Assembly (NCBI GenBank): GCA_023443725.1 | Contig: JAEZTF010000010.1 | Location: 29,948-93,947, forward strand | Length of the DNA: 64,000 nucleotides | Reading direction: 5' to 3' | Source: Candidatus Parcubacteria bacterium | GTDB taxonomy: Bacteria; Patescibacteriota; Microgenomatia; UBA12405 | Part shown: positions 1 through 64,000 of the stretch, piece after piece | Numbering within the stretch: position 1 is the first letter of the stretch | Layout: each line of letters begins with the position of its first letter | The notes under the pieces: model-generated | What the model was told of the DNA's origin: nothing | What the model saw: only the letters and a program-made list of their open reading frames with translations | Databases searched by the model: none | Position numbers and translations under genes: made by a program

Positions 1-39
1 AGAAATGTTACTTTTGAGATCAAAATCTATCAAAAACGT
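1..39. repeat. Copy 1 of a ~40-bp imperfect direct repeat (AGAAATGTTACTTTTGAGATCAAAATCTATCAAAAACGT); partner at 719..758
   Basis: Direct comparison of the two copies shows 2 substitutions and 1 extra A. The window edge may truncate this copy. Confidence 0.8.
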
Positions 40-73
40 TCCAACTTCGTCCCACACGGCCCGCAAAGTAATT

Positions 74-98
74 AATCCCCTATTTTAGGGGATTTTTT
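74..98 (+). terminator. GC-clamped hairpin AATCCCC-TATTTTA-GGGGATT followed by a T-run (intrinsic-terminator-like on + strand)
   Basis: 7-bp stem with a T-tract at 93..98. A related hairpin (ATCCCCTATTTGGGGA) recurs at 18921..18936. Confidence 0.5.
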
Positions 99-107
99 AA
101 TGAAATC

Positions 108-662
108 TTATGGATATTTAAGAAAATCAACTGATCCAGTTTTTTCTATTCTTTGATTATGTTTAAAAATCGCAATAACGGTAGCTAATTCGTTTAGAAC
201 TTCATTTCTTTGTGATATCATTTTTGCACGCATATCATAATGAGAACAGGTTTCTCCTTTGTTTTCCCACCAACAAGTATTGTCTTCTACGCTTCTATTG
301 TAACAACCAACTTGGTAACCGACTTGAGTTTTTACAACTCCTATTGCTTCTTTTGTAATATTAAAGTAACCGCTATAATCACCACTACCTTCAATCCAAT
401 GTTTGCAGTCTGTGTACACTAAAAAATAACCAGGGAACGAAAATGATGCCCCAGTTTCTATATGAATTGGTTTATCTGAATTCCCTTTTATAGTTATAAT
501 TCCTTTATCAATTACTTCTTGAAAAGCTGATACTACACCAAGATCAGTAAGGTCTTTTTGTGCTTCTGTAATATTTCTTTGTGATTCATTTCCACAAACA
601 CCGTTAATATTTTGTTGGGCGGAATTAACTCGATCAAGAAAACTAGGTCTTTCTGTAGGCAT
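108..662 (-). CDS. Hypothetical protein, Cys/Trp/Tyr-rich C-terminal half, no recognisable family
   Basis: 184-aa ORF from the track. No motif recognised. Bracketed by the 40-bp direct repeats. Confidence 0.55.
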   Translation of the reverse strand: MPTERPSFLDRVNSAQQNINGVCGNESQRNITEAQKDLTDLGVVSAFQEVIDKGIITIKGNSDKPIHIETGASFSFPGYFLVYTDCKHWIEGSGDYSGYFNITKEAIGVVKTQVGYQVGCYNRSVEDNTCWWENKGETCSHYDMRAKMISQRNEVLNELATVIAIFKHNQRIEKTGSVDFLKYP

Positions 663-718
663 TTTGTTTATTTAACGGATAATATCGAGTATATTACTTT
701 TTTCTACTTTTTCAATAT

Positions 719-758
719 AGAAATATTACTTTTGCGATCAAAATCTATCAAAAAACGT
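719..758. repeat. Copy 2 of the ~40-bp direct repeat (AGAAATATTACTTTTGCGATCAAAATCTATCAAAAAACGT)
   Basis: Near-identical to 1..39. Lies in the divergent intergenic region between ORF 108..662 and the GNAT gene. Confidence 0.8.
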
Positions 759-802
759 ACTATATTTATTTAATTATCTATTTCGTAGTTGTATAATTTG
801 GA

Positions 803-1225
803 ATGGAGATAGAAATATTAAAAAAGTCGGATATAGAATCATATAAAGCGTTAATCGATGAATGTTTTGATGGAAGTAATAGTATTTCTGAATATGAAAA
901 ATACGACACAGAAGCTAATTATAAAATTATAGTGGCGAAAAATGGAAATAAAGTTGTTGGAAGTGTTACTTTTTACAAATTAGATTTGTTTACTTTTTCT
1001 TTTCAACCAGCATTAGAAGTTTTTAATGTGGCAGTATTAAAAGAATATCGAGGTCAAAAAATTGCTAAAAAACTTTTTGAATATGTTATTGATTATGCCA
1101 AGAAAAATGGTTACAAATCGATAAATTTGACTTGTTTAGATACGGCTATATCGGCTCATAAACTTTATGAAAGTATTGGTTTTGTAAAAGCTAGTAGCAT
1201 TAAATATAATTTTTATTTAAAATAG
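803..1225 (+). CDS. GNAT-family N-acetyltransferase
   Basis: Acetyl-CoA-binding motif A (VLKEYRGQKIAKKLFEYVIDYAKKNGY), a C-terminal YESIGF element and typical 140-aa size. Confidence 0.8.
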   Translation: MEIEILKKSDIESYKALIDECFDGSNSISEYEKYDTEANYKIIVAKNGNKVVGSVTFYKLDLFTFSFQPALEVFNVAVLKEYRGQKIAKKLFEYVIDYAKKNGYKSINLTCLDTAISAHKLYESIGFVKASSIKYNFYLK

Positions 1226-1256
1226 TTTTTATTTTAGTTTTTTATTCTAAAGAAAA

Positions 1257-1282
1257 GCCGTATAAATAGGTATTTATACGGC
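1257..1282. terminator. 12-bp perfect hairpin GCCGTATAAATA-GG-TATTTATACGGC between convergent genes
   Basis: Perfect palindrome. A T-run follows on the minus strand (serving ORF 1303..1695) and an A-run precedes on the plus strand. Confidence 0.6.
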
Positions 1283-1302
1283 GTGGGTGCCAAAAAAGAG
1301 TG

Positions 1303-1695
1303 TTAATTTTGTTCAGGTGAAACGAATGATGCTTTGGCTTCTTCGTAATAAAAAGATAGGTTTGGATCTGCACATTTGTCAATGTCTTTGGTAATCATTT
1401 CCAATCTGACATCGGACTTGGCGGTGGCGATGAACTGTTGGAGAATGAAAATTGCCAGATTATTGTTTTCTTCGGAGTCGATAGCTGGATGATCTATGAA
1501 ATTGGTTTTAATAATTCCAAGATCGGTTTCGTCTGTTGTTTGACTGGTGATTTCTTTGACTTTGTCGTAGAAAGCCATAATCGTTTTGGGATTTTTTTTA
1601 CAGACCCTTAGTTCTGGAATCAGTCCGACAATTTCTACTACAGTTTTGGCGGCTTCAATCTTACTTTTCAACATTTTAAACACACTCCTTTTCAA
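1303..1695 (-). CDS. Hypothetical protein
   Basis: 130-aa ORF with no recognisable motif. By eye it is more G+C-rich than its neighbours. Confidence 0.5.
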   Translation of the reverse strand: MKRSVFKMLKSKIEAAKTVVEIVGLIPELRVCKKNPKTIMAFYDKVKEITSQTTDETDLGIIKTNFIDHPAIDSEENNNLAIFILQQFIATAKSDVRLEMITKDIDKCADPNLSFYYEEAKASFVSPEQN

Positions 1696-1800
1696 TGTTC
1701 TTTCTTACTTTTTTGAAAAACGCTATCGTTCTTCGGGGTAATCGGATTATAACACTCAAAGTGATTTACTTAAAAAAAATGAATAAAGTATAATGTAGCC

Positions 1801-2397
1801 ATGATTAAATTTATTTATTTTGACTTTGGGGCGGTATTAGTTAATTATGATAATGTTTTTACAAAAGTTTGTAATGATTTTGGTTTAGACAAAAATGAAT
1901 TTAAAAATTTTTATAACAATTTTGTAGATGAAATGGATGTGGGTAAGGATAGTGTTGATGGATTTTGGAAAAAATGTGTGGAAAATTTTAATCTCAATAA
2001 TGGTTTAAATTATAAATTGGCAAAATCTTGGGTGTCGGATTATAAAATTATTAAACCGATTTTTGAGATGATTACTTCTTTGGAAGGAAAAATAAAAATG
2101 GGAATTATTTCAAATATTCATGCAGATGTTTGGTGGGCAGCTTTTAATGATGATTGGGTTCCTAAAATAAAATATAGTGAGATTATATTGTCTTCTGACG
2201 TGGCGACAATGAAACCAGATAAAGAAATTTATGAAATAGCTCAAAAAAGATCAGGAGTAAATTCTAATGAAATTTTGTTTGTTGATGATAAACCAGAAAA
2301 TTTAGTTATCCCTGACAAAATGGGTTGGAAGACTGTGTTGTTTGATCAATTTAAAGCGGATGATGGTGTGTCTAGAATATTAGAATTGCTAAAATAA
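1801..2397 (+). CDS. HAD-superfamily hydrolase (subfamily IA-like)
   Basis: N-terminal FDFGAVLV (degenerate DxD motif I), ISN (motif II), KPDKEIYE and FVDD (motifs III/IV). Confidence 0.7.
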   Translation: MIKFIYFDFGAVLVNYDNVFTKVCNDFGLDKNEFKNFYNNFVDEMDVGKDSVDGFWKKCVENFNLNNGLNYKLAKSWVSDYKIIKPIFEMITSLEGKIKMGIISNIHADVWWAAFNDDWVPKIKYSEIILSSDVATMKPDKEIYEIAQKRSGVNSNEILFVDDKPENLVIPDKMGWKTVLFDQFKADDGVSRILELLK

Positions 2398-3477
2398 TTT
2401 ATTTTTTGGTCTAGAATAAATATTGGTAGCTAAAAAAGTGGTTATAGGAACAGCTAATATTAAACCAATACTACCAATTAAAGTTCGAATAATTTCTTCT
2501 GAAATCATTTCGAAATTGATAATTTCTGAAAATGGATGTGGATTATCAATAAATATTAATAATAATGGTAGTGAAGCACCAGCGTAAGCTAAAATTAAAG
2601 TGTTTACCATGGAAGCAATATGATCTCTACCAACTGACATGGAATGGTTATAAAGATCGATGCTTTTTAAAAATTTTCCAGTCTTCGAAAGTTCTTCAAC
2701 GACAGCTGTTTGAGCAATAGTAATATCATCTAAAACACCTAATGTTCCAAGAATAATTCCAGCCAATAAAATTCCCTTCATATTTAAATATGATTGTTTG
2801 AGAGATAACATACCAGCTTCTTCTGAGGAAAGTCCGGTTAAGTGTCCGATTTTAATAAAAATTGATCCTAAAACTATAGTGATAATAAGAGAAAGAATAG
2901 AGCTTACTATAGCGACAGTAGTTTTTTTGTTAAAGCCGTGAGTTAAATAAAAAGAAAAAGGAATAATGATTAGTGAACCAATAATGGCAATAGAAATAGG
3001 GTTACTGCCGGATGATATTTTTGGTAGGACATAAATAAAAACGATAATAAACGTAAAGGCCATACCTAAAATAGAAGAAACACCTTTCCATTTGGCAATA
3101 AAAATTAAAAAAACTAGGAAAATTATAGATAATAAAACTAAACTGTCAGTACGGACAAAATCAGTAATTGAATAGTGGTCTACCCCGTCAATATTGTCAT
3201 TAGTAACAATAACTCGATCATTACGGTTGTATTTTATAATATTGGCCAAAGCTTGGTCACCATTTTCAATAATTATTTTTTGATGATTGGAATCTAGCTC
3301 TAGTTCTAATTTTTGATAGAGTTGGTTAACTCCCATGACAGAAATTTGTTTTTCTTCAAGAATATTGGTGATTGTGGCTTTGGTAGATTGAGAATCAATT
3401 GCTTTAATTGATTTTGGTGACATCAAAAAAACCACCAAAAAAAATATAAAGATAAATATTTTTTTGAAAAAAGTCAT
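2389..3477 (-). CDS. YibE/F-like integral membrane protein
   Basis: N-terminal anchor plus an extracytoplasmic domain, then multiple TM helices. The GRDHIASMVNTLILAYAGASLPLLL segment resembles the YibE/F family signature as I recall it. Confidence 0.55.
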   Translation of the reverse strand: MTFFKKIFIFIFFLVVFLMSPKSIKAIDSQSTKATITNILEEKQISVMGVNQLYQKLELELDSNHQKIIIENGDQALANIIKYNRNDRVIVTNDNIDGVDHYSITDFVRTDSLVLLSIIFLVFLIFIAKWKGVSSILGMAFTFIIVFIYVLPKISSGSNPISIAIIGSLIIIPFSFYLTHGFNKKTTVAIVSSILSLIITIVLGSIFIKIGHLTGLSSEEAGMLSLKQSYLNMKGILLAGIILGTLGVLDDITIAQTAVVEELSKTGKFLKSIDLYNHSMSVGRDHIASMVNTLILAYAGASLPLLLIFIDNPHPFSEIINFEMISEEIIRTLIGSIGLILAVPITTFLATNIYSRPKNKLF

Positions 3478-3492
3478 TAATCTAGAATAGTT

Positions 3493-4104
3493 TTATTCTA
3501 GAATTCCGTCAAGGTTGACATCGTAGATGATTTCTTCACTAACAAGTCGATAAGAAAGAATCTCTTCTTTAGTAAACCAAACATCAATTTCGGCTTTGGC
3601 TTCTTCAACTGACCCAGAAGAATGGATAATATTTCTAACAGCTCGACTATCAGTGTCAGCCATAGAATAAGAATCGATAGTGTAATCACCTCTAATAGTG
3701 CCTGGAGCTGAAGAAAGTGGTTCTGTGGAACCAGTAATTTTTCTGACGATAGCGACTGCTCCATTTCCTTGCCATATCATAGCCACAACTGGACCACTGC
3801 TCATAAAATCTAAAAGTTTTCGTCTGATGCCTTCAGCAAATTCAACTGGGTCTTTACCAGGAAGTGGTCGACCTTGTTTTTCATAAGCTTCAAAAGATTT
3901 AGTACCGGTTTTAATAGCCCAATCAGGATCAGTAGAATAATGTTTTAGAGCCATTTCTTTAGTTGGAATAACCATTTTTAATGCAACTAATTTAAGTCCA
4001 CAAGTTTCATATCTTTTAATTACTTCACCGATTAGTCCTCTTTGAACTCCATCTGGTTTGATTAATACTAAAGTTTTTTCTTGTTTGACATCGTAATTTT
4101 TCAT
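3493..4104 (-). CDS. ndk: Nucleoside diphosphate kinase, long form with internal insertions and a C-terminal extension
   Basis: KTLVLIKPDGVQRGLIGEVI, FMSSGPVVAM and the NIIHSSGS active-site His region. About 60 aa longer than the E. coli-type Ndk. Confidence 0.85.
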   Translation of the reverse strand: MKNYDVKQEKTLVLIKPDGVQRGLIGEVIKRYETCGLKLVALKMVIPTKEMALKHYSTDPDWAIKTGTKSFEAYEKQGRPLPGKDPVEFAEGIRRKLLDFMSSGPVVAMIWQGNGAVAIVRKITGSTEPLSSAPGTIRGDYTIDSYSMADTDSRAVRNIIHSSGSVEEAKAEIDVWFTKEEILSYRLVSEEIIYDVNLDGILE

Positions 4105-4191
4105 AGTGGTTAATTTTGCCCTAATTTATTTAAATAATCAAGAAGAAGTTAAGCTTTGATTATATTGATGTTTGTCGATATAATAGATTAT

Positions 4192-4503
4192 ATGGATAAA
4201 ATATTTAAAGCCTTAGCAGATATAAATAGGAGAAAGATAATTACTTTGTTGAATAATAATCAAGAATTGTCTGTTAATCAGTTATTAAAATATTTTGACA
4301 ATATTGGACAATCAACATTGTCAAATCATTTATCAATTTTAAGAAAAGCGAAATTAGTGGAGTTTAAAATATTGGGGAAACAAAGAATATATAGGTTAAA
4401 CAAAGATTTATTAATGGCGTTTGCGGAAAATATGCGTAAATTCGTTGGAAAAACAGATGAATTTGTAGTAGATAATATTGAAATTAGAGGAATAAAGGTG
4501 TAA
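4192..4503 (+). CDS. ArsR/SmtB-family HTH transcriptional regulator
   Basis: FKALADINRRKIITLL...LSVNQLLKYF...STLSNHLSILRKAKLV winged-helix pattern. The ATG at 4192 is preferred over the track's TTG at 4156. Confidence 0.75.
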   Translation: MDKIFKALADINRRKIITLLNNNQELSVNQLLKYFDNIGQSTLSNHLSILRKAKLVEFKILGKQRIYRLNKDLLMAFAENMRKFVGKTDEFVVDNIEIRGIKV

Positions 4504-4504
4504 A

Positions 4505-5116
4505 TTGATATTTAGTTATAGTTTTTTATTATCATCAAATAATATGAATTTGAAGCGACTTAAAAGGAAATATTTTAATTCTACAGAAGAAATTGTAAGC
4601 ATGTTTTTGGGTTTAGTAATTGTGATGGTAGTAGTAGGTTTAATATTTAATTTTTTCCAAAGAAAAAAAGGAAACATCGCTATTCCTGGTTCTAGTGATA
4701 TTGAAATTAGCCAAAACGTAAAAGAAAATGTTAGCGAAAATGAATATGTTGTTAAGAAAGGAGATAATTTATGGAAAATAGCTGTTGATAAATATAAAGA
4801 TGGTTATAAATGGAGTCTGATTGCTAAAGAAAATAATTTAAAGAATCCTGGTAGTCTTGAGATTGGCCAAAAATTGATTTTACCTAAAATAGATAGTGAA
4901 GTTTTGACTGATGGTTCAACAACAAAAAAAGATACTAATTTATTAGTTGGGTCTGAATATAAAGTTGTTAAAAATGACAGTTTATGGAAAATATCAGTCA
5001 AGGTTTATGGTGATGGATATCAATGGGTAAAGATTTGGCAGGTTAATAAAATAAAACTTAATGATCCAAATAGTTTGGAAATTGGTATGATTTTAACGAT
5101 ACCGAGCTTGAAATAG
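4505..5116 (+). CDS. Membrane-anchored protein with two LysM peptidoglycan-binding repeats
   Basis: Two LysM repeats (YVVKKGDNLWKIA...IGQKLILP and YKVVKNDSLWKIS...IGMILTIP) and one TM helix. The true start is probably the ATG at 4544. Confidence 0.75.
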   Translation: MIFSYSFLLSSNNMNLKRLKRKYFNSTEEIVSMFLGLVIVMVVVGLIFNFFQRKKGNIAIPGSSDIEISQNVKENVSENEYVVKKGDNLWKIAVDKYKDGYKWSLIAKENNLKNPGSLEIGQKLILPKIDSEVLTDGSTTKKDTNLLVGSEYKVVKNDSLWKISVKVYGDGYQWVKIWQVNKIKLNDPNSLEIGMILTIPSLK

Positions 5117-5139
5117 TTCGCATGCTAAAATAAATCGTT

Positions 5140-5210
5140 GCGGCTATAGTTTAGTGGTAAAATGTGTCCTTCCCAAGGATAAGTCGAGGGTTCAATTCCC
5201 TCTAGCCGCT
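5140..5210 (+). tRNA. tRNA-Gly (anticodon CCC)
   Basis: Manual cloverleaf: acceptor GCGGCTA/TAGCCGC, anticodon loop TT-CCC-AA, T-arm GAGGG-TTCAATT-CCCTC, discriminator T. No encoded CCA. Confidence 0.9.
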
Positions 5211-5225
5211 CTCTTTTTATATTAG

Positions 5226-5296
5226 GCCGATATAGTTCAACGGCAGAACTGCGGTTTCGTAAACCGTCGATGGTAGTTCGACTCTACCTATCGGCT
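5226..5296 (+). tRNA. tRNA-Thr (anticodon CGT)
   Basis: Manual cloverleaf: acceptor GCCGATA/TATCGGC, anticodon loop TT-CGT-AA, T-arm GGTAG-TTCGACT-CTACC. No encoded CCA. Confidence 0.9.
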
Positions 5297-5324
5297 CTGA
5301 AAATTTGATACAATAAGTAACATT

Positions 5325-6038
5325 ATGGCTGAATTTAAAAGATCAAGGTTGGCTCGAAGAAATGACGAGACAGTAACAAAAAAGACTGTCTTTATGGGTT
5401 TTTTGACAATTTTGTCAATCATATTAGTAATATTATTTGGCTTACCATTGTTAGTAAAGTTTTCTGTTTTTTTGGGAAATACTAAGAAAGTAGACAGTTC
5501 TGATAAAAAACTAGTTCCACCATTGGCACCTAGATTGGTAATACCTTATGAAGCAACTAATAGTGCTAATATTTCTGTTAATGGATTTACTGAGGTTGGA
5601 GTTGAAGTAGAATTATTTAAAAATGAAGTTTCAATAGGTAAGACACAGGTTACAGAAAGTGGAGATTTTGTTTTTAAAAATATTCCTTTAGATGATGGAG
5701 ATAATAGTTTTAGTGCCTTAGCAATAAGTAAAGAGGCTGGTTCTAGTGACGGTTCAGTTCCTATAGTTGTATCTTTTGATAATAAAGCTCCCGATTTAAA
5801 AATAACTAATCCGGCTGAATCTGAATTGACAATAGATTATGCTGATTTTGATGTTATTGGAGAGTCGGAGAAAGATACTAGTGTAACGATTAATGGAAAA
5901 GTAGCCGTAGTTGATGATGATGGTAAGTTTAAATTAAAGTTTCAACTCAATATGGGTAAAAATGAATTAGAAGTAATAAGTAGAGATTTGGCAGGAAATG
6001 AAACTAAAAAAAAGATAACAATTACTTACAGTCTTTAA
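5325..6038 (+). CDS. Membrane-anchored extracytoplasmic protein with beta-rich (Ig-like) repeats
   Basis: N-terminal TM helix followed by beta-strand-pattern repeats (SVNGFTEVGVEVELFKN..., TINGKVAVVDDDGKF...). The fold assignment is inference. Confidence 0.5.
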   Translation: MAEFKRSRLARRNDETVTKKTVFMGFLTILSIILVILFGLPLLVKFSVFLGNTKKVDSSDKKLVPPLAPRLVIPYEATNSANISVNGFTEVGVEVELFKNEVSIGKTQVTESGDFVFKNIPLDDGDNSFSALAISKEAGSSDGSVPIVVSFDNKAPDLKITNPAESELTIDYADFDVIGESEKDTSVTINGKVAVVDDDGKFKLKFQLNMGKNELEVISRDLAGNETKKKITITYSL

Positions 6039-7111
6039 AATAAAACTAAAGATATTAATACCCAAGGATAGAGCAAGGAATTAGCAAATATAGAATGAAA
6101 TAAAATAGAAATGATCATGGTTTTTTGAAGAATCGAACTGTTGATAAATAAATCTTTAATTCCTAGTAAAAACAAAATACCACCGATTACTCCCGTAGAA
6201 ACAAATATAGTAGCCAAACTACCATCAAATCCAGAATTGGCATGAGAATTGGTTATTTTCTTATCTCGAACAAAAGAGATGTTGTTATAACCAATACCGA
6301 TGATTGGTGATTTTTTAAAATTTGTTAAAGCCTCTTGGTAATTTTGAATTTTGGCTGTTATAGAAGATGTTCTTTCTAATTTAGTTCCCTCTCCAGGTTG
6401 TCTAGGTAAAACAATTATGGTTAAAGACATAATAAATAAACTAATTAAAAATATATTTATTTTTTTATAATGTTTAGCAATATAAATAAAAGCAATTAAA
6501 AAAGATAAATAAGTGGAACGGCTATAGGTTAGAGCCATGGCGATGTAACTGATGATTAATAGTGGTATTCGATAAGGTGTTTTTTTGTTTAAAAAGGTTT
6601 TGATGATAAAAAATAGAAAAATTAAACCGGTGAAAGTGGGATCAAAGAAAGTACTAACCAATCGATATAAATGTGGATCCCAATTTAAAGCGTCAAAATA
6701 AGTAAAATTTGGCCAGAAGAAATATTGAATAAAACCAAAGATAATATTAGCAATAATAGATAAATAAAATATGTTCTTAAATTTATTTTCAATATTAAAA
6801 GGAAGAATAAAAAAGGATAATAAACAACTCAAGCGAATTAGATAAAAAAACGGTGTTAAAGAATTAATTTGAAATCGAAATAAATTAATTAATAAACTAA
6901 TCCAAGCAAAAATTAAAAAATATAAAAAATATTTATTTTTAATTTTAAAATTTTTAGTTTTGAAATGTGAATAAAGATTAAACAAAAATAATAAAATTAT
7001 AGATATGTCTATTAAAGGAAAAGATAAATTAAAAAGATTAATTCGATATATTTGACCAATAAAGAAAGAAAAAACGGTGAAAGTAAAAATTATAGTTGTG
7101 ATAAATGCCAT
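6035..7111 (-). CDS. O-antigen ligase/polymerase-like (Wzy_C-type) polytopic membrane protein
   Basis: About 10 TM helices. Has a YSRSTYLSFLIAF loop motif typical of Wzy_C/O-antigen ligase-like proteins. Sits next to GT2 genes. Confidence 0.5.
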   Translation of the reverse strand: MAFITTIIFTFTVFSFFIGQIYRINLFNLSFPLIDISIILLFLFNLYSHFKTKNFKIKNKYFLYFLIFAWISLLINLFRFQINSLTPFFYLIRLSCLLSFFILPFNIENKFKNIFYLSIIANIIFGFIQYFFWPNFTYFDALNWDPHLYRLVSTFFDPTFTGLIFLFFIIKTFLNKKTPYRIPLLIISYIAMALTYSRSTYLSFLIAFIYIAKHYKKINIFLISLFIMSLTIIVLPRQPGEGTKLERTSSITAKIQNYQEALTNFKKSPIIGIGYNNISFVRDKKITNSHANSGFDGSLATIFVSTGVIGGILFLLGIKDLFINSSILQKTMIISILFHSIFANSLLYPWVLISLVLF

Positions 7112-7863
7112 AGCTTAGATTTATTTAAAAAGACATGAAAACTAAGGCAGAGTGCCATAATAATTCCTGGAGTTCCATCTAAAAATCCAAATCTAAAGAT
7201 ATAGTTTTGGAGAAATTTACCAATTGGAAAGAAAATAATTTCAAAAAGATTAGTAGAAACTTTTTGGTCAAATAATTCTTGAGATCTAATAGTGGAATAA
7301 AGATCAATTTTCTCCATAAAAGATTTTAAATTTTTATGAGAATTATGATTAATAACTAAATCTGTTTCTTTGGTTGTTTTTACAGATACCCAAGTTTCAT
7401 GAACCTGACCATCAAATTTACCAAAATTTTTATTGAACAATCGAGTGAATTTTAAAGAAGCCGTTTCACCATGTTTTAACGTATTACCAAGGAAGATGTC
7501 TTGGCGTTTAAAAGAATAATTGTTATATTTATGTTTATCGATATGATTTAAAAATCCGATTAATTTTTTACTTGGATATTCGTCAGCATCAAGCCAAAAG
7601 ACTAAATCATTGGATGCTTTGCAAATTCCAAAATTACGTTGAGCGGAAAAATCATTATTTAATCCCCTATTAAAGACTTTAACATTTCTGTTTTTTGAAT
7701 TTAATTTTTTAGCAGTTTCGACAGTATCGTCTGTAGAATTGTCATCGACAATAATTACTTCATTAATAGTTTTGCATTCGTCTAACCATTTAAAATTGTT
7801 CTTTAAATTTTCCGATTCGTTTTTGGTGATCAGGAGAAGCGAGATGTTAGTCAATTTTTTCAT
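7090..7863 (-). CDS. Glycosyltransferase family 2
   Basis: LLLITKNESENL...IIVDDNSTDDT...DADEY (GT-A DxD). Confidence 0.75.
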   Translation of the reverse strand: MKKLTNISLLLITKNESENLKNNFKWLDECKTINEVIIVDDNSTDDTVETAKKLNSKNRNVKVFNRGLNNDFSAQRNFGICKASNDLVFWLDADEYPSKKLIGFLNHIDKHKYNNYSFKRQDIFLGNTLKHGETASLKFTRLFNKNFGKFDGQVHETWVSVKTTKETDLVINHNSHKNLKSFMEKIDLYSTIRSQELFDQKVSTNLFEIIFFPIGKFLQNYIFRFGFLDGTPGIIMALCLSFHVFLNKSKLWHLSQL

Positions 7864-8704
7864 GATTTAATGTGTTTCTAATCTTTAAAATTGATTCTTC
7901 AATGGTAAAAATAGTATTTAATATTATAGCTTGAATCTTAGGAAGATGTTTTTTAAAAAATATTTTTCTAGATTTATACCAATAATTTAGAGATGTTCGA
8001 TATTTATTAGGGGTGCTAACTCCTCCGATATGTATTACGAAAGAATTTGGATCAAAAATAACTTTCAGACCATTTTCATTGTTTTTTATTCCAAAATCCA
8101 CATCTTCCATATACATAAAATAATCTTCACTAAATAAGTTTAATTTATTTCTTTTTAATCATCTGAATATCATATATGCACCACAGACTGCTGATACTTC
8201 TTTGGGTTCTGTAATTTTAATATTTTGTTCTATCCAGAATTCTTTGGAATATTTATTTTTTGGAAATATTTTTTTGAGATTAGTAAATTCAAAAATTCCT
8301 GTTAAAAATGTGGGTTTATTATTTGCACTTGGATATATTTTATGGTTTGGAAAAAAAATTTTTCCACCAATAACACCTATACTAGAATCTTCATTAATTA
8401 GATTAAATGTTTTTTTTATTGAATCGTTAGTAAAATAAGTATCTGGATTTAATAGTAGGATTAATTTTGATTTTGATATCTTTATTCCTTGATTAACAGC
8501 TTTTGCAAATCCTAAATTTTTTTTGTTTTTAATTATTTTAATATTTTTATTTTTTTTAAGATTAAAATTATTTGAATTATTATCAATTATTATTATTTTA
8601 TTTAGTATTTTTGATATTTTTTTTGTTGACTGAATTAATTTTTTTAAACAGTTTGTTGAATTATAATTAACTACAATTAAATCTAATTTTTTTTCTATTG
8701 ACAT
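7847..8704 (-). pseudogene. GT2 (rhamnosyltransferase-like) gene interrupted by one in-frame TGA (8159..8161)
   Basis: Track ORFs 8159..8704 and 7847..8116 are in the same frame. Read-through gives ...GAYMIFR*LKRNKLNLFSEDYFMYMEDVDFGIK..., colinear with intact paralogs at 47207..48130 and 50724..51629. Confidence 0.75.
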
Positions 8705-8731
8705 ATTTGATAAATTATTTACACTTTAATT

Positions 8732-11146
8732 GTGATTATAAATACTTTATTGAAGAAATTTTATTTTTTATTTTTCTTAATTTTACCATTCGTTTTACCA
8801 TATGACGTTTTAGCAGAAAATTATTTAGTCGATAATTTTGATTCTTTGGGAAACTGGGTTTTTATTCCTAGTAGTACATCTGATTTTAATAGTTGGTCTG
8901 TGTCAAATAATAAATTGATAGGTAATATAAACAGAAAAGGTAGTTCACTTTTAATATCAAAAATGAATAACTTTGGTGAAAATTTAGATTTCAGTTTTAA
9001 TGGGACAAATATTAATGGTATTGATCAAGAAGTTTTATTTGGTGTAAAAGACTTAAACAATTACTATGTTTTGAATACTAGATTTGAAGAACCTTCATGG
9101 TCTCAGGATAAAAATATTAATCAAGTTGTTTTATGGAAATATTATTCTGGTACTTATCATGAAATGAAAAGGATTGAACTTAAAAATTTTGGTATTAATT
9201 TAGAGAAAAATGTCGCTTATGAATTTTCAATAATCATTAGAAATAATGAGATTGTAGTTTATATTAACGATATTTTAATATTTTCCATTGTTGATCAAAA
9301 TTTATTTTATGGCGGTGTTGGTTTTTGGAATTGGGGAGGTGATTATAGTAAAACAGTTAATTATTATTCTGATTTAAGAATTAATTCATTTTTGACTCCA
9401 ACTCCTACCCCTATTCCAACCAACACTCCGTTCCCTGATCCTACATTAACACCAACATTGGCACCGACTATAACACCTACTCCAACACCAACTTTTACAC
9501 CTACACCAACGCCTACTCCGATACCAATTCCTAAAAAAAAGATTTTTATATTACCAGGATTAGGGGCGAGCTGGAACCCGGAGGCAATTGTTTACAATAA
9601 AAATGTTAGTAATAATGATTGGAAAATGACTCCTTTTGTTAATAATTATGATGGCTTGATTGAGAATTTAGAAAAAAATGGTTTAGTAAGAAATCAAGAT
9701 TTCTTTGTTTGGAATTATGACTGGAGAAGATCAATTAGTGAAAGTGAAAATAATTTTAATATTTTTCTAGAAAGTAAAAATATAAGTAATAATGATGAAA
9801 TTTATTTAATAGGTCATAGTCTTGGTGGTGTTGTGGCCAGAATATGGGGACAAGAACATTCAAATGATCAAAGATTAAAAAATATAATTACTTTAGGTTC
9901 TCCTCATTTAGGTTCTTTGGACGTATATACTGTTTGGAATGGTGGCAAAGTGGCTAATTCAAAAGGATTAAGTTCGGTAATTTTTCAAATTTTATTAAAC
10001 TTACAAAATAAAGGTTTTATTACTGATCTAGATAAATTAAGAGCTTATGCCCCAGTGGTTAAAGACTTATTGCCTACTTATGATAATTATGTTTCTAGAA
10101 ATGGTATTTTATTAAAACAAAATCAATTGGAAACAAAAAATAATTTTTTAATAAATAAAAATAATCAAGTTAGTAAAATATCAGATAAATTGTTTTTATC
10201 GACTGGTGTTGGATTTTCAACTCCAAATATAATTAAATTAATCAACAGGTCGGTTTTTGATAAAACTTTTGGTTTATGGCCAGATGGAAAATTTGTGGGT
10301 TATGGTTATGAAAATGGTGATGGTACTGTTTTAAAAAATAGTGCTAGTTTTGGTTCAACTGAATTGACTGAATTAAACTCTGATCATGGTGAAATTGTAA
10401 ACAACTCTTTGACATTCATAATGTCAAAACTTGGTTTAGAGAGTAAGAAAGTTGATTTTATTTATAATGATAATTTTGCTAATAGTTTGATTGTTTTTGT
10501 TGGTTCACCAGCGACTGTGTCTTTAAAATGTGAAAACGATATTTTAAATGAAGTTGATGGTTTTGTAGTTATAAATAATAAAAATTATAAAGATTGTAGT
10601 TTAAATCTTAATCCCATTGATAATGGGACTGTTCATTTGGTAGTTGGAAATACTAATAATAACGATTGGAATTATATTGAGAAAAAAGTCTCATTAAGTA
10701 ATAAAGAGAAAGTAATTATTAATTTTTCTGATGGATCGATAAAAATTGATAAGTTAAATAAAGATTTTTTAATCTCTTGGATAAAATCTGACTTGCAACA
10801 AATTAAACTAGATAGTGCTATTAAATATTTAGAAAAAGGAAATTTAAACCAAGTGGTAAAGATGGTATTTGTTTATAGATGGAAAACAAAAGAAATGATT
10901 GTTAGTCAAAGAATTTTAAATAATTTGTTTATTTTAGGATCGATAAATAAATCAAACAAGAAAAATATAAATTATAAGTGGATATATATAAATAAAGATT
11001 ATTTAAGTAAAAGAATAAAAAATAATCGTTACTCTGCTTATAGTTTTGATAAATTAAATAAATTTATTGAATACAAAAAATATCCGGATGAAGAAATGGC
11101 TAGATCTTTTTTTGATGGATATTTAATGGAGGCTTTAGGAAATTAA
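8732..11146 (+). CDS. Secreted multidomain protein: jelly-roll/lectin-like N-domain, Thr/Pro linker, LCAT/PGAP1-like alpha/beta-hydrolase (lipase/acyltransferase), C-terminal region of unknown function
   Basis: Signal peptide. TP-rich linker encoded at 9395..9532. WNYDWRRS and the YLIGHSLGG (GxSxG) nucleophile elbow. The N-domain assignment is inference. Confidence 0.65.
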   Translation: MIINTLLKKFYFLFFLILPFVLPYDVLAENYLVDNFDSLGNWVFIPSSTSDFNSWSVSNNKLIGNINRKGSSLLISKMNNFGENLDFSFNGTNINGIDQEVLFGVKDLNNYYVLNTRFEEPSWSQDKNINQVVLWKYYSGTYHEMKRIELKNFGINLEKNVAYEFSIIIRNNEIVVYINDILIFSIVDQNLFYGGVGFWNWGGDYSKTVNYYSDLRINSFLTPTPTPIPTNTPFPDPTLTPTLAPTITPTPTPTFTPTPTPTPIPIPKKKIFILPGLGASWNPEAIVYNKNVSNNDWKMTPFVNNYDGLIENLEKNGLVRNQDFFVWNYDWRRSISESENNFNIFLESKNISNNDEIYLIGHSLGGVVARIWGQEHSNDQRLKNIITLGSPHLGSLDVYTVWNGGKVANSKGLSSVIFQILLNLQNKGFITDLDKLRAYAPVVKDLLPTYDNYVSRNGILLKQNQLETKNNFLINKNNQVSKISDKLFLSTGVGFSTPNIIKLINRSVFDKTFGLWPDGKFVGYGYENGDGTVLKNSASFGSTELTELNSDHGEIVNNSLTFIMSKLGLESKKVDFIYNDNFANSLIVFVGSPATVSLKCENDILNEVDGFVVINNKNYKDCSLNLNPIDNGTVHLVVGNTNNNDWNYIEKKVSLSNKEKVIINFSDGSIKIDKLNKDFLISWIKSDLQQIKLDSAIKYLEKGNLNQVVKMVFVYRWKTKEMIVSQRILNNLFILGSINKSNKKNINYKWIYINKDYLSKRIKNNRYSAYSFDKLNKFIEYKKYPDEEMARSFFDGYLMEALGN

Positions 11147-11180
11147 ACTCTGTTGACTATTTTGATTTTTTTTTGCTAGA

Positions 11181-11750
11181 ATGCAGTCTATGGTGAAAAG
11201 TGGAGAAAATTTGAATGCCCCCATTAATTTAAAAGATTATCTTAGAGTAGTTCCAAATTGGCCGGAAAAAGGAGTAAATTTTATAGATATAACTACGGTT
11301 TTGGAAAATAGAAAAACTTACAGTGAAACAATTGATAGAATGACACAATTAGTTTTAGATCTAGGTCAAGATGTGGATAAAATTGTGGCTATTGACGCAA
11401 GAGGTTTTGTATTTGGTGGTGCCATTGCTAACAGACTAAATCTCGGTCTTTCGTTAGTCAGAAAACCGGGGAAATTACCATACGATACTATTAGTGAAGA
11501 ATATGAAAAAGAATATGGTAAAGATACTCTCATAATGAATGTAGACACAATAAAACCAGGTGAAAAAGTAGTGATTGTGGATGATCTCTTGGCTTCTGGT
11601 GGAACAGCAGAGGCGGCAGCTAAATTGGTTGAAAGAGAGGGTGGTGAAGTTGTTGGAATGATCTTTATGGTGAATTTACCTTTCTTGGGTGGAAGTGAAA
11701 GATTAAGTCAATATAATCCAAGATGGTTAGTTGAATATGATTCGGAGTAA
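11181..11750 (+). CDS. apt: Adenine phosphoribosyltransferase
   Basis: KIVAIDARGFVFGGAIA and the PRPP motif VVIVDDLLASGGTAEAA. An alternative ATG lies at 11190. Confidence 0.9.
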   Translation: MQSMVKSGENLNAPINLKDYLRVVPNWPEKGVNFIDITTVLENRKTYSETIDRMTQLVLDLGQDVDKIVAIDARGFVFGGAIANRLNLGLSLVRKPGKLPYDTISEEYEKEYGKDTLIMNVDTIKPGEKVVIVDDLLASGGTAEAAAKLVEREGGEVVGMIFMVNLPFLGGSERLSQYNPRWLVEYDSE

Positions 11751-11756
11751 ACTTTT

Positions 11757-12797
11757 TTAAAGTTTACTTATTTCAATCATCAATTCTTCCAATATTTTTT
11801 CTTCAGGTACGGTTTTTAAGACAACACCTTTTTTAAAAATGACGCCTTGATGATGACCACCAGCAACACCGATATCGGCTTCTTTGGCTTCCCCTGGTCC
11901 ATTAACCACACAACCCATAACGGCAACAGTAATTTTTTTATCTATACCGACTAATGCTTTTTCAACTTTATTGGCTAATCCAATTAAATCAATTTCGGTT
12001 CGACCACAAGTAGGACAAGAAACAAAATTAACTCCCCTATCTCGTAACTTTAAAGATTTTAATATTTCCCAACCAACACGAACTTCTTCAACTGGATCTC
12101 CAGTTAAAGAGACACGAATCGTATCACCAAGTCCTTCAAAAAGCATGATTCCTAAACCAACGGAACTTTTTATAGTGCCACTATTCAAAGTGCCTGCTTC
12201 AGTGATACCAAGATGAAGTGGATAATCGACTTTTTGAGAAAGCAGTCGATAAGCTTCAATAGTTCTTTGAATATCAGAAGCTTTTAAAGAAATGACAATA
12301 TCGTGGAAATTAAGTTTTTCTAAGATTTGAATATGTTTTAGAGCACTTTCAACCATAGCTTTAGCAGTTCGACCATATTTTTCTTCTGCTTCTTTCTCTA
12401 AAGAACCAGTATTGATACCAATACGAATAGGAATTTTTTTATCTTTACATGCGTCAACAACTTTCTGAACATTTTCATTAGAGCCAATATTGCCTGGATT
12501 TATACGAACTTTATCAACTCCATTTTTGATTGATTCTAAGGCTAATTTATAATCGAAATGAATATCAGCAACTAAAGGAATATTTATTCCTTTTTTAATA
12601 TCTTTAATGGCTTTGGCAGCAATCATATCAGGAACAGCAACGCGAATAATTTCACAACCGGCATTTTCTAATTTTTTTATTTGAGAAACAGTGGCTTTAG
12701 CGTCTCGAGTGTCAGTATTGCACATGGATTGAATAGAAATTGGATTACCACCACCAATTTTTATATTATCTACTTGAACAGTTCTAGTTTTTTTCAT
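11757..12797 (-). CDS. ispG: 4-hydroxy-3-methylbut-2-en-1-yl diphosphate synthase (MEP pathway)
   Basis: [27 protein letters not shown] and a C-terminal CPTCGR plus GCVVNGPGE Fe-S cluster motif. Confidence 0.9.
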
Positions 12798-12833
12798 AAT
12801 TAATTAGTCGTACTTTTTTAAATTTTCCTTTGT

Positions 12834-12909
12834 TGGTGGTCGCTACAGGACTCGGACCTGTGACAACCGCAATGTGAATGCGGTGCTCTACCAACTGAGC
12901 TAAGCGACC
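12834..12909 (-). tRNA. tRNA-Val (anticodon CAC) with genomically encoded CCA
   Basis: The reverse complement folds as GGTCGCT...anticodon loop TT-CAC-AT...T-arm...AGCGACC-A-CCA. Confidence 0.9.
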
Positions 12910-12944
12910 TAGTATTTCGTAATTATATCAGTTAGAATGAACTC

Positions 12945-13538
12945 ATGAAAAATGTTTATAAAAATCAATCTGGATTCGCTTTAGGAAAATTTTTATTGGA
13001 ATTTATTCAATCAATTGTTTTGGCTTTGTCAGTGTTTGTTTTAATTTATTTGTTTGTGGCTCAACCAAATGAAGTTAAAGGTACTTCGATGGTTCCTAAT
13101 TTTTTAGACAAAGAATTTCTATTAACAGAAAAAATTTCTTATCAGTTTAAAGGAGATCCACAAAGAGGAGATGTAGTAATTTTTAAAGCACCAGCATCGG
13201 AATCTTGTTCAGAAGAAGGTTGCGAATATATTAAAAGAGTGATTGGAATTCCTGGTGATCGAGTTATGGTGAAGGATGGTCAAGTTTATTTGAATGGAGA
13301 AGTATTAGATCAATCCTTTTTACCCAACGGTGTAATCACCGAGGCCGGATCATATTGTCAAGAAGGTTTGGAGGTTACCGTTCCTGCTGGAAAGTATTTG
13401 TGTTTTGGTGATAATAGACCAAATTCAAGAGATGGTCGAGAGTTTGGTCCTATAACTCGTGATTTAATTATTGGCAAAGCTTTTCTTAAATATTGGCCAG
13501 TGGATTCAATCGGATTAATTCCAAAAGTATCTTTTTAG
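12945..13538 (+). CDS. lepB: Signal peptidase I
   Basis: GTSMVPNF (catalytic Ser), YIKRVIGIPGDRV (catalytic Lys box), GDNRPNSRDGR. Confidence 0.9.
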   Translation: MKNVYKNQSGFALGKFLLEFIQSIVLALSVFVLIYLFVAQPNEVKGTSMVPNFLDKEFLLTEKISYQFKGDPQRGDVVIFKAPASESCSEEGCEYIKRVIGIPGDRVMVKDGQVYLNGEVLDQSFLPNGVITEAGSYCQEGLEVTVPAGKYLCFGDNRPNSRDGREFGPITRDLIIGKAFLKYWPVDSIGLIPKVSF

Positions 13539-14377
13539 TTATTGGTAAGGTCTTTTTTACAAATTTGTTTATAAAGATCTTTGAGGTTGTCGAATCTGTG
13601 ATCTACACTACCTTTAAATTGGAAAGTTACTTGAGTGACAATATTGGTTTGAGTGATTTTGACATTGGTAGTATTGTCTTTAAAGAATGTTTTGAAGTCG
13701 GAGCTGATATTATCTAATTTGGATTTTAAAAACTGAGGAATATTTTCTTTGGTGATTGGCACAGTTCCCTCTTCGATTTTTTTACGCATTCGACGAGCAA
13801 TATCTTCAGCTCGACGAACAGAAGCTTTTTCACGAAGAACTATTTTATAAGCCTCAATCATAAGTCTAGTATCTCCAATACTAGATAAGGCTCTAGCATG
13901 GCCTTCACTAATAAGTCCAGATAAAAGACCATCTTTTATAGCGTCTGGAAGAGTAAGCAATTTAAGACAATTAATGACATAAGGAACACTTTTACTGACT
14001 TTTTTGGCTATCTGATGATTGTCAAATTGAAACTCTTCTTTAAGTCTAAGAAATGCTTTGGCTCGTTCTATTGGGTTTAAATCTTTTCTTTGGACGTTTT
14101 CCACAATAGCCATTTCTAACATTTGTTGTGGATTGGTTTCTTTGATAATAGCTGGAACAAATTCTAGTTTTAATATTCGAGCAGCTCGCCAACGACGTTC
14201 TCCGGCAATTATTTGAAATCCAGCAGGAGTTTTAGCAACAATTAATGGTTCTAAAATACCATGTTCTCTAATTGATTCAACTAATTCTGTAACTGATTCT
14301 GGAGAAATAATACCGCGAGGTTGAAGAGGGTTTGGTTCTAATTGATTAGTAGGAATTTGAGTTACTTGTTTCATCAT
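13535..14377 (-). CDS. parB: ParB/Spo0J chromosome-partitioning protein (no adjacent parA)
   Basis: LEPNPLQPRG, GILEPLIV, IIAGERRWRAA (ParB box II), then an HTH region. Confidence 0.9.
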   Translation of the reverse strand: MMKQVTQIPTNQLEPNPLQPRGIISPESVTELVESIREHGILEPLIVAKTPAGFQIIAGERRWRAARILKLEFVPAIIKETNPQQMLEMAIVENVQRKDLNPIERAKAFLRLKEEFQFDNHQIAKKVSKSVPYVINCLKLLTLPDAIKDGLLSGLISEGHARALSSIGDTRLMIEAYKIVLREKASVRRAEDIARRMRKKIEEGTVPITKENIPQFLKSKLDNISSDFKTFFKDNTTNVKITQTNIVTQVTFQFKGSVDHRFDNLKDLYKQICKKDLTNN

Positions 14378-14383
14378 GAAACA
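14367..14383. promoter_or_regulatory. parS-like 17-bp palindrome TGTTTCAT-C-ATGAAACA overlapping the parB start codon
   Basis: Each half-site matches the canonical parS half (TGTTTCAC/GTGAAACA) at 7 of 8 positions, but one central base is inserted. Confidence 0.4.
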
Positions 14384-14444
14384 AGGTTACTATGAAAAAG
14401 TCCGTGAAAAAAGGAGGGTAAAATAATTCAAACAATATCAGAAA

Positions 14445-14696
14445 TTAAGCTTTGATGACAGAAACAAAACTTTTGCCTAGTTTTTTGAAGAATTTGACAA
14501 TTCCTGGTTTGATAGCGTAGATTGTATAATCTTTGCCTGTTTTTGTGCCAGGGCCACCTCGAAAACTAGAACCGACTTGTCGAACAATAATTTGACCAAC
14601 ATCTATTTTCTGGCCACCAAATTTTTTAACTCCTCGCCTTTGCCCAGGACGATTGGCTTTTTGATTTGTTTTACCTTGTGTTTTTTTATGTGACAT
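14445..14696 (-). CDS. rpmA: 50S ribosomal protein L27
   Basis: MSHKKTQGKTNQ...GQIIVRQVGSSFRGGPG pattern. Confidence 0.95.
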   Translation of the reverse strand: MSHKKTQGKTNQKANRPGQRRGVKKFGGQKIDVGQIIVRQVGSSFRGGPGTKTGKDYTIYAIKPGIVKFFKKLGKSFVSVIKA

Positions 14697-14698
14697 AT

Positions 14699-15013
14699 TT
14701 AGTTAGAGATTTTGGTAATTTTAATTTCAGTTAATTGATGACGAAAACCAGTTGTTTTACGATATCTAGATTTGCCTTTATATCGGAAAATTCTAACTTT
14801 ATCGCCTTTATAATTTTTGACGACTTCAAATTCGACTTTGGCGTCTTTAACTGTTGGGGTACCGACTTTAATATCTTTTTCATCAGATGTTAAAAGAACT
14901 TGATCACAAGTAGATTTTTCACCTTCTTTTAAATTTAGAGTGGTTACAGATAATTTTTGATTTTCTGTTACTTTGAATTGAGAGCCACTAATGGCAATAA
15001 CTGCGTGTTTCAT
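14699..15013 (-). CDS. rplU: 50S ribosomal protein L21
   Basis: MKHAVIAISGSQFKV...RIFRYKGKSRYRKTTGFRHQLTEIKI. Confidence 0.95.
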   Translation of the reverse strand: MKHAVIAISGSQFKVTENQKLSVTTLNLKEGEKSTCDQVLLTSDEKDIKVGTPTVKDAKVEFEVVKNYKGDKVRIFRYKGKSRYRKTTGFRHQLTEIKITKISN

Positions 15014-15021
15014 ACTTTTCG

Positions 15022-15049
15022 ATTATAACATAGGAAAAAATGTTGACAA
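15022..15049 (-). promoter_or_regulatory. Putative sigma70-type promoter (TTGTCA-16 nt-TATAAT) ending 8 nt before the rplU ATG
   Basis: Read on the minus strand: TTGTCAacattttttcctatgtTATAATcgaaaagtATG. No SD sequence. Confidence 0.4.
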
Positions 15050-15051
15050 GC

Positions 15052-16050
15052 TCAGGATGAATAGATAATTCCAATTGAAAATAATAAAGTCATTATTGAT
15101 GATCCACCAACAGAAATAAATGGTAAAGGAATACCAGTTACAGGAAGGATACCAATGTTCATACCTATATTAATAAACATTTGTATCCAAATTTGAAAAG
15201 CAATTCCTAAAATAAATAAAAATAACGGTTTATTGTTGGTAGTATTAAAAGCTTTTTTAAATAAATTTGTTAACAACAAGAAATAACCGGTAAAAATAAT
15301 TAGAATACCAACAAGGCCTAACTCTTCAGCCGTGGCGGCAAACATAAAATCTGTGTGTTTTTCTGGTAAAAATAATAATTGTCCTTGAGTTCCTTTTCTG
15401 TAGCCTTTACCAAAAATTCCTCCAGAACCAACAGCTATTTTGGATTGAATAACATTGTACCCTTTACCTAATGGATCAGACAATGGATTTATAAAATTAA
15501 TTATCCTATCTTTTTGGTAACCATGAAGAATATATTTGTAAACAAAAGGTGAAAGAGCGATGAAACATATACCTAAAATAAGTGATAATTTAAGTATTTT
15601 TTTATCATAAAAAATCACCGGAATAATTAAACAAAGAACCGATATAGCACTGCCTAAGTCTGGTTGAAGCATGATTATGCCCACTGGAATTAAATGAAGC
15701 AAAGGTAAGTTTGAATTGGCTAAAACTAACATAAGCCATGGCTTAGTTACTTCAGATGGTTGGATGGTAGTGCCAGCTATATTAATCCATCGTCTAGAAC
15801 CACGAGTTATATTGTTTAATAAAATGGGTAATATTAAAAAAACACAACAAACTATAAATATAAGCCACTTTGAAGAATTAATTTGTTTAACGTTTATTTG
15901 TTTTCCTAAAAAAAATAAACCAACCCCAATCCCCCAAGCAATTAATTGTTTTGCAACTAATGATGGGGCAATCGAGCTGATCATTAGAATATTGATACAA
16001 AAAAGAATACCAAAACTAATCAAAAGCGAAAGTTTGCCTTCTTTAAACAT
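15052..16050 (-). CDS. rodA: SEDS-family peptidoglycan glycosyltransferase (RodA-like)
   Basis: Polytopic. IQPSEVTKP, LQPDLGSA, FLPEKHTDFMFA and GIPLPFISVGGSS are SEDS hallmarks. It lies outside the dcw cluster, hence RodA rather than FtsW. Confidence 0.75.
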   Translation of the reverse strand: MFKEGKLSLLISFGILFCINILMISSIAPSLVAKQLIAWGIGVGLFFLGKQINVKQINSSKWLIFIVCCVFLILPILLNNITRGSRRWINIAGTTIQPSEVTKPWLMLVLANSNLPLLHLIPVGIIMLQPDLGSAISVLCLIIPVIFYDKKILKLSLILGICFIALSPFVYKYILHGYQKDRIINFINPLSDPLGKGYNVIQSKIAVGSGGIFGKGYRKGTQGQLLFLPEKHTDFMFAATAEELGLVGILIIFTGYFLLLTNLFKKAFNTTNNKPLFLFILGIAFQIWIQMFINIGMNIGILPVTGIPLPFISVGGSSIMTLLFSIGIIYSS

Positions 16051-16059
16051 TATTTAATT

Positions 16060-18867
16060 TTAGTTTATTTTTTCAATTTTGAGGGAATCGGATTGTTTAA
16101 TGCTTTGGCCTAATGTTTTGGAAAGGATTTCTTTTTCAAATTGGCTAGGCCAATTTGGGGCAAAAATTATGATTTTGTCTTTTAAATCCAAGTTGGCTTC
16201 TTTTCGAAGACTTTGAATTGAACGAATTAAATCTCTAGATTCTCCTTCTGCTTTTAGTTCTGGTGTGATGTTTGTGTCTAACAAAACAGATAAATTGTCG
16301 GATGATTTAACAATTTCTATAGTTTTTACATTAATTTCATTTTTTATAATTTCTATTAATTTTTCAGATAAATCTAATTTTTGATTAGTAGAAATAGTTA
16401 GTTTAGACAAAGGTTGACGAGTGCTAATATTTTGAGTTTTTCGAATCATATTCCCCTGCTCACAAATTTGTTGAACTAAAATCATATCATTAGCTAATTT
16501 TTCATTGAATTGGTCAACATTTGGATAATTTTCCAAATGAATGGATTCTGATTTGGTAGAATCAATATTAACAACTAAATTTTGCCAAAGAGTTTCAGTA
16601 ATAAAAGGAATGATTGGAGCGACGGCTAGACTAAATTTAACCAAAACTTGCCAAAGAGTTTGTAAAGCTTGTTGGTCACCTGTGGCAAATCGATCGCGTG
16701 ATTGACGGATATACCAACGAGAAAGATCGTTAATAAAAGGTTCAATTAATCTAGTAGCATTGGGAAGATTATATTCTGTTAAATTTTTTTCTAGATTAGA
16801 AATAAAATTATTAGTTTGATTTTCGATCCATTGGTCAAGAACATTATCAGAATTTTGTGTTTCTAAGTTTGGAGAAAAATCAAAAAGATTAGCGTAAGTG
16901 ATGAAATACTTATACGAATTCCAAAGTGGTAATAATATATTTTTGACTTGATTGTCGAATTCTTTTTCATCTAGATTAATATTTTCTCCAACCATAATGA
17001 CACTACTCATAAGATAAAGTCGCATAGCGTCGCCACCATATTTTTGAAGAACCATTTTTGGATCTGGATAATTTTTGAAAAGTTTACTCATTTTTCGACC
17101 ATCATTCCCCATCATGGTACCGGTGACAACACAATTCTTGAAACTTTCTGATTGAAATAATGTGTTGGATAAAACATGAAGAGTGTAAAACCAACCACGG
17201 GTTTGACCAATATATTCGACTATATAATCGGCAGGAAAGCTTTTTTCAAAAAATTCTTTATTCTCAAATGGATAATGCACTTGAGCATAAGGCATAGCCC
17301 CTGATTCAAACCAACAATCTAAAACTTCAGGAACGCGGTGGGCTTTTTTCCCACATTTATCACAAGTGACGGTAACTTCATCAATATCTGGTTTATGAAG
17401 ATTAGTGATTTTTTGTCCCGATCTTTTCTCCAATTCAGCAATACTAGATGGAACGAACCTTTCACCACATTCACATTCCCAAATTGGAATTGGTGAAGCC
17501 CAAAAACGAGATCGAGATAAACACCAATCTGGTGCTGTTTCTATCCCCTGTCCAAAACGACCATCTTTTATATGATCTGGTACCCAATTAATATTTTGGT
17601 TGGTAGATTTCATTTTATCTTTGACTGATTGAACATTGAGATACCAAGCACTTTGAGATTTATAGATTAATGGAGTACCACAACGATAACAAAATGGGTA
17701 ACTGTGAGTAATCAAATCTTGTTTAAAGAGTAAATTGCGACTTTTTAAATCCTCAATAACTAGTGGATCAGCTTTTTTAACAAAAAGATTAGCAAATGGT
17801 TTGACTTGATCAATAATTTTACCTTCATCATCAACATGGTTAATTAAAGATAATTTATTTTCTTTTCCAAAATTAGAATCATCTTCACCAAAGGCAGGAG
17901 CAATATGAACAACGCCGGTACCATCAGTCATAGAAACAAAATCAGCATGATAGATTTTATAATCGTTTTGTCCAACTTCAAAAAAGTTATAAAGTGGTTT
18001 GTAAGAAAGTCCAATCAATTCTTGACCTTTAAAATCTCTAATAAGCTCATATGGTTGATTATCAACCACTACTTCAATTCTGGCTTTTGCTAAAATTAAA
18101 TTTTGCTCATTTAATTTGATTTCAGAATAAATTTCATCTTTATTAACAGCAAGAGCAAGGTTGGCGGGAAGAGTCCAAGGAGTAGTTGTCCAGGCTAAAA
18201 CATAAGCATCACGATCTTTTAATTTAAACTTAATGGAAATAGCTGGATCTTCAACATCTTTATAGGAATTATCCATAGCAATTTCAAAATTTGAAAGTGG
18301 GGTGGAACATCGAGGACAATATAAAGAAATTCGGTTACCTTTATAGATTAATCCCTTTTTATAAATTTCTGAAAATACCCACATGACAGATTCCATGTAT
18401 GGTAAATCCATGGTTTTATAGGCATTTTTTAGATCTACCCAACGACCAACATGATCAATATACCAAGGCCATTCTTGAGAAACATTTTGAACATAATCAT
18501 AACAAGCATCAATATATTTTTTGATACCAATTGATTCAATATCTTTTTTATTTTTTAAACCAAGTTGTTCTTCAACTTTATTTTCTGCTGGAAGTCCATG
18601 ACAATCCCAACCCCAAACACGACGAACCCTTTTACCTTTCATAGTCCAAAATCTTGGAACGACGTCTTTGGCAATACTAGAAAGCAAATGTCCATGATGA
18701 GGCATGCCGGTAATGAATGGAGGACCATCATAAAAACTATATGCATTTTCTTCTGAACGAGATTCGACTGATTTTTCAAAAATCTTTTTATCTTGCCAAA
18801 ATTTAATTATTTCTTCTTCAAGAGAAGGAAAAGTTATGTTTTGAGGAACTGATTTAAATTTTGGCAT
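16060..18867 (-). CDS. ileS: Isoleucyl-tRNA synthetase
   Basis: PPFITGMPHHGHLL (HIGH), KMSKL (KMSKS), a CP1 editing region and 935-aa length. Confidence 0.95.
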   Translation of the reverse strand: MPKFKSVPQNITFPSLEEEIIKFWQDKKIFEKSVESRSEENAYSFYDGPPFITGMPHHGHLLSSIAKDVVPRFWTMKGKRVRRVWGWDCHGLPAENKVEEQLGLKNKKDIESIGIKKYIDACYDYVQNVSQEWPWYIDHVGRWVDLKNAYKTMDLPYMESVMWVFSEIYKKGLIYKGNRISLYCPRCSTPLSNFEIAMDNSYKDVEDPAISIKFKLKDRDAYVLAWTTTPWTLPANLALAVNKDEIYSEIKLNEQNLILAKARIEVVVDNQPYELIRDFKGQELIGLSYKPLYNFFEVGQNDYKIYHADFVSMTDGTGVVHIAPAFGEDDSNFGKENKLSLINHVDDEGKIIDQVKPFANLFVKKADPLVIEDLKSRNLLFKQDLITHSYPFCYRCGTPLIYKSQSAWYLNVQSVKDKMKSTNQNINWVPDHIKDGRFGQGIETAPDWCLSRSRFWASPIPIWECECGERFVPSSIAELEKRSGQKITNLHKPDIDEVTVTCDKCGKKAHRVPEVLDCWFESGAMPYAQVHYPFENKEFFEKSFPADYIVEYIGQTRGWFYTLHVLSNTLFQSESFKNCVVTGTMMGNDGRKMSKLFKNYPDPKMVLQKYGGDAMRLYLMSSVIMVGENINLDEKEFDNQVKNILLPLWNSYKYFITYANLFDFSPNLETQNSDNVLDQWIENQTNNFISNLEKNLTEYNLPNATRLIEPFINDLSRWYIRQSRDRFATGDQQALQTLWQVLVKFSLAVAPIIPFITETLWQNLVVNIDSTKSESIHLENYPNVDQFNEKLANDMILVQQICEQGNMIRKTQNISTRQPLSKLTISTNQKLDLSEKLIEIIKNEINVKTIEIVKSSDNLSVLLDTNITPELKAEGESRDLIRSIQSLRKEANLDLKDKIIIFAPNWPSQFEKEILSKTLGQSIKQSDSLKIEKIN

Positions 18868-18880
18868 ATAGTGTATTTTA

Positions 18881-18908
18881 CAAAAAAATCCTTCAAATTG
18901 AAGGATTT
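18881..18908 (-). terminator. Intrinsic-terminator-like hairpin (AAATCCTTCAA/TTGAAGGATTT + T7) 13 nt upstream of the ileS ATG
   Basis: Read on the minus strand: a long stem followed by TTTTTTTG. It could end read-through from the region upstream or act as a leader attenuator. Confidence 0.55.
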
Positions 18909-18913
18909 TGAAT

Positions 18914-18942
18914 GCCGATTATCCCCTATTTGGGGAATCGGC
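18914..18942. repeat. Nested GC-clamped hairpin GCCGATT-ATCCCC-TATTT-GGGGA-AATCGGC
   Basis: The inner module ATCCCCTATTTGGGGA resembles the hairpin at 74..94. Confidence 0.6.
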
Positions 18943-19016
18943 TATTTAATAATAATTATTTTAGATGATTTAGTCATCGAATAGGTTTATTATACACTAT
19001 TTGGATTTAAAGTATA

Positions 19017-19045
19017 TTGACTTTTGATGAATGTCACCATAAGAT
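19017..19045 (+). promoter_or_regulatory. Putative promoter TTGACT-17 nt-TAAGAT
   Basis: Good -35 element and spacing. About 145 nt upstream of the small ORF at 19193. Confidence 0.4.
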
Positions 19046-19192
19046 TGGGTACTTTAATAAAAATGGTTATTAAAGTTGAAAACCTTTTTATAACTGAAAC
19101 GAAAGCGTTTTGGTTTTTAGATAAAAAAGTTGGTTCTTTAAAAGAATAGATTTTGTTAAATTATTTTCAAAAAATAAAGAAAGGAGATTTTT

Positions 19193-19345
19193 ATGTCAAC
19201 CGACTTTGGCAGTGGATCAATGATAATCATTGTATTGATTACAATTGGTTTTCTTCTTTTGGCTATCCTTTGGGGTTTGGCTTATTTATTCAAAGGATGT
19301 TTCAAATTGACCAAAAGAATATTTTGTAAGAAAGAAGCTTTTTGA
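19193..19345 (+). CDS. Small (50 aa) single-pass membrane protein, below the ORF-track size cutoff
   Basis: AAAGGAG SD lies 7-8 nt upstream of the ATG. Translation is MSTDFGSGSMIIIVLITIGFLLLAILWGLAYLFKGCFKLTKRIFCKKEAF (one TM helix, basic tail). Confidence 0.5.
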   Translation: MSTDFGSGSMIIIVLITIGFLLLAILWGLAYLFKGCFKLTKRIFCKKEAF

Positions 19346-19414
19346 AATGTATTTTCAAATCTATCCAAAAAGCGGTTGATCAAAAATTTGTACCCTTTGG
19401 GTGTAAATTAAATA

Positions 19415-20584
19415 TCAGCCGTTTTTTCTTAAAAAAGCAGGGATATCAAATTCGTCAACTATATCAACGCCAGTAGGTATATCTTTATCACCTAAAAATT
19501 TTTTAATTTGATGATCACTTAATTCTTTTACTTCTAAAGAATTAGCAGTGGGTGTTTGTTGAATAATTGGATCTCTATCTATTTGAGGTATTGGTTTTTT
19601 TATAGAACTGTAAAATTGACTTTTAGTATTATCAAATCCAGTAGCAATAACAGAAATTTTTATTTTTCCTTTTAATTCTTTATCGATAGTAGTACCAAAA
19701 ATAATATTGGCATCTGGAGCACTTCTTTCAGTTATGGTTCTAGCAGCTTCTTCTATTTCGGCCATAGTAAGATCTGGTCCTCCAGTAATATTAATCAAGA
19801 CACCTCTAGCACCTTGAATTTCGACTTCAACCAAAGGTGAGTTAATGGCTTCTTCGACTGCTTTTTTAGCTCGAGAATCACCTTCTGCTTCTCCTACTCC
19901 CATAAGTGCAGTACCAGCATTACTCATAACAGATTTGATATCGGCAAAGTCTAAATTTATTAATCCTGGATTAGTAATAAGATCAGCAATAGCTTTCGTA
20001 CCTTTATTTAGTACTGAATCGGCAATTTTGAAAGCTTCTAAAAGAGTGGCCTTATCGTTAACTACTTCCATAACTTTTTGGTTTGGAATGACAATTAAGG
20101 TATCGACATTATTGCGTAATTGAGAAATTCCCTCTTCAGCATTAGTCATACGACGAGTTCCTTCAAAAGCAAATGGTTTGGTGACTACTCCAATAGTTAG
20201 AATACCTAATTCTTTTTTGGCTATTTGAGCAATTATAGGAGCTGCTCCGGTGCATGTTCCTCCACCCATTCCACCAGTAATAAAAACCATATCTGTACCA
20301 GCTAAAACTTCTTTGATTCTTTCCTTAGATTCTTCGGCTGCCTTTTGACCCATTTGAGGATTACCTCCAGCACCTAAACCTTTGGTTAGTTTTTCTCCTA
20401 TTTGAATTTTTATTGGGGCAAGAGAATTTAATAAAGCTTGTGAATCGGTGTTTACGGCAATAAAATCAACTCCAATAATACTATCTTCGGAAATCATCGA
20501 ATTAATAGCATTATTACCGCCGCCACCGACACCGATGACTTTAATTTTGGCAAATTGTCCAGTTAATGTTTTTACTAATCCCAT
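19415..20584 (-). CDS. ftsZ: Cell division protein FtsZ
   Basis: VIGVGGGGNNAIN, the tubulin signature region GGMGGGTCTGAAP (Cys at the fifth position) and a C-terminal DIPAFLRK peptide. Confidence 0.95.
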   Translation of the reverse strand: MGLVKTLTGQFAKIKVIGVGGGGNNAINSMISEDSIIGVDFIAVNTDSQALLNSLAPIKIQIGEKLTKGLGAGGNPQMGQKAAEESKERIKEVLAGTDMVFITGGMGGGTCTGAAPIIAQIAKKELGILTIGVVTKPFAFEGTRRMTNAEEGISQLRNNVDTLIVIPNQKVMEVVNDKATLLEAFKIADSVLNKGTKAIADLITNPGLINLDFADIKSVMSNAGTALMGVGEAEGDSRAKKAVEEAINSPLVEVEIQGARGVLINITGGPDLTMAEIEEAARTITERSAPDANIIFGTTIDKELKGKIKISVIATGFDNTKSQFYSSIKKPIPQIDRDPIIQQTPTANSLEVKELSDHQIKKFLGDKDIPTGVDIVDEFDIPAFLRKNG

Positions 20585-20586
20585 AG

Positions 20587-21843
20587 TTACGGTAAGATAG
20601 GCTCAATTAATTTTTTGACTCGACCAATAATACCTCCAAAATTTAGTTTTATTTTTCTGTTCGAAGAAGAACTAGAAGTATTGTCTTTGTTTTCTCTAGC
20701 CGTCATAAGTAAACCAATAGTACTAGTGTATGCAGGATTGAGAATATCATCGACGATACCTCCCATTTTTGGGGGAAAAGCAATTCTAAAAGGTAAAGGA
20801 ATTATTTTTTCACAAATTTCTTTTGCATTGACGGTTTGGGCACCACCACCAGTAAGAACAATTCCGGCTGGAATTACATGATGCAAATTGGCTGACTCTA
20901 ATTGATTAAAAATTAGATTAAATATTTCTTCAAGTCTTGGTTTGATAATTCCATTAGTGGCAGTTTGAATTGATATTTTTCTGTTTTTATCAAGAGAATC
21001 TATATCTAGTTTGGAAATTTCAATCTCATCATCAAAGTTTTTATTTTCAACTAACTTGTTTAATTTAAGTTTTATTTTTTCAGCATCATCAAGAGAAAAT
21101 CTTAGTCCTATAGCCAAATCATTAGTAACATTATTAGCACCGATAGGAATCACTGAAGAAAATATAGGAGCACCTTCATTAAAAACAGTGATAGTAGTAA
21201 CACTACCACCGATATCTACAAGTGCGACTCCTAATTCTTTTTCGGTTTCACTTAGACTGGCTTTTGCAGCAGCTAAACCAGAAAAAGTAAGATTGTTTAT
21301 ATGGATACCAATATCTTCAAGACATTTTCTAAGATTTTTAAGTGACGGCGTTGAAGCTAGAACAATGTGAGTTTCTACTTCAAGCCTAGTACCATTCATA
21401 CCAATAGGATCGACTACTCCTTCTTGACCATCAACAGTATATTTAATTGGTATTATGTGAATTATTTCTTTTCCAGGTGGTATAGCGATGGCCTTAGCGG
21501 CTTCAACTACTCGATTAATATCATTTTGGTCAATTTCACCGTTGGGGTTGCTAATAGCTACTACACCATGTGAGTTAACAGATTCGATATATGGTGCTGA
21601 TAAAGAGATAGAAGCAGAATTGATTTGAAAACCAGCCATTCTTTCAGCAGATTCTATACTTTGAGTAATAGTGTTGGATGCTTGGTCAATATTAATAATT
21701 TGACCTTTTCTAAAACCTGTGGCAGGGATTGAAGATACAGCAATAATATTAAATTTATCCTCTACTTCCTGATATTGACCGATTATAGTGGTTACTTTTG
21801 AAGTTCCGATATCAATGCCACTAATTGTTTTTGAGTGTTGCAT
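20587..21843 (-). CDS. ftsA: Cell division protein FtsA
   Basis: Actin-like ATPase motifs (GIDIGTSKV, VDIGGSVTT, LTGGGAQ) and its position upstream of ftsZ. Confidence 0.9.
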   Translation of the reverse strand: MQHSKTISGIDIGTSKVTTIIGQYQEVEDKFNIIAVSSIPATGFRKGQIINIDQASNTITQSIESAERMAGFQINSASISLSAPYIESVNSHGVVAISNPNGEIDQNDINRVVEAAKAIAIPPGKEIIHIIPIKYTVDGQEGVVDPIGMNGTRLEVETHIVLASTPSLKNLRKCLEDIGIHINNLTFSGLAAAKASLSETEKELGVALVDIGGSVTTITVFNEGAPIFSSVIPIGANNVTNDLAIGLRFSLDDAEKIKLKLNKLVENKNFDDEIEISKLDIDSLDKNRKISIQTATNGIIKPRLEEIFNLIFNQLESANLHHVIPAGIVLTGGGAQTVNAKEICEKIIPLPFRIAFPPKMGGIVDDILNPAYTSTIGLLMTARENKDNTSSSSSNRKIKLNFGGIIGRVKKLIEPILP

Positions 21844-22198
21844 AAGGATGATCGATGCTAAGATCGACTAAATTAAATTGTCTATTATTCATTTTAGCTG
21901 TTTTAGAAAGATCTTGCAAAGATACAATTTGCCAATATGGATCTTTTTGAGTAGAAATAATAACTTTAACTAAATTATTATTGTTATCTTGTAAATAAAA
22001 TTCAACTTCATTTAAATAATCTCTAATAGTTAAATTAATAGGATCTAATTGACTGGTTTTAAAAGCATTGTTTAATTTATCGTAAAAATCGTTTTGGTTT
22101 GATTTTGGAGTAATAGTTGAGGGATAAGTTTTAATTATAGTAAAAGCAATTATTCCAATAGTTAAAGTCAAACTAAAAATGATTTTAAATAATTTCAT
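21821..22198 (-). CDS. Short membrane-anchored protein in the ftsQ/divIB position
   Basis: N-terminal TM helix plus a ~95-aa periplasmic domain. The assignment rests on synteny only. Confidence 0.35.
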   Translation of the reverse strand: MKLFKIIFSLTLTIGIIAFTIIKTYPSTITPKSNQNDFYDKLNNAFKTSQLDPINLTIRDYLNEVEFYLQDNNNNLVKVIISTQKDPYWQIVSLQDLSKTAKMNNRQFNLVDLSIDHPYATLKNN

Positions 22199-23276
22199 AA
22201 ATTAACTTTAATAGTTTCAGATTAATTTGATTTTTTATATTTTTATTCTGAAACTTTATTAGTTTTAGTGAATTGATGGATGATAAAAGATTCTTACTGT
22301 TTAATTGGGATTGATCAATAATAATAGTTTGTTGTGGTAATTGTTGTTTAACCCAATTAGCATTTATTAACTGTTCATTTTGTTGACTTTTGGGCAAAGG
22401 AATCAGAATGGATCTTTGATTAAAAGCAACAATTTCTTGGCTAGTATTAGCACCACTTCGACTAATAATTATTGAGGCTTTTTTGAAAATCCACCCCATA
22501 TATTCTGTTTTTATATAATCAAAAGGATAATAATTTTTATATTTTGAAGACAATTTTTTAAATTTCTCGAAGTCTAATGGTCCAGTTTGATGAATAATTA
22601 AAAAATCTTTTAAGTTTGGTAAGATTTTTTTAATAGTTAAGTTAATAACATGCGATCCTTGATTACCAGCGGTAATATAAATAATTGGTTTTTGGTTAGA
22701 TTTAATTGAAGGAATTTTAATTTCTTGAGTAAATAATTCATAGCGGAGTAAATTTCCAGTAACAGCGGTTTTTGTTTTAGGTAAACTTTTTAATTGTTTT
22801 TGATTGTCGAAAGACAAGGCAATTTTAGTTACAAACAAACTGTTTATTTTTGTGGTTAAGCTATTAGTAGCGGTTTGTTCATGAGTAATAGTAGGAATGT
22901 GTTTTAAACAACCATTAATGATTACAGGAACAGAAACATAACCACCAAAAGAAACAATTACATCAGGTTTAATTTTGACTATAATTCTTTTTGATTCAAA
23001 AAAACCAATTATAGTTTTTTTTATACCTCTAAGAGTATTGGGAAAGTACTTACGATCAAATTTACCACATTCAATACCAAAATAACTTATCCCCAATTCA
23101 GGAATAATCTTTGATTCAATTGACTTTTCTTGGCCTTCCGAAGAATTTAATTTACGGCCAATATAATAAATGGTCCAATTAAATTTGGAGTCATTTTTAA
23201 GTTGACGAATCAGTTCTAGAGCTGGTGTGAGATGAGTGCCGGTGATGATGATTATCTTTGTTATCTTTTGACTCAT
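22185..23276 (-). CDS. murG: MurG-like GT28 glycosyltransferase (lipid I to lipid II)
   Basis: N-terminal IIITGTHLTPAL (a degenerate G-loop), C-terminal SRSGANTSQEIVAF...ILIPLP, and dcw position. Confidence 0.75.
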   Translation of the reverse strand: MSQKITKIIIITGTHLTPALELIRQLKNDSKFNWTIYYIGRKLNSSEGQEKSIESKIIPELGISYFGIECGKFDRKYFPNTLRGIKKTIIGFFESKRIIVKIKPDVIVSFGGYVSVPVIINGCLKHIPTITHEQTATNSLTTKINSLFVTKIALSFDNQKQLKSLPKTKTAVTGNLLRYELFTQEIKIPSIKSNQKPIIYITAGNQGSHVINLTIKKILPNLKDFLIIHQTGPLDFEKFKKLSSKYKNYYPFDYIKTEYMGWIFKKASIIISRSGANTSQEIVAFNQRSILIPLPKSQQNEQLINANWVKQQLPQQTIIIDQSQLNSKNLLSSINSLKLIKFQNKNIKNQINLKLLKLIYEII

Positions 23277-24366
23277 GATTTGAGTATAGCAGGGTTGTGT
23301 TATTTTTTTCGATATTATGAACCAACCCGATGGCGGCGGCTAAAGTAGTTAAAGATGATCCACCATAAGAAATAAATGGTAAAGGAACTCCGGTTAAAGG
23401 GATAATACCAGCAATTGCTGAAACATTAATTAATGTTTGATAAGTAATCCATAAAGCAGTGCCTGAAACTATAAGAGATTGAAAATTGTCAGGAATAATA
23501 TTGGCTAATTTAAACAAATAAGAAATTAAAGAAATATAAACAATTATTATAGAAAATAATCCGATGAATCCGGTTTCTTCACCAATAACCGCCAGAATGG
23601 AATCAGTAGATATTTTTGGAAGAAAACTATATTTTTGATCTGAATTAGCAAAACCTTTACCAAAAAAACCACCAGAAGCTAGAGTTAAAGTAATTTGATT
23701 ACTATGATATGAAGCCGTGTTTTGATTTTGTTCAGGATTTAGCATAGTTTTTAATCTAGCAGACCTATAAGGAGAAGTTAAAACCAATATCAAACTAATC
23801 GAAACTAAAAAAACACAAAATGTAAGAAGTGAGCTAATTTTGCCACCCCCAAGGTAATAAAGTGAAATAGAAATAGCCGATATTAAAATAGCTGTACTTA
23901 AATTTGGTTCTATAATTATTAGTACAAAAGGAATACCTAAATAAACAACCAAGTTTTTTAATTGACAATTTTCACTTTTTGAAAAAAATTTTGAAAGAAA
24001 TAACACTAAACTCAGTTTTAAAATTTCTGATGGTTGAAATTTAACGATGCCCAAATTCAACCAACGATGAGCTCCAAGAGTTTCATCACTAAATCCTGGA
24101 ATAATAACTAATATCAAAGCAATAATTGAAAAAATAAAAAATAAAGGAATATATTTTTGAATAGTTTTAAGTTTTATCTTAGAAAAAATAAAATAAACTA
24201 CAAAACTAATTATTAACCAAAGACTTTGTTTTCTAAGAAAGAAAAACTTATCTCCAATACTAGTAGTAGCTTCACTAAGTGAAGCAATGGAAATAAAAAT
24301 AATTCCAATAGCAATTAGAATAGAAATTAGGGAAATTAAAGGTGATTTAAATGCTGACGGTTTCAT
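23197..24366 (-). CDS. ftsW: SEDS-family protein FtsW
   Basis: FQPSEILKL, FLPKISTDSILA and GVPLPFISYGGSS. The ATG at 24366 (MKPSAFK...) is preferred over the track start at 24489. The 3' end overlaps murG by 80 nt. Confidence 0.8.
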   Translation of the reverse strand: MKPSAFKSPLISLISILIAIGIIFISIASLSEATTSIGDKFFFLRKQSLWLIISFVVYFIFSKIKLKTIQKYIPLFFIFSIIALILVIIPGFSDETLGAHRWLNLGIVKFQPSEILKLSLVLFLSKFFSKSENCQLKNLVVYLGIPFVLIIIEPNLSTAILISAISISLYYLGGGKISSLLTFCVFLVSISLILVLTSPYRSARLKTMLNPEQNQNTASYHSNQITLTLASGGFFGKGFANSDQKYSFLPKISTDSILAVIGEETGFIGLFSIIIVYISLISYLFKLANIIPDNFQSLIVSGTALWITYQTLINVSAIAGIIPLTGVPLPFISYGGSSLTTLAAAIGLVHNIEKNNTTLLYSNHESKDNKDNHHHRHSSHTSSRTDSST

Positions 24367-25480
24367 TGGCAGATTTGATAATTGAGGGTTTGATATTGAT
24401 AGGATTGTTTTGATTAGAAAATGGAATAAAATCTCGATAACGACTACAGGTATTATTTGATTTATCTTTTTTGGTAATTTCAGAACCAATGATTTTAGAA
24501 TTGTAAAATCTTTTATTTTCTTGAGGGATATCTATTTTTGTTTCTATTGGTAAGAATGATAAAAGATGAAAGAAAAAAAGTGAATTAATATTATTTCTAA
24601 TTTCGATTTGATGGTAAAGATCAAAAGAAGCTGTTAATCTTGGATTACATTCTAAAATGAAAACTTCTTCTTGATCAGTTACAAAAAAATCTAGACCAAA
24701 GAAACCATGATAATCAAAATTTGATAATACATCGGCAAGTTGTTCAGTTAAAATTTTAATTTTTTCAACAATTTTTGTTGGAGCAAACGATGGCCATTGT
24801 CGACCAACAGTAGTGAAAGGGTTTTGAGTAAATTGAGAAAGTCCAGTATATTGTAGTCCCGGTGGACTTTGAATTAGACCAGCGTTGGTAAGACAACAAT
24901 TATTAATTAATGAATAACCAGATAAAAATGGTGTAAATTTTACTGGAGTTTGAAGTGGAATTTTATCTTTTATATCTTCCCAATTTGATGAACTAAAGGT
25001 GCTTTTACCAGCCCAACCGAATCTGGTTTGAAGAACTAAATGTTTATTTAATACTTGTTGATATTTTTCAAAGTTTTCTTGATTGAATTTATCAATAATT
25101 GATGGAATTGTAGGTAAATAATGTTTTTTACAAAGTTTAGAAAAATTTATTTTATCTTCTAAAAAGCGATTTATTTTGGCTGGATTAGCGGCGTAAATCC
25201 AATTTTTTTGATGACAGATATGTTCTATCTTTCCCGAAGGTTTGAATGGAATTATAACTGCTTGGTGGCCAGTTTGTTTAATTTTGTTTTTAATAAAATT
25301 AATAGTTATGACTTCTGATAATAATTTCCCCGAATTTTTAATTTTATTGTTTAAATTCAAAATATCTGAATTTAATAAATAAAAATTACTTATTTCTTTA
25401 ATATTGATAGTTAAAAACTTATCAACACTAATAAAGAAAAAATCAAAATTACTATTTTGAAGTGTGTTAATTAGATTCAT
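24347..25480 (-). CDS. ATP-grasp superfamily ligase, not Ddl-like in sequence
   Basis: FGWAGKSTF (P-loop-like lysine region) and the C-terminal HGFFGLDFFVTDQEEVFILECNPRLTAS (ATP-grasp Mg/ATP-binding E-x-N motif). Confidence 0.65.
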   Translation of the reverse strand: MNLINTLQNSNFDFFFISVDKFLTINIKEISNFYLLNSDILNLNNKIKNSGKLLSEVITINFIKNKIKQTGHQAVIIPFKPSGKIEHICHQKNWIYAANPAKINRFLEDKINFSKLCKKHYLPTIPSIIDKFNQENFEKYQQVLNKHLVLQTRFGWAGKSTFSSSNWEDIKDKIPLQTPVKFTPFLSGYSLINNCCLTNAGLIQSPPGLQYTGLSQFTQNPFTTVGRQWPSFAPTKIVEKIKILTEQLADVLSNFDYHGFFGLDFFVTDQEEVFILECNPRLTASFDLYHQIEIRNNINSLFFFHLLSFLPIETKIDIPQENKRFYNSKIIGSEITKKDKSNNTCSRYRDFIPFSNQNNPINIKPSIIKSANETVSI

Positions 25481-26298
25481 CTTTTGGCACCGGTTAAAAG
25501 AATAACTGGAAAGTTTCCAACATCGATTCCATTTTTAATCGCTTTTTGATAACCGGCTAAAGCTAATGATCCTTCTAAAGAAGTAAAAATATTTTTAGAT
25601 TCGAGTAGTTGATTGGCTAATAAAATAGCTTCATTTTGAACAGTAAAAGCCGAACCATTACAATTCTTAATATTTGAAATAATTTTGTCTTTTAGGGGTA
25701 TAAATTTTACAGATAAAGCATCAGTAATTAGTCTGTTTTCAGGTATAAAGTTGTTATCAAAGCGTTTGGAAATAGGACAGTTACTGGCCGATTGAACAGC
25801 AAAAATCTTAGTTGAAGGTGGAAGTTTTTGGGCAATTCCGAGAAGGGTAGTACCACTACCAACAGGAATAAAAATACTGCTAATTTGTGGTAAATCTTGA
25901 ATAACTTCTAAGGCAATTTGTTGATATCCGATTAAAGCTGAAGGATCGGTTGATTGACGAAGTAGATAAACTTGTTTACTTTTTGCATATTTAATAGCAT
26001 CGCTAATAGGTTGGTCACTTAAAATAATTTCAGCAGAGTATTGCTTTAAAAGATCTAATTTCTTTTGATTTACTTTTGAAGATAAAAATATAGTTAATTC
26101 AATCTGATTGATTTGGCAAAAATGAGCCGCTGAAATTGCTGCATTACCAGTACTAGAGATAACAGCTTTAGTGAAACCAAGATGTTTTAAGTTTTCTATT
26201 TGAAACGGTATGGCTCTATCTTTAGCTGAACCGGTTGGGTTTTGGTCTTCCCTTTTTAAATAAAAATTGTCTATTTTAACTAAAGGAGTATTTGTCAT
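25477..26298 (-). CDS. Fold-type II PLP-dependent enzyme (threonine synthase / cysteine synthase / serine racemase superfamily), short form
   Basis: LKREDQNPTGSAKDRA (PLP-lysine motif), SSTGNAA, PVGSGTT. Confidence 0.75.
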   Translation of the reverse strand: MTNTPLVKIDNFYLKREDQNPTGSAKDRAIPFQIENLKHLGFTKAVISSTGNAAISAAHFCQINQIELTIFLSSKVNQKKLDLLKQYSAEIILSDQPISDAIKYAKSKQVYLLRQSTDPSALIGYQQIALEVIQDLPQISSIFIPVGSGTTLLGIAQKLPPSTKIFAVQSASNCPISKRFDNNFIPENRLITDALSVKFIPLKDKIISNIKNCNGSAFTVQNEAILLANQLLESKNIFTSLEGSLALAGYQKAIKNGIDVGNFPVILLTGAKR

Positions 26299-26341
26299 AT
26301 AATTGGCTAATTATACTAATTATATATTTTTTATCTTTAAT

Positions 26342-26506
26342 ATGACAGAAACAAAGAAAGTTAAATGTCCTGATTGTGGAGCTGAAATTTTATTATCTGG
26401 AACTGAAGAAGTCGGTGATATTTTGGAATGTGGCGAGTGTGGTACTGAAGTAGAAATTACTTCTATTGATCCTCTTTCTTTTAGAGAATTAGTCGAAGAG
26501 AAATAA
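26342..26506 (+). CDS. LysW-like zinc-ribbon small protein (54 aa) with an acidic tail
   Basis: MTETKKVKCPDCGAEILLSGTEEVGDILECGECGTEVEITSIDPLSFRELVEEK. The CPxCGAEI...GE/DIxxCxxCGxExE pattern and length match my recollection of Thermus LysW, but the C-terminus is VEEK, not EDWGE. It is the only plus-strand gene inside the dcw block. Confidence 0.5.
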   Translation: MTETKKVKCPDCGAEILLSGTEEVGDILECGECGTEVEITSIDPLSFRELVEEK

Positions 26507-27061
26507 TCTGTAAATACCTTGATTCTCAAAATTCAGATCAGTTAAATCGGCTTGTCCATAATGAACTCCCCTATTATCTCTTGAACTATCGACATATAAA
26601 ATAATATTGTCTTTTTTCTCGATGATAAACAAAACATGATGACCATTCTTTTGACGAACTAGGTCGCCAGTTTGAATATCAGTAATATTTGTAATTTTTT
26701 TTGATAAAGGAGTGGAAGTTAACATGTCAGCAGAAGTTTTTCGAGGATTAAGATCTACTTTTTTATTGATCAAAGAACCATAGAATATTAGCAACTGACA
26801 AACTAATCCGGAGCAATCGATACCGATTTTATTTTTCTTTTGAAAATTGTAAATTTCTCTTTCTGAAAGATTTAATAATTTTAAATTTTCTTGGTTAGCC
26901 AATTCAACAGTTTTAAGAGCGATATCTTTAGCGTTTCCCTTACCTCCCATAAATCCCTCTTTGATTATTTTGCCGTCTTTTAAAGTATTCTTCCAATATG
27001 GAATACCGATGTATTTACTGATTTCTAATTTTAATTGATTGATTAATTCAGGCCCAACCAT
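26489..27061 (-). CDS. NlpC/P60 (C40) family cysteine peptidase, no obvious signal peptide
   Basis: GIDCSGLVCQLL (catalytic Cys) and GHHVLFII (His). The ATG at 27061 is preferred over the track start at 27097. Confidence 0.7.
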   Translation of the reverse strand: MVGPELINQLKLEISKYIGIPYWKNTLKDGKIIKEGFMGGKGNAKDIALKTVELANQENLKLLNLSEREIYNFQKKNKIGIDCSGLVCQLLIFYGSLINKKVDLNPRKTSADMLTSTPLSKKITNITDIQTGDLVRQKNGHHVLFIIEKKDNIILYVDSSRDNRGVHYGQADLTDLNFENQGIYRLFLFD

Positions 27062-28077
27062 AATCCAAAAATAGCTAAAATAATACCAGCTAACCAAGCA
27101 CGAGTAACAATTTTAGGTTCTTCCCAACCAATTTTTTGCAAAGTAAGATGAATAGGAGCAGCTGGAAAAACTTTTTTACCAAAATATTTTTTACTAAAAA
27201 TCTGAATAGCACTACTCATACCTTCAATGATGAATGGAGAACCAATAATTAATAATGGAACTATTTTTCCTAAAAGAATAGCAATTACGGCAAATGTAGC
27301 GCCAAATGATAAAGCTCCGACGTCACCCAACCAAATTCTGGCTGGATAAACATTAAAATATAAAAAGGCGATTAATGATCCTAACCATAGTGACAAAAAT
27401 AAAGAAGTTGGAGTATCTAATGAGGTATTTGATAAAAACCAAAAAGCAAACAAAGCTATCATTAATAAACCACAAGACAGACCATCTAAACCATCAGTAA
27501 TATTAAAAAAGTTGGTAAAAGCAGTGATGATGATGGTGGATATGGGGATAAAAAATAAACCTAAGTGAATTGGTCCAAAAAAAGGTATGTAGAAAAAATC
27601 TATTTTTAATTTTAGATAAATAAGAAAAGAAATAATAACTGATAAAAGTAATTGAAGAATAAGTTTATGAATTAATCTAAGTCCAAAAAAACCAGTTTTT
27701 TTGAAACCAAAAAACTTATAAATATCATCATAAAGTCCAAGAATACCAAAACTAATAAAAGTAAAAAAGATTATTTCTAACTCATAATTTATTTGAAAAT
27801 TAGAAGAAATAAATATTTTGGAAAATTTTAATATAGGAAATAGAATTAAAAACATAACACAAACAGCAATGATGATTAAGAGTCCTCCACCTACAGGTGT
27901 GCCACTTTTTGAGTTATGAAATTTATCAAAAATAGGTGTTTTGTTATTTTGAAAATCGGTTGTTTGTTGTTTTTGACGTTGAAATTTGAGTTTGTAAAGA
28001 AGATTGATAAATGGAACAACTAAAGTACTAGAAATAAAGAAGGAAAAAAGTAATAGACCTAAATAAAGATGAATCAT
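27043..28077 (-). CDS. mraY: Phospho-N-acetylmuramoyl-pentapeptide transferase
   Basis: LYDDIYKF, NITDGLDGLS and PAAPIHLTLQ motifs. 10-TM topology. Confidence 0.9.
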   Translation of the reverse strand: MIHLYLGLLLFSFFISSTLVVPFINLLYKLKFQRQKQQTTDFQNNKTPIFDKFHNSKSGTPVGGGLLIIIAVCVMFLILFPILKFSKIFISSNFQINYELEIIFFTFISFGILGLYDDIYKFFGFKKTGFFGLRLIHKLILQLLLSVIISFLIYLKLKIDFFYIPFFGPIHLGLFFIPISTIIITAFTNFFNITDGLDGLSCGLLMIALFAFWFLSNTSLDTPTSLFLSLWLGSLIAFLYFNVYPARIWLGDVGALSFGATFAVIAILLGKIVPLLIIGSPFIIEGMSSAIQIFSKKYFGKKVFPAAPIHLTLQKIGWEEPKIVTRAWLAGIILAIFGLWLGLN

Positions 28078-28079
28078 AA

Positions 28080-29408
28080 TTAAATTTTAATATATTCAAT
28101 ATTAGCACCTAAGGAAGAAAGTCGTTCAGCTAATTTTTCGTAGCCTCGTTCTATAAATTCGACACCATCTATAGTAGATATTCCATCAGCAACTAAAGCA
28201 GCTATAGTAGTTGAGGCTCCGGCTCGAAGATCATCAATAACAAAATTAGTTGGTTGTAATTTGGTTGGTCCATATATTTTTACTCCGTGAAAAAAGTTAG
28301 GGTTGTCATTTTCTGGATTAAATTGATAGTAAGTTTCTGGATTTTCAACTATAGGATTAAATAATTGGACTTTTGCTCCCATTTTTTGTAAGTTAGCAAT
28401 ATGTTGAAAACGACTTGGATAGACTTTTTCGATTACCGAACTACAACCTACTGATTGAGTCAAAAGAATTGAAAATAAAGCTTGCCAGTCAGTCATAAAA
28501 GCTGGTTCTGGTCCAGTTTCGATATTGATAGCTTTTAATGGTTTTTCCCAAGAAATATATATTTCTTCCTCCCCTGTTTGGACTTTAGCTCCCATATTTT
28601 CGATGGTATCTAAAAATGTTTTAACCGTTTTTGGATCAGCCCTAAGAATATTGACACTACCTTTGGTGGCTAGAGCAGCGCAAGCAAAAGTAACAATTTC
28701 ATTTCGATCACAAATTACTTGATGTTGAGTACCGGTTAGAGATGAAACTCCTTGGATAACAATTTTTCCAGGGTCAGATGGTTCTCTTTGAATTTTTCCA
28801 CCCATTTTATTTAAAAGAATTATTAGATCGTCTATTTCTGGTTCTTGGCCACAATTTTCTAAAATAGTTTCTCCTGGAACTAATACAGCTGTCATAATTA
28901 AAGTTTCAGTGACGGTATGAGAAGGTTTATTAAAAACATAATGAACTGGTTTAATTTTTTCAGTAGTAAAAACTAAGTTAGTTTCTGTTTCCTTGGTTTG
29001 AATATTCATTTTTGAAAAACAGTCAATTAGACGATCTAGAGGCCTATTGCCAAGACGATCTCCTCCTGGAGTAGGAACTACAGCTTGCCCAGTTCTGGCT
29101 AATAGTGGAGCAGAAAACATAAATGAACTACGAGATTTAATTCCAGTTCCTTGTGGGACAGTAAAATTTTTTATTTTTGAGGTAGTTACTTTGATGCAAT
29201 GTTCACCACAAGAACTTATTTCTGATCCTAAAGATTTTGCAATGCTTTCGGTTATTTTTATATCAGAAATATTGGGAATATTGGTTAATTGGGTAGTTTG
29301 ATCAGAAAGCATAGAAGCAATAATTTGTTTATAGCTAGCATTCTTTGCTCCTCTAATAGAAACTTCACCTTGAAGTTTTTTCCCGCCAGAGATGATATAT
29401 CGTGACAT
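28080..29408 (-). CDS. murA: UDP-N-acetylglucosamine 1-carboxyvinyltransferase, Asp at the Cys115-equivalent position
   Basis: ISGGKKLQGEVSIRGAKNA... and PGGDRLGNRPLDRLI (E. coli PGGCTIGARPVDLHI). Confidence 0.9.
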   Translation of the reverse strand: MSRYIISGGKKLQGEVSIRGAKNASYKQIIASMLSDQTTQLTNIPNISDIKITESIAKSLGSEISSCGEHCIKVTTSKIKNFTVPQGTGIKSRSSFMFSAPLLARTGQAVVPTPGGDRLGNRPLDRLIDCFSKMNIQTKETETNLVFTTEKIKPVHYVFNKPSHTVTETLIMTAVLVPGETILENCGQEPEIDDLIILLNKMGGKIQREPSDPGKIVIQGVSSLTGTQHQVICDRNEIVTFACAALATKGSVNILRADPKTVKTFLDTIENMGAKVQTGEEEIYISWEKPLKAINIETGPEPAFMTDWQALFSILLTQSVGCSSVIEKVYPSRFQHIANLQKMGAKVQLFNPIVENPETYYQFNPENDNPNFFHGVKIYGPTKLQPTNFVIDDLRAGASTTIAALVADGISTIDGVEFIERGYEKLAERLSSLGANIEYIKI

Positions 29409-29413
29409 AAATA

Positions 29414-30787
29414 TTAGTGAATATTTTTAATAATTGATTTAATAATTTTATTACCAGACAAACCACCAGAACTCATATATATAAGGATATCATTTGATGA
29501 TAAATGATGTATATAGTAGGCTTTTATTTCTTTTTCGATAGGAATATAAATCAACTTTGATCCAATTTCTTGTTTAAAGTCTTTAGCAGTAGCACGAGAT
29601 TTTTTGTCTACATTAGGGTTAAATCTAATTGGTCCTAAAACTATTTCATTAGCTTTTGTAAAAGCTTTTTTTAAGCCAATTAAATTACTTTTATATTGGG
29701 TAAATGAGGCATGAGGTTGAAAGAATACTTTTATTAATTTATCTGGAAAATGAGTTGTTAAAGCTTCAATGGTTGATTTAATACGATTTGGTGATTGAGC
29801 GAAATCTTCAAAAAACAAAATATTTTTTTGTTTATCAATTAATTCTAATCGCCTTTTAACTCCTCTATAAGAAAAAACAGCTTTTTGAATAAAACGAAAA
29901 CTAATACCTAATTGATCAGACATACTAACTGCAGCCAGAATATTCTCAAAGTTAAATTGACCGATAAGAGTAGTTTGAATAGATAACGGACCTTTGGGGG
30001 TATGGATTAATAAGTTGGTTATATCAGATTTAATATTTATTTTTTCTATAAAATAATCAGATTCTGGAGAATTATAGGAAACAATTTTAGCTTTTGAATA
30101 AAGACTAAGTTTTTTGGTTTGACAGCCAAGAGAATTGATTAAAAGGGTGCCATTTTCTGGTAGTCGATTAATTAATTTCTTAAAAGCTTGAAAATTTTTT
30201 ATTTTACTAGAATAAGAATCTTTATGTTCCCAATCGGCACTAGTTAAAATTAAATGTTTAATTGGATAATATAAAAACTTAGCTTTTCGATCTAATCCAT
30301 TAATTGATTCATCGGCTTCAACGATAGACCAATTAGATGGAGAGAAGTTAATAGAGTTCATCTTATTTTTGGCGTATCCACCAAACATGTAATTTGGATC
30401 TTTTTTAGCTTGAATGAAAATCCAAGACAATAGACTAGTGATAGTAGTTTTTCCAAAACTACCAGCAATTAAGACAGACTCATCTTTAATTAAGTTTTGA
30501 GCTAAATAATTAGTAGCAGAAATATAGGGAATTTTTAGTTTTTTTATTTGATTAAATTCTTTTTTGGTTTTTTCAAAAGAAAGATATGATGATCCAATAA
30601 TAGCCAAATCAATATTAGTATTGATTTCTATCGAATTGATCGATATATCCGCTTTTTTTAACATAGTACTAATTGGGGGATAAATTTTTTCTTGATCTGA
30701 TCCGGTTATATAAACTCCTCTTTTTTTGAGATTAACTGCCAGAGGAGCAGTCATGGTTCCAGCTATTCCGACTATGTGAATATGCAT
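29414..30787 (-). CDS. Mur ligase of the Mpl/MurC family, closer to Mpl (UDP-MurNAc:tripeptide ligase) by motif
   Basis: MHIHIVGIAGTMTAPLA...ITGSDQEKIYPPISTML (Mpl-type YPPMST motif), AGSFGKTT, EADES, RRLEL, EDFAQSP. Confidence 0.75.
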   Translation of the reverse strand: MHIHIVGIAGTMTAPLAVNLKKRGVYITGSDQEKIYPPISTMLKKADISINSIEINTNIDLAIIGSSYLSFEKTKKEFNQIKKLKIPYISATNYLAQNLIKDESVLIAGSFGKTTITSLLSWIFIQAKKDPNYMFGGYAKNKMNSINFSPSNWSIVEADESINGLDRKAKFLYYPIKHLILTSADWEHKDSYSSKIKNFQAFKKLINRLPENGTLLINSLGCQTKKLSLYSKAKIVSYNSPESDYFIEKINIKSDITNLLIHTPKGPLSIQTTLIGQFNFENILAAVSMSDQLGISFRFIQKAVFSYRGVKRRLELIDKQKNILFFEDFAQSPNRIKSTIEALTTHFPDKLIKVFFQPHASFTQYKSNLIGLKKAFTKANEIVLGPIRFNPNVDKKSRATAKDFKQEIGSKLIYIPIEKEIKAYYIHHLSSNDILIYMSSGGLSGNKIIKSIIKNIH

Positions 30788-30802
30788 ATTAGTAAATAGC
30801 TA
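30788..30802 (-). repeat. 15-nt motif TAGCTATTTACTAAT directly abutting the start codon of the mpl-like gene
   Basis: An identical 15-mer lies 1 nt upstream of the galE ATG (60536..60550). A 14/15 copy is at 61538..61552. Confidence 0.8.
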
Positions 30803-30822
30803 ATAAATAGTTAATAGTTGAA

Positions 30823-31419
30823 TTATTTTTCATATGGAAGCCATTGATTGTCTTTAAAATATTCAAATCCAGGCATATTACGTTTATAGAATCCAGTTTC
30901 AATAGAAAAACGACCTAAATAACAAAATTGAAGATTTTGTTGTTGACTGTCAACAATGGTTTGTAACACCAATCTAATAGGTAAATTACTATGATTATAT
31001 TTAGGATTATAAAAAACATAAGCAATATGACTAATAGAGTTAGAAAAATAACATATTGAATAAGCAATTATCTGATGATTTTCATTATACCAACTATAAA
31101 TAGTATTAAAAATATGATTAGTAAATGTTTTTTTGACTGAACTTATGGGAAAATCCCAACCTAATTGTTTTATCCAAGAAAAAATTTCTTTTTGAATATT
31201 AAGATCAAATTTAAAATCGTTCAAATTAGTTTTAATAAAAGAAAAATTATCAGTTTTTCTTAAAATCCTTCTATTTTCTGAACTGAGATTAAACTTGGAT
31301 AAATTTGATCGACAACTACTATCCTGATACCAAAGATCTTTTTGGTTTCTTTGAGGAAGGAATCCTTGTTGATAATTTAATTCTATAGATTGATTGTTGG
31401 TTAAATTAAATTGGGTCAT
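30823..31419 (-). CDS. ATE/Bpt-like (arginyl/leucyl-tRNA-protein transferase family, ATE_C-type) protein
   Basis: FNLSSENRRILRK, IAYVFYNPKY...L and FCYLGRFSIETGFYKRNMPGFEYFKDNQW parallel the ATE_C pattern (SavYfFYdP...YLGYyi...M.YK..f.P.E.l....W) as I recall it. Confidence 0.55.
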   Translation of the reverse strand: MTQFNLTNNQSIELNYQQGFLPQRNQKDLWYQDSSCRSNLSKFNLSSENRRILRKTDNFSFIKTNLNDFKFDLNIQKEIFSWIKQLGWDFPISSVKKTFTNHIFNTIYSWYNENHQIIAYSICYFSNSISHIAYVFYNPKYNHSNLPIRLVLQTIVDSQQQNLQFCYLGRFSIETGFYKRNMPGFEYFKDNQWLPYEK

Positions 31420-32735
31420 ATTTTTTTTAATTTTAAAGCAGTTCTAAAAGCTTCTGTTTCTGACCAAGGATATTCAGTATTTCCATGAAGAATAGTATCT
31501 TCATGACCTTTACCACAAGCAATCACAACATCATCGGGTTGGGCTAACTTAATAGCTATATTGAAAGCGTCCTGTCGATTGGGAATATTAAAATAAGTAA
31601 ATTTTTGGTCAATCTTTTTTAGAATATCATTTATTTGTTTTTGATTTTCAATTTTTTGAATGTCAACAAAATTGGATTTATTAGGATCAATACCATTGAT
31701 TATTTGTTGATTAATTTGACTAATATCTTCGTTTCTAGTGTCGTCTGAAGTAATAATGGCAATATCAGCTAGACTAGAGACTACTTGACCCATTTGAGGT
31801 CGTTTTGTTTGATCTCGTCCGCCTGTGGCTCCAAAAATAATAATAATTTTACCTTTAGTAATTTTCTTTAATGAAGAAAGAGTTTTTTCTAAAGCGTTTG
31901 GAGTATGGGCAAAATCAACAATTGTTTTAAATTTAAAATTATTTTTAACTTCTTCTCGACGACCTTTGGTTTCGGGAAAATTTTTAACTGTTTCGAGTAA
32001 GAATTGTCGATTAATTTTTAAGTTATCAATAATTCCTAAGGCAACCAATATATTATTAATCTGATAAAAATAATTACTATCAGTGGTTATGGTTAGTTTA
32101 TTTACTTTAAAACTTAATTTTTTATTAGTTAATTTAATATCTTTAGCTTGATAATCTGACTTTTGGTCAACACTGTAAGTTGAGTAAGGAATTTGAATCA
32201 TAGGTTTAATTATTTGATATGACGAATCGTCTTTATTGATAATGCCATAATCTGATTGAGAGAAAATTTTTGCTTTAGACTGAATATACTCTTCCATGTT
32301 TGAATAATAATCTAAATGCTCATGTGAAGTGTTGGTAATAGCTGCAGTTATAAAGTGGCAACCTAAAAATCGATATTGATCAAGGCCATGAGCAGTAACT
32401 TCACAAACTACATGAGTAACTCCTGCAGCTAACATTTGACTAAGTATTTGCTGAAATAATTTTGGATCTGGACTAGTCATATGTAAACCAGTACTTATTT
32501 CTTGATTATTTCCAAACTTAGCGCCTATTGTAGTAATTACACCGGCATTAATACCAGCTTTTTTTAAAATTTCATAAACTAAAATACAACTAGTTGTTTT
32601 ACCATCGGTTCCAGTAATACCAATAAGTTTTAGTTTTTTTGCTGGAAAATTATGTTGAAGACTGACAAAAAAGTTTTTTGGGTAATGCCAGAAAAGATTT
32701 TTTATTTTTTGAAAATTGATCGATTTTAATGACAT
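31416..32735 (-). CDS. murE: UDP-N-acetylmuramoyl-L-alanyl-D-glutamate--diamino acid ligase
   Basis: GITGTDGKTT, EVTAHGLDQYR, TNTSHEHLDYY and ITSDDTRNED (a variant of the DNPR specificity motif). Confidence 0.85.
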   Translation of the reverse strand: MSLKSINFQKIKNLFWHYPKNFFVSLQHNFPAKKLKLIGITGTDGKTTSCILVYEILKKAGINAGVITTIGAKFGNNQEISTGLHMTSPDPKLFQQILSQMLAAGVTHVVCEVTAHGLDQYRFLGCHFITAAITNTSHEHLDYYSNMEEYIQSKAKIFSQSDYGIINKDDSSYQIIKPMIQIPYSTYSVDQKSDYQAKDIKLTNKKLSFKVNKLTITTDSNYFYQINNILVALGIIDNLKINRQFLLETVKNFPETKGRREEVKNNFKFKTIVDFAHTPNALEKTLSSLKKITKGKIIIIFGATGGRDQTKRPQMGQVVSSLADIAIITSDDTRNEDISQINQQIINGIDPNKSNFVDIQKIENQKQINDILKKIDQKFTYFNIPNRQDAFNIAIKLAQPDDVVIACGKGHEDTILHGNTEYPWSETEAFRTALKLKKI

Positions 32736-32749
32736 ATTTAGCGAGTTAA

Positions 32750-34369
32750 TTATAACAAATGGTTGATTTTAGAGGCTAATTCAAACCAAATTGGAGCAGC
32801 AGTACTAGAACCCCAAGGTGAACTTTTAGGATTATTAATAGTTACAATCATGGTAAATTTTGGATTATCACATGGAGAAAAACCAATATAGGAAGCAATG
32901 GTTGAAGAATCAGTATAACCACCTTTTACAGCAATTTGAGCGGTACCACTTTTAGCACAAACTTCAAGATTTTTTGGTTTCATAACAGAAACTACTCCAT
33001 TTTCGACAGAATATTTAAGGATTGATTTAATTTCTTCAATCGAATTTTGATTGAAAATTTGTTGTGGATTATTGTTTTTGTCTATTAAAATGTGAGGTTT
33101 AACTAATAACCCATTGTTAGCAATAGTATTAAATGCTTGCAACATACCTACTTGAGTAACGACTATTCCCTGTCCAAATGAAGCAGTAGCTAGATCTATA
33201 TCTGGCCAATTAGTTTTAGTACTAGGACGTGATTCTCCTTGCAAATCAATACCAGTTTTTTGGTTGAGACCAAGTTTTTGAAAATAATTTAAAAACTTTT
33301 CTAAACCAATTTTTGAGATAATATGGCTCATACCGATATTGTCGGAATTTTTTATGATCTCTTTAAGAGATGAGTCTGGATGGGTTTCGTTATCATGATT
33401 GGTTATAGTATATTCCCCTATTTTTAGAGGTTTATCGCATTCATGGCAAACATAATCAGGAGAAATTGATTTACTATCCAAACCAATAGTGACAACTAAT
33501 GGTTTAAATATTGATCCTGGTTCAAAAAGATCAGAAATTGAATTTATTTTTGTAGCACTGGGAGTGGCTGAAGTGGTGGCAGTAAAAGTGGTCATAGCTA
33601 AAATACCTCCGGTTTTACTATCCATAACTGTAATGGATCCAGAATCGGCATCATATTTTTCAACACCTTCTTTTAATTCTTTTTCTACTTCAAATTGAAC
33701 ACTGCGATTTAAAGTGGTGTGTAAATCTTGTCCGTCAATAGCAATAGAATTCCAAGACTTTTTAGTAAGAATAGCTTTTCCAGTAGCGTCTTGAGGAGAC
33801 CAAGTAAAACCCGTTTTACCTTTTAATTGTTTTTGGTAATAGCCTTCAAGCCCTCCGTAACCTATATCGTAGCCTTGATCGTTTTTTGCTACCAACCCTA
33901 AAATTGGTTGAGCCAATGATTGTTCTGGATAGTATCTTTTTTCATTTTTTTCAAAACTAAGACCGGGTATTTTAAGTTGGTTTTTTTCTTCTTCGTTAAA
34001 AAGACTAGTGAAAGTTAACCATTTTTGATTTTGATTACTTTTAAACAATTCAATTAACTTTATATTTTCTTGGTTGAATTGTGGATGAATTTGATTGATT
34101 TTTGTAAAAACTTCTTCAAGACTTTGATCTAAATTTGGTTTGTATATCGACAATTTATAATTAGTAACATTAAGAACCAAAGGAAAATCATCGGACGAAT
34201 ATATTTTTCCCCGACTGGGGATAGTTTTCTCAAGTTTGTACATTTGAATTAAAGCCTTTTCTCTTAATTCTGGTCCTTCTATCACTTGAATATAAAAAAA
34301 TCGACAGATTATAAAAATAAAACAGATTATTAAAGTTGTAGAAACAGTTTTAATTCTAGAGCTATTCAT
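32750..34369 (-). CDS. ftsI: Class B penicillin-binding protein (FtsI/PBP2 transpeptidase)
   Basis: N-terminal anchor, dimerisation domain, GSIFKP (SxxK), SDN (SxN), KSGTA (KTG). Confidence 0.9.
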   Translation of the reverse strand: MNSSRIKTVSTTLIICFIFIICRFFYIQVIEGPELREKALIQMYKLEKTIPSRGKIYSSDDFPLVLNVTNYKLSIYKPNLDQSLEEVFTKINQIHPQFNQENIKLIELFKSNQNQKWLTFTSLFNEEEKNQLKIPGLSFEKNEKRYYPEQSLAQPILGLVAKNDQGYDIGYGGLEGYYQKQLKGKTGFTWSPQDATGKAILTKKSWNSIAIDGQDLHTTLNRSVQFEVEKELKEGVEKYDADSGSITVMDSKTGGILAMTTFTATTSATPSATKINSISDLFEPGSIFKPLVVTIGLDSKSISPDYVCHECDKPLKIGEYTITNHDNETHPDSSLKEIIKNSDNIGMSHIISKIGLEKFLNYFQKLGLNQKTGIDLQGESRPSTKTNWPDIDLATASFGQGIVVTQVGMLQAFNTIANNGLLVKPHILIDKNNNPQQIFNQNSIEEIKSILKYSVENGVVSVMKPKNLEVCAKSGTAQIAVKGGYTDSSTIASYIGFSPCDNPKFTMIVTINNPKSSPWGSSTAAPIWFELASKINHLL

Positions 34370-34617
34370 TTTAGATTTACTTTTTGATCAATGTATATGA
34401 GAGGCTTTTTTTGTTGTTCTAGATAAAGATAATTAATAGAAGTCATATCGGTGAATTTTTTTTCTAGGCCTTGAGTTTCTATTTTAAGTTTTTGATGTTC
34501 AATTTGATTTTGATAAAGCTGACTGTTTTGGTTGATAATTTCACTTGAATAATAAAAAGAAAAAACGATTTGAATAGAAATAATTACAACTAAAATGTAA
34601 GTAAAATATTTTGGCAT
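34366..34617 (-). CDS. FtsL-like bitopic division protein
   Basis: 83 aa with a TM helix and a coiled-coil-like segment. Lies between rsmH and ftsI. Confidence 0.5.
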   Translation of the reverse strand: MPKYFTYILVVIISIQIVFSFYYSSEIINQNSQLYQNQIEHQKLKIETQGLEKKFTDMTSINYLYLEQQKKPLIYIDQKVNLK

Positions 34618-35501
34618 TAAACTATTTTATACGATCTAAGGATAGCTGAGCGAGATAGTGGATTTTTTTTGATTTCTTTAAATGAAGGGTGGACTGCTTT
34701 GCTGACTTGGAAAATTTTATTTTCAGACAAATTATTTTGAATAAATTGTTTAATAATTCTATCTTCGCCTGAATGAAAACTAATAAAACAAGCCGTTCCG
34801 TTTGGTTTTATAATGTTTAAACTTTGAGAAAGGATTTGTTTGAGATTGCTAAATTCTTGATTAACAGCAATTTTTAAAGCTAAAAATATTTTAGTACTAG
34901 GATCGGTTTTAGTTCTGATTTTCTTTTCTAAATAAAAATTTCTGATAATATCAGCCAATCTTTTGGCATTGGTAATAGGTTTTTTTTGACGTTCAGAAAT
35001 TATTTTTGATACTAAGTCATGACTATACAATTCTTGACTATTTTTGGAAAAAATTTCATACAACTCTTCGGCAGAACCGATGTTAATGATATCTTTAGCA
35101 GTAGGATCATTGGAATTTTGGTTAATTCGCATATCTAAAGATTCCTCATCGTTAAAAGAAAAACCTCTATTAGTAGAGATTTGTTGGTTTCTACTTAAAC
35201 CTAAATCAACTAAAAGGCCATCAACTTTTTGATTAATTTTTTCGTTAACAATTTTTTGTAGTTGATTAAAATTGGATAATACAGGGGTAAATTTTCCTGA
35301 TAAACCGGCATTTTTGATTCTTTCAGTAGATATTTCTAAATTAGTTTGATCTTGATCTATACCATAAACAATAGCATCTTGTTGAAGAAGGGCTAAAGTA
35401 TGTCCCCCATTTCCTAAAGTAGCATCAATAATAATAGAGTTTGGTTTAATGTTTAGGCTAGATATTACTTCTTCAAGAAGAACTGGTTGGTGATAATCCA
35501 T
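34617..35501 (-). CDS. rsmH: 16S rRNA (cytosine1402-N4)-methyltransferase RsmH/MraW
   Basis: HQPVLLEEV, DATLGNGGHT, SFHSGEDRIIK. Confidence 0.9.
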   Translation of the reverse strand: MDYHQPVLLEEVISSLNIKPNSIIIDATLGNGGHTLALLQQDAIVYGIDQDQTNLEISTERIKNAGLSGKFTPVLSNFNQLQKIVNEKINQKVDGLLVDLGLSRNQQISTNRGFSFNDEESLDMRINQNSNDPTAKDIINIGSAEELYEIFSKNSQELYSHDLVSKIISERQKKPITNAKRLADIIRNFYLEKKIRTKTDPSTKIFLALKIAVNQEFSNLKQILSQSLNIIKPNGTACFISFHSGEDRIIKQFIQNNLSENKIFQVSKAVHPSFKEIKKNPLSRSAILRSYKIV

Positions 35502-36211
35502 TAGTTGATTAAGTAATCTCCAGTTATGACAGTGGTATCTTCTTTGGTAACTGTGGAAGGGGTAATAGAAGATACTTTACCACTACCATTACCACTAGAG
35601 AAAACTGAATAAACTGGTTTAAAGTTTTTGATTAAAACGAAGTAATCACTTTTTGAAGAAACACTAGCTTTAATAGAAAAATTTTCAGTCTCCAAACTTA
35701 AACCTTTAGATTTAATATCTGCAGAAGTTAACAAAACAAATGGTGCTTCGTATGAAGCTGATTGACCATCAGCAGTAATGAAACTAAGAGAAAGAGTTCC
35801 ACCAGTAATACCCTCATCGTATTTATATTTACAGCCGCTAGTACAACTTTCGGTACCCAAGAGTAATTCTCTGTCTATAGATGTACCTTCAATTTTAGCT
35901 GTACCACCAACTCCTTTTTCAATTTCAATATTTTCGTCTTTGGCGGTGTAGATTAAATCATATTCGATTTCTTTGATACTCTCAGGAATATTAGAAATCT
36001 TTAAGTTCAATCGATGGCCATCAGCTTGAGGAGTCAAACTAATATATGGTTTTTGATCATCAGTTAAAACCAATTCAATTTCGGTTTTTGTATTTTGAGT
36101 TGTATTATTGACTGAAGTTTTTTTGTTTTTGCCAGTTAATACCATAACAATGGTGATAATTATCAATACTAAAGCACCAATAATGAAATAGATTGCTGTT
36201 TTATTTTTCAT
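35501..36211 (-). CDS. Hypothetical membrane-anchored extracytoplasmic protein (occupies the position upstream of rsmH; no mraZ)
   Basis: N-terminal TM helix. No motif recognised. Confidence 0.55.
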   Translation of the reverse strand: MKNKTAIYFIIGALVLIIITIVMVLTGKNKKTSVNNTTQNTKTEIELVLTDDQKPYISLTPQADGHRLNLKISNIPESIKEIEYDLIYTAKDENIEIEKGVGGTAKIEGTSIDRELLLGTESCTSGCKYKYDEGITGGTLSLSFITADGQSASYEAPFVLLTSADIKSKGLSLETENFSIKASVSSKSDYFVLIKNFKPVYSVFSSGNGSGKVSSITPSTVTKEDTTVITGDYLIN

Positions 36212-36216
36212 AGTTA

Positions 36217-37536
36217 TTATTTATTTAACTGCTTTTCCATCCAACTGTCAATTTTATCGATAGAAACTCTAATTTGTTTCATAGTGTCACGATCACGAAT
36301 TGAAACAGTGTTATCTTCTAATGTTTGATAATCAACTACAGTACACCATGGTGTTCCTATTTCATCTTGACGACGATATTTTTTCCCAATATTACTACTA
36401 TCATCCCAATCAATAGAATATTTTTGACTTAATTGTTTATAGAGCTTTTCGGCTTTGTCAATTAATTCTGGTTTATTGGCAGCTAGAGGGAAAATAGCCA
36501 TCTTATAGGCAGAAACTTTAGGGTTCACTTTTAAAACAGTTCTAACATCTCCTGACTCAGTTTTCTCTTCTTGGTAAGCATCGAGAAGCATAAAAAAGAA
36601 ACTACGATCGACTCCTCCAGAGGTTTCAGTAATCCATGGGATATATCTCTCATGTGTAGTCGGATCGATATAAGATAGGTCTTGTCCACTAAACTTAGAA
36701 TGTTGAGTTAAATCATAATCTGATCGCCAATGTATTCCTTCCATTTCGGCCCATCCCCAGGGAGCATTATATTCAATATCAAAAGCTTTTTTAGCATAGA
36801 AAGCCAATTCATCCTTGCCATGTTCTCTAAATCTTAAATTATCTTGATTGTTAAATAATGATTTATACCAATTGATACGAGTTTCTTTCCAATATTCAAA
36901 CCATTTATCCATTTCATCTGGATGAACAAAATATTGAATATCCCATTGTTCGAATTCTCGAGTACGATAAAGGAAATTTTTAGGAGTAATTTCATTTCTG
37001 AAAGCTTTTCCGATTTGAGCGATACCAAAAGGTACTTTAACTCGAGTAGAGTCGACAATATTTTTAAAATCTAAATAAATAGTTTGGCAAGCTTCTCCTC
37101 GTAAATAGGCATGAAGTTTTTCACCTTCTATAACTCCAATTTCAGTTTCAAATAATATATTGTATTTTCGTCCCTCGGTAAATTGTCCACCACATTCTGG
37201 ACATTTAGACGGATCATCAAGTAAATCAGGTCGAAAACGTTTGTGACATGATTTACATTCAACCATGATATCGGCAAAATTTTTGACATGTCCTGAAGCT
37301 TCCCAGACTCGAGGGTGAGTAATAATTGATCCGTCGATCATAACAACATCTTGTCGAGAGGTAACATTATCGTGAATCCAAAGATCTTTCCAATTTTTTT
37401 TCATGAGAGAACCGATTGGTCCGTAATCATAAAAACCTTGAACACCGCCATAAATTTCAGAATTTTGAAAAATTATTCCTCTGCGTTTACAGAGACTGAC
37501 GATTTTGCTGACAAGATCATTTTGATTGTCTGACAT
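36217..37536 (-). CDS. glyQS: Glycyl-tRNA synthetase, alpha2 (GlyQS) type
   Basis: RRGIIFQNSEIYGGVQGFYDYGPIG, class II motifs and a CxxC...CPECG insertion. The ATG at 37536 with an AGGAG SD is preferred over the track's TTG at 37554. Confidence 0.9.
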   Translation of the reverse strand: MSDNQNDLVSKIVSLCKRRGIIFQNSEIYGGVQGFYDYGPIGSLMKKNWKDLWIHDNVTSRQDVVMIDGSIITHPRVWEASGHVKNFADIMVECKSCHKRFRPDLLDDPSKCPECGGQFTEGRKYNILFETEIGVIEGEKLHAYLRGEACQTIYLDFKNIVDSTRVKVPFGIAQIGKAFRNEITPKNFLYRTREFEQWDIQYFVHPDEMDKWFEYWKETRINWYKSLFNNQDNLRFREHGKDELAFYAKKAFDIEYNAPWGWAEMEGIHWRSDYDLTQHSKFSGQDLSYIDPTTHERYIPWITETSGGVDRSFFFMLLDAYQEEKTESGDVRTVLKVNPKVSAYKMAIFPLAANKPELIDKAEKLYKQLSQKYSIDWDDSSNIGKKYRRQDEIGTPWCTVVDYQTLEDNTVSIRDRDTMKQIRVSIDKIDSWMEKQLNK

Positions 37537-37680
37537 AGTTCTCCTAAAAAACAATTAATATTTTTTAGGGATCCCGATAAATCAGGACGGTTCCACCCTA
37601 TTTGATAAATTATTTTTTCCAGTTAATTTATCCTCTTTTATTTTTCGGCTCGAGATTTGCCAAATCTGTCATTGCCTTGA
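37537..37680 (-). promoter_or_regulatory. T-box riboswitch-like leader (Gly, GGC specifier) with truncated Stem I and an SD-sequestering helix
   Basis: Minus strand: K-turn hairpin GGC-AAU-GA-C-AGAU[UUGGCAA]AUCU-C-GA-GCC (37676..37647); Stem III (37632..37604); AGGG-UGGAACC-GUCCUGA-UUUA-UCGGGAU-CCCU antiterminator-type fold (37599..37567); CCUAAAAAA-N9-UUUUUUAGG hairpin overlapping the SD (37569..37543). Confidence 0.7.
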
Positions 37681-37686
37681 TGTTGA

Positions 37687-37715
37687 AGTTTATCTTGTTT
37701 TAAGAAAACTGTCAA
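37687..37715 (-). promoter_or_regulatory. Putative promoter TTGACA-17 nt-TAAACT for the glyQS leader
   Basis: The consensus -35 overlaps the stop codon of the upstream GT-C gene. Ideal 17-nt spacer. Confidence 0.55.
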
Positions 37716-39136
37716 TTCAGTTTGTTTACCTTATAAACTACCCACTTAGAATTTTCGATCTGCCAATAATTGTCAGGAGAATCTTTTCTAAAATGACTCA
37801 TCTCGTAAGCTGGGTCTTCTCTTATTTTGTCCCATGAGTTGTAACTGATCACATATAATGTTTTTGGATTTTGATAATCGTCAGACGCTAAGGGATATAT
37901 GTTTTGAACTTTCAAAAGATCTCGAAATCGACTACCTTTGGTGTTGCCGTCTGGACTTTGTAAAACTACTAGATTAAAAGTATTACTATTTGATTGAGAC
38001 AAATCATTTTTAATAATATTAGTTATTTTATTTAGAGCCTCTATATTATTAGTTGAATCATTTTGAAAAAGTATTTTTGGTAAAGAAAGCAAACTACTAA
38101 TGATAAGACTGATAATAATTAATCTGGAAATGTTTGATTTTAAATTTTTTGCTAACCATAAAATAAAAAACAAAATAGCTGGAATTAAATAACGATTAGC
38201 AATAGGTGAAGAAATAAAAGACAAACCTAAAAATTGAAATAAAATAGGTATTAAAAATAAGTTTAAGGAGGTTTTTTTTAAACGTATATTTTTAACAAAA
38301 AGTATTGTTGATAGTAATAATATTATCCAGATAAATATTTTGTTTCCATAAGATATGTATTGAATAAATTGTAACGGAGTGTTGATAAATTTAATAAAGA
38401 AATTGATTATACTGAAATGGCTATTGGATGAGATAGGACTAAAATATAACATTCGACTTAAGAATAGTCCTGGTGGATGGGTAATATCGAAAATAATGAA
38501 AGGAACGATAGAAATAAATAATCCAATTAAATACAAAATAATATCTTTTATCTTTTTATTTTTTTTATAAACAAGAAAAACTAATCCTAAACAAAAAAAT
38601 ATTGAATACCAATGTTGGTGAACTGTTAAACCAAATATTATGCCACTAATTAATATATTTAGAGGAAAATTTGAATTGAGAATTAATATTCCTAGAATTT
38701 GCCAGAATGGAATAAAATGTGGATTCCATGCCCATCTAGAAGTTTCTACATAAGGAGAAAGTATAACTGGTAATAAAAAAATAGGTAACCATTTTATTTT
38801 TTCTTTTTTTAAAAATAACCAAATTAATAAAACAGTCAATGAACCGTAAAAAGCAGTAGCCAAAGCTGGTCCAAGAGGATTGTTTTTTGAAAAAAATACA
38901 AATGGTAGAGAAATATAATATGTTAACGAACTAAAAATACCAGTGTTGCCTTCAGCAATTGGCCCAATAAGGGTGATATCTTTTTGATCAATAATTCTTT
39001 TTATGCTTACTAAATCACTTGATTCATCACGAGTAAATCTGGCCGTGATTTTAAGATTATAAAATCGAACAAAAATAGTGAATATAAATATCAAAAATAA
39101 TAGAAGTATTTTTTTATTTAATTTTATTTTTTTCAT
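37712..39136 (-). CDS. GT-C fold glycosyltransferase (ArnT/PMT_2-like)
   Basis: Polytopic. The first loop, RFYNLKITARFTRDESSD, is an acidic DE-type motif. C-terminal soluble domain. Confidence 0.55.
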   Translation of the reverse strand: MKKIKLNKKILLLFLIFIFTIFVRFYNLKITARFTRDESSDLVSIKRIIDQKDITLIGPIAEGNTGIFSSLTYYISLPFVFFSKNNPLGPALATAFYGSLTVLLIWLFLKKEKIKWLPIFLLPVILSPYVETSRWAWNPHFIPFWQILGILILNSNFPLNILISGIIFGLTVHQHWYSIFFCLGLVFLVYKKNKKIKDIILYLIGLFISIVPFIIFDITHPPGLFLSRMLYFSPISSNSHFSIINFFIKFINTPLQFIQYISYGNKIFIWIILLLSTILFVKNIRLKKTSLNLFLIPILFQFLGLSFISSPIANRYLIPAILFFILWLAKNLKSNISRLIIISLIISSLLSLPKILFQNDSTNNIEALNKITNIIKNDLSQSNSNTFNLVVLQSPDGNTKGSRFRDLLKVQNIYPLASDDYQNPKTLYVISYNSWDKIREDPAYEMSHFRKDSPDNYWQIENSKWVVYKVNKLN

Positions 39137-40722
39137 TTTAATAATGAATCTTTGATTGGTTTTGTATTATGACAATTGTTATCTTTTGCTTGTCTAGTTT
39201 CTAGTAAAAAATCACCAAATTTAACTTGGTTTTTATAATCAGAAAAATATTCTTCAATTTTTAAATCTTCATTAATAATTTTTTCAGATAAACCATTAGC
39301 TGGTTCAACTACTCTAAATCTGATACATGTAGTGCCATTTGTTGGCGATGGTAAATTTCCTGGAAAGCCAAAGGTATTTCCTGTTTCCCAGAAAGGAAGA
39401 TAGCCATATTTTTTTTCTCCATAAAAATGGAATAAATATGCCCAAACTGTTTGGACTTTATAAGGTATTCCACTTAATCTGACGGTAAATCCATTGCCAT
39501 TGGCTTGTTGATATATATCATCGATTATTTTATATTCATCTGACAACTTCATATTTACTTGTGGTGCAAACTGAACAAGTAGACTTTTTGGTGATTGATA
39601 CTTAATTTGTTTTAAATTCCCCAATATTATTAATGCAACTAAAATGATTGCCAAGGGTTTATTAAATTTAAATAATTTTTCTAAAATGACGCTAACTAAA
39701 ATTAAAATTCCAACACTTAACCCAGCATTAGTGTAATAAGCTAAGTGACCTCCAATAAACATTAATATTACCCATCCAAGAATCCAAACTAAAAGTAAAA
39801 TATATTTTATATTTTTTCTAGCTTTGACAAAAAGCCACAAAGTAACAATAGAAATAATTATGTAGATAATTATTTTATTATCAATTAAGCCTAAAATATT
39901 ATCTTTAAACATTAATAAATATTTTTGTAAATATAAGGAATATTTTGATTCATTTGGATTTAAAATCCCGAAACCTTGTTGAAATAATGAAATTGCTAAT
40001 TTTATACTTCTAAACTTGTATTTCAGTTCTATTAATATATAAGTTGAGAGTATAAAAATGGTGGTAAAAAAGGAATATAAATAATATCTTATTTTTATTT
40101 TTTGTGCTTCTTTTTTGAATATTATTAAAATAATAAAAACTAATATAAAAGAGTAAACATACATTAAGTTGAATTGAGTGGCAATGGCTGCTCCGGTAAA
40201 CATTAGTAAAGGACTCCACTTTTCTTGTTTATCTTTGTTTAACAACCAACTAGCGCCATAAAAAATTAGAAGAATTGCTAAGACTGCCAGACTAGGGTTT
40301 CCAACATATATTGAATATTGAGTCTCTTCAAACGAAATAGCATAAAACAATGCTGATAATAAACCAACTTTTGAGTTAAAAATATTTTTGGCGATTATAA
40401 ATACTAGAAATACACCTAGAGCATTTATCAATCTAAATATGGCTGATATTAATAATGGGTTGCCATTTAACAAAAGATTTAATGGACCTATTAGATACCA
40501 AAAGAGAACTCCATGAAATAAACCTATATTACCTGATACTGGAGGCCCCATAAATTTTAAATCCCCTTTTAGATAAATGTCTTGGGAAATATAAATATCG
40601 CGAGCCTGATCGAAAGAAAAATAAATACTTTCTTTGAAAGAGTAAAATCTGACGATTATAGCAAAAATAAAAATAATGATTAAAAATAACCATTCATATC
40701 GTCTCATGGTTGATATTAGCAT
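39133..40722 (-). CDS. GT-C fold glycosyltransferase (ArnT/PMT_2-like), paralog of the previous gene
   Basis: Polytopic. First loop RFYSFKESIYFSFDQARD. C-terminal soluble domain. Confidence 0.55.
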   Translation of the reverse strand: MLISTMRRYEWLFLIIIFIFAIIVRFYSFKESIYFSFDQARDIYISQDIYLKGDLKFMGPPVSGNIGLFHGVLFWYLIGPLNLLLNGNPLLISAIFRLINALGVFLVFIIAKNIFNSKVGLLSALFYAISFEETQYSIYVGNPSLAVLAILLIFYGASWLLNKDKQEKWSPLLMFTGAAIATQFNLMYVYSFILVFIILIIFKKEAQKIKIRYYLYSFFTTIFILSTYILIELKYKFRSIKLAISLFQQGFGILNPNESKYSLYLQKYLLMFKDNILGLIDNKIIIYIIISIVTLWLFVKARKNIKYILLLVWILGWVILMFIGGHLAYYTNAGLSVGILILVSVILEKLFKFNKPLAIILVALIILGNLKQIKYQSPKSLLVQFAPQVNMKLSDEYKIIDDIYQQANGNGFTVRLSGIPYKVQTVWAYLFHFYGEKKYGYLPFWETGNTFGFPGNLPSPTNGTTCIRFRVVEPANGLSEKIINEDLKIEEYFSDYKNQVKFGDFLLETRQAKDNNCHNTKPIKDSLLK

Positions 40723-41282
40723 TATTTAAATAATTTATTGCTTTCTAATGGTTTCTCGATGATACTTTCAAAAAAATTTTTGATTAATTTTTGGGTGACA
40801 GGATAATCTTTTTTTTGAAAAGAAGTAATTATTTCTGGTGGTATTCCAAATCCTAAATTGTCTAAGAGTTTTATTTCATTGTCTATATATCGGTTGACTT
40901 GGTTTTTGTTGATAGATTCAATAATGTTTTTGGAAATAGAGTATATATTTTCGATTTGTTGATTTTCAGCAATAAATCGATTGATTAGTTCTAAAAAATA
41001 AAACAGTAAATTTAATTGAGTTAAACTTTTATCTGTTTGAAGAAATTGACTAATAGTTTGAGCTTCAGATATCCAAAGAAAATCATTTTTTTGATAGAGG
41101 TGAACCTTGATAATATTACCTAATTGAAGACTACCAAGACGACTACTTCTAATGTTTTTAGCACCTTTAGCTAAAGCAACAATCTTTCCATCTCTTGGGG
41201 TTAATAAAGTAATTAAACTATCAACCTCTTTTGAATTACGATGATTAATAACAATCGCTTCTGTTGTTTTATATTTATCCAT
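40722..41282 (-). CDS. recO: DNA repair protein RecO
   Basis: N-terminal OB-fold pattern EAIVINHRNSKEVDSLITLLTPRDGKIVALAKGAKNIRSSRLG. Start at the ATG in a TAATG overlap with the upstream stop. Confidence 0.7.
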   Translation of the reverse strand: MDKYKTTEAIVINHRNSKEVDSLITLLTPRDGKIVALAKGAKNIRSSRLGSLQLGNIIKVHLYQKNDFLWISEAQTISQFLQTDKSLTQLNLLFYFLELINRFIAENQQIENIYSISKNIIESINKNQVNRYIDNEIKLLDNLGFGIPPEIITSFQKKDYPVTQKLIKNFFESIIEKPLESNKLFK

Positions 41283-43240
41283 TAGAGAGATACTTTTATA
41301 GTTTTGTCGGCTGCCCAACTAAAAGTATCCATTTTTTTACCATTGATAGTTAAATTATATTCAACGGCTTTAGTACCTGGTTGTTTTTGAAGTAACAAAG
41401 AATAAGTTGATCCAACTTTAACCCCAGATTTATATTGAACAGAAACTTTACTGCTGGATTTTGGATACAAAGGATATTTATCTCCATAAAAACCTTCAAA
41501 AACTTGTTTATCTAACTCTTCATATTGAACAGTTTCAACTTCTGATCCGGTCATTTTGATAAGAGTTGAACCTTTTGGTACATAAAATCTAAATAGATCT
41601 CTATACTTAGAAGCATTTAGACAAAGATCACCTTTTTCAAGATTACAATTGGAAGCAGCATATGGATTGGTATAAGTAACAGAAACTTTGTGTTCCGCAA
41701 CTCCATTTTTGATAGTAATATCATGATCAATTTTTTGAGTAATAAACATGTTACTTTTGGCGCTAGCAAAATTAGCATCATTAAGATGAAGGTAATCGAT
41801 GGTTTCTGGTGTTTGAGTAATTTGGCCACTAATATTAGCTGAATTTCCTACTTCAGCCATATTTTTATCAGTAAAATAAACTAAAATATGTTTTTCATTA
41901 ATATTTTTAAAGAAAGCTTCGATTAGGCTGGTCATTTTTGACTTTTCAGATCCCATAACATTGGCTAATAAAGCAGACATAAGAGGATTTAAGAAATCTT
42001 TTCGATTTGGTTCAATGTAGTTTCTAGGTCGACCAGCCATCCATTCAATTTCGTAAATAACAGAAGGACAACCATTACATCTATTGTCAGGTTCGGCAGT
42101 AAATGTACCAACTCTAGTATCTAATTTACCTAAAACTTTAATCATATCGGCTAAAAGTTGAGTATCAATAGCAATAACAGCATCAAATGATTCCTTTGAT
42201 TTACTAGCTTTTTGATAATTTTCTAAGAAAAGTTGAGCATCAGTTGGAAAGTCAGGAGATAGATTACTATCTCGAAGATAAAGACTAGGGACATTTATAT
42301 GATAAGAAGAAATTAAACGTGGAGCTTTACCGAGAGTGCCTAAACGATCATCTAAATCATAAATATTACTAGCGGTTCCTGGAGTTACTTTGCCGTTAGA
42401 AACTGTCATAGTACTATAAGCAGTCCAAAAACCACCACTTGGTCGAAGTTCACCATCGTTTTGGAAAACCATCAAATAATGTCGAGGATCATCTTTTCCT
42501 AACAACCAAGAAATTTTTGATAATAAAGGTTTACCATTTTTAACTAATTGACCAACTTGAGTGACACTTTCTTGGGCTTGAGATATTTTTGATCTAATTT
42601 CGATATTCTTAAATTTTTCAGGATAACGATTTGGATTAATTTGATTAAGCTCAGTTTCAATATTGGTAATTTTTGTGTCTAATTCGTCTAAATATGGAAT
42701 TAAACCTTCGGCAGATTCGGTCAAGAAAGTAATTCTATCAGCAGTAGTTTTTTCACTACTATCAGATCCACCTTTGATGCCAAGAAAATCTTGATACGGT
42801 TCAATGGCTTGAATAACTATTTGACCAGCATCTATACCTTGAAATGCAATATTAATAACTTTTTGACCATCTTGATAATATTTGTTTAATCCAGGAATTA
42901 TTTTTAATAATCCCATTTTTTTATAAGTTGATTCAATTGTTTTAGTGTCAGTTTCAATATTGACTAAACTTTGATTGACTTTGGCTAAATCTTTATCACT
43001 AATAGCTTGCTGAATTATTTGATATTCACTTTTTATAGAATTGACTTTGTTTAATATTTTCTTACCTGGAACGAGAACAGTGAAAAACAAAAGAGAAAGT
43101 ACTAAAGTTATGACAATCAAGAATATCGATAAGATAGTAATGATTTTTTTACCTTTGTTTTTTTTCATAGGTTTTATCAATGATGTGTTTACTACATCTG
43201 ATATTGGTTCAGTTTGAATTGGTTTAATAAAATTATCCAT
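41282..43240 (-). CDS. DUF4012-like large extracytoplasmic protein, membrane anchored
   Basis: N-terminal TM helix. RHYLMVFQNDGELRPSGGFWTAY resembles the DUF4012 core motif as I recall it. Confidence 0.55.
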   Translation of the reverse strand: MDNFIKPIQTEPISDVVNTSLIKPMKKNKGKKIITILSIFLIVITLVLSLLFFTVLVPGKKILNKVNSIKSEYQIIQQAISDKDLAKVNQSLVNIETDTKTIESTYKKMGLLKIIPGLNKYYQDGQKVINIAFQGIDAGQIVIQAIEPYQDFLGIKGGSDSSEKTTADRITFLTESAEGLIPYLDELDTKITNIETELNQINPNRYPEKFKNIEIRSKISQAQESVTQVGQLVKNGKPLLSKISWLLGKDDPRHYLMVFQNDGELRPSGGFWTAYSTMTVSNGKVTPGTASNIYDLDDRLGTLGKAPRLISSYHINVPSLYLRDSNLSPDFPTDAQLFLENYQKASKSKESFDAVIAIDTQLLADMIKVLGKLDTRVGTFTAEPDNRCNGCPSVIYEIEWMAGRPRNYIEPNRKDFLNPLMSALLANVMGSEKSKMTSLIEAFFKNINEKHILVYFTDKNMAEVGNSANISGQITQTPETIDYLHLNDANFASAKSNMFITQKIDHDITIKNGVAEHKVSVTYTNPYAASNCNLEKGDLCLNASKYRDLFRFYVPKGSTLIKMTGSEVETVQYEELDKQVFEGFYGDKYPLYPKSSSKVSVQYKSGVKVGSTYSLLLQKQPGTKAVEYNLTINGKKMDTFSWAADKTIKVSL

Positions 43241-43268
43241 AGATAAGTTTAAACAAAATTATTACAAA

Positions 43269-43907
43269 TTACCATCTAGAAAGCATTGACAACGGTGTTT
43301 TGATGATAATAGTTATTTCTTCTATAAAAGATTGTTTTTTAATATAATCAGCATCCATTTTGGCTCTTTGTCTAAAAGATATATCATTTCTTCCGGATGT
43401 TTGCCAAACACCAGTGATACCCGGTTTAGCAGAACGAATAATTTTTATATATTTTTTGGTATCTGGATACTTTTTTTCTTGTTCTTGAAGTTCTTCTTCA
43501 CGATAGGCACGTGGTCCAATTAAACTCATATCCCCTTTTAAGACATTAATTAATTGAGGAAATTCATCGATAGTTAAAGATCGAATCTTTTTACCTATTG
43601 GAGTAATTCTAGGATCTTCTGACATTTCCAACTTCCAACCATTTTCTTTATATTTTTTCCAAAGTTCAGGATAATTTTCTCTTAATCTTTTATCATTATC
43701 TCCAGTGTACATAGATCTAAATTTGTACATCCAAAATTGTTGACTGTCTTTGCCAACTCTTTTTTGTTTAAAGAAGATTGGTCCTGGTGAACTTAATTTA
43801 ACTAAAATCATGGTAACTATCATGATTGGAGAAAATATTATCAATAAAACTAATGAACCAGTAATATCGACAGTTCTTTTGAAAATTTGGAAAATTTGTT
43901 TTTTCAT
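43269..43907 (-). CDS. Small monotopic phosphoglycosyl transferase (bacterial sugar transferase family, initiating enzyme)
   Basis: KRTVDITGSLVLL...PIFFKQKRVGK...YKFRSM...DEFPQLINVLKGDMSLIGPR. Confidence 0.9.
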   Translation of the reverse strand: MKKQIFQIFKRTVDITGSLVLLIIFSPIMIVTMILVKLSSPGPIFFKQKRVGKDSQQFWMYKFRSMYTGDNDKRLRENYPELWKKYKENGWKLEMSEDPRITPIGKKIRSLTIDEFPQLINVLKGDMSLIGPRAYREEELQEQEKKYPDTKKYIKIIRSAKPGITGVWQTSGRNDISFRQRAKMDADYIKKQSFIEEITIIIKTPLSMLSRW

Positions 43908-43908
43908 T

Positions 43909-44997
43909 TTAATTTAAAAAATATTTTTTTAATTTTTTCTTTTTGACTATTTGTCCAACAATATCTCTAACTTTAGCACTACCATTTTTAGAAATATTAC
44001 AGATTAATAAACCATCTGGAGTATCTATAACAGCTAAATTATTAACATCGATTAGACTAACTAACTTGTTTCCTGAAGTTGAAATAAGGCAATTTTTGGA
44101 ACCAATTTCTAAATGATCAATATTTTTATTTAAAACAGCGATGCCATTTTGATCTTTGTCTAATTGATTATAAATAGATTTCCACTCACCTACATCACTC
44201 CAATCAAATTCAGCTGGAATAACAAGCATATTTTTTGATTTTTCGGAGATAGCCTGATTAATATTAAGGTTTTCTGATTTGTTGTAAATTGATTCAACTT
44301 GTTTGGAATTAGGATTCTTTACAAGTTCTTCGAAAAATTCATAATATTCAGGATGAATTTTTTGAAATTCTTCTAACATAACATTTATTTTGAAAGTATG
44401 AATGTCTGAATTCCAAAAACTGTTTTTTTTAATTAATTTTTCGGCAGTATCTGAATCTGGTTTTTCAATGAAAAAACTAATATTGGCATAATGATCACTT
44501 TTCTGTTGAGGCACAATATATCCAAAAGATGGATTTGGCCAAGTTGGTCTAATACCGATAGTAATTATTTTTTCCATTTTTGCAGCTAAATTAAAAGCGT
44601 AGTTGATAGATTTTTTGAACTTAAGAGATTTTGTGATGTATTGATCTGAAGCACTAGTAGTAATAATAGCTGTTGGATCAAGTTGATAAATTTTGCTCAT
44701 AGCAAAAATATAAGCCATGGCAGTATTTTTTTTGGCAGGTTCGTATAGAAAATTTTCTAACGGTATTTTTTTACCAATTAATTTTTCCAATTTTTCTTGA
44801 TATTTCTGATTGGAAACAATAAAAATATTTTTTGAAGGACAAACTTTTTTAGCTCGATTAAGTGTTTGTTCAATAAGGCTTTTTTTGCCAATTAAAGTTA
44901 AAAATTGTTTTGGATGATTAGCTCTAGATTGAGGCCAAAGACGAGGACCAGTACCTCCACAAAAAATTACAAAATAGTGATTTGGTGTTGTTGCCAT
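43909..44997 (-). CDS. manC: Mannose-1-phosphate guanylyltransferase-like nucleotidyltransferase
   Basis: VIFCGGTGPRLWPQSR...PKQFL N-terminal NTP-transferase motif and ~360-aa size. Confidence 0.75.
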   Translation of the reverse strand: MATTPNHYFVIFCGGTGPRLWPQSRANHPKQFLTLIGKKSLIEQTLNRAKKVCPSKNIFIVSNQKYQEKLEKLIGKKIPLENFLYEPAKKNTAMAYIFAMSKIYQLDPTAIITTSASDQYITKSLKFKKSINYAFNLAAKMEKIITIGIRPTWPNPSFGYIVPQQKSDHYANISFFIEKPDSDTAEKLIKKNSFWNSDIHTFKINVMLEEFQKIHPEYYEFFEELVKNPNSKQVESIYNKSENLNINQAISEKSKNMLVIPAEFDWSDVGEWKSIYNQLDKDQNGIAVLNKNIDHLEIGSKNCLISTSGNKLVSLIDVNNLAVIDTPDGLLICNISKNGSAKVRDIVGQIVKKKKLKKYFLN

Positions 44998-46073
44998 AGT
45001 TGATCAATTTCTTGTTTAAAGTTTAACATAAAATTTTGAGTAGAAAATTGTTGAGCTTGTTTAATGCAATCGCTTTTTTTAAATTCTTTTGGATTGAATT
45101 TTTCTAAAACATGCGTAAGTGACTTAGTAGTTTGTTTTTCAAAAAACAAACCTGTTTTTTTATCAATTACAGTTTCGGTAATACCACCTTTTCTTAGGGC
45201 AATTACTGGTTTTCCACAAGCCTGAGCTTCAAGTGGAGTTAGACCAAAATCCTCTATTTGTGGGCAAATTAAAGCTTGACAGTTTTGATAAAGATCTAGT
45301 AATTTTTGAGCTGATACTTTACCAGTAAAAATAATATTTTTGTCTTTTAATTTATTTTTTAGATCAATTAAATCCTTTTTATCACGACCTTGACCTACAA
45401 TTATTAATTTTTGATTAAGTTTATGGCAAGCACGGATAGCTAAATCTATTTTTTTGTGACGAACTAATCGTGAAACAACTAAAAAATATTTTTCGATTGG
45501 CTTTTGAGTTGATGGCTTAAAAAAATTTATATTTACACCAGGGTAAATAATTTTGCTGAATCGATGATAATGTTCCAAAATTCGTTGTTGAACAGTTTTG
45601 GAGTTACAAAGCAAATAATCTGGCCTTTGGCCATAAATAAAATCGGTTTTTTGATATTTATTGAGCAATGGTTTTAAAAATTTAAATTGAAGTGGTGTTT
45701 GATAGGTGTAACGGTTGGTGTTGTGAAGATAACAAACAAAAAGAGTTTTTGGTGAAGTAATCAAACAATGACCGCAAACTTGAGTAGTAGAAATGACTAT
45801 ATCAAATTCAGAGAAATCAAATTGCTCTAGGGCTATGCCATAGAAAGGAGTGTGAAATAAACTGTTTTTTTTAGTTAAAGAAAATTTATCAATGACTGAT
45901 GGAATAATTTTGATTTTCTTGGGAAGCCATTTAGTTTTTTTGGAATTATAAATGGTAGTGAATAAAGTAGCTGAGGGATAAATTTTTAAAATATTAAGAA
46001 GAACTCTTTCGGCTCCACCCCATTGATTGAGCCAGTCATAAAAAATAGCAATCTTCAAGTTCTTATAATCCAA
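44967..46073 (-). CDS. Glycosyltransferase family 4
   Basis: GT-B fold. N-terminal WGGAERV. C-terminal EDFGLTPLEAQACGKPVI (E-x7-E region). Confidence 0.8.
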   Translation of the reverse strand: MDYKNLKIAIFYDWLNQWGGAERVLLNILKIYPSATLFTTIYNSKKTKWLPKKIKIIPSVIDKFSLTKKNSLFHTPFYGIALEQFDFSEFDIVISTTQVCGHCLITSPKTLFVCYLHNTNRYTYQTPLQFKFLKPLLNKYQKTDFIYGQRPDYLLCNSKTVQQRILEHYHRFSKIIYPGVNINFFKPSTQKPIEKYFLVVSRLVRHKKIDLAIRACHKLNQKLIIVGQGRDKKDLIDLKNKLKDKNIIFTGKVSAQKLLDLYQNCQALICPQIEDFGLTPLEAQACGKPVIALRKGGITETVIDKKTGLFFEKQTTKSLTHVLEKFNPKEFKKSDCIKQAQQFSTQNFMLNFKQEIDQLWQQHQITIL

Positions 46074-46076
46074 TTT

Positions 46077-47210
46077 TTAGTTTTTAACTAATAATTTCTT
46101 ATAGACGGTAAATGTTTGTTGAGCAGTTTTGGTCCAAGAATATTTTTTGACTTGAAGATAACCTAATTTTATTAATTGGTTTCGTAATTCTTTTGATTTA
46201 TATAATTTATCGATTTGTTCAACCAAATCATTGGTATTATTAGGATCAAAATAAAGGACTGAGTCTTGATAAATTTCTGGAAGACAACTATTGTTTGAAG
46301 AAATTACAGGGCAACCAAGCGCCATAGCTTCTAATCCTGTTAAACTGAAACCCTCCATAAAAGATGGGTGGACTAAGGCTAAAGCTTGGCTATAAATTTC
46401 TCGAAATTGTTCGTCAGGAATGTAACCTAAAAATTCAACTCGTTTATTAAGGTGATATTTTTTAATCAAAACTTCAAGTCTTTCGGTAAAATAATTACGA
46501 GCACAAATAATTTTTAATTTTAAATAAGGTAATTTAGTTAAAGCTTCAATTAATATTGAAGGATTTTTGTGAGGGTAAAGATTGCCTGTATATATAATAT
46601 AAGGATTTTTTGAATTATATTTGATTTTTGATTGGCTTAATTGATTAATCTTGATTAAAAAATTTGGATCAACTGCTTCATGAGTAGTGGTTACTTTCTG
46701 AGGATCAAGATGAAACTTGTCAATTAAATAATCACGCCAAAAATCACTAGGAACAATAATAGAACTGGTTTTGATGGCAATATGAGTGGTAATGAGATAG
46801 AAAAAATGTTTGATCCAATAAATACTGGCATTTTTAGTAGTGTTGAGACGACCTTTAAAAAAATGTTTGATTAAATCATGAATAGTAACAATTGATTTAC
46901 CAAAATAAAAAATTGGTTTATTGAAATGAGTGAAATGAACTAAATCTGGATGAAGTTTTTTTATTAAGAAAGGTAAGAATATCTGTTCTTTAATAGAATA
47001 ATGTTTAATATTGGTGGTAACATATGCAAAATTATTACCTAAATCTTTCTTAATCTCAGTTTCTAGGTCGGGATAAATTATCAAAGTATATTGAAACTGA
47101 GAAAAACCAGGTTGGCCAACTAAAGCCTTAAGTAAATTTTTAGTATATCGACCGATACCAGTATGTTTAGGACCGTAAAGTCTGGCATCAATAACTATAT
47201 GTTGTTTCAT
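46077..47210 (-). CDS. Glycosyltransferase family 4
   Basis: TGIGRYTKNL N-terminus and MEGFSLTGLEAMALGCPVI. Confidence 0.8.
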   Translation of the reverse strand: MKQHIVIDARLYGPKHTGIGRYTKNLLKALVGQPGFSQFQYTLIIYPDLETEIKKDLGNNFAYVTTNIKHYSIKEQIFLPFLIKKLHPDLVHFTHFNKPIFYFGKSIVTIHDLIKHFFKGRLNTTKNASIYWIKHFFYLITTHIAIKTSSIIVPSDFWRDYLIDKFHLDPQKVTTTHEAVDPNFLIKINQLSQSKIKYNSKNPYIIYTGNLYPHKNPSILIEALTKLPYLKLKIICARNYFTERLEVLIKKYHLNKRVEFLGYIPDEQFREIYSQALALVHPSFMEGFSLTGLEAMALGCPVISSNNSCLPEIYQDSVLYFDPNNTNDLVEQIDKLYKSKELRNQLIKLGYLQVKKYSWTKTAQQTFTVYKKLLVKN

Positions 47211-48130
47211 AAGTATTTAGCTTTGGTGGTGCGTTTTAATTCTAATAATCTAATCCCCCACATAACTAATTTTTGAATTGGTTTGGGATATTTTTTGATC
47301 AAATTTTTTTCGTAAAAGATTCTCATAGCATTGACGCTAGCTTGAGCTACTTTAACTTTTGTTTCTCGTGAAGCTTTTGACAGATGTTGACTTTTACTAA
47401 CTAAACCAGAAGAAACACCCTGGTAATGGGTAATCTTACAAGTAGGATTAAAAAATAGCTTAAATCCCTGTTTTTTAATTTGATAACAAAAATCCAGATC
47501 TTCACCATAAAAGAAATAATCTTCATTCCACCAACCAATTTTTTGACCAACTGAATATTTAACCATTAAAAAAGCACCAACACAGGCTTCAATTTGATGA
47601 ATTTTTGAGGTATCTAAATGGCCTAAAAAATATCCAGCAAAGAGACGTGATTTGGGAAATAATTTAGTTAGACCAGAAAAATAACAAAAAGCTCGCCAAG
47701 GAGTAGGAAATCCACGATGACATTCTGGTTGCATTTTGCCAGTTAGAGCTAAAGTTATATAGCAAGTAGCAGCATCGACCTTTTTATCTTGATCAAAGAA
47801 CTCAATCATATTTTTGAGAGTACTCGGATCAACAATAGTATCAGGGTTCAAAAACAAAACATATCTTGTTTTTGAATTGATTTTTTTAACACCTTGGTTG
47901 TTACCATGAGCAAAACCTTTATTATCAGTAAGAAGTAAATATTTGGTAGAAATTTTTTGATTATTTTCAACTAAATTTTTGGCTAATTGAATACTATTAT
48001 CAGTGGAATTGTTATCGACGATAATAACTTCAATTTTATAATCTCCTAATTTTGATTTATAAATACTTGCAAGACATTTTTGAAGATAATCTTGAGAATT
48101 ATAATTTAAAATAACAATTGAAAGATCCAT
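47207..48130 (-). CDS. Glycosyltransferase family 2 (rhamnosyltransferase-like)
   Basis: LSIVILNYNS...VDNNSTDNS...NPDT...GAFLMVK...YGEDLDFC. Confidence 0.85.
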   Translation of the reverse strand: MDLSIVILNYNSQDYLQKCLASIYKSKLGDYKIEVIIVDNNSTDNSIQLAKNLVENNQKISTKYLLLTDNKGFAHGNNQGVKKINSKTRYVLFLNPDTIVDPSTLKNMIEFFDQDKKVDAATCYITLALTGKMQPECHRGFPTPWRAFCYFSGLTKLFPKSRLFAGYFLGHLDTSKIHQIEACVGAFLMVKYSVGQKIGWWNEDYFFYGEDLDFCYQIKKQGFKLFFNPTCKITHYQGVSSGLVSKSQHLSKASRETKVKVAQASVNAMRIFYEKNLIKKYPKPIQKLVMWGIRLLELKRTTKAKYL

Positions 48131-48131
48131 A

Positions 48132-49346
48132 TTATTTGTTAGTAATTTTTTTATAAATTTGATTTAAGCCCTTAACACTATTTTGATATGAATATTTTTG
48201 ACTAATGAGAATATTGGCCTGATCACCCATTTCAATTCTTTTTTTGTCATTTTTTAATAGATCAATAGTATGTTTACCAACATCTTCATATTTACAAATT
48301 ATTGATTGTTTAAAATTTTCAATTTTAATACCACCCATACCTTCTGGAGTGGTCACTATAGGTAAACGGCAAGCCATGGCTTCCAAAAATTTATTACGAC
48401 TACCACCGCCACTACCCATAGGAGCTAAAAGGACCCAACAATGTTGATAATAATACATTGGATCATGTGGTTGACCGTCAAAATCTGCTTCTTCAACTAT
48501 TACTGAAGAAGATCGATAGTGGCCATAATAATCAGGAGCTAAACGACCAATAATATAAAGTTTACAATCTGGTATAGCTTTCTTAATTTCTGGCCAGGAA
48601 TCCTTCATAATCATTTCGACAGATTCTCGATTTTGCATCCATTTCATATTGGAAACACCAAAAAGAACCGAAGGTGAGGAACTTTTTTTAGTCTTTGGTT
48701 TAGATTCAAAATATTTACTATCGACGCCATTATCAAAAAGTTTGATATCATTACGGCCGGTAATTTTGGCAATTACTTTTTGATCCTCTTCTCCAAAAGC
48801 AACTACAGTATTGGTGTTTTTCCAATAATAAGTTTCCCAATATTTTAATTTTTTAACATCTAACCAAAGTAATGGATAAATTAATTTTCTCCAACCTTTT
48901 ACGGTTTCAATATAGTGTTGGTAGACAGCAAATTCGATAGTTTGATCAACTAGAACAATCGGAATACTAGTTTCGGGAATGTTGGGCATTAAATAAAAAC
49001 ATTCACAATGAATTAAATCATATTTATCTTTGGCTAATTCTTGACTGATAGTATTTTTTAAATCACTACTAATATAATTGGCAACTAAAAATGGGTAAGT
49101 ACTAAAACCGGTAAAAAGAACTTTCTTTAAATCCCATGTTTTACCTCGTTTAACCACAATAACTTTTTTACAAAAAGATTTTATTTCGTCTAAACCTTCT
49201 TCGTCTCGACTGAAACAGATTAGAGTAATATCATTTTCGTTAGCAAGATATTTGATGGAATAATAGGAACTATTTTGACCACCTGATTGAGCTCTTCTAG
49301 GAAGATAAGGTGTAATCATTAATATTTTTCGTTTATTTTTGATCAT
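48132..49346 (-). CDS. Glycosyltransferase family 4
   Basis: GT-B pattern. GGGSRNKFLEAMACRLPIV. Confidence 0.75.
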   Translation of the reverse strand: MIKNKRKILMITPYLPRRAQSGGQNSSYYSIKYLANENDITLICFSRDEEGLDEIKSFCKKVIVVKRGKTWDLKKVLFTGFSTYPFLVANYISSDLKNTISQELAKDKYDLIHCECFYLMPNIPETSIPIVLVDQTIEFAVYQHYIETVKGWRKLIYPLLWLDVKKLKYWETYYWKNTNTVVAFGEEDQKVIAKITGRNDIKLFDNGVDSKYFESKPKTKKSSSPSVLFGVSNMKWMQNRESVEMIMKDSWPEIKKAIPDCKLYIIGRLAPDYYGHYRSSSVIVEEADFDGQPHDPMYYYQHCWVLLAPMGSGGGSRNKFLEAMACRLPIVTTPEGMGGIKIENFKQSIICKYEDVGKHTIDLLKNDKKRIEMGDQANILISQKYSYQNSVKGLNQIYKKITNK

Positions 49347-50739
49347 GGAATTGAGTGATTAATTGATAATAAAGGCCCATCATAATCCAAAAAAGATAAG
49401 CCGTTTTAGAAGCTTCAAAAACATCTATAAAGATAGCATTGGCAAGTGTAGCAGCTAAACCACCAAAAAGAATAATAGCCATTTTTTGCTCATCAGTTTT
49501 ATTTTTTTTGAAACCAAACAAGAAAGTTTCTTTAACAAAAAAAATGATAACAGTGGAAAAAGTAATAAAACCCAAAACTCCACTTTCACCTAAATTTCTT
49601 AAGTAGTCGTTATCTGTAGCCAAAGTAATAGAACCTAAGCCTGTTCCAGTAATTGGATTTTTCTTAAAAGCATTAATAGCTCTAGGCCATTCAACATTAA
49701 AGCGGATTTCTCCTGATCGAGCGACTCCAACATCAGTATCAACTTGAGGGTAGTTTTCTGTCTCTTGGTGGCGAACAATGGTTGGAGTAGGGGTAGTAGA
49801 TTTTGTACCAGTAGGTTTTGTAGAAACAACAGTAGTGGGAATTGGAGTTAGGGTTGGAGTAGGATTATTAGTATTGTTGCTAGTAGATATAAATTGGTTT
49901 TTAAGAGCAGGAATGGTAGCCAATAGTCGTTGATTTAAATCTTTTGAACTGAACATACTAAATATGACTAAAAGAGAAATAGGAACGATCCATAAATATT
50001 TTCTTAATAAAATAAGTGATAAAGAAATTCCTCCCCAAAAGGCAAAAATAGAAACACGAGAAGCAGTTAATGTAAGAATATTGAAGCTAGCGATCCAGAT
50101 TATTAAACTAGTAATTTTAATTAATTTATTTTTACTAATAATGACAGCAGCCCCAATAATGATTAAAACTACACTCATAAAAGCGGCTAGATCATAATGT
50201 CCAGCGAAAGTAGAACTAATTCTGGTCCAAGTATTCATTTGCAAAAGTTGTCCTTTGGAAAACTCTGAATTCATAGTAGAAATTACAGGAAATTTGAAAT
50301 ATTTTTGACCATATCCATAGACACAAACAAAAAAGGTGGCAATCAAAAGAAAAATATAGAAAACTTTTGTATCTTTTATATTTTTGATAGCAGGTAAGGT
50401 AACAAAGAAAAGCGACATATATTCAAATCGACGAAATAAATTTAACACTAGAATATTAGTCAAATCAGTTTGGTAAACAAAAAAAGCAGTAACAAAACTG
50501 GCAATAATAGCTATAAAGTAGGCAATAAATAAAAGACTTATTTTAGTTTTAAATACTGGGAATTTATTTTTAATTTGATAGATAATCCAACTCAAAACTG
50601 CTAAACCAATGACTATATCGTCAAGTCTAATGGCAACATAAGTATCACTGACATTAAATAAAGGGAATTTAGGATATAAAGGGACAAACAAAATTAATAT
50701 AGCCAAAATGGATTTAAAAATATTTATATTTTTGAACAT
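49333..50739 (-). CDS. Wzy/O-antigen-ligase-like polytopic membrane protein with a Thr/Pro-rich loop
   Basis: Many TM helices, TASRVSIF loop motif and a TP-rich loop (NPTPTLTPIPTT...TTPTPT). Confidence 0.5.
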   Translation of the reverse strand: MFKNINIFKSILAILILFVPLYPKFPLFNVSDTYVAIRLDDIVIGLAVLSWIIYQIKNKFPVFKTKISLLFIAYFIAIIASFVTAFFVYQTDLTNILVLNLFRRFEYMSLFFVTLPAIKNIKDTKVFYIFLLIATFFVCVYGYGQKYFKFPVISTMNSEFSKGQLLQMNTWTRISSTFAGHYDLAAFMSVVLIIIGAAVIISKNKLIKITSLIIWIASFNILTLTASRVSIFAFWGGISLSLILLRKYLWIVPISLLVIFSMFSSKDLNQRLLATIPALKNQFISTSNNTNNPTPTLTPIPTTVVSTKPTGTKSTTPTPTIVRHQETENYPQVDTDVGVARSGEIRFNVEWPRAINAFKKNPITGTGLGSITLATDNDYLRNLGESGVLGFITFSTVIIFFVKETFLFGFKKNKTDEQKMAIILFGGLAATLANAIFIDVFEASKTAYLFWIMMGLYYQLITQFHDQK

Positions 50740-51629
50740 GCTTGTAGATAAATTGGTGATAAATGAATGATAGCGCGAATTAGAGCATTTATTTTTAAAA
50801 GCAATTTAACCAGAGGATATTGCCATTTTGGTTTGTGTTTTTTAAAAAAAGAAATAATGCCTCGATATTCATTCAGAATTGGATCAAGACGACTTGTAGC
50901 AGAAGCTCCACCTAAATGAATTATTTGTGGACCAATAAGGTACCAAACTTGATTATTGGTGGTATTTTTTCGAATCCGATAACAAAGTTCAACTTCTTCA
51001 CCGTACATAAAATAGCTTTCATCAAAACCACCGACTTTATCAAATAAATTTTTACGGGTAAGTAAAAATGCTCCGGTTACCCAGTCTTGGCGATGATCAG
51101 AAAGGTAAAATTTGTCTTTAGTATAAAATGTCGGAGTATGCGGGTGAATTGGTTTGATAATTTTATTAATTAAGGGAAGATCGTCAAGACTAAGACACCA
51201 AGTTAAAACATTAGCTAAATTGGGGAAAAATCCTCCACTGGCTTGAATAGTCTTGTCTTTGTTTAAAAGTTGAGCAGTACAAATAGAACTTTCTGGATGA
51301 GAACAAAGCCAGTCGAGACTTTGACTGATGGCAGAATGAAGAATTATAGTGTCAGAATTGAGTAAAAGAACATAGTTGCCTTTGGCTATTTTGACACCCT
51401 GATTATTGGCTTTACCAAAACCAGTATTGTCTTTGTTTTCAATTAGCGTAATTTTGTCTTTTAATTTTTTTAATTCTTGAACACTTTCATCATGAGAATT
51501 ATTGTCGATGACGATAATTTCAAAGGGAATCTCTTTTAGGCCTTTATCTAGAAAAATTGATTTAATGCAATCTAAAGTTAATTTAGCGGTATTGTAGGAA
51601 ATTATGATAATAGAAAGAATAGGTTTCAT
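50724..51629 (-). CDS. Glycosyltransferase family 2 (rhamnosyltransferase-like)
   Basis: LSIIIISYNT...IDNNSHDES...NSDT...GAFLLTRK...YGEEVELC. Confidence 0.85.
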   Translation of the reverse strand: MKPILSIIIISYNTAKLTLDCIKSIFLDKGLKEIPFEIIVIDNNSHDESVQELKKLKDKITLIENKDNTGFGKANNQGVKIAKGNYVLLLNSDTIILHSAISQSLDWLCSHPESSICTAQLLNKDKTIQASGGFFPNLANVLTWCLSLDDLPLINKIIKPIHPHTPTFYTKDKFYLSDHRQDWVTGAFLLTRKNLFDKVGGFDESYFMYGEEVELCYRIRKNTTNNQVWYLIGPQIIHLGGASATSRLDPILNEYRGIISFFKKHKPKWQYPLVKLLLKINALIRAIIHLSPIYLQACSKI

Positions 51630-52162
51630 TTTTTGTAGCCAGATTTAATTAAATAAAAAATAGCCACTATAGAAAGTTCAGTAAAAAAGAAAGAAATTAA
51701 GCGACGAGGAATGTTGGTAGGAAAAGTGCGAATAGTGATTTTACTTTTATATTCTTTATTTTGAAAAACCAATTTGTTTTTGGCTCGTTTTTCTGGTTTG
51801 GTAAAGACATCATTTTCCCACTCAAAACCATTAATATATAAAGACTCTTTGAAAGGAAGGATAAATTCTTCAAAATAATAACTAGGAATGGTATTGACAA
51901 TAATTTCTTTGGCTTTTTCGGGAGGATGATTGAGATTAATCATAAATAATCCATAGTAATTTGATTTGTAAAATTTCATGACTTCAGTTCTAGTCATATT
52001 GGTAAAATAAGCCGAAACATTGGGTATTTGAACTGTATCGCCTGGTAAGTCTGACTTAACACTATTGACCAAATCGGGTAATTTTGGAGTAGGTGTAATC
52101 AAGTAAATAACGGCAAATATATTGAAAATGATAAAGATAGTAATAAATATTTTTTTTATCAT
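51626..52162 (-). CDS. Hypothetical bitopic membrane protein
   Basis: TM helices at both the N- and C-termini. No motif recognised. Confidence 0.5.
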   Translation of the reverse strand: MIKKIFITIFIIFNIFAVIYLITPTPKLPDLVNSVKSDLPGDTVQIPNVSAYFTNMTRTEVMKFYKSNYYGLFMINLNHPPEKAKEIIVNTIPSYYFEEFILPFKESLYINGFEWENDVFTKPEKRAKNKLVFQNKEYKSKITIRTFPTNIPRRLISFFFTELSIVAIFYLIKSGYKK

Positions 52163-52755
52163 TATTGAAAGAGCATGGAACGACCAAGACGATAATTGGG
52201 ATTGTCAATTTTGCGATCGGAGATTTTTTTAGCTGGTACTCCACCCCAAATTTCAAATTCAGGAATATCTTTAGTGACAATAGCTCCGGCGGCAACAACG
52301 GCACCTTTACCTATTTTAATGTTGGGTAAAATTATGGCCCTTGGGCCAATAAAAACATAATCTCCGATTTCAACTGGTCCAAAAGAATTACCATAATCTG
52401 GTGAATTGATATCATGTTCATCGTTATAAATTAAAACTTGACTAGCAATGCCAACATGGTTGCCAATTTTAAGAGGGGCGCGACCATCCATAAAACAATG
52501 ATCTCCAATAATAGTGTCGTGACCAATAGTGATATTTGATGGTTTAAAAAAATTAGCTCCAATATGAATAGTAGAATCGAACGGCATATCAATACCAGAA
52601 GCTAAATAAAATATTTTTCTAACAAAATGAAGTGGAATAAAACCAACAAATCTTAAGATCATTAACCAAAATTCCAAACAAATAGTTTGAATTCGAATAA
52701 TGATTTTTTGAAAAATATCTTTTTGAGTTAAATCTTTACCTACGCGATCTTTCAT
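52162..52755 (-). CDS. Left-handed beta-helix (hexapeptide-repeat) O-acetyltransferase
   Basis: Hexapeptide repeats IGDHCFM.., IGNHVGI.., IGDYVFIGPRAIILPNIKIGKGAVVAAGAIV. Confidence 0.85.
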   Translation of the reverse strand: MKDRVGKDLTQKDIFQKIIIRIQTICLEFWLMILRFVGFIPLHFVRKIFYLASGIDMPFDSTIHIGANFFKPSNITIGHDTIIGDHCFMDGRAPLKIGNHVGIASQVLIYNDEHDINSPDYGNSFGPVEIGDYVFIGPRAIILPNIKIGKGAVVAAGAIVTKDIPEFEIWGGVPAKKISDRKIDNPNYRLGRSMLFQ

Positions 52756-52758
52756 ACT

Positions 52759-53910
52759 TCATTTTACTAAATTTTTATCAAAAACATTCATTATTGATTT
52801 GGCGGTGTTTTCCCAACTAAATTTGTCGGCTTGTTGTTTGCCAATTAATGAATATTTTTGCCTAACTTTGGGCTGTAAAATCTCAACCATTCTTTCAACC
52901 AGATCTGATTCTTTATTAGGGTCGATAAACAAACCACATTCAGCAACTACTTCTTTAAATGGAGGTATATGGGAAACTATTACCGGGGTGCCAATTTTCA
53001 TAGATTCAATAGCAGGAATACCAAAACCTTCATAAGTACTTGGTAAAATTGAAGCTATAGCATTTTGATAAAGAGTCCATTTTTGATCGTTATCAACAAA
53101 ATCTGTAAAAATCACCTTATCTTCTATCCTCTCTTTTTTGACAGTTTGAAAAATTTCTTCGAATAACCAACCTTTTTTACCAGCAATAACGAGTTTAGGA
53201 ATCAATCTTCCCCCATCCCCTTCTTTGACAAGACGGGGGGTAATATTATTTTGTTTTAAATATTTTGAATAAGATCGAATTAAAAAAGGAATGTTTTTGT
53301 TGGGTTTGAGAGTACCGAGGTATAGAAAGTAACTATTAGCTTTTAGTGAGTAGTTAGACAAAATTTTTTGTTGAGTTGTTTGATCAATTTTTGGTGGAGT
53401 GTCGACACCGTTGTAAGCAATACTAATTTTTTGTGGGTCAATAGAATAAGTTTTGATGATTTCGTCTTTGGAAAATTGGGAAACAGTACAGATATGTTTG
53501 GATTTTTTAATTGATTGAATAGTCCAATTTATGAGTTGATATAAATCTTTTTTGGTAAATTGGGATTGATATTTAAGATAACCGAGATCATGAATAGTAG
53601 GAATAGTAGGACAAGGACAAATAATTGGTGAATAATGACTAGGAGAAAAGAATAAATCTAATTTTTCAGTTTGAAAAAAAAGATGTAATGGCAGAGAAAA
53701 ACGTGTCCATAATTTTTTAGGGCCAAAAACACGATATTGCCAATTGGCATTAGCGGAAGGTAAATCTGATGATGGTTGATCTTTAAGATAAATAATATAT
53801 TGATTATTTTTGTCTAATTGATGGAGTTTAATTAAAACATTGAAAGCATATTGACCAACGCCAACTTTATTAGAAACATTAGCTTCGTTACCATCGATTC
53901 CGATTAGCAT
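52759..53910 (-). CDS. Glycosyltransferase family 4 (carries hairpin module D1 in-frame)
   Basis: GVGQYAFNV N-terminus and YEGFGIPAIESMKIGTPVI. Confidence 0.8.
   Translation of the reverse strand: MLIGIDGNEANVSNKVGVGQYAFNVLIKLHQLDKNNQYIIYLKDQPSSDLPSANANWQYRVFGPKKLWTRFSLPLHLFFQTEKLDLFFSPSHYSPIICPCPTIPTIHDLGYLKYQSQFTKKDLYQLINWTIQSIKKSKHICTVSQFSKDEIIKTYSIDPQKISIAYNGVDTPPKIDQTTQQKILSNYSLKANSYFLYLGTLKPNKNIPFLIRSYSKYLKQNNITPRLVKEGDGGRLIPKLVIAGKKGWLFEEIFQTVKKERIEDKVIFTDFVDNDQKWTLYQNAIASILPSTYEGFGIPAIESMKIGTPVIVSHIPPFKEVVAECGLFIDPNKESDLVERMVEILQPKVRQKYSLIGKQQADKFSWENTAKSIMNVFDKNLVK
53201..53240. repeat. Hairpin module D1 (ATCAATCTTCCCCCATCCCCTTCTTTGACAAGACGGGGGG) inside a GT4 CDS
   Basis: About 33/37 identical to 56907..56944 in a different GT4 gene. 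Contains the CCCC-TTCTT-TGAC-AAGAC-GGGG stem-loop and encodes RLVKEGDGGRLI. Confidence 0.7.
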
Positions 53911-55043
53911 GAGAGAGAATTATAAATTTGTAAAGTTTGTTTAGCAGTTTTAAGCCAACTGTATTTTTGGGCTAAAACAATTCCATTTTGGGCCATTTTT
54001 TTTCTTAACTTTGGATATTTGATTATTTTCTCAATAGCTTTACTAATTTCCAATTCTGAAGTTGGATTAACTAAAATAGCAGCACCTTGAGCCACTTCTA
54101 CCAAAGAAGAAGTATCGCTAGTGATAACTGGAACACCGACTTTTAGAGATTTAACTATTGGTAATCCAAAACCCTCATACAAAGAAGGATAAGCTAAACA
54201 AAGTGCACTGGCATGAAGAGCAACCATATCTTTTTCTGGTATAAAACCAAGAATTCTTACACCAGGATGATTTGTGGCGACATCTTTTCCCCAACCATAT
54301 TTACCGGTGATAGCCAATTCGACTTTACTTCCAGGATTTCTTTTTTTAAAAGAGATAAAGGCATTGATTAATCTATCTAAATTTTTTCTTGGTTCACGTG
54401 TGCCTTGAGCTAGAATAAATTTAGTTAGGCCATATTGTTTTTGAATTTTTTCTTTTTGAAGAGATTGTTCAGATAGGGAAAGTTTTAAAAATTTGCCAAA
54501 TTTTTCTTCGGCTGATTCATATATAACAGTTGTTTTGGTACGGTCTATTTGAGGAAACAACTTAAATAAATCATTTTGAGTATTTTTGGAGACACAAATA
54601 AAATATTTACTTTTTTTAGCAGCCCAATACATTTTATTTTTATGAGCTTGAATAACTTTTGGATGATGCCATTGAGGATATAAAAATGGAGTAAGATCAT
54701 GAATAGTACAAATAGTTTTGGCTTTGAATGTTGGAGGTTGAGTCCAGTCTGAAGTATGAAAAATATCACATTTACCAATAAAAAGTTCTATTGGAAAAAG
54801 TCGAAGTTGGTTCCATAAAATTTGAAGAATAGTTGGAGGAATTTTTGACTGACAAATAGTGACATTAGAATGATACTTAGTTAGTAATTTAATTTCTTCT
54901 GGTAGGGGGAGTCTGAGAGATGAATAAAAAAGTTTATATTGATTGCTTTTGTCAACTTTAAGTAAATTCCTGACTAAATTTAAGGTGTAATTACTAACAC
55001 CAGTTTGATATCCAACTGAAGAGATATCTATTCCAATAATCAT
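53904..55043 (-). CDS. Glycosyltransferase family 4
   Basis: TGVSNYTLNL N-terminus and YEGFGLPIVKSLKVGVPVI. Confidence 0.8.
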   Translation of the reverse strand: MIIGIDISSVGYQTGVSNYTLNLVRNLLKVDKSNQYKLFYSSLRLPLPEEIKLLTKYHSNVTICQSKIPPTILQILWNQLRLFPIELFIGKCDIFHTSDWTQPPTFKAKTICTIHDLTPFLYPQWHHPKVIQAHKNKMYWAAKKSKYFICVSKNTQNDLFKLFPQIDRTKTTVIYESAEEKFGKFLKLSLSEQSLQKEKIQKQYGLTKFILAQGTREPRKNLDRLINAFISFKKRNPGSKVELAITGKYGWGKDVATNHPGVRILGFIPEKDMVALHASALCLAYPSLYEGFGLPIVKSLKVGVPVITSDTSSLVEVAQGAAILVNPTSELEISKAIEKIIKYPKLRKKMAQNGIVLAQKYSWLKTAKQTLQIYNSLSC

Positions 55044-56044
55044 ATTTTGATTGATTTTAACAGTTTTTGAAGTTGCTTTCTTTTGTTGATCATTTTGGGA
55101 AGTTTAATTAAGACTTGACTGTAAGTTTTAAGAATTGATATGGGTAAATAATAAATAGATTTTAATTTATACGATCTAATCGTAGTTTTGATTAAATAAG
55201 ATAAATTTCTTAATCTTTCTTCGGTAATTTTGGGTAAATTTTTTATTATCTCTTTTAGAGAATAATTTTTGATAATGACAAAAAACCAATTTTTGACATC
55301 CATACGGGCACGAAAATTACCCATTTGATTGCTAGTACCTCCACCAAGATGATAAGAAATAGCTTTTGGGATATATAAGGTTTTATAACCAAATTTGGTT
55401 AATCTTAAAGCTAAATCAACATCTTCTTCATAGGCAAAAAAATCTTGATCAAACATACCAATTTTTTGGATGATATTTTTTTGATAAACAACTAAAGCTG
55501 CAGAAGTACCCCATACTAGTTTATTAGTATTTAGCTTGTTAGCTTTTAGTAAAACAGATTTATGAAATAACTTACCATTGGAGATATTTTGACATTTACC
55601 AGAAATATAAAACTTTAAACCTTGAGATTCATATTTATCGCCTTCTTTATTTAAAACAGTTCCGAAAAAAGTAATAACTTTTTGATTTTTATTTTCTTTA
55701 ATGGCTTTTGTAATTAATTCAAACCAATCGGGATTGATAGTTAAATCGTTATTATATGGAACAACAAATTCATACTTGGCTTTTGAAATACCTAAATTTA
55801 TAGCTTTGGCAAAGCCAAGATTTTTAGGAGATGAAATAACTTTTGAAGTTAATTTGGTTGAACGATATTGGTTAAAAAAGTCTTTGATAATCTCAAGACT
55901 ATTGTCGGTTGAGTGGTTATCAATTATGATAATTTCAAAATTAGCCGAGGTAAATTTAATTGATTGATATAGAGAATAAAGACAGTCAAATAAAAAAATG
56001 GCACCGTTGTAGTTGGGGATAATAATAGAAAAATTATTGATCAT
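55040..56044 (-). CDS. Glycosyltransferase family 2
   Basis: FSIIIPNYNG...IDNHSTDNS...YEEDVDLALR. Confidence 0.85.
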   Translation of the reverse strand: MINNFSIIIPNYNGAIFLFDCLYSLYQSIKFTSANFEIIIIDNHSTDNSLEIIKDFFNQYRSTKLTSKVISSPKNLGFAKAINLGISKAKYEFVVPYNNDLTINPDWFELITKAIKENKNQKVITFFGTVLNKEGDKYESQGLKFYISGKCQNISNGKLFHKSVLLKANKLNTNKLVWGTSAALVVYQKNIIQKIGMFDQDFFAYEEDVDLALRLTKFGYKTLYIPKAISYHLGGGTSNQMGNFRARMDVKNWFFVIIKNYSLKEIIKNLPKITEERLRNLSYLIKTTIRSYKLKSIYYLPISILKTYSQVLIKLPKMINKRKQLQKLLKSIKI

Positions 56045-56492
56045 TTATTTTTGATAGATCGATGATATCGCCTGCTTTAAGGTTTATTTTTTTAGTTTCA
56101 TTTAGATTTAACTCAATGACATATTTAGCTGGTTGACTATTTTGAAGGATTTTAGTGGAGTTAGTTTCACTAACATTAATAATATCGGTAACCTTACCTT
56201 CTGAATTAAGCCAAATCATGTCTAAAGGAATGAACGTATCTTTCATCCAGAAAGGTAGAACTCCATTTTTGGAAAAAATAAAAATCATGCCACAGTTAGG
56301 ACAAAGGTTGGTTCGATTGGATAGACCAGCTGATTTTTGAGGAGTGGTTTTGGCGACTTCTAATTTGTAATCGATATTTTTAATTTTTAAATTGACAGTT
56401 TCAAACTTAGGTGGCGTTTTTTTGTAAAAGAAAAAAATAACAATTGGAATAGCGATGAGTATAATTAAAGTGATGGTAAGATTTTTTGACAT
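56034..56492 (-). CDS. DUF192 (COG1430-like) domain protein, membrane anchored
   Basis: SAGLSNRTNL...GMIFIF...FWMKDTFIPLDMIW pattern. Confidence 0.65.
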   Translation of the reverse strand: MSKNLTITLIILIAIPIVIFFFYKKTPPKFETVNLKIKNIDYKLEVAKTTPQKSAGLSNRTNLCPNCGMIFIFSKNGVLPFWMKDTFIPLDMIWLNSEGKVTDIINVSETNSTKILQNSQPAKYVIELNLNETKKINLKAGDIIDLSKINDQ

Positions 56493-57748
56493 ATTTTTTG
56501 ACTAACTTTGTTCCAAGTATAATTATTTTTAACATATAAATAACCATTTTGGCCAAATTGACGACAAAGTTTAGGATTAAAAATTAATTGTTGAATTTTT
56601 TGCTGAAGATCATCAATATCATCAGTTTTGAAAGTTAACCCCCCGTTTGATGATTTAACAATTTCTTTTAAAGATGGAATATCTGAAGTAATAACGGCTT
56701 TTTTTCTAGCCCAACTTTCTACTAGAACAAGGCCAAAACTTTCCTGAATTGATGGTAAAACTAAAAATTGGCATTGATCAATAATTGTAATTAAGTCTTT
56801 ATTGCTAACATTAAATTTGAAATGAATTTGTTTTTGGACCGATTTGGGAAGTGATTCAAAATATTTTTTTATTTGAGGAAAAAATAAAGTTTTTTGACCA
56901 ACAAGTATCAATCTTCCCTTAATCCCTTCTTTGACAAGACGGGAAAAACTATTTATTAACAAGTCGACACGTTTATGGGCGGCAAGAGAACCAATAAATA
57001 AGATTGTCAAACCCTTTCCGGATAAACCGGTTTTTCCCTTAAAAAGGGAAACTTTTTTTTCTTTTTTTAAAAATATATCCTCAACACCGTTGCCGGCAAG
57101 AATAATTTTTTTTTGGTTTATATTTAATTTTTTAATAAAAAAATCAGTTTCATATTTAGTTAAAGTCCAAAGATAATCAGCTTGTTGGAGAGTTTTGATA
57201 AGAGGTAAACGAGAAAAGTCGGGATCTGATTGGTGAAAAGAAGAATTGATGAGAAGTTTAGTGGATAATATTTTTCTGAAAAAATTAGCGTATAGAATAA
57301 TGGTGGTGGGAAGTGGGCCGGCAATAATTAACTCTGGTTTAAATTTAATTATTTTAATAGTAGCCCTAATAAAAGGTATGAGTTTAAAAATTGGTCCTTT
57401 TTGAAAAATTTGTAGCAATTGATGAAAGTAAGAGTTTTTGGGGATAAATAAATTAATAAATTTTAGAGGTCGACGAAGATGATGATAAACAGGAAGATAA
57501 ATAAAACCCTTTCCGGATAAACCGGTTTTTCCCTTAAAAAGGGAAACTTTTAAGCTCCCTTTTTTAAGGAGAGATGTCTGAAAGACAGAGGGGTTTTTCT
57601 TAATGAAATCGTCGGTGCTAGAGCAATCGGACGATAAATAAATTACATCATGGCCTTGAGATTCTAATTGATGGCTAAGTTGATAAACTACTTTTGATCC
57701 CCCATCGATAGCGGGAGGAAAAATATGACTAATTGCAAGTATTTTCAT
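56465..57748 (-). CDS. Glycosyltransferase family 4 carrying three in-frame hairpin-repeat segments
   Basis: MKILAISHIFPPAIDGGSK N-terminus and QESFGLVLVESWARKKAVI. The peptide KVSLFKGKTGLSGKG occurs twice. Confidence 0.8.
   Translation of the reverse strand: MKILAISHIFPPAIDGGSKVVYQLSHQLESQGHDVIYLSSDCSSTDDFIKKNPSVFQTSLLKKGSLKVSLFKGKTGLSGKGFIYLPVYHHLRRPLKFINLFIPKNSYFHQLLQIFQKGPIFKLIPFIRATIKIIKFKPELIIAGPLPTTIILYANFFRKILSTKLLINSSFHQSDPDFSRLPLIKTLQQADYLWTLTKYETDFFIKKLNINQKKIILAGNGVEDIFLKKEKKVSLFKGKTGLSGKGLTILFIGSLAAHKRVDLLINSFSRLVKEGIKGRLILVGQKTLFFPQIKKYFESLPKSVQKQIHFKFNVSNKDLITIIDQCQFLVLPSIQESFGLVLVESWARKKAVITSDIPSLKEIVKSSNGGLTFKTDDIDDLQQKIQQLIFNPKLCRQFGQNGYLYVKNNYTWNKVSQKICQKILPSL
56907..56944. 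repeat. Hairpin module D2 (ATCAATCTTCCCTTAATCCCTTCTTTGACAAGACGGGA) inside a GT4 CDS
   Basis: Partner of D1. Encodes SRLVKEGIKGRLI. Confidence 0.7.
57010..57057. repeat. Repeat element copy B (half element, 48 nt, two hairpins)
   Basis: 48/48 identical to 57504..57551. Contains the CCGG-ATAAA-CCGG and TTCCCTT-AAA-AAGGGAA hairpins. Confidence 0.85.
57503..57598. repeat. Repeat element copy A (96 nt, four hairpins, AAAACCC/GGGGTTTT termini), exactly 32 codons in-frame
   Basis: Terminal inverted AAAACCC...GGGGTTTT plus internal hairpins. Occupies codons 51-82 of the GT4 gene (KNPSVFQTSLLKKGSLKVSLFKGKTGLSGKGF). Confidence 0.8.
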
Positions 57749-57787
57749 GACACCTTATTATACGTGGTATCCTGATATTAAGTTTTT

Positions 57788-58747
57788 ATGGAATTAATAA
57801 AAAAGATTTTTAAATCAAAAATATTGAGGTTGATTTTTTCGGTGGCATTAATTTATTTTGCTTTTAGAAAAGTAGATATCAAAAGTTTATTGAGCCAATT
57901 AATAGGAATTAAATTATGGTTTGTGTTGGTGGTTTTGGTGATTTCTTTAATATTAAACTTATTAATTTCTTTTCGTTGGAGTCTACTTTTAATTAAGAAA
58001 CCAAAATTTAAAGATGTATTGGTGTTTTTCAAATCGAGTATGATGGCCTCGTTTTATGGTTTAATTTTACCTTCTGCAGCAGCCACAGATGTGGTTAAGT
58101 GGTTGTTGATAGATCAAAAATATCCTCAAATACCAAAAAGTAAAATGCTAGGTTCAGTTTTTTTGGATAGAGTAATTGGATTATCAACTTATATTTTTGT
58201 GGGTTTAGTATTTATTTTAATAGCTAAATCAAAAGGTATTTTGATTCCAGATATGATTTTTTATGCCATAGTTTGTTTAGTAATAGGGTTTATTGTTTTT
58301 TATGTTTTTATTTATTTCTTTGATCTTAAAAAAACAATTTTTAGATTTAAAATTTTTAAAAAATTTGAAAGCGTTGGTGAATTGGTCAATAGAGAAAATT
58401 TACCTCAAATTTTTAAGGGAATGTTGGTGGCGGTTTTTAGTGAATTTGGTTGGGTGCTGCAAACTTGGTTTATCTCTTGGTACTTTGGGGCTAATTTAAG
58501 CGTTTTTTCTATCTTAGTTTATATTCCAATTATTTCTTTGATATTAATATTACCAATTTCAATTGCTGGTTTTGGAGCTAGAGAACAATTATTTTTATTT
58601 TTCTTTTTGCCAGTTGGGGGAAAAGCGGAAGGAGTTTTGTTAACATCAGCATTTGGAGGGATATTGGGAATATTAATTTCTTTATTGGGAGGATTAATTA
58701 CTTTAACTCCTGAATTTAAAAATAATTTAAAGGATAAATTAAAATGA
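57788..58747 (+). CDS. Flippase-like / lysylphosphatidylglycerol-synthase-TM-like (UPF0104) membrane protein
   Basis: Polytopic. Has the ISFRWSLLL motif typical of this family. Adjacent to the glycan locus. Confidence 0.55.
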   Translation: MELIKKIFKSKILRLIFSVALIYFAFRKVDIKSLLSQLIGIKLWFVLVVLVISLILNLLISFRWSLLLIKKPKFKDVLVFFKSSMMASFYGLILPSAAATDVVKWLLIDQKYPQIPKSKMLGSVFLDRVIGLSTYIFVGLVFILIAKSKGILIPDMIFYAIVCLVIGFIVFYVFIYFFDLKKTIFRFKIFKKFESVGELVNRENLPQIFKGMLVAVFSEFGWVLQTWFISWYFGANLSVFSILVYIPIISLILILPISIAGFGAREQLFLFFFLPVGGKAEGVLLTSAFGGILGILISLLGGLITLTPEFKNNLKDKLK

Positions 58748-59169
58748 ACGAAGATTTTCAAAAGTTCCATATTTCCGTAAAAGGTTTAATAAAATTTGAT
58801 AATTCATTTCTTTTACTCCAAGAACATGATGGTATTTGGGAAGCTCCAGGTGGAAGAGTAAATGAAGGAGAATTATTAAAAGAAGCTTTATTAAGAGAGT
58901 TAAAAGAAGAATTAGATTTTAATTTATCATTAGACGATATAGGAAATTTATTTGAATTTAATCAAAGATATGATTATAAATTGGGTAACGGTTGGTGTTT
59001 GATGACTCTTTTTTTTGAAATTTCATTAAAACAAAAATTGGAAATTAATATTAGTGATGAACATGTTAACTTTGTTTGGGTAAAAAAAGATACTGATTTA
59101 AGTAAATTTGTTTTTAAAAACCCAATTCAAAGAGCTATATTCGAGAATTTTAAAAATAATTTGAAATAA
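58744..59169 (+). CDS. NUDIX hydrolase
   Basis: Nudix box GGRVNEGELLKEALLRELKEELDF. Confidence 0.85.
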   Translation: MNEDFQKFHISVKGLIKFDNSFLLLQEHDGIWEAPGGRVNEGELLKEALLRELKEELDFNLSLDDIGNLFEFNQRYDYKLGNGWCLMTLFFEISLKQKLEINISDEHVNFVWVKKDTDLSKFVFKNPIQRAIFENFKNNLK

Positions 59170-59198
59170 TTGACATTGTTTTGATATTTGTTAAAGTA
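59170..59198 (+). promoter_or_regulatory. Putative promoter (TTGACA then TAAAGT/AAAGTA after 16-17 nt) for the metK leader
   Basis: Consensus -35 at 59170..59175. Confidence 0.45.
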
Positions 59199-59206
59199 TT
59201 TTTAGT

Positions 59207-59307
59207 TTGTCGAGAGAGTCTTAAAAAAGACTAGCAACCGAGCCTCAAAGGGGTCACGGTGCAATTCCCTACTTGGGAGGACAAGCCTTTATAAATTTAA
59301 ATAAAGG
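59207..59307 (+). promoter_or_regulatory. SAM-I-clan riboswitch-like leader (minimal P2/P4 variant) with an SD-sequestering hairpin
   Basis: P1 UUGUC/GACAA; J1/2 GAGAG; P2 AGUCUU-AAAAA-AGACU; AGCAACC...GGUGC (P3) followed by AAUUCC (as in the SAM-I J3/4); mini P4 CCC-UACUU-GGG; then CCUUUAU-N8-AUAAAGG covering the AAGGA SD. Sits upstream of metK. Confidence 0.6.
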
Positions 59308-59313
59308 AAAAAT

Positions 59314-60432
59314 ATGAATTATTCCCTATTTACGTCAGAATCAGTTTGTGCTGGTCATCCCGATAAAATTTGTGACCAAATTTCAGATACTGTTTTAGAT
59401 ACTGCTTTAGAAATTGATAGAAATTCAAGAGTTGCTTTAGAAACTTTAGTGACCACTAATAAAGTAATAATGGCAGGCGAAGTGACTTGTAGTAAAAAAT
59501 TAGACTATGGACAAATCGCAAAACAAGTAATTAAAGATTTAGGTTATACTAATCCTCTTTTAGGTTTTGATACAAATGCAGACATAGAAGTATTGGTTCA
59601 TCAACAATCAAAAGATATTGCAATTGGAGCCGATAATGACGGTGCAGGTGATCAAGGAATGATGTTTGGTTATGCTTGTAATGAAACACCACAATTGATG
59701 CCATTATCAATTATGTTGTCACAAGAATTATGCAAAAAAATGGATAAACTGCAGTTTGAAAGATTAAATTATTTAAGACCAGATGGTAAGGCAGAAGTGA
59801 CAATTAAATATAATCAAGGAAAACCAGTGGAAATAGTAAAAGTGGTTTTGGCTAAACCAATGGATCTAATAGTTGAAGATACTCAAGCAAAAAAAGATTT
59901 GTATGAATTGGCTGTGTTGCCAATTTTGGAAAAATATAAACTTAATAAAGTAAGCGTAGAAAATGTAATTTTAAATGGTACAGGTAGATGGGAAATTGGT
60001 GGACCAGCAACAGATACTGGAGTAACTGGTCGAAAAATTGTAGTCGATACTTATGGTGGTATGGGACGAATTGGTGGAGGATGTTTTTCAGGTAAAGATC
60101 CAACAAAAGTAGATAGAAGTGCAGCTTATGCTGCTAGATTTATTGCCAAAAATGTAGTGGCTGCAGGATTGGCTGATCGTTGTGAAGTCCAATTGGCCTA
60201 TGTAATTGGTGTTAGAGATCCAATTTCAAAAGCAATTGAAACTTTTGGAACAAACAAAAAAGAAATAAATAAAATTGAAGAATTTGCTTGGAATTTAATG
60301 AATTTATCGGTTAAAGGAATAATTGATAAATTTGATTTAAAAAGACCAATTTACAAAAATACAGCTAGATATGGTCATTTTGGATATGATGAATATCCTT
60401 GGGAACAAATCAAAACCCCTCTGTCTCGATAA
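59314..60432 (+). CDS. metK: S-adenosylmethionine synthetase
   Basis: GHPDKICDQISD, GAGDQGMMFGYA, GGGCFSGKDPTKVDRSAAY. Confidence 0.95.
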   Translation: MNYSLFTSESVCAGHPDKICDQISDTVLDTALEIDRNSRVALETLVTTNKVIMAGEVTCSKKLDYGQIAKQVIKDLGYTNPLLGFDTNADIEVLVHQQSKDIAIGADNDGAGDQGMMFGYACNETPQLMPLSIMLSQELCKKMDKLQFERLNYLRPDGKAEVTIKYNQGKPVEIVKVVLAKPMDLIVEDTQAKKDLYELAVLPILEKYKLNKVSVENVILNGTGRWEIGGPATDTGVTGRKIVVDTYGGMGRIGGGCFSGKDPTKVDRSAAYAARFIAKNVVAAGLADRCEVQLAYVIGVRDPISKAIETFGTNKKEINKIEEFAWNLMNLSVKGIIDKFDLKRPIYKNTARYGHFGYDEYPWEQIKTPLSR

Positions 60433-60464
60433 ATCGAGACATCTCCCCTTGAAAAAGGGAGAAG
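60412..60464. repeat. Repeat element copy C (related to the second half of element A), overlapping the last 6 codons and stop of metK
   Basis: AAAACCCCTCTGTCT[CGATAAATCGAG]ACATCTCCCCTTGAAAAAGGGAG versus the coding-strand reading of A, AAAAACCCCTCTGTCT[TTCAG]ACATCTCTCCTTAAAAAAGGGAG. Confidence 0.75.
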
Positions 60465-60535
60465 TCTTAAAATCATTTTGATGATAAAATTTACTAACTA
60501 AATTATTTATTTATTGCTAATAGCTAATTAACTAC

Positions 60536-60550
60536 TAGCTATTTACTAAT
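60536..60550 (+). repeat. 15-nt motif TAGCTATTTACTAAT 1 nt upstream of the galE ATG, embedded in a TAGCTA-rich stop-dense spacer (60507..60551)
   Basis: Identical to the reverse complement of 30788..30802. Confidence 0.8.
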
Positions 60551-60551
60551 C

Positions 60552-61532
60552 ATGATTTTAATTGTTGGTGGAGCGGGATATATCGGATCCCATATTAATA
60601 AAGAATTAAACAAACAAGGTTTTAAGACAGTAGTTTTTGATAATTTATCTTCTGGAAAAAAAGAATTGGTTAAATGGGGTGAATTTTTTGAAGGCGATTT
60701 AGGAAACATTGAAAATATCAGAGAGGTTTTTAAAAAATATCCAATTGAAGCAGTATTACATTTTGCTGCTTTTAAAGCAGTTGGTGAATCAGTCATTGAT
60801 CCGCAAAAATATTATCAAAACAATGTGGCTAATACTTTAAATTTATTTAAAGTGATGTTGGAAAACAATGTGAAGAAATTTATTTTTTCTTCTTCAGCAG
60901 CGACTTTTGGTGAACCTCAATACATCCCAATTGATGAAAAACATCCACAAAGTCCAATAAATCCTTATGGTGAAACCAAATTGATAGTGGAACATATTAT
61001 GCGAGATTATAGTAAAGCTTATGATTTTAGATATATATCTTTAAGATACTTTAATGCTTGTGGGGCTGATTTAGACGCAGATGTAGGTGAATGGCCCGGT
61101 AGTAGTTCAAATTTAATTCCATTAGTTTTAGATGCAGCAATTGGTAGACGAGAAGATATCAAAGTTTTTGGGACTGATTATGAGACACCAGACGGTACTT
61201 GTGTTCGTGATTATATTCATGTAACTGATTTAGCAGATGCTCACGTATTGGCTTTGAAATATTTAATGGATGGCAAGGAAAGCCAATGTTTTAATTTAGG
61301 AAATGGTAAAGGATTTTCAGTTAAAGAAGTAATTGATGCAGCCAAAAAAATAACTGGAATTGATTTTAAAGTTACTAATGCTGACAGACGAGCTGGTGAT
61401 CCTCCAACTTTGGTGGCTGATGCAAAATTGGCCAGAGAAGTTTTGGGTTGGAATCCACAATATGCTGATTTAGAAACTATTGTTGCCAGCGCGTGGAAAT
61501 GGCACCAAAAAGTATGTAAGCTAATTAGCTAA
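60552..61532 (+). CDS. galE: UDP-glucose 4-epimerase
   Basis: GGAGYIGSH, SSSAATFG, YGETK and the overall SDR-extended pattern. Confidence 0.9.
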   Translation: MILIVGGAGYIGSHINKELNKQGFKTVVFDNLSSGKKELVKWGEFFEGDLGNIENIREVFKKYPIEAVLHFAAFKAVGESVIDPQKYYQNNVANTLNLFKVMLENNVKKFIFSSSAATFGEPQYIPIDEKHPQSPINPYGETKLIVEHIMRDYSKAYDFRYISLRYFNACGADLDADVGEWPGSSSNLIPLVLDAAIGRREDIKVFGTDYETPDGTCVRDYIHVTDLADAHVLALKYLMDGKESQCFNLGNGKGFSVKEVIDAAKKITGIDFKVTNADRRAGDPPTLVADAKLAREVLGWNPQYADLETIVASAWKWHQKVCKLIS

Positions 61533-61537
61533 TAGCT

Positions 61538-61552
61538 ATTAGTAAGTAGCTA
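61538..61552 (-). repeat. Third (14/15) copy of the TAGCTAYTTACTAAT motif, in the TAGCTA-rich spacer downstream of galE (61519..61560)
   Basis: The plus strand reads ATTAGTAAGTAGCTA. Not adjacent to a start codon. Confidence 0.7.
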
Positions 61553-61575
61553 GTAAATAGAAAAATAAAAAACAA

Positions 61576-62118
61576 ATGAAAATAATTAAAAAATACCAAA
61601 GTTTATTTTTATTTTGTGGTGGTTTTTTAATTGCTTATTTATTATTTAATATTTCTTTAATTAAAGATTTCTTCTTAGGTTTAGGGAGTTTTGGTTATAT
61701 CGGTGCATTTTTGGGTGGTTTAATGTTTGCTTATAGTTTGACGGTGGGAATTGGAGTAGCAATTTTATTCACTCTGGTAAAAAGTATGTCGCCTCTAACG
61801 CTATCTTTAGTAGCGGGTTTTGGTGCTATGTTGGGAGATTTGTTGGTATTTAATTTGGTTAGGAAAAAGCTAAAAACAAAAATATCTAAATTTTATAATT
61901 TGTTAGACAAAAAAAGTTTTTTAAGAAAAATATTAGATAACAAAAAATTTAATTGGATATTACCTTTGTTTGGTTTATTGATAATTGCTTCACCATTTCC
62001 AGATGAGTTAGGAGTAGCTTTGGTAGGAGAATCAAAAATGGAGGAAAGTCATTTTAAATTGATCGCTTTTTTAATGAATGCGATTGGAATTTATATATTG
62101 ATAGGAATGTTTAAATGA
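61576..62118 (+). CDS. Hypothetical polytopic membrane protein
   Basis: About 5 predicted TM helices by eye. No motif recognised. Confidence 0.5.
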   Translation: MKIIKKYQSLFLFCGGFLIAYLLFNISLIKDFFLGLGSFGYIGAFLGGLMFAYSLTVGIGVAILFTLVKSMSPLTLSLVAGFGAMLGDLLVFNLVRKKLKTKISKFYNLLDKKSFLRKILDNKKFNWILPLFGLLIIASPFPDELGVALVGESKMEESHFKLIAFLMNAIGIYILIGMFK

Positions 62119-63497
62119 AAATAAAAAATATTGGCATAGCCACATTAGAAAAGGCACCTAAACTTAGAAAAATGGTTGGGCCAAGTTTTATTTTGTTGGG
62201 ATTGGGTTTGGGTAGTGGAGAATTAATTTTATGGCCTTATTTATCGGCTAATTTTGGATTGGGTATTATTTGGGCAGCAGTTATTGGAATCACTTTTCAA
62301 TTTTTTATTAATATGGAAATTGAAAGATATACATTGATAAATGGAGAAAGTGTTTTTGTTGGTTTGGCTAGAAAATTTGGGACAATCTCCCCTGTTTGGT
62401 TTATATTGTCGACGATTATTCCATGGATGTGGCCAGGAATAATATTATCTTCGGCAACTTTAATTTCTCATGTTTTTGGAATTAAATATGCTGATTATTT
62501 AGCGATGGGGTTTTTAATTTTAATTGGTTTAATTCTTAGTTTAGGAAGAGTTTATAAAACTCAAGAAAAATTACAAAAAATTTTGATCTATGTTGGAGTG
62601 CCATTAATTTTAGTTTTGGCTGGATTTTTGGCCAAAGGACATGATTGGCAAGCATTAGCTAACGGTCTAGTTGGGCATGGAGATAATTTTTGGTTTATAC
62701 CAGCTGGTTTGTCTTTGATGACTTTCTTGGGAGCTTTTGCTTATTCTGGAGCTGGTGGAAATTTAAATTTGGCTCAATCTTTTTATATTCGAGAAAAAGA
62801 ATATGGGATGGGTAAATATGGGACTAAAATTACCTCCCTATTGAGAAAAAACAAAACCAACTTATCTTTGGAAGGTAAGACTTTTTTGATAAATAAAGAA
62901 AACTTAAAAGTGTTTAAAGATTGGTGGAAAAAAATAAATTTAGAACATATGTTGGTATTTTGGTTGACTGGAGCGACGACAATTTTAATGTTGAGTTTAT
63001 TGGCTTTTTCAACTGTTTACCAAACAACAAAAGGAGCAAGTGGTATCAACTTTTTGTTTGAAGAAGCAAATATGATTAGTCTTAGTACTTGGTCAATAGT
63101 TGGGACAATATTTTTGGTATTAGTAGGAATTATGTTATTTTTTACCCAACTTTCGGTGATGGATGCCACAGCTAGAATAAATTCAGAAAACTTAGTAATT
63201 CTAAATCAAGATCGATTTAAAATAGAACATTTGTCGTACTTTTATCATGCTTTTTTATGGGCGCAAATAATTTTAGGGATAATAGTTTTGTTGGTAGGTT
63301 TTGATCAACCTCTTCAATTAGTCACTTTAAGTGCTTTCTTAAATGCAATGACGATGTTGGTTTATACGATGGCGATTTTGTGGCTAAATCAAAAAACTTT
63401 AGCTAAAGAACTAAGACCAGTATGGTGGCGAAAAGCAATATTGGTTTTAATTATTTTGTTCTTTACTAGCTTTACTGGATTGATTTTATTTAATTAA
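62115..63497 (+). CDS. Polytopic transporter, distantly NRAMP/APC-like
   Basis: About 11 TM helices. The N-terminal GLGLGSGELILWPYL...FGLGIIW...QFFINMEIERYTLINGES is reminiscent of the NRAMP TM1-TM2 region but lacks the DPGN motif. Confidence 0.35.
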   Translation: MKIKNIGIATLEKAPKLRKMVGPSFILLGLGLGSGELILWPYLSANFGLGIIWAAVIGITFQFFINMEIERYTLINGESVFVGLARKFGTISPVWFILSTIIPWMWPGIILSSATLISHVFGIKYADYLAMGFLILIGLILSLGRVYKTQEKLQKILIYVGVPLILVLAGFLAKGHDWQALANGLVGHGDNFWFIPAGLSLMTFLGAFAYSGAGGNLNLAQSFYIREKEYGMGKYGTKITSLLRKNKTNLSLEGKTFLINKENLKVFKDWWKKINLEHMLVFWLTGATTILMLSLLAFSTVYQTTKGASGINFLFEEANMISLSTWSIVGTIFLVLVGIMLFFTQLSVMDATARINSENLVILNQDRFKIEHLSYFYHAFLWAQIILGIIVLLVGFDQPLQLVTLSAFLNAMTMLVYTMAILWLNQKTLAKELRPVWWRKAILVLIILFFTSFTGLILFN

Positions 63498-63499
63498 AA

Positions 63500-63787
63500 T
63501 TATCTAGCGATAAAGTTGATATTTAAATCACAGTTCAAAGCTTCCCCAATTCTTTTTAGTGTTTTGAAAGATGGATTAGCAGATGAAGATTCTATTCTAG
63601 AAATAATTGCTTGAGTTGTTTTGGCTTTTTTAGCCAATTCTACTTGAGAAATTTTTTTCTCAATTCTTAATTCGATAATTTTTTGAGAAAGTTGATATTC
63701 TGCTTTTAATTTTTCCCAAGCTTTTTTAAACTCTGGATCCTTAAGACTTTCTTTTAGATGATTTTTAAAATTATATTTATGGTTCAT
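63500..63787 (-). CDS. XRE-family HTH protein (HigA-like antitoxin)
   Basis: ISQVELAKKAKTTQAIISRIESSSANPSFKTLKRIGEAL HTH_3 pattern. Lies downstream of the toxin-like ORF. Confidence 0.75.
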   Translation of the reverse strand: MNHKYNFKNHLKESLKDPEFKKAWEKLKAEYQLSQKIIELRIEKKISQVELAKKAKTTQAIISRIESSSANPSFKTLKRIGEALNCDLNINFIAR

Positions 63788-63823
63788 ATTTGTACTTGAA
63801 TTATATCTTTTAAGATATAATTG

Positions 63824-64000
63824 TCAACTATTTAATTCCTTTAATCTTTTTAAAGCGATATTAATTTCTTTTTGCGGTGTTTTTTGAGTTTTCTTTAAAA
63901 ATGCATGCAATAAAGTAATTGAATTTTGTTTTTCAGCAAAATATAAAATTCTGGTACTTTCTTTACCAAATATTTTTATTTCCCATAATGAAGTTCCATT
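63824..64000 (-). CDS. HigB/Gp49-like (RelE/ParE superfamily) toxin, 5'-truncated by the window edge
   Basis: Own translation: ...WEIKIFGKESTRILYFAEKQNSITLLHAFLKKTQKTPQKEINIALKRLKELNS*. The LLHAFxKKTQKTP motif is typical of Gp49/HigB-like toxins. Below the track cutoff. Confidence 0.6.
   Translation of the reverse strand, partial: NGTSLWEIKIFGKESTRILYFAEKQNSITLLHAFLKKTQKTPQKEINIALKRLKELNS

What the first reader, a model, noticed from the sequence alone, without database searches (positions are those of the whole stretch)
19415..35501. dcw cluster uses an Mpl-type ligase and contains no murD, murF, ddl, murB or mraZ
Gene order on the minus strand: rsmH, ftsL-like, ftsI, murE, ATE-like, mpl-like, murA, mraY, NlpC/P60, (LysW-like), PLP enzyme, ATP-grasp, ftsW, murG, ftsQ-like, ftsA, ftsZ. 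The only MurC-family ligase has the Mpl hallmarks (GSD..IYPPISTML, EDFAQSP). In E. coli Mpl ligates recycled tripeptide to UDP-MurNAc. Together with a cytoplasmic-looking NlpC/P60 peptidase, this resembles a peptide-salvage toolkit. Inference: stem-peptide assembly may partly rely on scavenged or pre-formed peptides. That would fit an episymbiotic lifestyle. Absence from the cluster does not prove absence from the genome.
Basis: partly seen in the sequence, partly recalled or inferred. Interest (0 to 1): 0.5.

Follow-up and report, generated by a model that had tools for sequence, protein, structure and literature searches.

The report
Cell-wall operon with replaced murC and murD
In this tiny-genome bacterium (Candidatus Shapirobacteria) the cell-wall operon has lost the two enzymes that normally add the first two amino acids of the wall peptide, and in exactly their places carries a tRNA-dependent transferase, an odd Mpl/MurC-type ligase and a small carrier-protein module, which points to an undescribed way of starting the peptidoglycan peptide.

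Summary
No murC, murD, murF, ddl, murB or mraZ lies anywhere in the 64 kb.

The arrangement is lineage-wide. All 107 related loci spanning mraY..ftsW carry LysW-like + PLP enzyme + ATP-grasp, and none carries murD. All 89 spanning ftsI..mraY carry the odd ligase with an ATE-like gene, and none carries murC or murB.

Syntenic canonical Microgenomates clusters show in-place replacement:
- yfiH-murC-murB became ATE-like + ligase.
- murD became NlpC/P60-like + LysW-like + PLP enzyme + ATP-grasp.

The ligase is a third clade of the MurC/Mpl family, not a bona fide Mpl. The ATE-like protein has an ATE1/Fem-type fold and is fused to the ligase in two loci. In three other lineages the carrier module sits beside a MurD-type gene, and in a fourth it is fused to one.

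Best reading, inferred only: residue 2 (probably D-Glu) is made on the carrier, L-Ala comes from tRNA, and the ligase attaches the product to UDP-MurNAc ahead of MurE. Scavenging is not supported. Genome-wide absence of murC/murD could not be tested.

The parts
34617..35501 (-). rsmH (16S rRNA m4C1402 methyltransferase), first gene of the cluster; no mraZ precedes it
   Evidence: PF01795 253.9 bits. No MraZ hit in the window.
34366..34617 (-). 83-aa FtsL-like protein (N-terminal TM helix + coiled coil)
   Evidence: No Pfam hit. Sequence features and conservation across related loci. The FtsL role is inferred from position.
32750..34369 (-). ftsI, class B PBP with SxxK, SxN and KSG motifs (a DD-transpeptidase)
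   Evidence: PF00905 195.5 bits and PF03717. Motifs read from the translation.
31416..32735 (-). murE; lacks the N-terminal UDP-binding domain, as all Microgenomates MurE do; DNPR motif reads DDTR
   Evidence: TIGR01085 342 bits, above the cutoff of 257. Alignment with E. coli and CPR MurE.
30823..31419 (-). ATE/Bpt-like aminoacyl-tRNA-dependent transferase (198 aa); 4-nt overlap with the murE stop
29414..30787 (-). Divergent MurC/Mpl-family UDP-MurNAc ligase (457 aa), a third clade
   Evidence: TIGR murC 231 bits and TIGR mpl 173 bits, both below cutoff. E. coli Mpl 132 bits against E. coli MurC 101 bits. Family profile scores MurC 9IR5 at 175.9 and Mpl 3HN7 at 173.1 bits. Alignments. NJ trees.
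28080..29408 (-). murA
   Evidence: TIGR01072 401.7 bits, above the cutoff of 392.7.
27043..28077 (-). mraY
   Evidence: PF00953 100.9 bits. E. coli MraY 106 bits.
26489..27061 (-). Cytoplasmic NlpC/P60-like cysteine peptidase (190 aa from the ATG at 27061); invariant DCSGL Cys and an invariant His
   Evidence: PF00877 18.5 bits, below the cutoff of 23. 21 of 29 family members hit at E<0.01. Alignment A6. No signal peptide is visible in the sequence.
26342..26506 (+). LysW-like zinc-ribbon carrier protein (54 aa) on the opposite strand; C-terminus ...RELVEEK; 3' end overlaps the NlpC-like gene by 18 nt
   Evidence: PF21344 47.6 bits. PDB LysW 3WWL E=3.5e-8. TIGR01206 45.1 bits, below the cutoff of 53.2. 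106 of 107 distinct homologues end in EEK.
25477..26298 (-). Fold-type II PLP enzyme (273 aa) with GSAKDR and SSTGNAA motifs
   Evidence: PF00291 154.8 bits. Family profile is equidistant from threonine dehydratase, ThrC, CysK and Ser/Asp racemases, E 1e-14 to 1e-18. Fused to the ATP-grasp in P0394.
24347..25480 (-). ATP-grasp carboxylate-amine ligase (377 aa); 4-nt overlap with the PALP gene
23197..24366 (-). ftsW (SEDS glycosyltransferase)
   Evidence: PF01098 295.6 bits. Start follows the gene call in L001.
22185..23276 (-). murG
   Evidence: PF03033 and PF04101.
21821..22198 (-). 125-aa truncated FtsQ-like protein (TM helix + C-terminal part, no POTRA domain)
   Evidence: Family HMM against CPR FtsQ, E=3.9e-10.
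20587..21843 (-). ftsA
   Evidence: PF14450 and PF02491.
19415..20584 (-). ftsZ
   Evidence: PF00091 and PF12327.

Best explanation
Shown. In this lineage (Candidatus Shapirobacteria and close relatives) the dcw operon has had two sets of genes replaced in place:
- yfiH-murC(-murB) by an ATE/Bpt-like aminoacyl-tRNA transferase plus a divergent MurC/Mpl-family ligase.
- murD by a module of NlpC/P60-like peptidase, LysW-like carrier ending in EEK, fold-type II PLP enzyme and ATP-grasp ligase.

Inferred mechanism. [quoted passage not shown]
1. The ATP-grasp ligase loads L-Glu through its gamma-carboxyl onto the invariant C-terminal Lys of the LysW-like carrier. The alpha-amino group stays free.
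2. The PLP enzyme inverts the alpha-carbon to give carrier-bound D-Glu.
3. The ATE-like enzyme adds residue 1 (L-Ala, possibly Gly) from aminoacyl-tRNA onto that free amino group. Its family normally aminoacylates N-terminal Asp/Glu.
4. The NlpC/P60-like enzyme cuts the gamma-D-glutamyl-Lys bond. Its family typically cleaves gamma-D-Glu-diamino acid bonds.
5. The Mpl-like ligase joins the preformed unit to UDP-MurNAc.
6. MurE, then MurF where present, MraY and MurG continue as usual.

In the other lineages that keep MurD, the same carrier module would simply supply or present D-Glu to MurD.
For: 1. Conservation. Of 107 loci spanning mraY..ftsW, 107 have LysW-like + PALP + ATP-grasp, 104 have the NlpC-like gene and none has MurD. 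Of 89 loci spanning ftsI..mraY, 89 have the ligase and all have ATE-like sequence (86 as a separate ORF, 2 fused to the ligase, 1 chimeric). None has canonical MurC or MurB.

2. Syntenic canonical relatives. L087 and L086 share the neighbouring cluster genes, and L087 also has the same GlyRS and IleRS flanks. L087 reads murE-yfiH-murC-murB-murA-murF-mraY-murD-ftsW; L086 has the same core with glmU/glmS-like genes and ddl inserted before murF.

3. Intermediates:
- L169 has the full accessory set plus murB and murF.
- L077, L084 and L085 have murF and mraZ.
None of these has murC or murD.

4. Rosetta-stone fusions:
- ATE-like::ligase in L072 and L166.
- PALP::ATP-grasp in P0394.
- ATP-grasp::NlpC/P60 in P0308, P0312, P0385 and P0386.
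- NlpC/P60::MurD-type ligase in L172 (206 bits, just under the 212 cutoff).

5. Link to MurD in other lineages:
- L173 reads mraY-NlpC/P60-MurD-LysW(-)-PALP-ATPgrasp, with MurD at 284 bits against the TIGR01087 cutoff of 212. This is the Shapirobacteria order plus murD.
- L168 reads MurD-LysW-PALP::ATPgrasp.
- L171 reads NlpC-MurD-PALP fragment (assembly gap)-ATPgrasp.

6. Carrier. It is a true LysW homologue, and 106 of 107 distinct sequences end in EEK. The same ending occurs in L168, L169, L172 and L173.

7. Folds. The ATE-like model matches ATE1, MprF and FemX. The ATP-grasp model is nearest to amino-acid/peptide ligases such as BesA and PylC, not to Ddl.

8. Ligase residues. The ligase lacks the MurC L-Ala-binding residues: Y/H of DDYGHHP and R377/R380 of QPHRxxR are replaced by DDFAQS and QPHASF.

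9. Precedents. Mpl enzymes do accept L-Ala-D-Glu, weakly (PMC3060825 Table 3). A MurD-linked alternative route to the D-Glu residue exists in Xanthomonas, MurD2/MurL (PMC8788868).
Against: - All evidence is genomic context; no step has been assayed.
- Only about 20 kb around the cluster could be read in each relative, so canonical murC and murD could sit elsewhere in these genomes. murA, murF and murB demonstrably move in and out of the cluster.
- The amino acid handled by the carrier module is unknown. The PLP enzyme looks more like the ThrC/CysK beta-replacement group than like known racemases.
- Attachment to the carrier Lys is a guess. Classical LysW uses its C-terminal Glu.
- L077-type clusters lack the NlpC-like gene, so release would need another enzyme.
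- The main lineage shows no source of D-Ala-D-Ala or MurF, although FtsI looks active.
- The Mpl sister position has only 61% NJ bootstrap support.
Confidence: 0.4

Rival explanations
1. Canonical murC, murD, murF, ddl and murB exist elsewhere in the genome. The cluster genes are accessories. The carrier module only supplies D-Glu (standing in for MurI), the ATE-like enzyme adds a cross-bridge residue as FemX does, and the odd ligase is a recycling Mpl or a spare MurC.
For: - Genes do leave the cluster: 11 of 89 loci lack murA, and murF and murB are present only in some lineages.
- The module coexists with MurD in L168, L171, L172 and L173.
- Fem-type transferases and ATP-grasp D-Asp ligases are known branch builders (PMC2922099).
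- Published CPR reconstructions say the peptidoglycan pathway is essentially complete (PMC7143001).
Against: - It needs murC and murD both to have moved out, and the new genes to have landed exactly in their slots, in every one of about 150 loci and in three cluster types.
- The ATE::ligase fusions tie the transferase to the UDP-MurNAc ligation step, not to a late branching step.
- None of the top 120 relatives of the L077 MurF has a longest contig of the same length as the large main-lineage contigs. This is weak evidence.
- Shapirobacteria are among the most gene-poor CPR (PMC6744442).
Confidence: 0.3
2. The ligase keeps the MurC job and adds L-Ala (or Gly/Ser) to UDP-MurNAc. The ATP-grasp enzyme in the murD slot is a non-homologous MurD that adds D-Glu made on the carrier. 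The ATE-like protein does something else, such as editing in place of YfiH or branching.
For: - The positions correspond one to one: ligase in the murC slot, ATP-grasp in the murD slot.
- TIGR murC is the best-scoring model for the ligase.
- The ATP-grasp fold is that of amino-acid ligases.
- E. coli Mpl can complement a murC mutant when overexpressed (PMC3060825).
Against: - The ATP-grasp coexists with genuine MurD in four other lineages, so it is not a MurD substitute there.
- The MurC L-Ala-contacting residues are lost.
- This reading leaves the universal, sometimes fused, ATE-like partner unexplained.
Confidence: 0.15
3. The cell imports host muropeptides, trims them with the NlpC/P60 peptidase, and re-attaches tri-, tetra- or pentapeptides to UDP-MurNAc with an Mpl.
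For: - Mpl-like motifs are present: GSDxxIYPP, KRRLE, DDFA, MSSGG.
- The NlpC/P60-like protein is cytoplasmic.
- Episymbiotic lifestyle of CPR (general knowledge).
Against: - murE is retained in every locus that spans its position, and murF in sister lineages. Both would be redundant if whole peptides were attached.
- No peptide transporter lies in or near the cluster.
- The peptidase is part of a MurD-linked carrier module found also in L172 (an Anaerolineae-labelled contig) and L173 (whose neighbours include molybdopterin-enzyme, MoeA and proton-antiporter genes), neither of which looks like CPR.
- The ligase fails the Mpl model cutoff.
Confidence: 0.1

Closest known systems
Mpl, murein peptide ligase (E. 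coli b4233; P. arcticus PDB 3HN7)
   Same: - Same three-domain MurC/Mpl architecture.
- Shares the GSDxxIYPPxST motif, a bulky residue in the glycine loop (GIAGTM against GICGTF), a D(K/R)xxKF loop after EADE, KRRLE, DDFA and MSxGG.
- Proposed to attach a preformed peptide to UDP-MurNAc. Mpl accepts L-Ala-D-Glu weakly.
   Different: - About 24-28% identity. TIGR01081 scores 173 bits against a cutoff of 389.
- Tyr182, SGP, Asn69/Arg73 and EPRSNT are not conserved. HH of DDFAHHP is QS. The QPH motif is MurC-like.
- It lies in the essential dcw operon in the murC slot, not at a recycling locus.
- murE is retained, so the product is shorter than a tripeptide precursor.
MurC (UDP-MurNAc:L-alanine ligase)
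   Same: Occupies the murC position. TIGR01082 is the best-scoring model at 231 bits. The family profile scores MurC 9IR5 at 175.9 bits.
   Different: - Below the cutoff of 335 bits.
- Only 25-26% identical to the MurC of syntenic canonical Microgenomates.
- NJ bootstrap for a MurC sister position is 5%.
- The L-Ala-binding Tyr/His/Arg residues are replaced.
MurD2/MurL alternative pathway (Xanthomonas; PMC8788868)
   Same: A MurD-linked, ATP-consuming alternative way of getting D-Glu into position 2 in bacteria that lack glutamate racemase.
   Different: - Unrelated proteins. [quoted passage not shown]
- Here the partners are a LysW-like carrier, a PLP enzyme, an ATP-grasp ligase and an NlpC/P60 peptidase, and in Shapirobacteria MurD itself is gone.
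LysW/LysX amino-group carrier protein system (Thermus, Sulfolobus, Thermococcus; PDB 3WWL, 5K2M, 3VPB)
   Same: A small zinc-ribbon carrier with an acidic tail, paired with an ATP-grasp ligase and a releasing hydrolase. The carrier is a sequence homologue (E=3.5e-8).
   Different: - The tail ends in an invariant EEK rather than ...EDWGE.
- No LysZ, LysY, LysJ or LysK homologues were found in the window.
- The context is cell-wall synthesis.
- TIGR01206 scores 45.1 bits, below the cutoff of 53.2.
ATE1/Bpt arginyl- or leucyl-tRNA protein transferases, and FemX/MurM
   Different: - Only 198 aa. There is no ATE_N domain and no second GNAT domain as in Fem enzymes.
- NCBIfam arginyltransferase models are far below cutoff (31 bits against 170).
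- Fused or adjacent to a UDP-MurNAc ligase.
NlpC/P60 gamma-D-glutamyl-diamino acid endopeptidases (e.g. YkfC, MepS), and CHAP + ATP-grasp enzymes such as glutathionylspermidine synthetase/amidase
   Same: Conserved Cys and His catalytic residues. Paired or fused with an ATP-grasp ligase that could make the bond the peptidase breaks. The substrate specificity and the GspS analogy come from my own knowledge.
   Different: - Very weak sequence match: 18.5 bits, below the Pfam cutoff.
- Cytoplasmic.
- The substrate is proposed to be a carrier-protein isopeptide rather than murein.

Membership tests
Mpl (UDP-MurNAc:tripeptide ligase, TIGR01081) | Scores above the curated equivalog cutoff | tested here: not met
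   173.1 bits against a cutoff of 388.7.
Mpl | Mpl-specific motifs of Das et al. 2011: GI(C/G)GTFM, Tyr35 (IYPP), SGP, Tyr182, (S/T)AFFDKRSK, RR, FAHH, EPRSNT, SNG | tested here: inconclusive
   - Present or similar: GIAGTM, IYPP, DRKAKF, KRR, DFA, SSG.
- Absent: SGP (SAT), Tyr182 (Ser), HH (QS), EPRSNT (QPHASF).
- The loop after EADE also occurs in canonical CPR MurC, so it does not discriminate.
Mpl | Branches inside the Mpl clade | tested here: not met
   It forms a separate, 100%-supported clade. Sister to Mpl in 61% of NJ bootstraps with a MurD/E/F outgroup; only 2 Mpl references were available.
Mpl | Ligates L-Ala-gamma-D-Glu-mDAP to UDP-MurNAc | not testable with these tools
   Needs an enzyme assay. 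Retention of murE argues against tripeptide as the main substrate.
MurC (TIGR01082) | Scores above the curated cutoff, and conserves the L-Ala-binding residues (HiMurC Tyr346, His348, His376, Arg377, Arg380) | tested here: not met
   231.4 bits against a cutoff of 335.1. Only the His376 equivalent is kept.
MurE (TIGR01085) | Scores above the cutoff; P-loop and the Arg of the DNPR motif present | tested here: met
   342.2 bits against a cutoff of 257.3. GTDGKTT and DDTR are present. The missing N-terminal domain is general in Microgenomates.
LysW amino-group carrier (PF21344 / TIGR01206) | Zinc-ribbon globular domain | tested here: met
   PF21344 47.6 bits against a cutoff of 27. PDB LysW E=3.5e-8.
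LysW amino-group carrier | Equivalog score, and a C-terminal Glu (EDWGE-type tail) used for attachment | tested here: not met
   TIGR01206 45.1 bits, below the cutoff of 53.2. The tail is EEK in 106 of 107 distinct sequences.
ATE/Bpt aminoacyl-tRNA protein transferases | ATE_C domain and an ATE1-like fold | tested here: met
ATE/Bpt aminoacyl-tRNA protein transferases | NCBIfam arginyltransferase equivalog score; ATE_N domain; transfer of Arg or Leu to protein N-termini | tested here: not met
   Best score 31.4 bits against a cutoff of 170. No N-terminal Cys-rich domain. Activity is not testable here.
NlpC/P60 peptidases (PF00877) | Domain score above the gathering threshold; catalytic Cys and His | tested here: inconclusive
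   18.5 bits against a cutoff of 23 for the window protein. 21 of 29 relatives hit at E<0.01. The DCSGL Cys and a His are invariant.
D-Ala-D-Ala ligase (Ddl) | Dala_Dala_lig_N/C domains; closest fold neighbour | tested here: not met
Canonical dcw cluster | mraZ, murF, murD, murC, (murB, ddl) interleaved with fts genes | tested here: not met
   All are absent from the 64-kb window and from the main-lineage loci. They are present in the syntenic canonical Microgenomates loci L086 and L087.

The most novel reading that the evidence does not exclude
A previously undescribed way of starting the peptidoglycan stem peptide. Residue 2 (D-Glu) is made and held on a LysW-type carrier protein by an ATP-grasp ligase and a PLP enzyme. 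Residue 1 is added from aminoacyl-tRNA by an ATE-like transferase. The unit is then released by an NlpC/P60 peptidase and joined to UDP-MurNAc by an Mpl-like ligase. MurC and MurD, two enzymes treated as near-universal and as drug targets, would be dispensable in a whole bacterial lineage. The same carrier module would serve MurD as a D-Glu source in other phyla.
Probability: 0.3. Interest if true: 0.9.

Novelty: new variant of a known kind. Interest (0 to 1): 0.75.

Why it matters
MurC and MurD are regarded as near-universal, essential steps of bacterial wall synthesis and as antibiotic targets.

A whole lineage that replaces them would be a second alternative early peptidoglycan pathway, after MurD2/MurL. 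It would be the first use of a LysW-type carrier outside lysine/arginine and secondary metabolism. It would also be the first tRNA-dependent step in building the stem peptide itself rather than its cross-bridge.

The MurD-linked carrier module is also found on contigs that do not look like CPR. It may answer where D-glutamate comes from in bacteria without a glutamate racemase.

Everything proposed is directly testable with five small soluble proteins.

Tried and rejected
1. MurE lacking its UDP-binding domain 1 as evidence for an off-nucleotide substrate. Rejected: canonical Microgenomates MurE (L087) lacks it too.

2. The 6-residue loop after EADE as an Mpl-only signature. Rejected: canonical CPR MurC has an insertion there as well.

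3. The NlpC/P60-like gene as a replacement for murF. Rejected: L169 has both.

4. The ATP-grasp as a Ddl analogue. Not supported by sequence or fold ranking.

5. An unrooted tree of Shapirobacteria ligase, Mpl and MurC. Uninformative, a trichotomy. Adding outgroups gave only weak resolution.

6. Profile searches of the ATE-like and NlpC-like families against PDB sequences. Almost nothing found.

7. Structure prediction from locus-derived alignments.

8. The metagenome scan with the ATP-grasp alignment. It returned only close main-lineage loci, so distant contexts had to come from the representative search plus contig look-ups.

9. Genome-wide inventory of murC/D/F, ddl, alr, murI and murB. Could not be done, because only about 10 kb on each side of a known gene can be fetched. 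Comparing contig lengths between hit lists is only a weak proxy.

10. Eight literature searches touched on this. None found a description of this gene set.

Full report
**Observation**

The window has about 30% G+C. On its minus strand, between 35501 and 19415, lies a tightly packed operon. Several neighbouring genes overlap by 1-4 nt. Pfam and NCBIfam identify these genes:
- rsmH
- an 83-aa TM/coiled-coil FtsL-like protein
- ftsI
- murE
- a 198-aa ATE_C-like protein
- a 457-aa MurC/Mpl-family ligase
- murA
- mraY
- a weak NlpC/P60-like protein
- a fold-type II PLP enzyme
- an ATP-grasp enzyme
- ftsW
- murG
- a 125-aa truncated FtsQ
- ftsA
- ftsZ

It lies on the plus strand at 26342-26506.

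I searched all six-frame ORFs of the 64 kb with E. coli and CPR reference MurC/D/E/F, Ddl, MurB, MurI and MraZ. Only two Mur-ligase paralogues turn up, and none of the genes reported as missing. Pfam scans of most of the larger ORFs elsewhere in the window show the following, but no mur, ddl or racemase genes:
- a large glycosyltransferase cluster
- RecO
- GlyRS
- IleRS
- a second SEDS protein

**Lineage and conservation**

The ligase has more than 1,500 database relatives. Those that carry names are labelled Candidatus Shapirobacteria or Woesebacteria. A scan of GTDB species genomes returned 73 related loci, and a metagenome scan returned 80 more. I classified their ORFs with phmmer and family HMMs.
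- Every one of the 107 loci spanning mraY..ftsW has LysW-like (usually antisense) + PLP enzyme + ATP-grasp. 104 have the NlpC-like gene. None has murD.
- Every one of the 89 loci spanning ftsI..mraY has the ligase and ATE-like sequence: 86 as a separate ORF, 2 fused to the ligase, 1 chimeric.
- 78 of those 89 have murA and 3 have murF. None has murC, murB or yfiH.

So this is a fixed trait of a diverse lineage. Ligase identity falls to 36% across it.

**What was replaced**

Relatives of the MurF found in the outlier locus L077 led to canonical Microgenomates clusters.
- L087 has the same GlyRS and IleRS flanks as the window. It reads mraZ-rsmH-ftsL-ftsI-murE-yfiH-murC-murB-murA-murF-mraY-murD-ftsW-murG-ftsQ-ftsA-ftsZ.
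- L086 has the same core and adds glmU/glmS-like genes and ddl before murF.

Compared with these, the window has ATE-like + ligase where yfiH-murC-murB sit. It has NlpC-like + LysW-like + PLP enzyme + ATP-grasp where murD sits.

Intermediate types exist.
- L169 has the complete accessory set and still has murB and murF.
- L077, L084 and L085 have murF and mraZ but no NlpC-like gene.

In all of them murC and murD are absent. The core event is therefore the replacement of murC and murD. The absence of murF, murB and mraZ from the window is secondary and variable.

**The ligase**

- NCBIfam scores it higher against murC (231 bits) than against mpl (173 bits). Both are below cutoff.
- E. coli Mpl scores higher than E. 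coli MurC, 132 against 101 bits.
- The best single PDB hit is the P. arcticus Mpl 3HN7.
- The family profile scores MurC 9IR5 and Mpl 3HN7 equally, 175.9 against 173.1 bits.

I used the Mpl signatures listed by Das et al. (PMC3060825).
- The family shares with Mpl the IYPP motif, a bulky residue in the glycine loop, a D(K/R)xxKF loop, KRR, DFA and SxGG.
- It lacks Tyr182, SGP and EPRSNT.
- It has QS instead of the HH of DDFAHHP, and a MurC-like QPH.
- Four of the five MurC residues that contact L-Ala are replaced.

In NJ trees the family is monophyletic at 100%. With MurD/E/F as outgroup it is sister to Mpl in 61% of bootstraps, and sister to MurC in 5%. It is best called a third clade of the MurC/Mpl family.

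**The ATE-like protein**

- ATE_C is hit by 36 of 38 family members.
- It is therefore an aminoacyl-tRNA-dependent transferase.
- In L072 and L166 it is fused in frame to the N-terminus of the ligase. In L072, where the sequence was inspected, the linker is Pro/Ser-rich. This is a Rosetta-stone link between the two activities.

**The carrier module**

The 54-aa protein is a true LysW homologue (PDB LysW E=3.5e-8). It falls below the LysW equivalog cutoff. Its tail ends in EEK in 106 of 107 distinct sequences, not in the EDWGE-type Glu of classical LysW.

The ATP-grasp model (pLDDT 96.7) is closest to the following:
- biotin-carboxylase-type domains
- amino-acid/peptide ligases: 8YND, BesA, PGM1, L-amino-acid ligases and PylC

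The PLP enzyme has an intact GSAKDR lysine motif. It is equidistant from dehydratases, ThrC, CysK and Ser/Asp racemases.

The NlpC-like protein has an invariant DCSGL cysteine and an invariant histidine, and no signal peptide.

A full HMMER search of 1.8 billion representatives found a wider family of this ATP-grasp, 442 clusters at E<=1e-10. It includes PALP::ATP-grasp fusions and four ATP-grasp::NlpC/P60 fusions.

Their genomic contexts are decisive.

| Locus | Gene order | Notes |
|---|---|---|
| L173 | mraY-NlpC/P60-MurD-LysW(antisense, ...EEEEK)-PALP-ATP-grasp | MurD scores 284 bits against the TIGR01087 cutoff of 212; neighbours include a molybdopterin enzyme and MoeA |
| L172 | NlpC/P60::MurD-type fusion-LysW(...EEEEK)-PALP-ATP-grasp | contig labelled Anaerolineae, 69% G+C; ligase part scores 206 bits, just under the 212 cutoff |
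| L168 | MurD-LysW(...NEEK)-PALP::ATP-grasp | MurD scores 258 bits |
| L171 | NlpC-like-MurD-like-PALP fragment (assembly gap)-ATP-grasp | |

The window arrangement is thus the L173 operon with murD removed.

**Mechanism (inferred)**

The module is tied to the MurD step, so its most economical role is to deliver residue 2.
- A PLP enzyme needs a free alpha-amino group.
- NlpC/P60 enzymes typically cut gamma-D-glutamyl-diamino acid bonds.
- ATE/Bpt enzymes aminoacylate N-terminal Glu or Asp.
- Mpl-type ligases attach preformed peptides and accept L-Ala-D-Glu weakly.

Putting these together gives the following proposed route.
1. The ATP-grasp loads L-Glu by its gamma-carboxyl onto the tail Lys of the carrier.
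2. The PLP enzyme inverts it.
3. In MurD-containing lineages, MurD uses the D-Glu and NlpC/P60 releases it.
4. In the Shapirobacteria type, the ATE-like enzyme adds residue 1 from tRNA, NlpC/P60 releases the dipeptide, and the ligase couples it to UDP-MurNAc.
5. The retained MurE then continues. Its Arg in the DNPR-type motif is kept.

FtsI keeps its SxxK, SxN and KSG motifs. A D-Ala-D-Ala-type terminus should therefore still be needed, and its source in the main lineage is unknown.

The MurD2/MurL pathway of Xanthomonas is the closest precedent for an ATP-driven, MurD-linked alternative route to D-Glu (PMC8788868).

**Limits**

- Nothing here is biochemical.
- Only about 10 kb on each side of a known gene could be fetched in relatives, so murC and murD could exist elsewhere in these genomes. 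That is the main rival explanation.
- The identity of the carried amino acid, the attachment site and the order of steps are guesses.
- I found no publication describing this gene set in the searchable literature.
- General CPR papers simply state that the peptidoglycan pathway is essentially complete (PMC7143001).

**Verdict**

- The labels "Mpl" and "scavenging" are not supported.
- The finding is a conserved, apparently undescribed variant of early peptidoglycan synthesis. It deserves genome-wide checking and simple enzymology.

Noticed in passing
window 26276-26348 (intergenic region between PALP and LysW-like); LysW-like gene 26342-26506 (+): The LysW-like gene is transcribed against the operon. 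Its 3' end overlaps the NlpC-like gene by 18 nt. Divergent sigma-70-like sites sit in the 43-nt gap to the PALP gene. This antisense orientation is conserved in Shapirobacteria and in L168, L169 and L173, but not in L172. No explanation.
   Followed up: partly
window 36217-37554 (-): The class II aaRS directly upstream of the cluster is glycine-tRNA ligase (NF003211, 563 bits) with a zinc-ribbon insertion. It also flanks the canonical cluster L087, so it is not specific to this variant. It does raise the question whether the ATE-like enzyme uses Gly-tRNA.
   Followed up: partly
window 35501-36211 (-): A conserved 236-aa membrane-anchored protein with no Pfam or NCBIfam hit sits where mraZ would be. 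Homologues occur in the same position in canonical and variant clusters.
   Followed up: partly
window 39133-57748 (-): About 19 kb of surface-polysaccharide genes:
- about 10 glycosyltransferases (GT1, GT2, GT4)
- a Wzy-like polymerase
- a Bac_transf priming transferase
- a hexapeptide acyltransferase
- an NTP-transferase
- DUF4012, DUF192 and a PMT_2-like protein
   Followed up: no
window 15052-16050 (-): A second SEDS protein (RodA/FtsW family) lies just past IleRS, downstream of ftsZ. The same extra copy is seen in many related loci.
   Followed up: no
window 37712-39136 (-) and 62115-63497 (+): Two large ORFs (474 and 460 aa) have no Pfam hit, and the first also has no NCBIfam hit. The first is conserved next to GlyRS in L001.
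   Followed up: no
window 11757-12797 (-) and 8732-11146 (+): GcpE/IspG (529 bits) is present in an otherwise very reduced genome. Next to it is an 804-aa LCAT/PGAP1-like alpha/beta hydrolase with a GTG start.
   Followed up: no
L082:3511-5892: In a Silvanigrellaceae genome the Mpl homologue carries an N-terminal extension of about 330 aa. Its identity was not tested; from the sequence alone it resembles an LD-carboxypeptidase. That would be a recycling-type fusion unlike the Shapirobacteria ligase.
   Followed up: no
L062:2634-3689: One ORF combines the first about 250 residues of MurE with the last about 70 of the ATE-like protein. This is probably a deletion or a misassembly in that MAG.
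   Followed up: no
Record titles of L009-L081: Many GTDB-representative MAGs that carry this Shapirobacteria-type cluster are titled 'uncultured Gammaproteobacteria bacterium', and one 'Candidatus Methanoperedens'. These are evidently placeholder or wrong taxonomic labels.
   Followed up: no

What the first reader, a model, noticed from the sequence alone, without database searches (positions are those of the whole stretch)
24347..27061. Non-canonical four-gene insert in the dcw cluster between mraY and ftsW: NlpC/P60, LysW-like zinc ribbon, fold-II PLP enzyme, ATP-grasp ligase
In canonical dcw clusters murD sits between mraY and ftsW. Here that slot holds four other genes. (i) A signal-peptide-less NlpC/P60 peptidase. 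(ii) On the opposite strand, and the only plus-strand gene in a ~38-kb minus-strand block, a 54-aa CPxCG...CxxCG zinc ribbon with the length and pattern of the amino-group carrier protein LysW, but ending in VEEK instead of EDWGE. (iii) A short threonine-synthase/cysteine-synthase/serine-racemase-superfamily PLP enzyme. (iv) An ATP-grasp ligase unlike Ddl. LysW systems (established) use an ATP-grasp ligase (LysX/ArgX) to tether an amino acid to the carrier tail. ATP-grasp ligases also make D-Ala-D-X dipeptides and add branch residues to peptidoglycan precursors (for example D-aspartate ligase). Inference: this module may make or attach a non-standard amino acid for the stem peptide, possibly on a carrier protein. 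Alternatively it may stand in for the racemase/Ddl functions. I cannot decide between these from sequence alone.
Basis: partly seen in the sequence, partly recalled or inferred. Interest (0 to 1): 0.7.

Follow-up and report, generated by a model that had tools for sequence, protein, structure and literature searches.

The report
LysW-like carrier module in cell-wall operon
A tiny zinc-binding carrier protein with an invariant Glu-Glu-Lys tail, an ATP-dependent ligase, a vitamin-B6 enzyme and a cysteine peptidase form a conserved gene module, not described in the literature I could search, that sits in or next to the MurD (D-glutamate-adding) position of the cell-wall operon of ultra-small CPR bacteria; this points to a protein-tethered way of making or installing a cell-wall amino acid.

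Summary
Window 24347-27061 (Candidatus Shapirobacteria, CPR) holds four genes between mraY and ftsW: an NlpC/P60-like gene (-), a LysW-like zinc ribbon (+), a fold-II PLP enzyme (-) and an ATP-grasp ligase (-). The order and the antisense orientation of the small gene are kept in about 70 species representatives. The LysW-like/PLP/ATP-grasp triad recurs in about 60 further metagenome loci. The small protein is a true LysW homologue by sequence and by fold. It is a distinct family, because its C-terminus is -E-E-K (117 of the 120 best family members) rather than EDWGE. Natural fusions exist (PLP~ATP-grasp, ATP-grasp~NlpC/P60). Gene order ties the parts together and ties them to MurD. In two lineages the module fills the murD slot; one of these also has canonical ddl and a MurF-type ligase beside it, which argues against a Ddl substitute. 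In two other lineages it lies directly beside a murD or murD-like gene. My best reading is a carrier-protein cycle: the ATP-grasp loads an amino acid on the EEK tail, the PLP enzyme converts it, and the P60 releases it, serving the position-2 (D-Glu/MurD) step. The chemistry is inferred, not shown. I could not inventory murD or murI genome-wide. I found nothing about this module in the searchable literature.

The parts
24347..25480 (-). ATP-grasp ligase (377 aa), predicted loader of the carrier tail
   Evidence: - Family hits: Pfam ATP-grasp_3 29.1 bits, above cutoff 23.2. The best NCBIfam hit is NF005096/PRK06524 at 98.5 bits, far below its cutoff of 684. No Ddl, LysX or RimK hit.
- Structure: the AF2 model has pLDDT 79.6. 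Foldseek finds only generic ATP-grasp folds (PurK, Ddl, biotin carboxylase) at TM about 0.5-0.57.
- Family size: 556 homologues in the word-indexed database and 1904 representatives at 50% clustering.
- Fusions: fused to PALP (P0186, P0272) or to NlpC/P60 (P0178, P0196, P0238, P0260, P0395) in other CPR bacteria.
25477..26298 (-). Fold-type II PLP enzyme (273 aa), ThrC-like but not threonine synthase
   Evidence: - Pfam PALP 154.8 bits.
- The best NCBIfam hits are archaeal-type 'threonine synthase' models (103.6 bits against a cutoff of 358). TIGR00260 thrC scores 44.5 against 167.1.
- PDB best hits are B. subtilis ThrC (6cgq, E 6e-16) and then Fn1220, IlvA and serine racemase.
- The PLP lysine K26 (S-x-K-D-R), the G147-S-G-x-T151 phosphate loop and S48-S49-x-G51-N52 are at least 95% conserved in 75 orthologues.
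- Its 4-nt overlap with the ATP-grasp start suggests translational coupling.
26342..26506 (+). LysW-like zinc-ribbon protein (54 aa) with invariant C-terminal E-E-K; predicted carrier/acceptor
   Evidence: - Family hits: PF21344 48.6 bits, above cutoff 27. TIGR01206 45.1 bits, below cutoff 53.2.
- Sequence match to solved LysW: 3wwl E 3.5e-8 and 5k2m E 6.9e-8.
- Fold: AF2 pLDDT 83. The top six Foldseek PDB hits are all LysW chains (TM 0.69-0.77), followed by a sharp drop.
- Tail: E52 is conserved at 100%, E53 at 99% and K54 at 100%, equal to the four Cys ligands, against a mean column identity of about 45-53%.
- Tail ends: 72/73 genome loci end in EEK and one in EQK; 117/120 best family hits end in EEK.
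- Charge: pI 4.1, net charge -9.5.
26489..27061 (-). Divergent NlpC/P60 papain-like cysteine peptidase/amidase (190 aa); no signal peptide apparent by eye; predicted unloader or transferase
   Evidence: - Pfam NLPC_P60 18.3-18.5 bits, below cutoff 23. Of 14 orthologues, 6 match at E<=0.01, the best at 1.5e-5.
- G80-x-D82-C83-S84-G85, G140-x-H142, Y156 and G165-V166 are invariant. The third triad position is H in most clades and D in the window clade.
- A profile search against the PDB touches Spr/MepS only at the Cys motif.
- In Peregrinibacteria-like genomes a bona fide NlpC/P60 domain (62-70 bits; MepS model 55 bits) is fused to the ATP-grasp.
26299..26341 (.). 43-nt divergent intergenic region between the PLP gene and the LysW-like gene
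   Evidence: Promoter-like hexamers occur on both strands: + TTAACT-16-TATAAT at 26276-26303, and - CTGTCA-18-TATAAT at 26348-26319. These are consensus matches in AT-rich DNA (27 found against 23 expected), so they are only suggestive. The divergent and antisense placement of the small gene is conserved in all four architectures.
27043..28077 (-). mraY, upstream flank
   Evidence: Pfam Glycos_transf_4 100.9 bits. It lies upstream of the module in 58/58 genome loci with enough sequence.
23197..24366 (-). ftsW, downstream flank (start as called by ENA; overlaps the ATP-grasp 3' end)
   Evidence: Pfam FTSW_RODA_SPOVE 295.6 bits. The ENA gene call is 389 aa.

Best explanation
The four genes encode a carrier-protein cycle dedicated to peptidoglycan stem-peptide synthesis at the MurD (position 2, D-glutamate) step.

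1. The acidic LysW-like zinc ribbon presents its invariant -Glu-Glu-Lys-COOH tail to the ATP-grasp ligase. The ligase uses ATP (through an acyl-phosphate) to tether an amino acid to the tail, most plausibly glutamate.
2. Tethering is most plausibly through the substrate's side-chain carboxylate to the epsilon-amine of Lys54. This leaves the alpha-amine free for PLP. Attachment to a tail carboxylate, as in LysW or RimK, is the alternative.
3. The fold-II PLP enzyme converts the amino acid, either by racemisation to the D-form or by a beta-substitution.
4. The NlpC/P60 cysteine amidase belongs to a family whose typical members cleave gamma-D-glutamyl-diamino-acid bonds. It releases the product or transfers it, regenerating the carrier for MurD and the rest of the Mur pathway.

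Shown here:
- homology of each part;
- conservation of the module and of the tail;
- gene fusions;
- linkage to mraY/ftsW and to murD.

Inferred:
- that the tail is covalently loaded;
- the identity of the amino acid;
- the atom used;
- the order of the steps.
For: **1. One functional unit.**
- The quartet is syntenic in about 70 species representatives, down to 44% ATP-grasp identity.
- The LysW(-)/PALP/ATP-grasp triad recurs in 58/61 further metagenome loci.
- PALP~ATP-grasp and ATP-grasp~NlpC/P60 fusions exist.

**2. Carrier-like small protein.**
- It has LysW sequence and fold.
- It is strongly acidic.
- The E-E-K terminus is conserved as strictly as the zinc ligands across all lineages.

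**3. MurD link, from four architectures.**
- A and B: mraY-[P60-LysW-PALP-GRASP]-ftsW, exactly the canonical murD slot, with no murD in the cluster.
- C (includes a Gottesmanbacteria genome): P60-murD-like-LysW-PALP-GRASP, where the murD-like gene scores 174-188 bits on TIGR01087.
- D (close to a protein NCBI assigns to Peregrinibacteria): murD-LysW-PALP-GRASP~P60, where murD scores 224 bits against a cutoff of 212.

**4. Not a Ddl substitute.** Architecture B has canonical murB and ddl, plus a MurF-type ligase, next to the module.

**5. Active-site residues are conserved.** The PLP lysine and phosphate loop are present, and so are the P60 Cys and His.

**6. Precedents, from my own knowledge.**
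- LysW/LysX/LysK.
- CysO/CysM/Mec.
- PylC and the D-Asp ligase Aslfm, both ATP-grasp enzymes that acylate a Lys epsilon-amine.
- TTL/vasohibin on -EEY tails.
- PEARL scaffold peptides.
Against: - No experiment or complex model shows the tail entering any active site.
- The ATP-grasp is not of the LysX/RimK clade that is known to act on protein tails.
- No fold-II PLP glutamate racemase is known, and the PLP enzyme is ThrC-like, which suggests beta/gamma chemistry rather than racemisation.
- P60 is missing next to the triad in a few loci (L083, L119).
- A carrier seems an expensive way to make D-Glu when the MurI glutamate racemase exists in other CPR bacteria (Penalver et al. 2024, cited in PMC11974145).
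- Gene position indicates association with MurD, not mechanism.
- I could not check whether murI or murD is present elsewhere in these genomes.
Confidence: 0.4

Rival explanations
1. The module tailors the stem peptide directly, without a covalent carrier. The PLP enzyme is a racemase or synthase for a non-standard (D-)amino acid. The ATP-grasp ligates that amino acid straight onto a UDP-MurNAc-peptide or lipid II, either as a branch on the Lys epsilon-amine (like the D-aspartate ligase Aslfm) or on the alpha-carboxylate of D-Glu. The LysW-like protein is only an adaptor, activator or substrate mimic, and the P60 trims or proofreads.
For: - The dcw and MurD context fits.
- The ATP-grasp is not LysX/RimK-like.
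- By fold it resembles Ddl and PurK about equally.
- A ligase paired with a racemase is the known layout for D-Asp branches (my own knowledge).
- The -E-K tail resembles the Glu-Lys part of a stem peptide.
Against: - It does not explain why a LysW-fold protein with a tail as invariant as its zinc ligands is always present and separately transcribed.
- An adaptor role for LysW-fold proteins has no precedent.
Confidence: 0.2
2. The module synthesises a diamino acid or sulfur amino acid for position 3 on a carrier, by CysO/CysM/Mec-like or SbnA-like logic. The ATP-grasp activates the tail. The PLP enzyme generates an aminoacrylate from (phospho)serine, which is attacked by the tail Lys epsilon-amine or by an activated C-terminus. 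The P60 then cleaves off the new amino acid, for example a lysinoalanine-, lanthionine- or Dap-type residue.
For: - The four component types correspond one-to-one with CysO/MoeZ/CysM/Mec (my own knowledge).
- The PLP enzyme is ThrC/CysK/SbnA-like rather than racemase-like by score.
- CPR bacteria are reported to lack amino-acid biosynthesis (PMC7143001).
- LysW systems make Lys and Orn.
Against: - Gene linkage is to murD, not murE: murD is adjacent in architectures C and D, whereas murE is kilobases away or absent from those loci.
- No sulfur-transfer or kinase/reductase genes lie in the module.
Confidence: 0.12
3. A reversible C-terminal modification switch. The ATP-grasp adds the terminal residue(s) of the LysW-like protein and the P60 removes them, like tubulin tyrosine ligase and vasohibin on -EEY. 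The modification state regulates MurD, MraY or FtsW activity or cell division, rather than carrying a metabolite.
For: - An acidic -EE-X tail, an ATP-grasp and a papain-like peptidase are the exact parts list of the tubulin cycle (my own knowledge).
- The loader and the remover are fused in architecture D.
- The small gene has its own promoter orientation.
Against: It leaves the always-present PLP enzyme, which is even fused to the ligase (P0272), without a role. PLP enzymes act on free amino groups of small molecules.
Confidence: 0.08
4. Replacement of the D-Ala branch. The PLP enzyme acts as an alanine (or other) racemase and the ATP-grasp as a D-Ala-D-X ligase, standing in for Alr and Ddl.
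For: The window clade has no ddl, murF or murB in the cluster, in the 64-kb window, or in about 10 kb beyond the high-coordinate end and about 6 kb beyond the low-coordinate end. By fold, Ddl is among the top ATP-grasp matches.
Against: - Sister clade B keeps a canonical ddl (344 bits, above cutoff 262) and a MurF-type ligase directly beside the same module.
- No Ddl HMM hit at E<=0.01.
- It does not explain the carrier or the P60.
Confidence: 0.05
5. An ordinary LysW-dependent lysine/arginine biosynthesis remnant. Annotation pipelines name the small protein 'lysine biosynthesis protein LysW'.
For: NCBI and JGI give it that name, and the Pfam LysW domain hit is above cutoff.
Against: - TIGR01206 and NF041070 score below their cutoffs.
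- The tail is EEK, not EDWGE.
- The partner ligase is not LysX/ArgX.
- No lysZ/Y/J/K lies in any of about 165 loci.
- The context is dcw/murD.
Confidence: 0.02

Closest known systems
LysW / amino-group carrier protein (AmCP) systems (Thermus, Sulfolobus and Thermococcus lysine/arginine biosynthesis; Streptomyces AmCP natural-product pathways)
   Same: - The same zinc-ribbon fold and detectable sequence homology.
- A small, very acidic protein with a strictly conserved C-terminal tail.
- It is partnered with an ATP-grasp ligase and an amide-cleaving releasing enzyme.
   Different: - The tail is -E-E-K-COOH and lacks EDWGE. It ends about 6 residues earlier in the alignment to LysW.
- The ligase is not of the LysX/ArgX/RimK family.
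- The tailoring enzyme is a fold-II PLP enzyme instead of LysZ/LysY/LysJ.
- The releasing enzyme is an NlpC/P60 cysteine peptidase instead of the M20 metallopeptidase LysK.
- The context is the dcw cluster and murD in CPR bacteria, not amino-acid biosynthesis operons.
CysO-CysM-Mec-MoeZ protein-bound cysteine biosynthesis (Mycobacterium tuberculosis)
   Same: The logic has four parts: a small carrier protein with a reactive C-terminus, an ATP-dependent activating enzyme, a fold-type II PLP enzyme acting on the carrier terminus, and a peptidase that releases the amino acid.
   Different: - The carrier there is a ubiquitin-like beta-grasp protein ending in Gly-Gly.
- Activation there is by adenylation and a thiocarboxylate.
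- The peptidase there is a JAMM metalloprotease.
- That system has no peptidoglycan context.
D-aspartate ligase Aslfm + aspartate racemase (Enterococcus faecium) and PylC
   Same: An ATP-grasp ligase acylates the epsilon-amine of a lysine with an amino acid. The ligase gene is paired with the gene of the enzyme that supplies the (D-)amino acid. Aslfm works on peptidoglycan precursors.
   Different: In those systems the acceptor is UDP-MurNAc-pentapeptide or free lysine, not a protein tail. The racemase there is PLP-independent, and there is no carrier or peptidase.
Tubulin tyrosine ligase / vasohibin cycle and RimK-S6
   Same: An ATP-grasp enzyme acts on an acidic -E-E(-X) protein C-terminus. 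A papain-like cysteine peptidase removes the terminal residue (vasohibin).
   Different: Those are eukaryotic cytoskeletal or ribosomal targets. No PLP enzyme is involved, and the families are different (TTL and RimK Pfam models are not matched).
PEARL / scaffold-peptide ('pearlin') pathways such as 3-thiaglutamate
   Same: An amino acid is appended to the C-terminus of a small ribosomal scaffold, modified by tailoring enzymes, cleaved off by a peptidase, and the scaffold is re-used.
   Different: Loading there is tRNA-dependent through LanB-like PEARLs. The products are secondary metabolites, and the scaffold is not a LysW fold.
MurD2/MurL (Xanthomonas) alternative route to the D-Glu residue
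   Same: A non-canonical solution for the position-2 D-glutamate, encoded next to or in place of murD.
   Different: MurL is an epimerase that acts on UDP-MurNAc-L-Ala-L-Glu. No carrier protein, ATP-grasp, PLP enzyme or peptidase is involved.

Membership tests
LysW / amino-group carrier protein | LysW-type zinc-ribbon globular domain (four Cys, beta-ribbon fold) | tested here: met
   - PF21344 48.6 bits, above cutoff 27.
- phmmer to PDB LysW: E 3.5e-8 and 6.9e-8.
- AF2 model: the top six Foldseek hits are all LysW chains, TM 0.69-0.77.
LysW / amino-group carrier protein | Equivalog-level HMM score (TIGR01206 >= 53.2; NF041070 >= 75) | tested here: not met
   45.1 bits and 31.3 bits.
LysW / amino-group carrier protein | C-terminal EDWGE-type tail ending in the Glu whose gamma-carboxylate carries the substrate | tested here: not met
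   The tail is ...[IV/E]-E-E-K in 117/120 family members. The alignment to LysW stops about 6 residues before the LysW C-terminus.
LysW / amino-group carrier protein | Partner ligase of the LysX/ArgX (RimK) ATP-grasp family, and lysZ/lysY/lysJ/lysK neighbours | tested here: not met
   No RimK, LysX or ArgX model is matched at E<=0.01. The neighbours are a PALP enzyme, NlpC/P60 and the mur/fts genes in all loci.
LysW / amino-group carrier protein | Covalent loading of a substrate on the tail | not testable with these tools
   This needs mass spectrometry of the protein after incubation with the ligase, ATP and amino acids.
NlpC/P60 papain-like peptidases | Pfam PF00877 at or above the gathering score | tested here: inconclusive
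   The window protein scores 18.3-18.5 bits, below the cutoff of 23. Of 14 orthologues, 6 hit at E<=0.01 (best 1.5e-5). The PDB profile search finds only the Cys motif of Spr/MepS.
NlpC/P60 papain-like peptidases | Catalytic Cys in a G-x-D-C-S-G motif, a downstream His, and a third polar residue | tested here: met
   C83 and H142 are invariant. Position 158 is H in most clades and D in the window clade. Conservation is at least 95% in 71 orthologues.
Threonine synthase (ThrC) | TIGR00260 or PRK equivalog cutoffs; N-terminal domain; phosphate-binding Arg for O-phosphohomoserine | tested here: not met
   TIGR00260 scores 44.5 against 167.1, and the best PRK08329 score is 103.6 against 358. The protein is only 273 aa. 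By eye, the NS-N-P-x-R motif region reads R-Q-S-T-D-P-S-A-L, with no Arg at the expected place (sequence; the comparison is from memory).
Fold-type II PLP enzymes (PALP) | Pfam PF00291 above cutoff; Schiff-base Lys; Gly-rich phosphate loop | tested here: met
   154.8 bits, above cutoff 35. K26 and G147-S-G-x-T151 are conserved.
D-Ala-D-Ala ligase (Ddl) | Ddl HMMs (TIGR01205 / PRK01372), and being the only Ddl-like gene where the function is needed | tested here: not met
   No Ddl model is matched at E<=0.01. A canonical ddl (344 bits) coexists with the module in clade B.
ATP-grasp superfamily | ATP-grasp fold and Pfam hit above cutoff | tested here: met
   PF02655 29.1 bits, above cutoff 23.2. 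Foldseek matches PurK, Ddl and biotin carboxylase at E about 1e-12.

The most novel reading that the evidence does not exclude
In Shapirobacteria and their sister clade the LysW-like carrier module has replaced MurD, and probably the glutamate racemase MurI, altogether. The second residue of the stem peptide would then be made in D-form and installed through a protein-tethered intermediate. That would be a peptidoglycan precursor pathway that runs partly on a carrier protein rather than only on UDP-MurNAc.
Probability: 0.15. Interest if true: 0.9.

Novelty: new variant of a known kind. Interest (0 to 1): 0.74.

Why it matters
The cytoplasmic Mur pathway is usually regarded as close to invariant across bacteria and is a major antibiotic target.

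This module would be new in several respects:
- It is a LysW-fold carrier protein with a new tail chemistry (-EEK).
- It has been recruited together with non-homologous loader, tailoring and releasing enzymes.
- It is wired into the murD position of the division/cell-wall operon in at least three CPR groups (Shapirobacteria and relatives, Gottesmanbacteria, Peregrinibacteria-like).

If the reading is right, it would:
- extend the amino-group-carrier-protein principle from amino-acid and natural-product biosynthesis to cell-wall assembly;
- show how genome-reduced episymbionts obtain or install a D-amino acid;
- correct a widespread mis-annotation, since hundreds of CPR proteins are named 'lysine biosynthesis protein LysW'.

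The hypothesis is directly testable with four small soluble proteins.

Tried and rejected
**Searches for a characterised relative**
- Sequence searches of the PDB gave no specific relative for the ATP-grasp (best E 0.003, PurK/CPSase) or for the P60.
- A Foldseek search with the ATP-grasp model returned only generic ATP-grasp folds, so no substrate could be inferred.

**Literature**
- Nine of the ten searches targeted the module. They combined LysW, ATP-grasp, NlpC, Shapirobacteria, Microgenomates, CPR, murD, glutamate racemase and PRK06524, and none returned a paper describing it. The tenth located a reference paper.
- Iyer et al. 2009 (the amidoligase paper) is not held in the library.

**Looking for murD, murF, ddl and murB**
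- I looked in the window, in about 10 kb beyond its high-coordinate end and in about 6 kb beyond its low-coordinate end. None was found there.

**Hypotheses rejected**
- 'The small ORF is spurious or a minus-strand artefact': rejected on HMM, fold and tail conservation.
- 'Canonical LysW pathway': rejected on the membership tests.
- 'Ddl substitute': largely rejected because of clade B.

**Considered but not run**
- AF-Multimer of the carrier with each enzyme, because the tool predicts single chains only.
- Using the natural fusions for structure prediction, because no coordinates or PAE are returned.

Full report
**What is in the window**

The region lies in a low-GC (about 30%) genome. Its closest relatives are MAGs named Candidatus Shapirobacteria, in the CPR group Microgenomates. 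On the minus strand the division/cell-wall (dcw) cluster reads as follows:

| Gene | Coordinates |
|---|---|
| rsmH | 34617-35501 |
| ftsI | 32750-34369 |
| murE | 31416-32735 |
| 198-aa ATE_C-like gene | 30823-31419 |
| murC-like | 29414-30787 |
| murA | 28080-29408 |
| mraY | 27043-28077 |
| NlpC/P60-like | 26489-27061 |
| PLP enzyme | 25477-26298 |
| ATP-grasp | 24347-25480 |
| ftsW | 23197-24366 |
| murG, ftsQ, ftsA | between ftsW and ftsZ |
| ftsZ | ends the cluster at 19415 |

The LysW-like gene (26342-26506) lies on the plus strand. It is 43 nt from the PLP gene start and overlaps the P60 3' end by 18 nt.

**The four proteins**

- **ATP-grasp.** It passes Pfam ATP-grasp_3 (29.1 bits against a cutoff of 23.2). 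It matches no specific family. Its best NCBIfam hit is PRK06524 'biotin carboxylase' at 98.5 bits, against a cutoff of 684. No Ddl, LysX or RimK model is hit. The AF2 model (pLDDT 79.6) finds only generic ATP-grasp folds.
- **PLP enzyme.** It is a clear fold-II enzyme (PALP 154.8 bits). It is closest to archaeal-type ThrC paralogues but far below every equivalog cutoff. The Schiff-base lysine and the phosphate loop are conserved.
- **Small protein.** It is a real LysW homologue. The Pfam LysW domain scores 48.6 bits. phmmer to Thermus and Thermococcus LysW gives E about 5e-8. The six best structural matches of its AF2 model are all LysW chains. It fails the LysW equivalog model (45.1 bits against 53.2) and ends in VEEK instead of EDWGE.
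- **P60-like protein.** It is below the Pfam cutoff (18.3 bits against 23). However, it has an invariant GxDCSG cysteine, an invariant histidine and an H/D third residue across 14 diverse orthologues. Six of those 14 hit NLPC_P60.

**Conservation**

A scan of one genome per GTDB species found 80 loci. The counts below use only loci with enough flanking DNA.

| Feature | Loci |
|---|---|
| PALP adjacent | 72/73 |
| LysW-like on the opposite strand | 70/70 |
| P60 present | 67/67 |
| mraY upstream | 58/58 |

ATP-grasp identity falls to 44% across these loci. A profile search of 1.84 billion representatives found 1904 relatives of the ATP-grasp. A metagenome scan with distant members then gave 80 more loci. 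In those, LysW(-)/PALP/ATP-grasp were again together in 58/61 and P60 was nearby in 49/54. The triad is therefore the invariant core. P60 is a very frequent fourth member; it is absent next to the triad in L083 and L119.

**The tail**

- Across 73 genome loci the small protein ends in LIEEK (48), LVEEK (22), LTEEK (2) or LTEQK (1).
- In the distant loci it ends in EEEK, IEEK or VEEK in 64 of 67.
- In the Peregrinibacteria-like loci it ends in TEEK or EEEK.
- Of the 120 best hits in a family search (895 hits in all), 117 end in EEK.
- Column conservation is E52 100%, E53 99% and K54 100%. That equals the four zinc-binding cysteines, in a family whose mean column identity is about 45-53%.
- The protein is very acidic (pI 4.1, net charge -9.5), like LysW. 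The three enzymes are basic.

A C-terminus conserved this strictly is what one expects of a site that enters active sites or is covalently modified.

**Fusions**

Some relatives are PALP~ATP-grasp fusions (P0186, P0272). Their PALP half is orthologous to the module's PLP enzyme, scoring 165 bits with my PALP HMM. Others are ATP-grasp~NlpC/P60 fusions (P0178 from Peregrinibacteria, P0196, P0238, P0260, P0395, P0397). These carry bona fide NLPC_P60 domains (62-70 bits; MepS model 55 bits). The fusions, together with the conserved gene order, show that the three enzymes work together.

**Link to MurD**

I found four architectures.

| Type | Lineage | Gene order |
|---|---|---|
| A | window clade | ftsI-murE-ATE-murC-murA-mraY-[P60-LysW-PALP-GRASP]-ftsW-murG-ftsQ-ftsA-ftsZ |
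| B | sister clade | murC-murB-murA-ddl-murF-mraY-[P60-LysW-PALP-GRASP]-ftsW-murG |
| C | includes a Gottesmanbacteria genome; outside the dcw cluster | GT4-phosphatase-PAP2-P60-murD-like-LysW-PALP-GRASP |
| D | close to a protein NCBI assigns to Peregrinibacteria | murD-LysW-PALP-GRASP~P60 |

- In B, ddl scores 344 bits (above its cutoff) and murB 311 bits (above its cutoff). murF scores 243 bits; it is the best hit but below the subfamily cutoff.
- In C, the murD-like gene scores 174-188 bits on TIGR01087, against a cutoff of 212.
- In D, murD scores 224 bits (above the cutoff) in L166 and 208 bits in L167.
- In A and B the module occupies exactly the canonical murD slot, and no murD-type ligase is in the cluster. 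None was found in any of the 80 genome loci or in the 64-kb window.

The module is therefore either beside murD or where murD should be.

**What this excludes**

- The reading 'stands in for Ddl/racemase' is unlikely, because clade B has a canonical ddl and a MurF-type ligase next to the same module.
- The pipeline name 'lysine biosynthesis protein LysW' is not supported: the tail is wrong, the ligase family is wrong, there is no lysZ/Y/J/K, and the context is dcw.
- The small ORF is not an artefact.

**Proposed mechanism (inferred)**

This is a carrier cycle serving the position-2 (MurD/D-Glu) step.

1. The ATP-grasp ligates an amino acid to the EEK tail.
2. The PLP enzyme converts it.
3. The P60 amidase releases or transfers it.

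I favour tethering through the substrate's side-chain carboxylate to the Lys54 epsilon-amine, for two reasons. A PLP enzyme needs the substrate's free alpha-amine. And ATP-grasp enzymes that acylate a Lys epsilon-amine are known (PylC, the D-Asp ligase Aslfm; my own knowledge). With glutamate as substrate this would give N-epsilon-(gamma-glutamyl)-Lys. Racemisation followed by a D-specific gamma-glutamyl amidase would then yield D-Glu for MurD; that amidase activity is typical of the NlpC/P60 family.

This sub-model explains all four parts and the murD link, but it is speculative. I give it about 0.2, and about 0.4 to the general carrier-cycle statement.

Points against:
- The PLP enzyme is ThrC-like, not racemase-like.
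- The ligase is not from the clade known to act on protein tails.
- The MurI glutamate racemase exists in other CPR bacteria (Penalver et al. 2024, cited in PMC11974145).

**Rivals**

| Rival | Probability |
|---|---|
| Direct stem-peptide tailoring or branching, with the zinc ribbon as an adaptor | 0.2 |
| CysO/CysM/Mec-like synthesis of a position-3 amino acid | 0.12 |
| TTL/vasohibin-like regulatory tail cycle | 0.08 |
| Ddl/Alr replacement | 0.05 |
| Classical LysW pathway | 0.02 |

**Limits**

- I could not inventory murD, murI, ddl or murF genome-wide.
- I could not model complexes.
- Clade names rest on source annotations.
- The murD link is based on gene order only.

**Novelty**

None of the nine literature searches aimed at the module found a description of it. 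It is best filed as a new variant of the amino-group-carrier-protein principle, with a new tail, new partner enzymes and a new (cell-wall) context.

Noticed in passing
window 30823-31419 (-): A 198-aa ATE_C-like protein sits between murE and murC. It has the fold of arginyl-tRNA-protein transferases and Fem-type enzymes (PF04377 30.3 bits, above cutoff 25). It is conserved at that place in all clade-A dcw clusters (56 genome loci) but absent from clade B, which has murB, ddl and a MurF-type gene in its cluster instead. It may add an amino acid to a peptidoglycan precursor from aminoacyl-tRNA.
   Followed up: partly
window 31416-32735 (-): MurE is N-terminally short. The P-loop GITGTDGKTT sits at residues 38-47, there is no Pfam Mur_ligase N-domain hit, and the model alignment starts at about position 78-97. 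The UDP-binding domain therefore seems to be missing or highly divergent. The MurF-type ligase of clade B and the MurD-like ligase of clade C also lack matches to their N-terminal model regions.
   Followed up: partly
whole window 1-64000, about 10 kb beyond the high-coordinate end (L163) and about 6 kb beyond the low-coordinate end (L164, L165): No murB, murD, murF or ddl is present anywhere here, although murA, murC, murE, mraY and murG are. The sister clade keeps murB, ddl and a MurF-type gene inside its cluster. Either these genes are elsewhere in this genome or the pathway is reduced.
   Followed up: partly
window 26489-26506 and 26299-26341: The lysW-like gene is embedded antisense in the operon. 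Its 3' end overlaps the P60 3' end by 18 nt, and its start is 43 nt from the divergent PLP gene start. This orientation is kept in all four architectures (A-D). It suggests separate, perhaps higher, expression of the carrier, or transcriptional interference with read-through from mraY.
   Followed up: partly
window 15052-16050 (-): A second FtsW/RodA-family paralogue (332 aa) lies just downstream of ileS, close to the dcw cluster. It recurs in several related loci.
   Followed up: no
window about 39100-57750 (-): A long same-strand run of surface-polysaccharide genes. It includes a sugar transferase, a nucleotidyl transferase, about ten GT1/GT2/GT4 glycosyltransferases, a Wzy-like gene, a hexapeptide acyltransferase, DUF4012 and a PMT_2-like gene.
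   Followed up: no
P0273 (JGI metagenome protein, 103 aa): A tandem double LysW-like protein. Only the second repeat carries the EEEK tail.
   Followed up: no
L120 1912-4937; L105 5949-6773: The module tolerates insertions. Two extra ORFs (651 and 361 aa, not annotated) lie between PALP and the ATP-grasp in L120. A PaaX/Cas2-like ORF lies between P60 and LysW in L105.
   Followed up: no
L124 2380-4756 and equivalents in L127, L130, L136: In architecture C, L124 has an MshA-like GT4 glycosyltransferase, a histidine phosphatase and a PAP2/undecaprenyl-diphosphatase-like gene immediately upstream of the module, and FtsE/FtsX and a peptidoglycan hydrolase-like gene downstream. L127, L130 and L136 have ORFs of similar size and order at the corresponding positions, which I did not annotate. 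This again suggests an envelope context.
   Followed up: partly

Follow-up and report, generated by a model that had tools for sequence, protein, structure and literature searches.

Aminoacyl-tRNA-dependent transferases are known in two settings that bear on the locus described here: the Fem/MurM enzymes add branches to peptidoglycan, and ATE1, Bpt and Aat modify the N-termini of proteins for degradation. ATE1 and Bpt have as their acceptor the amine of Asp or Glu at a protein N-terminus, and yeast ATE1 carries a Cys4 site formed by C23, C26, C95 and C96. Mutation of KlAte1 identified two residues required for activity, as the K304A and Y303F mutants were inactive, and ATE1 K304 has been equated with FemX K305 (PMC9351520). 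S. epibionticum, a CPR bacterium available in culture, has its murE flanked by two genes of the FemA/FemB family (PMC10633639 supplement). We found no description of an ATE-like enzyme paired with a Mur ligase in the literature searched.

The window analysed, a stretch of 64,000 nt from a Candidatus Parcubacteria bacterium (contig JAEZTF010000010.1), contains a dcw cluster in which such a pair is present, with the following features in and around it:

31416..32735, minus strand: MurE, 439 aa, without the N-terminal UDP-binding domain (Pfam Mur_ligase_M and Mur_ligase_C only)
31416..31419, minus strand: ATGA overlap of the murE stop and the ATEC start, indicating translational coupling (sequence and ORF coordinates)
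30823..31419, minus strand: ATEC, an ATE/Bpt-like aminoacyl-tRNA transferase homologue of 198 aa, minimal in form and lacking the Cys4 metal site
29414..30787, minus strand: Mpl-like UDP-MurNAc ligase of the MurC/Mpl family, 457 aa, with three Mur ligase domains (Pfam), the conserved partner of ATEC
28080..29408, minus strand: murA (Pfam EPSP_synthase, 247 bits)
27043..28077, minus strand: mraY (Pfam Glycos_transf_4; tblastn with EcMraY), the upstream neighbour of ATEC in Magasanikbacteria-type loci
26489..27097, minus strand: divergent NlpC/P60-like cysteine peptidase (u202), possible module member
26345..26506, plus strand: LysW-like zinc-ribbon protein of 54 aa, EEK being conserved at its C-terminus, possible module member
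25477..26298, minus strand: PLP-dependent fold-type II enzyme, threonine synthase/dehydratase/serine racemase-like (Pfam PALP, 155 bits)
24347..25480, minus strand: ATP-grasp ligase (Pfam ATP-grasp_3), possible module member

The preliminary description of this stretch had placed an ATE/Bpt-like ORF between murE and an mpl-like ligase, with a 4 nt overlap coupling it to murE, and both observations are real. ATEC matched the Pfam family ATE_C (PF04377) over residues 95–169 with 30.3 bits, against a gathering cut-off of 25, and 54/60 of its relatives matched the same family. Similarity to ATE_C and to Fem-type aminoacyl-tRNA transferases, as anticipated in that description, was significant by both HMM and structure. 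ATEC and its partner ligase are both small, soluble and confidently modelled; ATEC has the ATE1-type fold, with a GNAT lobe and an N-terminal strand/helix lobe, and its top structural matches were all aminoacyl-tRNA transferases. Searches against PDB sequences gave nothing significant with phmmer (best E 0.15, a GNAT acetyltransferase), and a 60-sequence ATEC profile reached ATE1 with an E-value of 0.1 only, so that it is Pfam, hhalign and structure that link ATEC to ATE1. We also weighed an acetyl-CoA-dependent GNAT and rejected it, since every top structural match is an aminoacyl-tRNA transferase and the aminoacyl-transferase Lys is invariant; read by eye, the β4-α3 loop is NLPIRL and lacks the Q/R-x-x-G-x-G/A motif.

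The best HMM names for ATEC are arginyltransferase/Bpt, and JGI annotates the family likewise, which would fit an ordinary Bpt enzyme of the N-degron pathway. Such an enzyme would attach leucine to N-terminal Asp or Glu residues of proteins destined for ClpS/ClpAP, and its position in the dcw cluster would be fortuitous. Against this, the NCBIfam arginyltransferase (Bpt) models scored 18–31 bits (best 31.4), with equivalog cut-offs of 170–358, and their alignments began only at model position 64–80. There was no Pfam match to ATE_N in ATEC at E ≤ 10, and no conserved Cys motif in sets of 30 or 60 relatives; the Cys4 zinc/[Fe-S] site, described as conserved in the ATE1 papers, is absent. A profile search of 1.84 billion proteins retrieved 229 clusters only, thus leaving the bulk of true Bpt/ATE1 proteins outside the reach of the ATEC profile. 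A hydrophobic donor pocket, as in Bpt, speaks for the N-degron role, and the genomic context argues against it, since ATEC is linked to one ligase across classes and is once fused to it. Taken together, we regard the N-degron enzyme as highly improbable, in agreement with the preliminary description, which had set it aside.

Residues 114–183 of ATEC aligned to ScATE1 238–308 with hhalign and hmmsearch, placing Y178-K179 on Y303-K304; both residues are invariant in 60 sequences, and K179 hence occupies the position equivalent to the catalytic FemX K305. The SENRR motif and a basic helix are nearly invariant as well, as is His131 (invariant or nearly so), in sequences that are only 20–30% identical. 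Such retention is typical of preserved catalysis and counts against a non-catalytic ATEC that would bind charged or uncharged tRNA, or the ligase, and tune the first peptide-adding step to amino acid supply. The stoichiometric coupling by overlaps and fusion is subunit-like, and a minimal protein that has lost the ATE_N metal site could suit such a regulatory role, which we nevertheless consider very unlikely. In the model, the basic helix spans residues 47–55 and presents R50 (56/60), R51 (60/60), R/K54 and K55; it was likened to the tRNA-binding α3 of ATE1 from motif order, by eye and without residue-level superposition.

The donor pocket differs from that of ATE1, as the columns S255/S273/E277/Y289 read I/L/T/C in ATEC and Y/I, M/L, A/T/V and I/V/C across the family. 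The acidic, Arg-binding Asp/Glu277 of ATE1 (Gln in Bpt) corresponds to Thr154, in a column with A in 27 sequences, T in 9, V in 7, S in 4 and E in 4. With these pocket columns changed in ATEC and its family, the predicted donor is not Arg. For the acceptor, the region around ATE1 Arg80, which binds the acidic acceptor, was left unaligned by hhalign and HMMER. Matching GFRRSG to GFLPQR by eye puts Pro22 at the Arg80 position, with an Arg (Arg24) two residues on in a column that holds R in 44/60 and S/T in 16/60. The window also carries tRNA genes (Gly-CCC, Thr and Val), and a glycyl-tRNA synthetase gene lies near the cluster; these are weak hints on the donor and were left unused. Given that the Tyr-Lys pair is kept along with a conserved basic helix, that the Cys4 site and the acidic Arg-binding residue are lost, and that Bpt scores are low, we read ATEC as a probable minimal, non-Arg, ATE/Bpt-like aminoacyl-tRNA transferase, and not as a Bpt orthologue.

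The partner ligase resembles Mpl in several respects. Its best match among PDB sequences was P. arcticus Mpl (3hn7), blastp gave 152 bits with EcMpl and 106 with EcMurC, and the EcMpl score exceeded the EcMurC score for 81/81 paired ligases, which JGI also names Mpl. The window ligase contains the Mpl-type motifs GSD..IYPPISTML, RRLEL, DFAQSP and MSSGG and a D-R-K-A-K-F loop insertion, and the paired ligases as a group carry N-terminal GSD..YPP.ST.L, the insertion D-K/R-x-x-K-F (6–7 residues relative to EcMurC), RRLEL, DDFAH.P and C-terminal MS.GG. The Mpl peptide-site motifs HH and EPRSNT are partly kept, as QS and QPHASF in the window and as HS and EPN/PRTS in other lineages. In H. influenzae MurC, L-Ala is bound by Tyr346, His348, His376, Arg377 and Arg380 (PMC3060825), which are F/Q/H/A/Q in the window ligase, with His376 alone kept. 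Based on the 81/81 comparison, the motifs and the altered L-Ala site, the partner ligase is by its sequence Mpl-like, not a standard MurC. The NCBIfam models point the other way for the window ligase, with 231 bits for murC and 173 for mpl, both under their cut-offs; the orthologue in L088 scored 247.3 for mpl and 247.0 for murC. No match to murC, murD, murF or ddl was found within the dcw cluster of the window, and the ligase may be the sole MurC/Mpl-type ligase of the genome. The window MurE was recognised by TIGR01085 (342 bits, alignment from model position 78–97), scored as the DAP-adding type (NF001126, 342 bits, versus 178 for the Lys type), and retains the Arg in its DNPR-like motif, read by eye as DDTR.

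Gene contexts of about 10 kb around each match were compared for 95 related ATEC loci from Shapirobacteria, Dojkabacteria and Magasanikbacteria. The labels 'Saccharibacteria' and 'Gammaproteobacteria' of TPA MAG contigs are unreliable, the 'Saccharibacteria' lineage being Magasanikbacteria-like. In 88/95 loci the next gene downstream of ATEC is that of the ligase, after a median gap of 6.5 nt. This adjacency spans at least three CPR classes and persists at identities as low as 31% and where the flanks are rearranged, which disposes of the concern that the neighbours had met by chance. The gene upstream of ATEC is murE in 73 loci, mraY in 11 and another gene in 11. ATEC no longer adjoins murE in the Magasanikbacteria-type loci or in the Dojkabacteria locus L075, whereas it essentially always adjoins the ligase. 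On three contigs of one lineage, ATEC and the ligase are fused in frame into a protein of 645 aa with a Pro/Ser-rich linker. Fusions of non-consecutive Mur enzymes are known, for example MurC-Ddl, so the fusion alone is no proof of consecutive steps. The linkage of ATEC with its Mpl-like ligase is obligate. The preliminary description, which had suggested a tRNA-dependent transferase acting on the stem peptide or a division protein, is supported with the refinement that the constant partner is the Mpl-like ligase, and neither murE nor a division protein.

Our best reading is that ATEC performs a tRNA-dependent step of cytoplasmic stem-peptide synthesis that is coupled to the Mpl-like ligase. 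More specifically, we tentatively favour, well short of even confidence, that it makes or finishes the peptide loaded by the ligase. For the tRNA dependence, the identities of donor and acceptor and the order of the steps, we infer the following scheme. ATEC would belong, as a pared-down enzyme still capable of catalysis, to the ATE/Bpt branch of the aminoacyl-tRNA-dependent GNAT-fold transferases, and would be the obligate partner of an Mpl-type UDP-MurNAc ligase in cytoplasmic peptidoglycan precursor synthesis. The basic helix (R50, R51, R54, K55) would hold the acceptor end of an aminoacyl-tRNA charged with a neutral, non-arginine amino acid, and Lys179 and Tyr178 would stabilise the tetrahedral intermediate. 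The aminoacyl group would pass to the free α-amino group of an acidic acceptor of the glutamate type, which could be D-Glu itself or an iso-glutamyl peptide. The product, such as L-Ala-D-Glu alone or extended by a third residue, may be handed directly to the adjacent or fused ligase, which would join it to UDP-MurNAc before MurE and later enzymes continue. P. arcticus Mpl accepts L-Ala-D-Glu weakly. The higher murC score of the window ligase and the Pro22 read by eye at the Arg80 position, in a segment left unaligned by the programs, count against this scheme.

The branching of the stem peptide by a FemX-like activity, raised in the preliminary description, is now one of two comparably likely mechanisms; it is possible, though on balance unlikely, and we place it behind the step feeding the ligase. 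ATEC would then transfer an L-amino acid or glycine from aminoacyl-tRNA to the free amine on the side chain of DAP or Lys, residue 3 of the UDP-MurNAc-tri/pentapeptide, thus making a branch or cross-bridge. Its linkage to the ligase would in that case come from a complex of several Mur enzymes, and not from a succession of steps. W. viridescens FemX provides a precedent, acting on the cytoplasmic nucleotide precursor and having the fold and catalytic Lys in common with ATEC. The translational coupling to murE in the window and the murE gene upstream in most loci fit this role, as do a glycyl-tRNA synthetase gene that several lineages carry immediately upstream of the dcw cluster and a MurD-like gene alongside the module in some lineages, which suits an add-on enzyme. 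The FemA/FemB-family genes that flank murE in S. epibionticum suggest an analogous placement, with no PF04377 (ATE_C), PF00291 or LysW in the annotation of that genome (PMC10633639 supplement). SEML1_0746 of S. epibionticum, an essential small gene beside MurC, was considered as a possible ATEC and rejected, as it encodes a membrane protein. Branching leaves the Mpl-like partner with its altered amino acid site unexplained, and does not account for the loss of murE adjacency alongside a ligase adjacency that persists. The DAP-type score of the window MurE and the Arg retained in its motif are also adverse, and we know of no tRNA-dependent branches on DAP-type peptidoglycan. Furthermore, ATEC gave no Pfam match at E ≤ 10 to FemAB (PF02388) or the Fem-related PF13480 (21/60 relatives matched the latter weakly), and it has a single GNAT domain in 198 aa, not the two tandem GNAT-like domains (~330–420 aa) of Fem proteins.

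Four further genes accompany the pair in Shapirobacteria and Magasanikbacteria, with differing gene orders. The peptidase u202 aligned with E. coli MepS in hhalign (probability 86.8%, E 4e-6) with Cys and His matched, 17/19 members of its family matched PF00877 with GIDCSG and His154 invariant, and homologues are present in the Magasanikbacteria module. The LysW-like protein scored 44 bits with NCBIfam lysW (cut-off 53) and Pfam Zn_ribbon_LysW was weak among related loci; its gene lies beside the PALP gene in about 55 related loci, and the C-terminus is always ..EEK or ..DEGK, while the N-terminus varies. The PALP enzyme had only generic NCBIfam and PDB matches, and it follows the ligase in divergent lineages, giving the order ATEC-ligase-PALP in L070, L071, L073, L076-79, L086 and L088. 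The ATP-grasp ligase had no relative among PDB sequences, and its homologues adjoin mraY/ATEC in related loci. Together with the ligase, these could form a carrier sub-system in which ATEC aminoacylates an amine of the LysW-like protein, such as that of its C-terminal Lys, or an amino acid attached there. The co-travelling genes, the invariant C-terminus and the protein-modifying nature of ATE1 and Bpt favour this, and the unconserved N-terminus and the lack of any fusion or overlap of ATEC with these genes do not; in L075, moreover, the pair is present with no ATP-grasp, PALP, NlpC/P60 or LysW-like gene within 6 kb. We give the carrier role a slim chance.

An extension of the tRNA-dependent step feeding the ligase, which we consider improbable, is that the start of the stem peptide is assembled off the nucleotide in these CPR lineages, by a 'peptide-first' route that would replace MurC and MurD in Shapirobacteria. 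ATEC would use Ala-tRNA, or another neutral aminoacyl-tRNA, to form L-aa-D-Glu, possibly on the LysW-like carrier; loading of the carrier would fall to the ATP-grasp enzyme, provision or epimerisation of the amino acid to the PLP enzyme, and release of the product to the NlpC/P60-like peptidase, after which the Mpl-like ligase would add the finished peptide to UDP-MurNAc. A divergent MurD gene adjoins the module in some Magasanikbacteria-type loci (L073, L077, L079), so that a bypass of MurC and MurD cannot be the universal role of ATEC. Replacement of MurD or MurF as a universal role was likewise rejected, given this murD and the presence of murF and ddl close by in L064, L065, L067 and L068.

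The permanent coupling of ATEC and ligase in several groups of the ultrasmall CPR bacteria suggests an undescribed tRNA-dependent step in the building of the cell-wall peptide. If so, an ATE/Bpt-type enzyme tied to a Mur ligase would give the fold a third role, as yet undescribed, in cell-wall synthesis, within the Patescibacteria, a radiation with an essentially unknown wall chemistry. Should ATEC feed the ligase, the stem peptide could be started by tRNA-dependent chemistry or salvage, besides the MurC-MurD series, and should the peptide be assembled off the nucleotide, peptidoglycan synthesis would be tRNA-dependent at one of its core steps. This bears on how reduced episymbionts build their walls, on which Mur drug targets are truly universal, and on the origin of the N-degron transferases.

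Among known systems, the paired ligases are closest to Mpl in their motifs, and differ in scoring 173–247 bits against the mpl cut-off of 388.7, with an equal or higher murC HMM score, and in lying inside the dcw cluster beside murE, murA and mraY. ATEC resembles FemX/FemABX/MurM in the equivalent catalytic Lys, the peptidoglycan precursor context and the weak PF13480 matches of 21/60 relatives, and differs in having a short N-terminal lobe beside its one GNAT lobe and in its coupling to an Mpl/MurC-type ligase, for which no Fem example is known. That an aminoacyl group can be moved from tRNA onto the amine or hydroxyl of a small molecule, and not onto a protein, has precedent in Sbb17/Sba18 and in the MprF aminoacyl-phosphatidylglycerol synthases; PacB, VlmA and DhpH are further small-molecule aminoacyl-tRNA-dependent peptide synthases. 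These enzymes belong to another subfamily (Fem/DUF2156-like) and to antibiotic or lipid pathways, with none known to be paired with a Mur ligase. With ATE1 and Bpt (ATE_N PF04376, ATE_C PF04377), ATEC shares the above-threshold ATE_C match, the Tyr-Lys pair, the conserved YLG...YK and (F/Y)xYxP motifs and, judged by motif order, a basic helix following an R-x-x-L-x-x-F segment, and with Bpt also the hydrophobic donor pocket. It is smaller (198 aa, where Bpt has about 240 and ATE1 about 500), lacks ATE_N and the Cys4 site, has Thr, Ala or Val in place of the acidic Arg-binding residue, and is found paired or fused with a Mur ligase in the context of peptidoglycan synthesis, not with the components of an N-degron pathway.

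The preliminary description had placed an ATE/Bpt-like aminoacyl-tRNA transferase homologue (ATEC, a name used here also for its relatives) between murE and an mpl-like ligase, possibly acting on the stem peptide. The ORF at 30823-31419 (minus strand) indeed encodes 198 aa from an ATG start, with every motif quoted for it present in the translation, and the proposed 4-nt overlap with murE is real, with ATGA being common to the ATEC start codon (31419-31417) and the murE TGA stop codon (31418-31416). The order on the minus strand is glycyl-tRNA synthetase, a 236-aa unknown, rsmH, ftsL, class B PBP, murE, ATEC, the MurC/Mpl-family ligase, murA, mraY, a 202-aa protein, a PLP enzyme, an ATP-grasp enzyme, ftsW, murG, ftsA and ftsZ, with a short gene for a LysW-like zinc ribbon on the strand opposite to these dcw-cluster genes:

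19415-37554, dcw cluster (rsmH, ftsL, ftsI, murE, murA, mraY, ftsW, murG, ftsA, ftsZ)
31416-32735, minus strand, MurE, 439 aa, without the N-terminal UDP-binding domain
29414-30787, minus strand, Mpl-like ligase
26489-27097, minus strand, NlpC/P60-like peptidase, 202 aa, GIDCSG and His154 invariant
26345-26506, plus strand, LysW-like zinc ribbon, 54 aa, between the NlpC/P60-like and PLP enzyme genes
24347-26298, minus strand, PLP fold-type II and ATP-grasp enzymes, between mraY and ftsW

The P-loop of MurE spans residues 39-48, and the protein aligns to the HMM from model position 78-97 onwards; published Pfam coordinates of S. epibionticum MurE and MurF suggest a similar truncation, which may therefore be a CPR-wide trait. 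A tblastn search with E. coli proteins gave no match for MurD, MurF, DdlB or a second MurC/Mpl in the whole 64-kb window, and murF and/or ddl are present between murA and mraY in related unclassified Patescibacteria loci (L064, L065, L067, L068). The glycyl-tRNA synthetase and 236-aa genes (36217-37554, minus strand) lie directly upstream of the dcw cluster, a placement kept in more distant ATEC-bearing lineages (L082, L068, L061), which is at best a weak hint of glycine as donor. There are two SEDS-family (FtsW/RodA) genes in the window (15052-16050 and 23197-24489, both minus strand); the second adjoins murG, and its TTG start was probably called too early, since as listed it overlaps the ATP-grasp ORF.

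ATEC matches Pfam ATE_C above the gathering score (30.3 versus 25 bits), while the NCBIfam arginyltransferase (Bpt) models match weakly (18-31 bits, cut-offs 170-358) and align only from model position 64-80, and thus the Cys-rich N-terminal part is missing. An ordinary N-degron Bpt is the least probable of the roles considered, and very improbable. Both a 60-sequence profile and hhalign aligned ATEC residues 114-183 with residues 238-308 of yeast ATE1 (reference sequence 100% identical to PDB 8e3s_A), placing Y178-K179 on ATE1 Tyr303-Lys304. The KlAte1 variants K304A and Y303F lack activity, and Lys304 corresponds to Lys305 of FemX (PMC9351520). Y178 and K179 are invariant in 60/60 relatives, the most distant of which share only 20-38% identity with ATEC; that ATEC is a regulatory subunit is improbable. 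A nearly invariant S-E-N-R-R motif lies within a predicted helix (residues 47-55), and the order of motifs, rather than superposition, suggests that this basic helix may resemble the tRNA-binding helix of ATE1, MprF and FemX. The ATE1 arginine-pocket residues S255, S273, E/D277 and Y289 correspond to I132, L150, T154 and C166 in ATEC (Y/I, M/L, A/T/V and I/V/C across the family), and as all four are replaced, the sequence argues against arginine as donor. The position of ATE1 Arg80 in the acceptor pocket, assigned by eye only in an unaligned segment, would be Pro22, with Arg24 two residues on.

A tblastn search with the window genes showed the ligase directly downstream of ATEC on the same strand in 88/95 loci with a relative, with a median gap of 6.5 nt (in 82 the two genes overlap or are at most 100 nt apart). 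The other seven loci comprise a contig end (L074), a fusion of ATEC to a PPDK_N/PEP-utilizer protein (L085), the order ATEC-redoxin-ftsA (L094), and two outlying family members in unrelated contexts, at two loci each (L095-L098). The upstream neighbour is variable (murE in 73 loci, mraY in 11, something else in 11), and in the Dojkabacteria locus L075 two-component system genes stand between murE and the pair. Furthermore, in one lineage the ATE-like domain and the ligase are parts of a 645-aa protein, connected by a Pro/Ser-rich linker; three contigs give the identical call, within the same dcw setting. With adjacency kept, the upstream gene variable and the two proteins fused in one lineage, ATEC and the ligase form the conserved functional unit. 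The L085 protein (P0185, 8001-10430, 809 aa) combines an ATEC-like domain with PPDK_N (ATP-grasp-type) and PEP-utilizers mobile domains, giving the family another fusion partner besides the ligase, and has a MurE-like ligase 4.4 kb upstream.

The mpl-like label of the ligase was upheld. Its NCBIfam scores (murC 231, mpl 173) are both under cut-off, and the Magasanikbacteria orthologue ties at 247 each; its closest PDB sequence match is P. arcticus Mpl (3hn7), and E. coli Mpl outscores E. coli MurC for 81/81 paired ligases (152 versus 106 bits for the window ligase), which JGI also annotates as Mpl. The paired ligases carry Mpl signatures (GSD..YPP.ST.L, RRLEL, DDFAH.P, MS.GG) and the 6-7-residue Mpl loop insertion with D-(K/R)-x-x-K-F. 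The L-alanine-binding residues of H. influenzae MurC, Tyr346, His348, His376, Arg377 and Arg380 (PMC3060825), correspond to F, Q, H, A and Q, so that only His376 is kept and the site is altered.

The transferase fold, intact catalytic residues, non-arginine pocket and obligate link with an Mpl-like UDP-MurNAc ligase would place ATEC in cytoplasmic stem-peptide synthesis. Aminoacyl-tRNA transferases require a free amine (or hydroxyl) acceptor, and we tentatively favour a role in which ATEC would extend a glutamate-type acceptor at its alpha-amine with a neutral L-amino acid, making or completing a peptide that the ligase would then load. We prefer this because the ligase linkage is almost never broken, the ligase resembles the only peptide-loading Mur enzyme, ATE/Bpt enzymes natively modify the amine of an N-terminal Asp or Glu, and murC and murD are missing from the local cluster. 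A FemX-like branch on stem-peptide residue 3, which has the stronger precedent and fits both the murE-ATEC coupling in the window and the Fem genes flanking murE in cultured Saccharibacteria, is only slightly less probable; it leaves the ligase linkage and the altered ligase site unexplained, and MurE looks DAP-type. These role assignments are drawn wholly from sequence, predicted structure and gene context. A universal MurC+MurD bypass is disfavoured; a divergent MurD-like gene adjoins the module in some Magasanikbacteria-type loci.

The ATEC-ligase pair is accompanied in Shapirobacteria and Magasanikbacteria by four more genes in differing order, encoding the ATP-grasp enzyme, the divergent NlpC/P60-like cysteine peptidase, the PLP fold-type II enzyme and the LysW-like zinc ribbon; divergent lineages have the order ATEC-ligase-(LysW)-PLP enzyme. 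The 202-aa peptidase has no Pfam match above threshold and no obvious signal peptide by eye, matches E. coli MepS with 86.8% probability (hhalign), and has homologues of 247-263 aa in the Magasanikbacteria module. The PLP and ATP-grasp genes fill the usual murD position between mraY and ftsW and accompany the pair in remote CPR lineages; the PLP enzyme has similarity to threonine synthase, dehydratase and serine racemase, with matches reaching no specific family. LysW-like relatives adjoin the PLP enzyme gene in about 55 related loci and always end in ..(L/I)(V/I)EEK (Shapirobacteria, Dojkabacteria) or ..IVDEGK (Magasanikbacteria-type). Genuine LysW has a C-terminal Glu, and the strictly conserved terminal Lys suggests a putative attachment site; that ATEC acts on this carrier is unlikely. 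Since Mpl and NlpC/P60 peptidases recycle peptides in model bacteria and LysW is an amino-group carrier, the module might, speculatively, either serve in salvage or make a stem-peptide building block with the help of a carrier.

When 1.84 billion representative proteins were searched with a profile, only 229 clusters reached E<=0.001, so the family is small and stands apart from most Bpt/ATE1 proteins; 528 relatives came from a scan of species-representative genomes. The best 79 loci belong to Shapirobacteria, Dojkabacteria and unclassified Patescibacteria, plus a Magasanikbacteria lineage identified through the ligase search. Going by how close homologues are named, the window itself comes from a relative of Candidatus Shapirobacteria (Patescibacteria/CPR). 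Many TPA MAG records among L001-L079 are titled 'uncultured Gammaproteobacteria bacterium' or 'Candidatus Saccharibacteria bacterium', with a gene content of Shapirobacteria and Magasanikbacteria, and such labels are unfit for taxonomic distribution. ATEC proteins are hypothetical at NCBI and carry a transferred arginyltransferase name at JGI.

Literature searches brought up no pairing of an ATE/Bpt-like protein with a Mur ligase and no tRNA-dependent peptidoglycan role of the ATE/Bpt family, and ATEC would combine known chemistry and fold with a new partner and context and probably a new substrate. Its predicted donor pocket is hydrophobic, as in Bpt, and it differs from ATE1 in the absence of the zinc/[Fe-S] site, as there is no conserved cysteine motif among the relatives compared (30 or 60 sequences). 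ATEC fails several defining ATE1/Bpt features, yet its sequence and predicted structure indicate that it would work like an ATE/Bpt/Fem enzyme.
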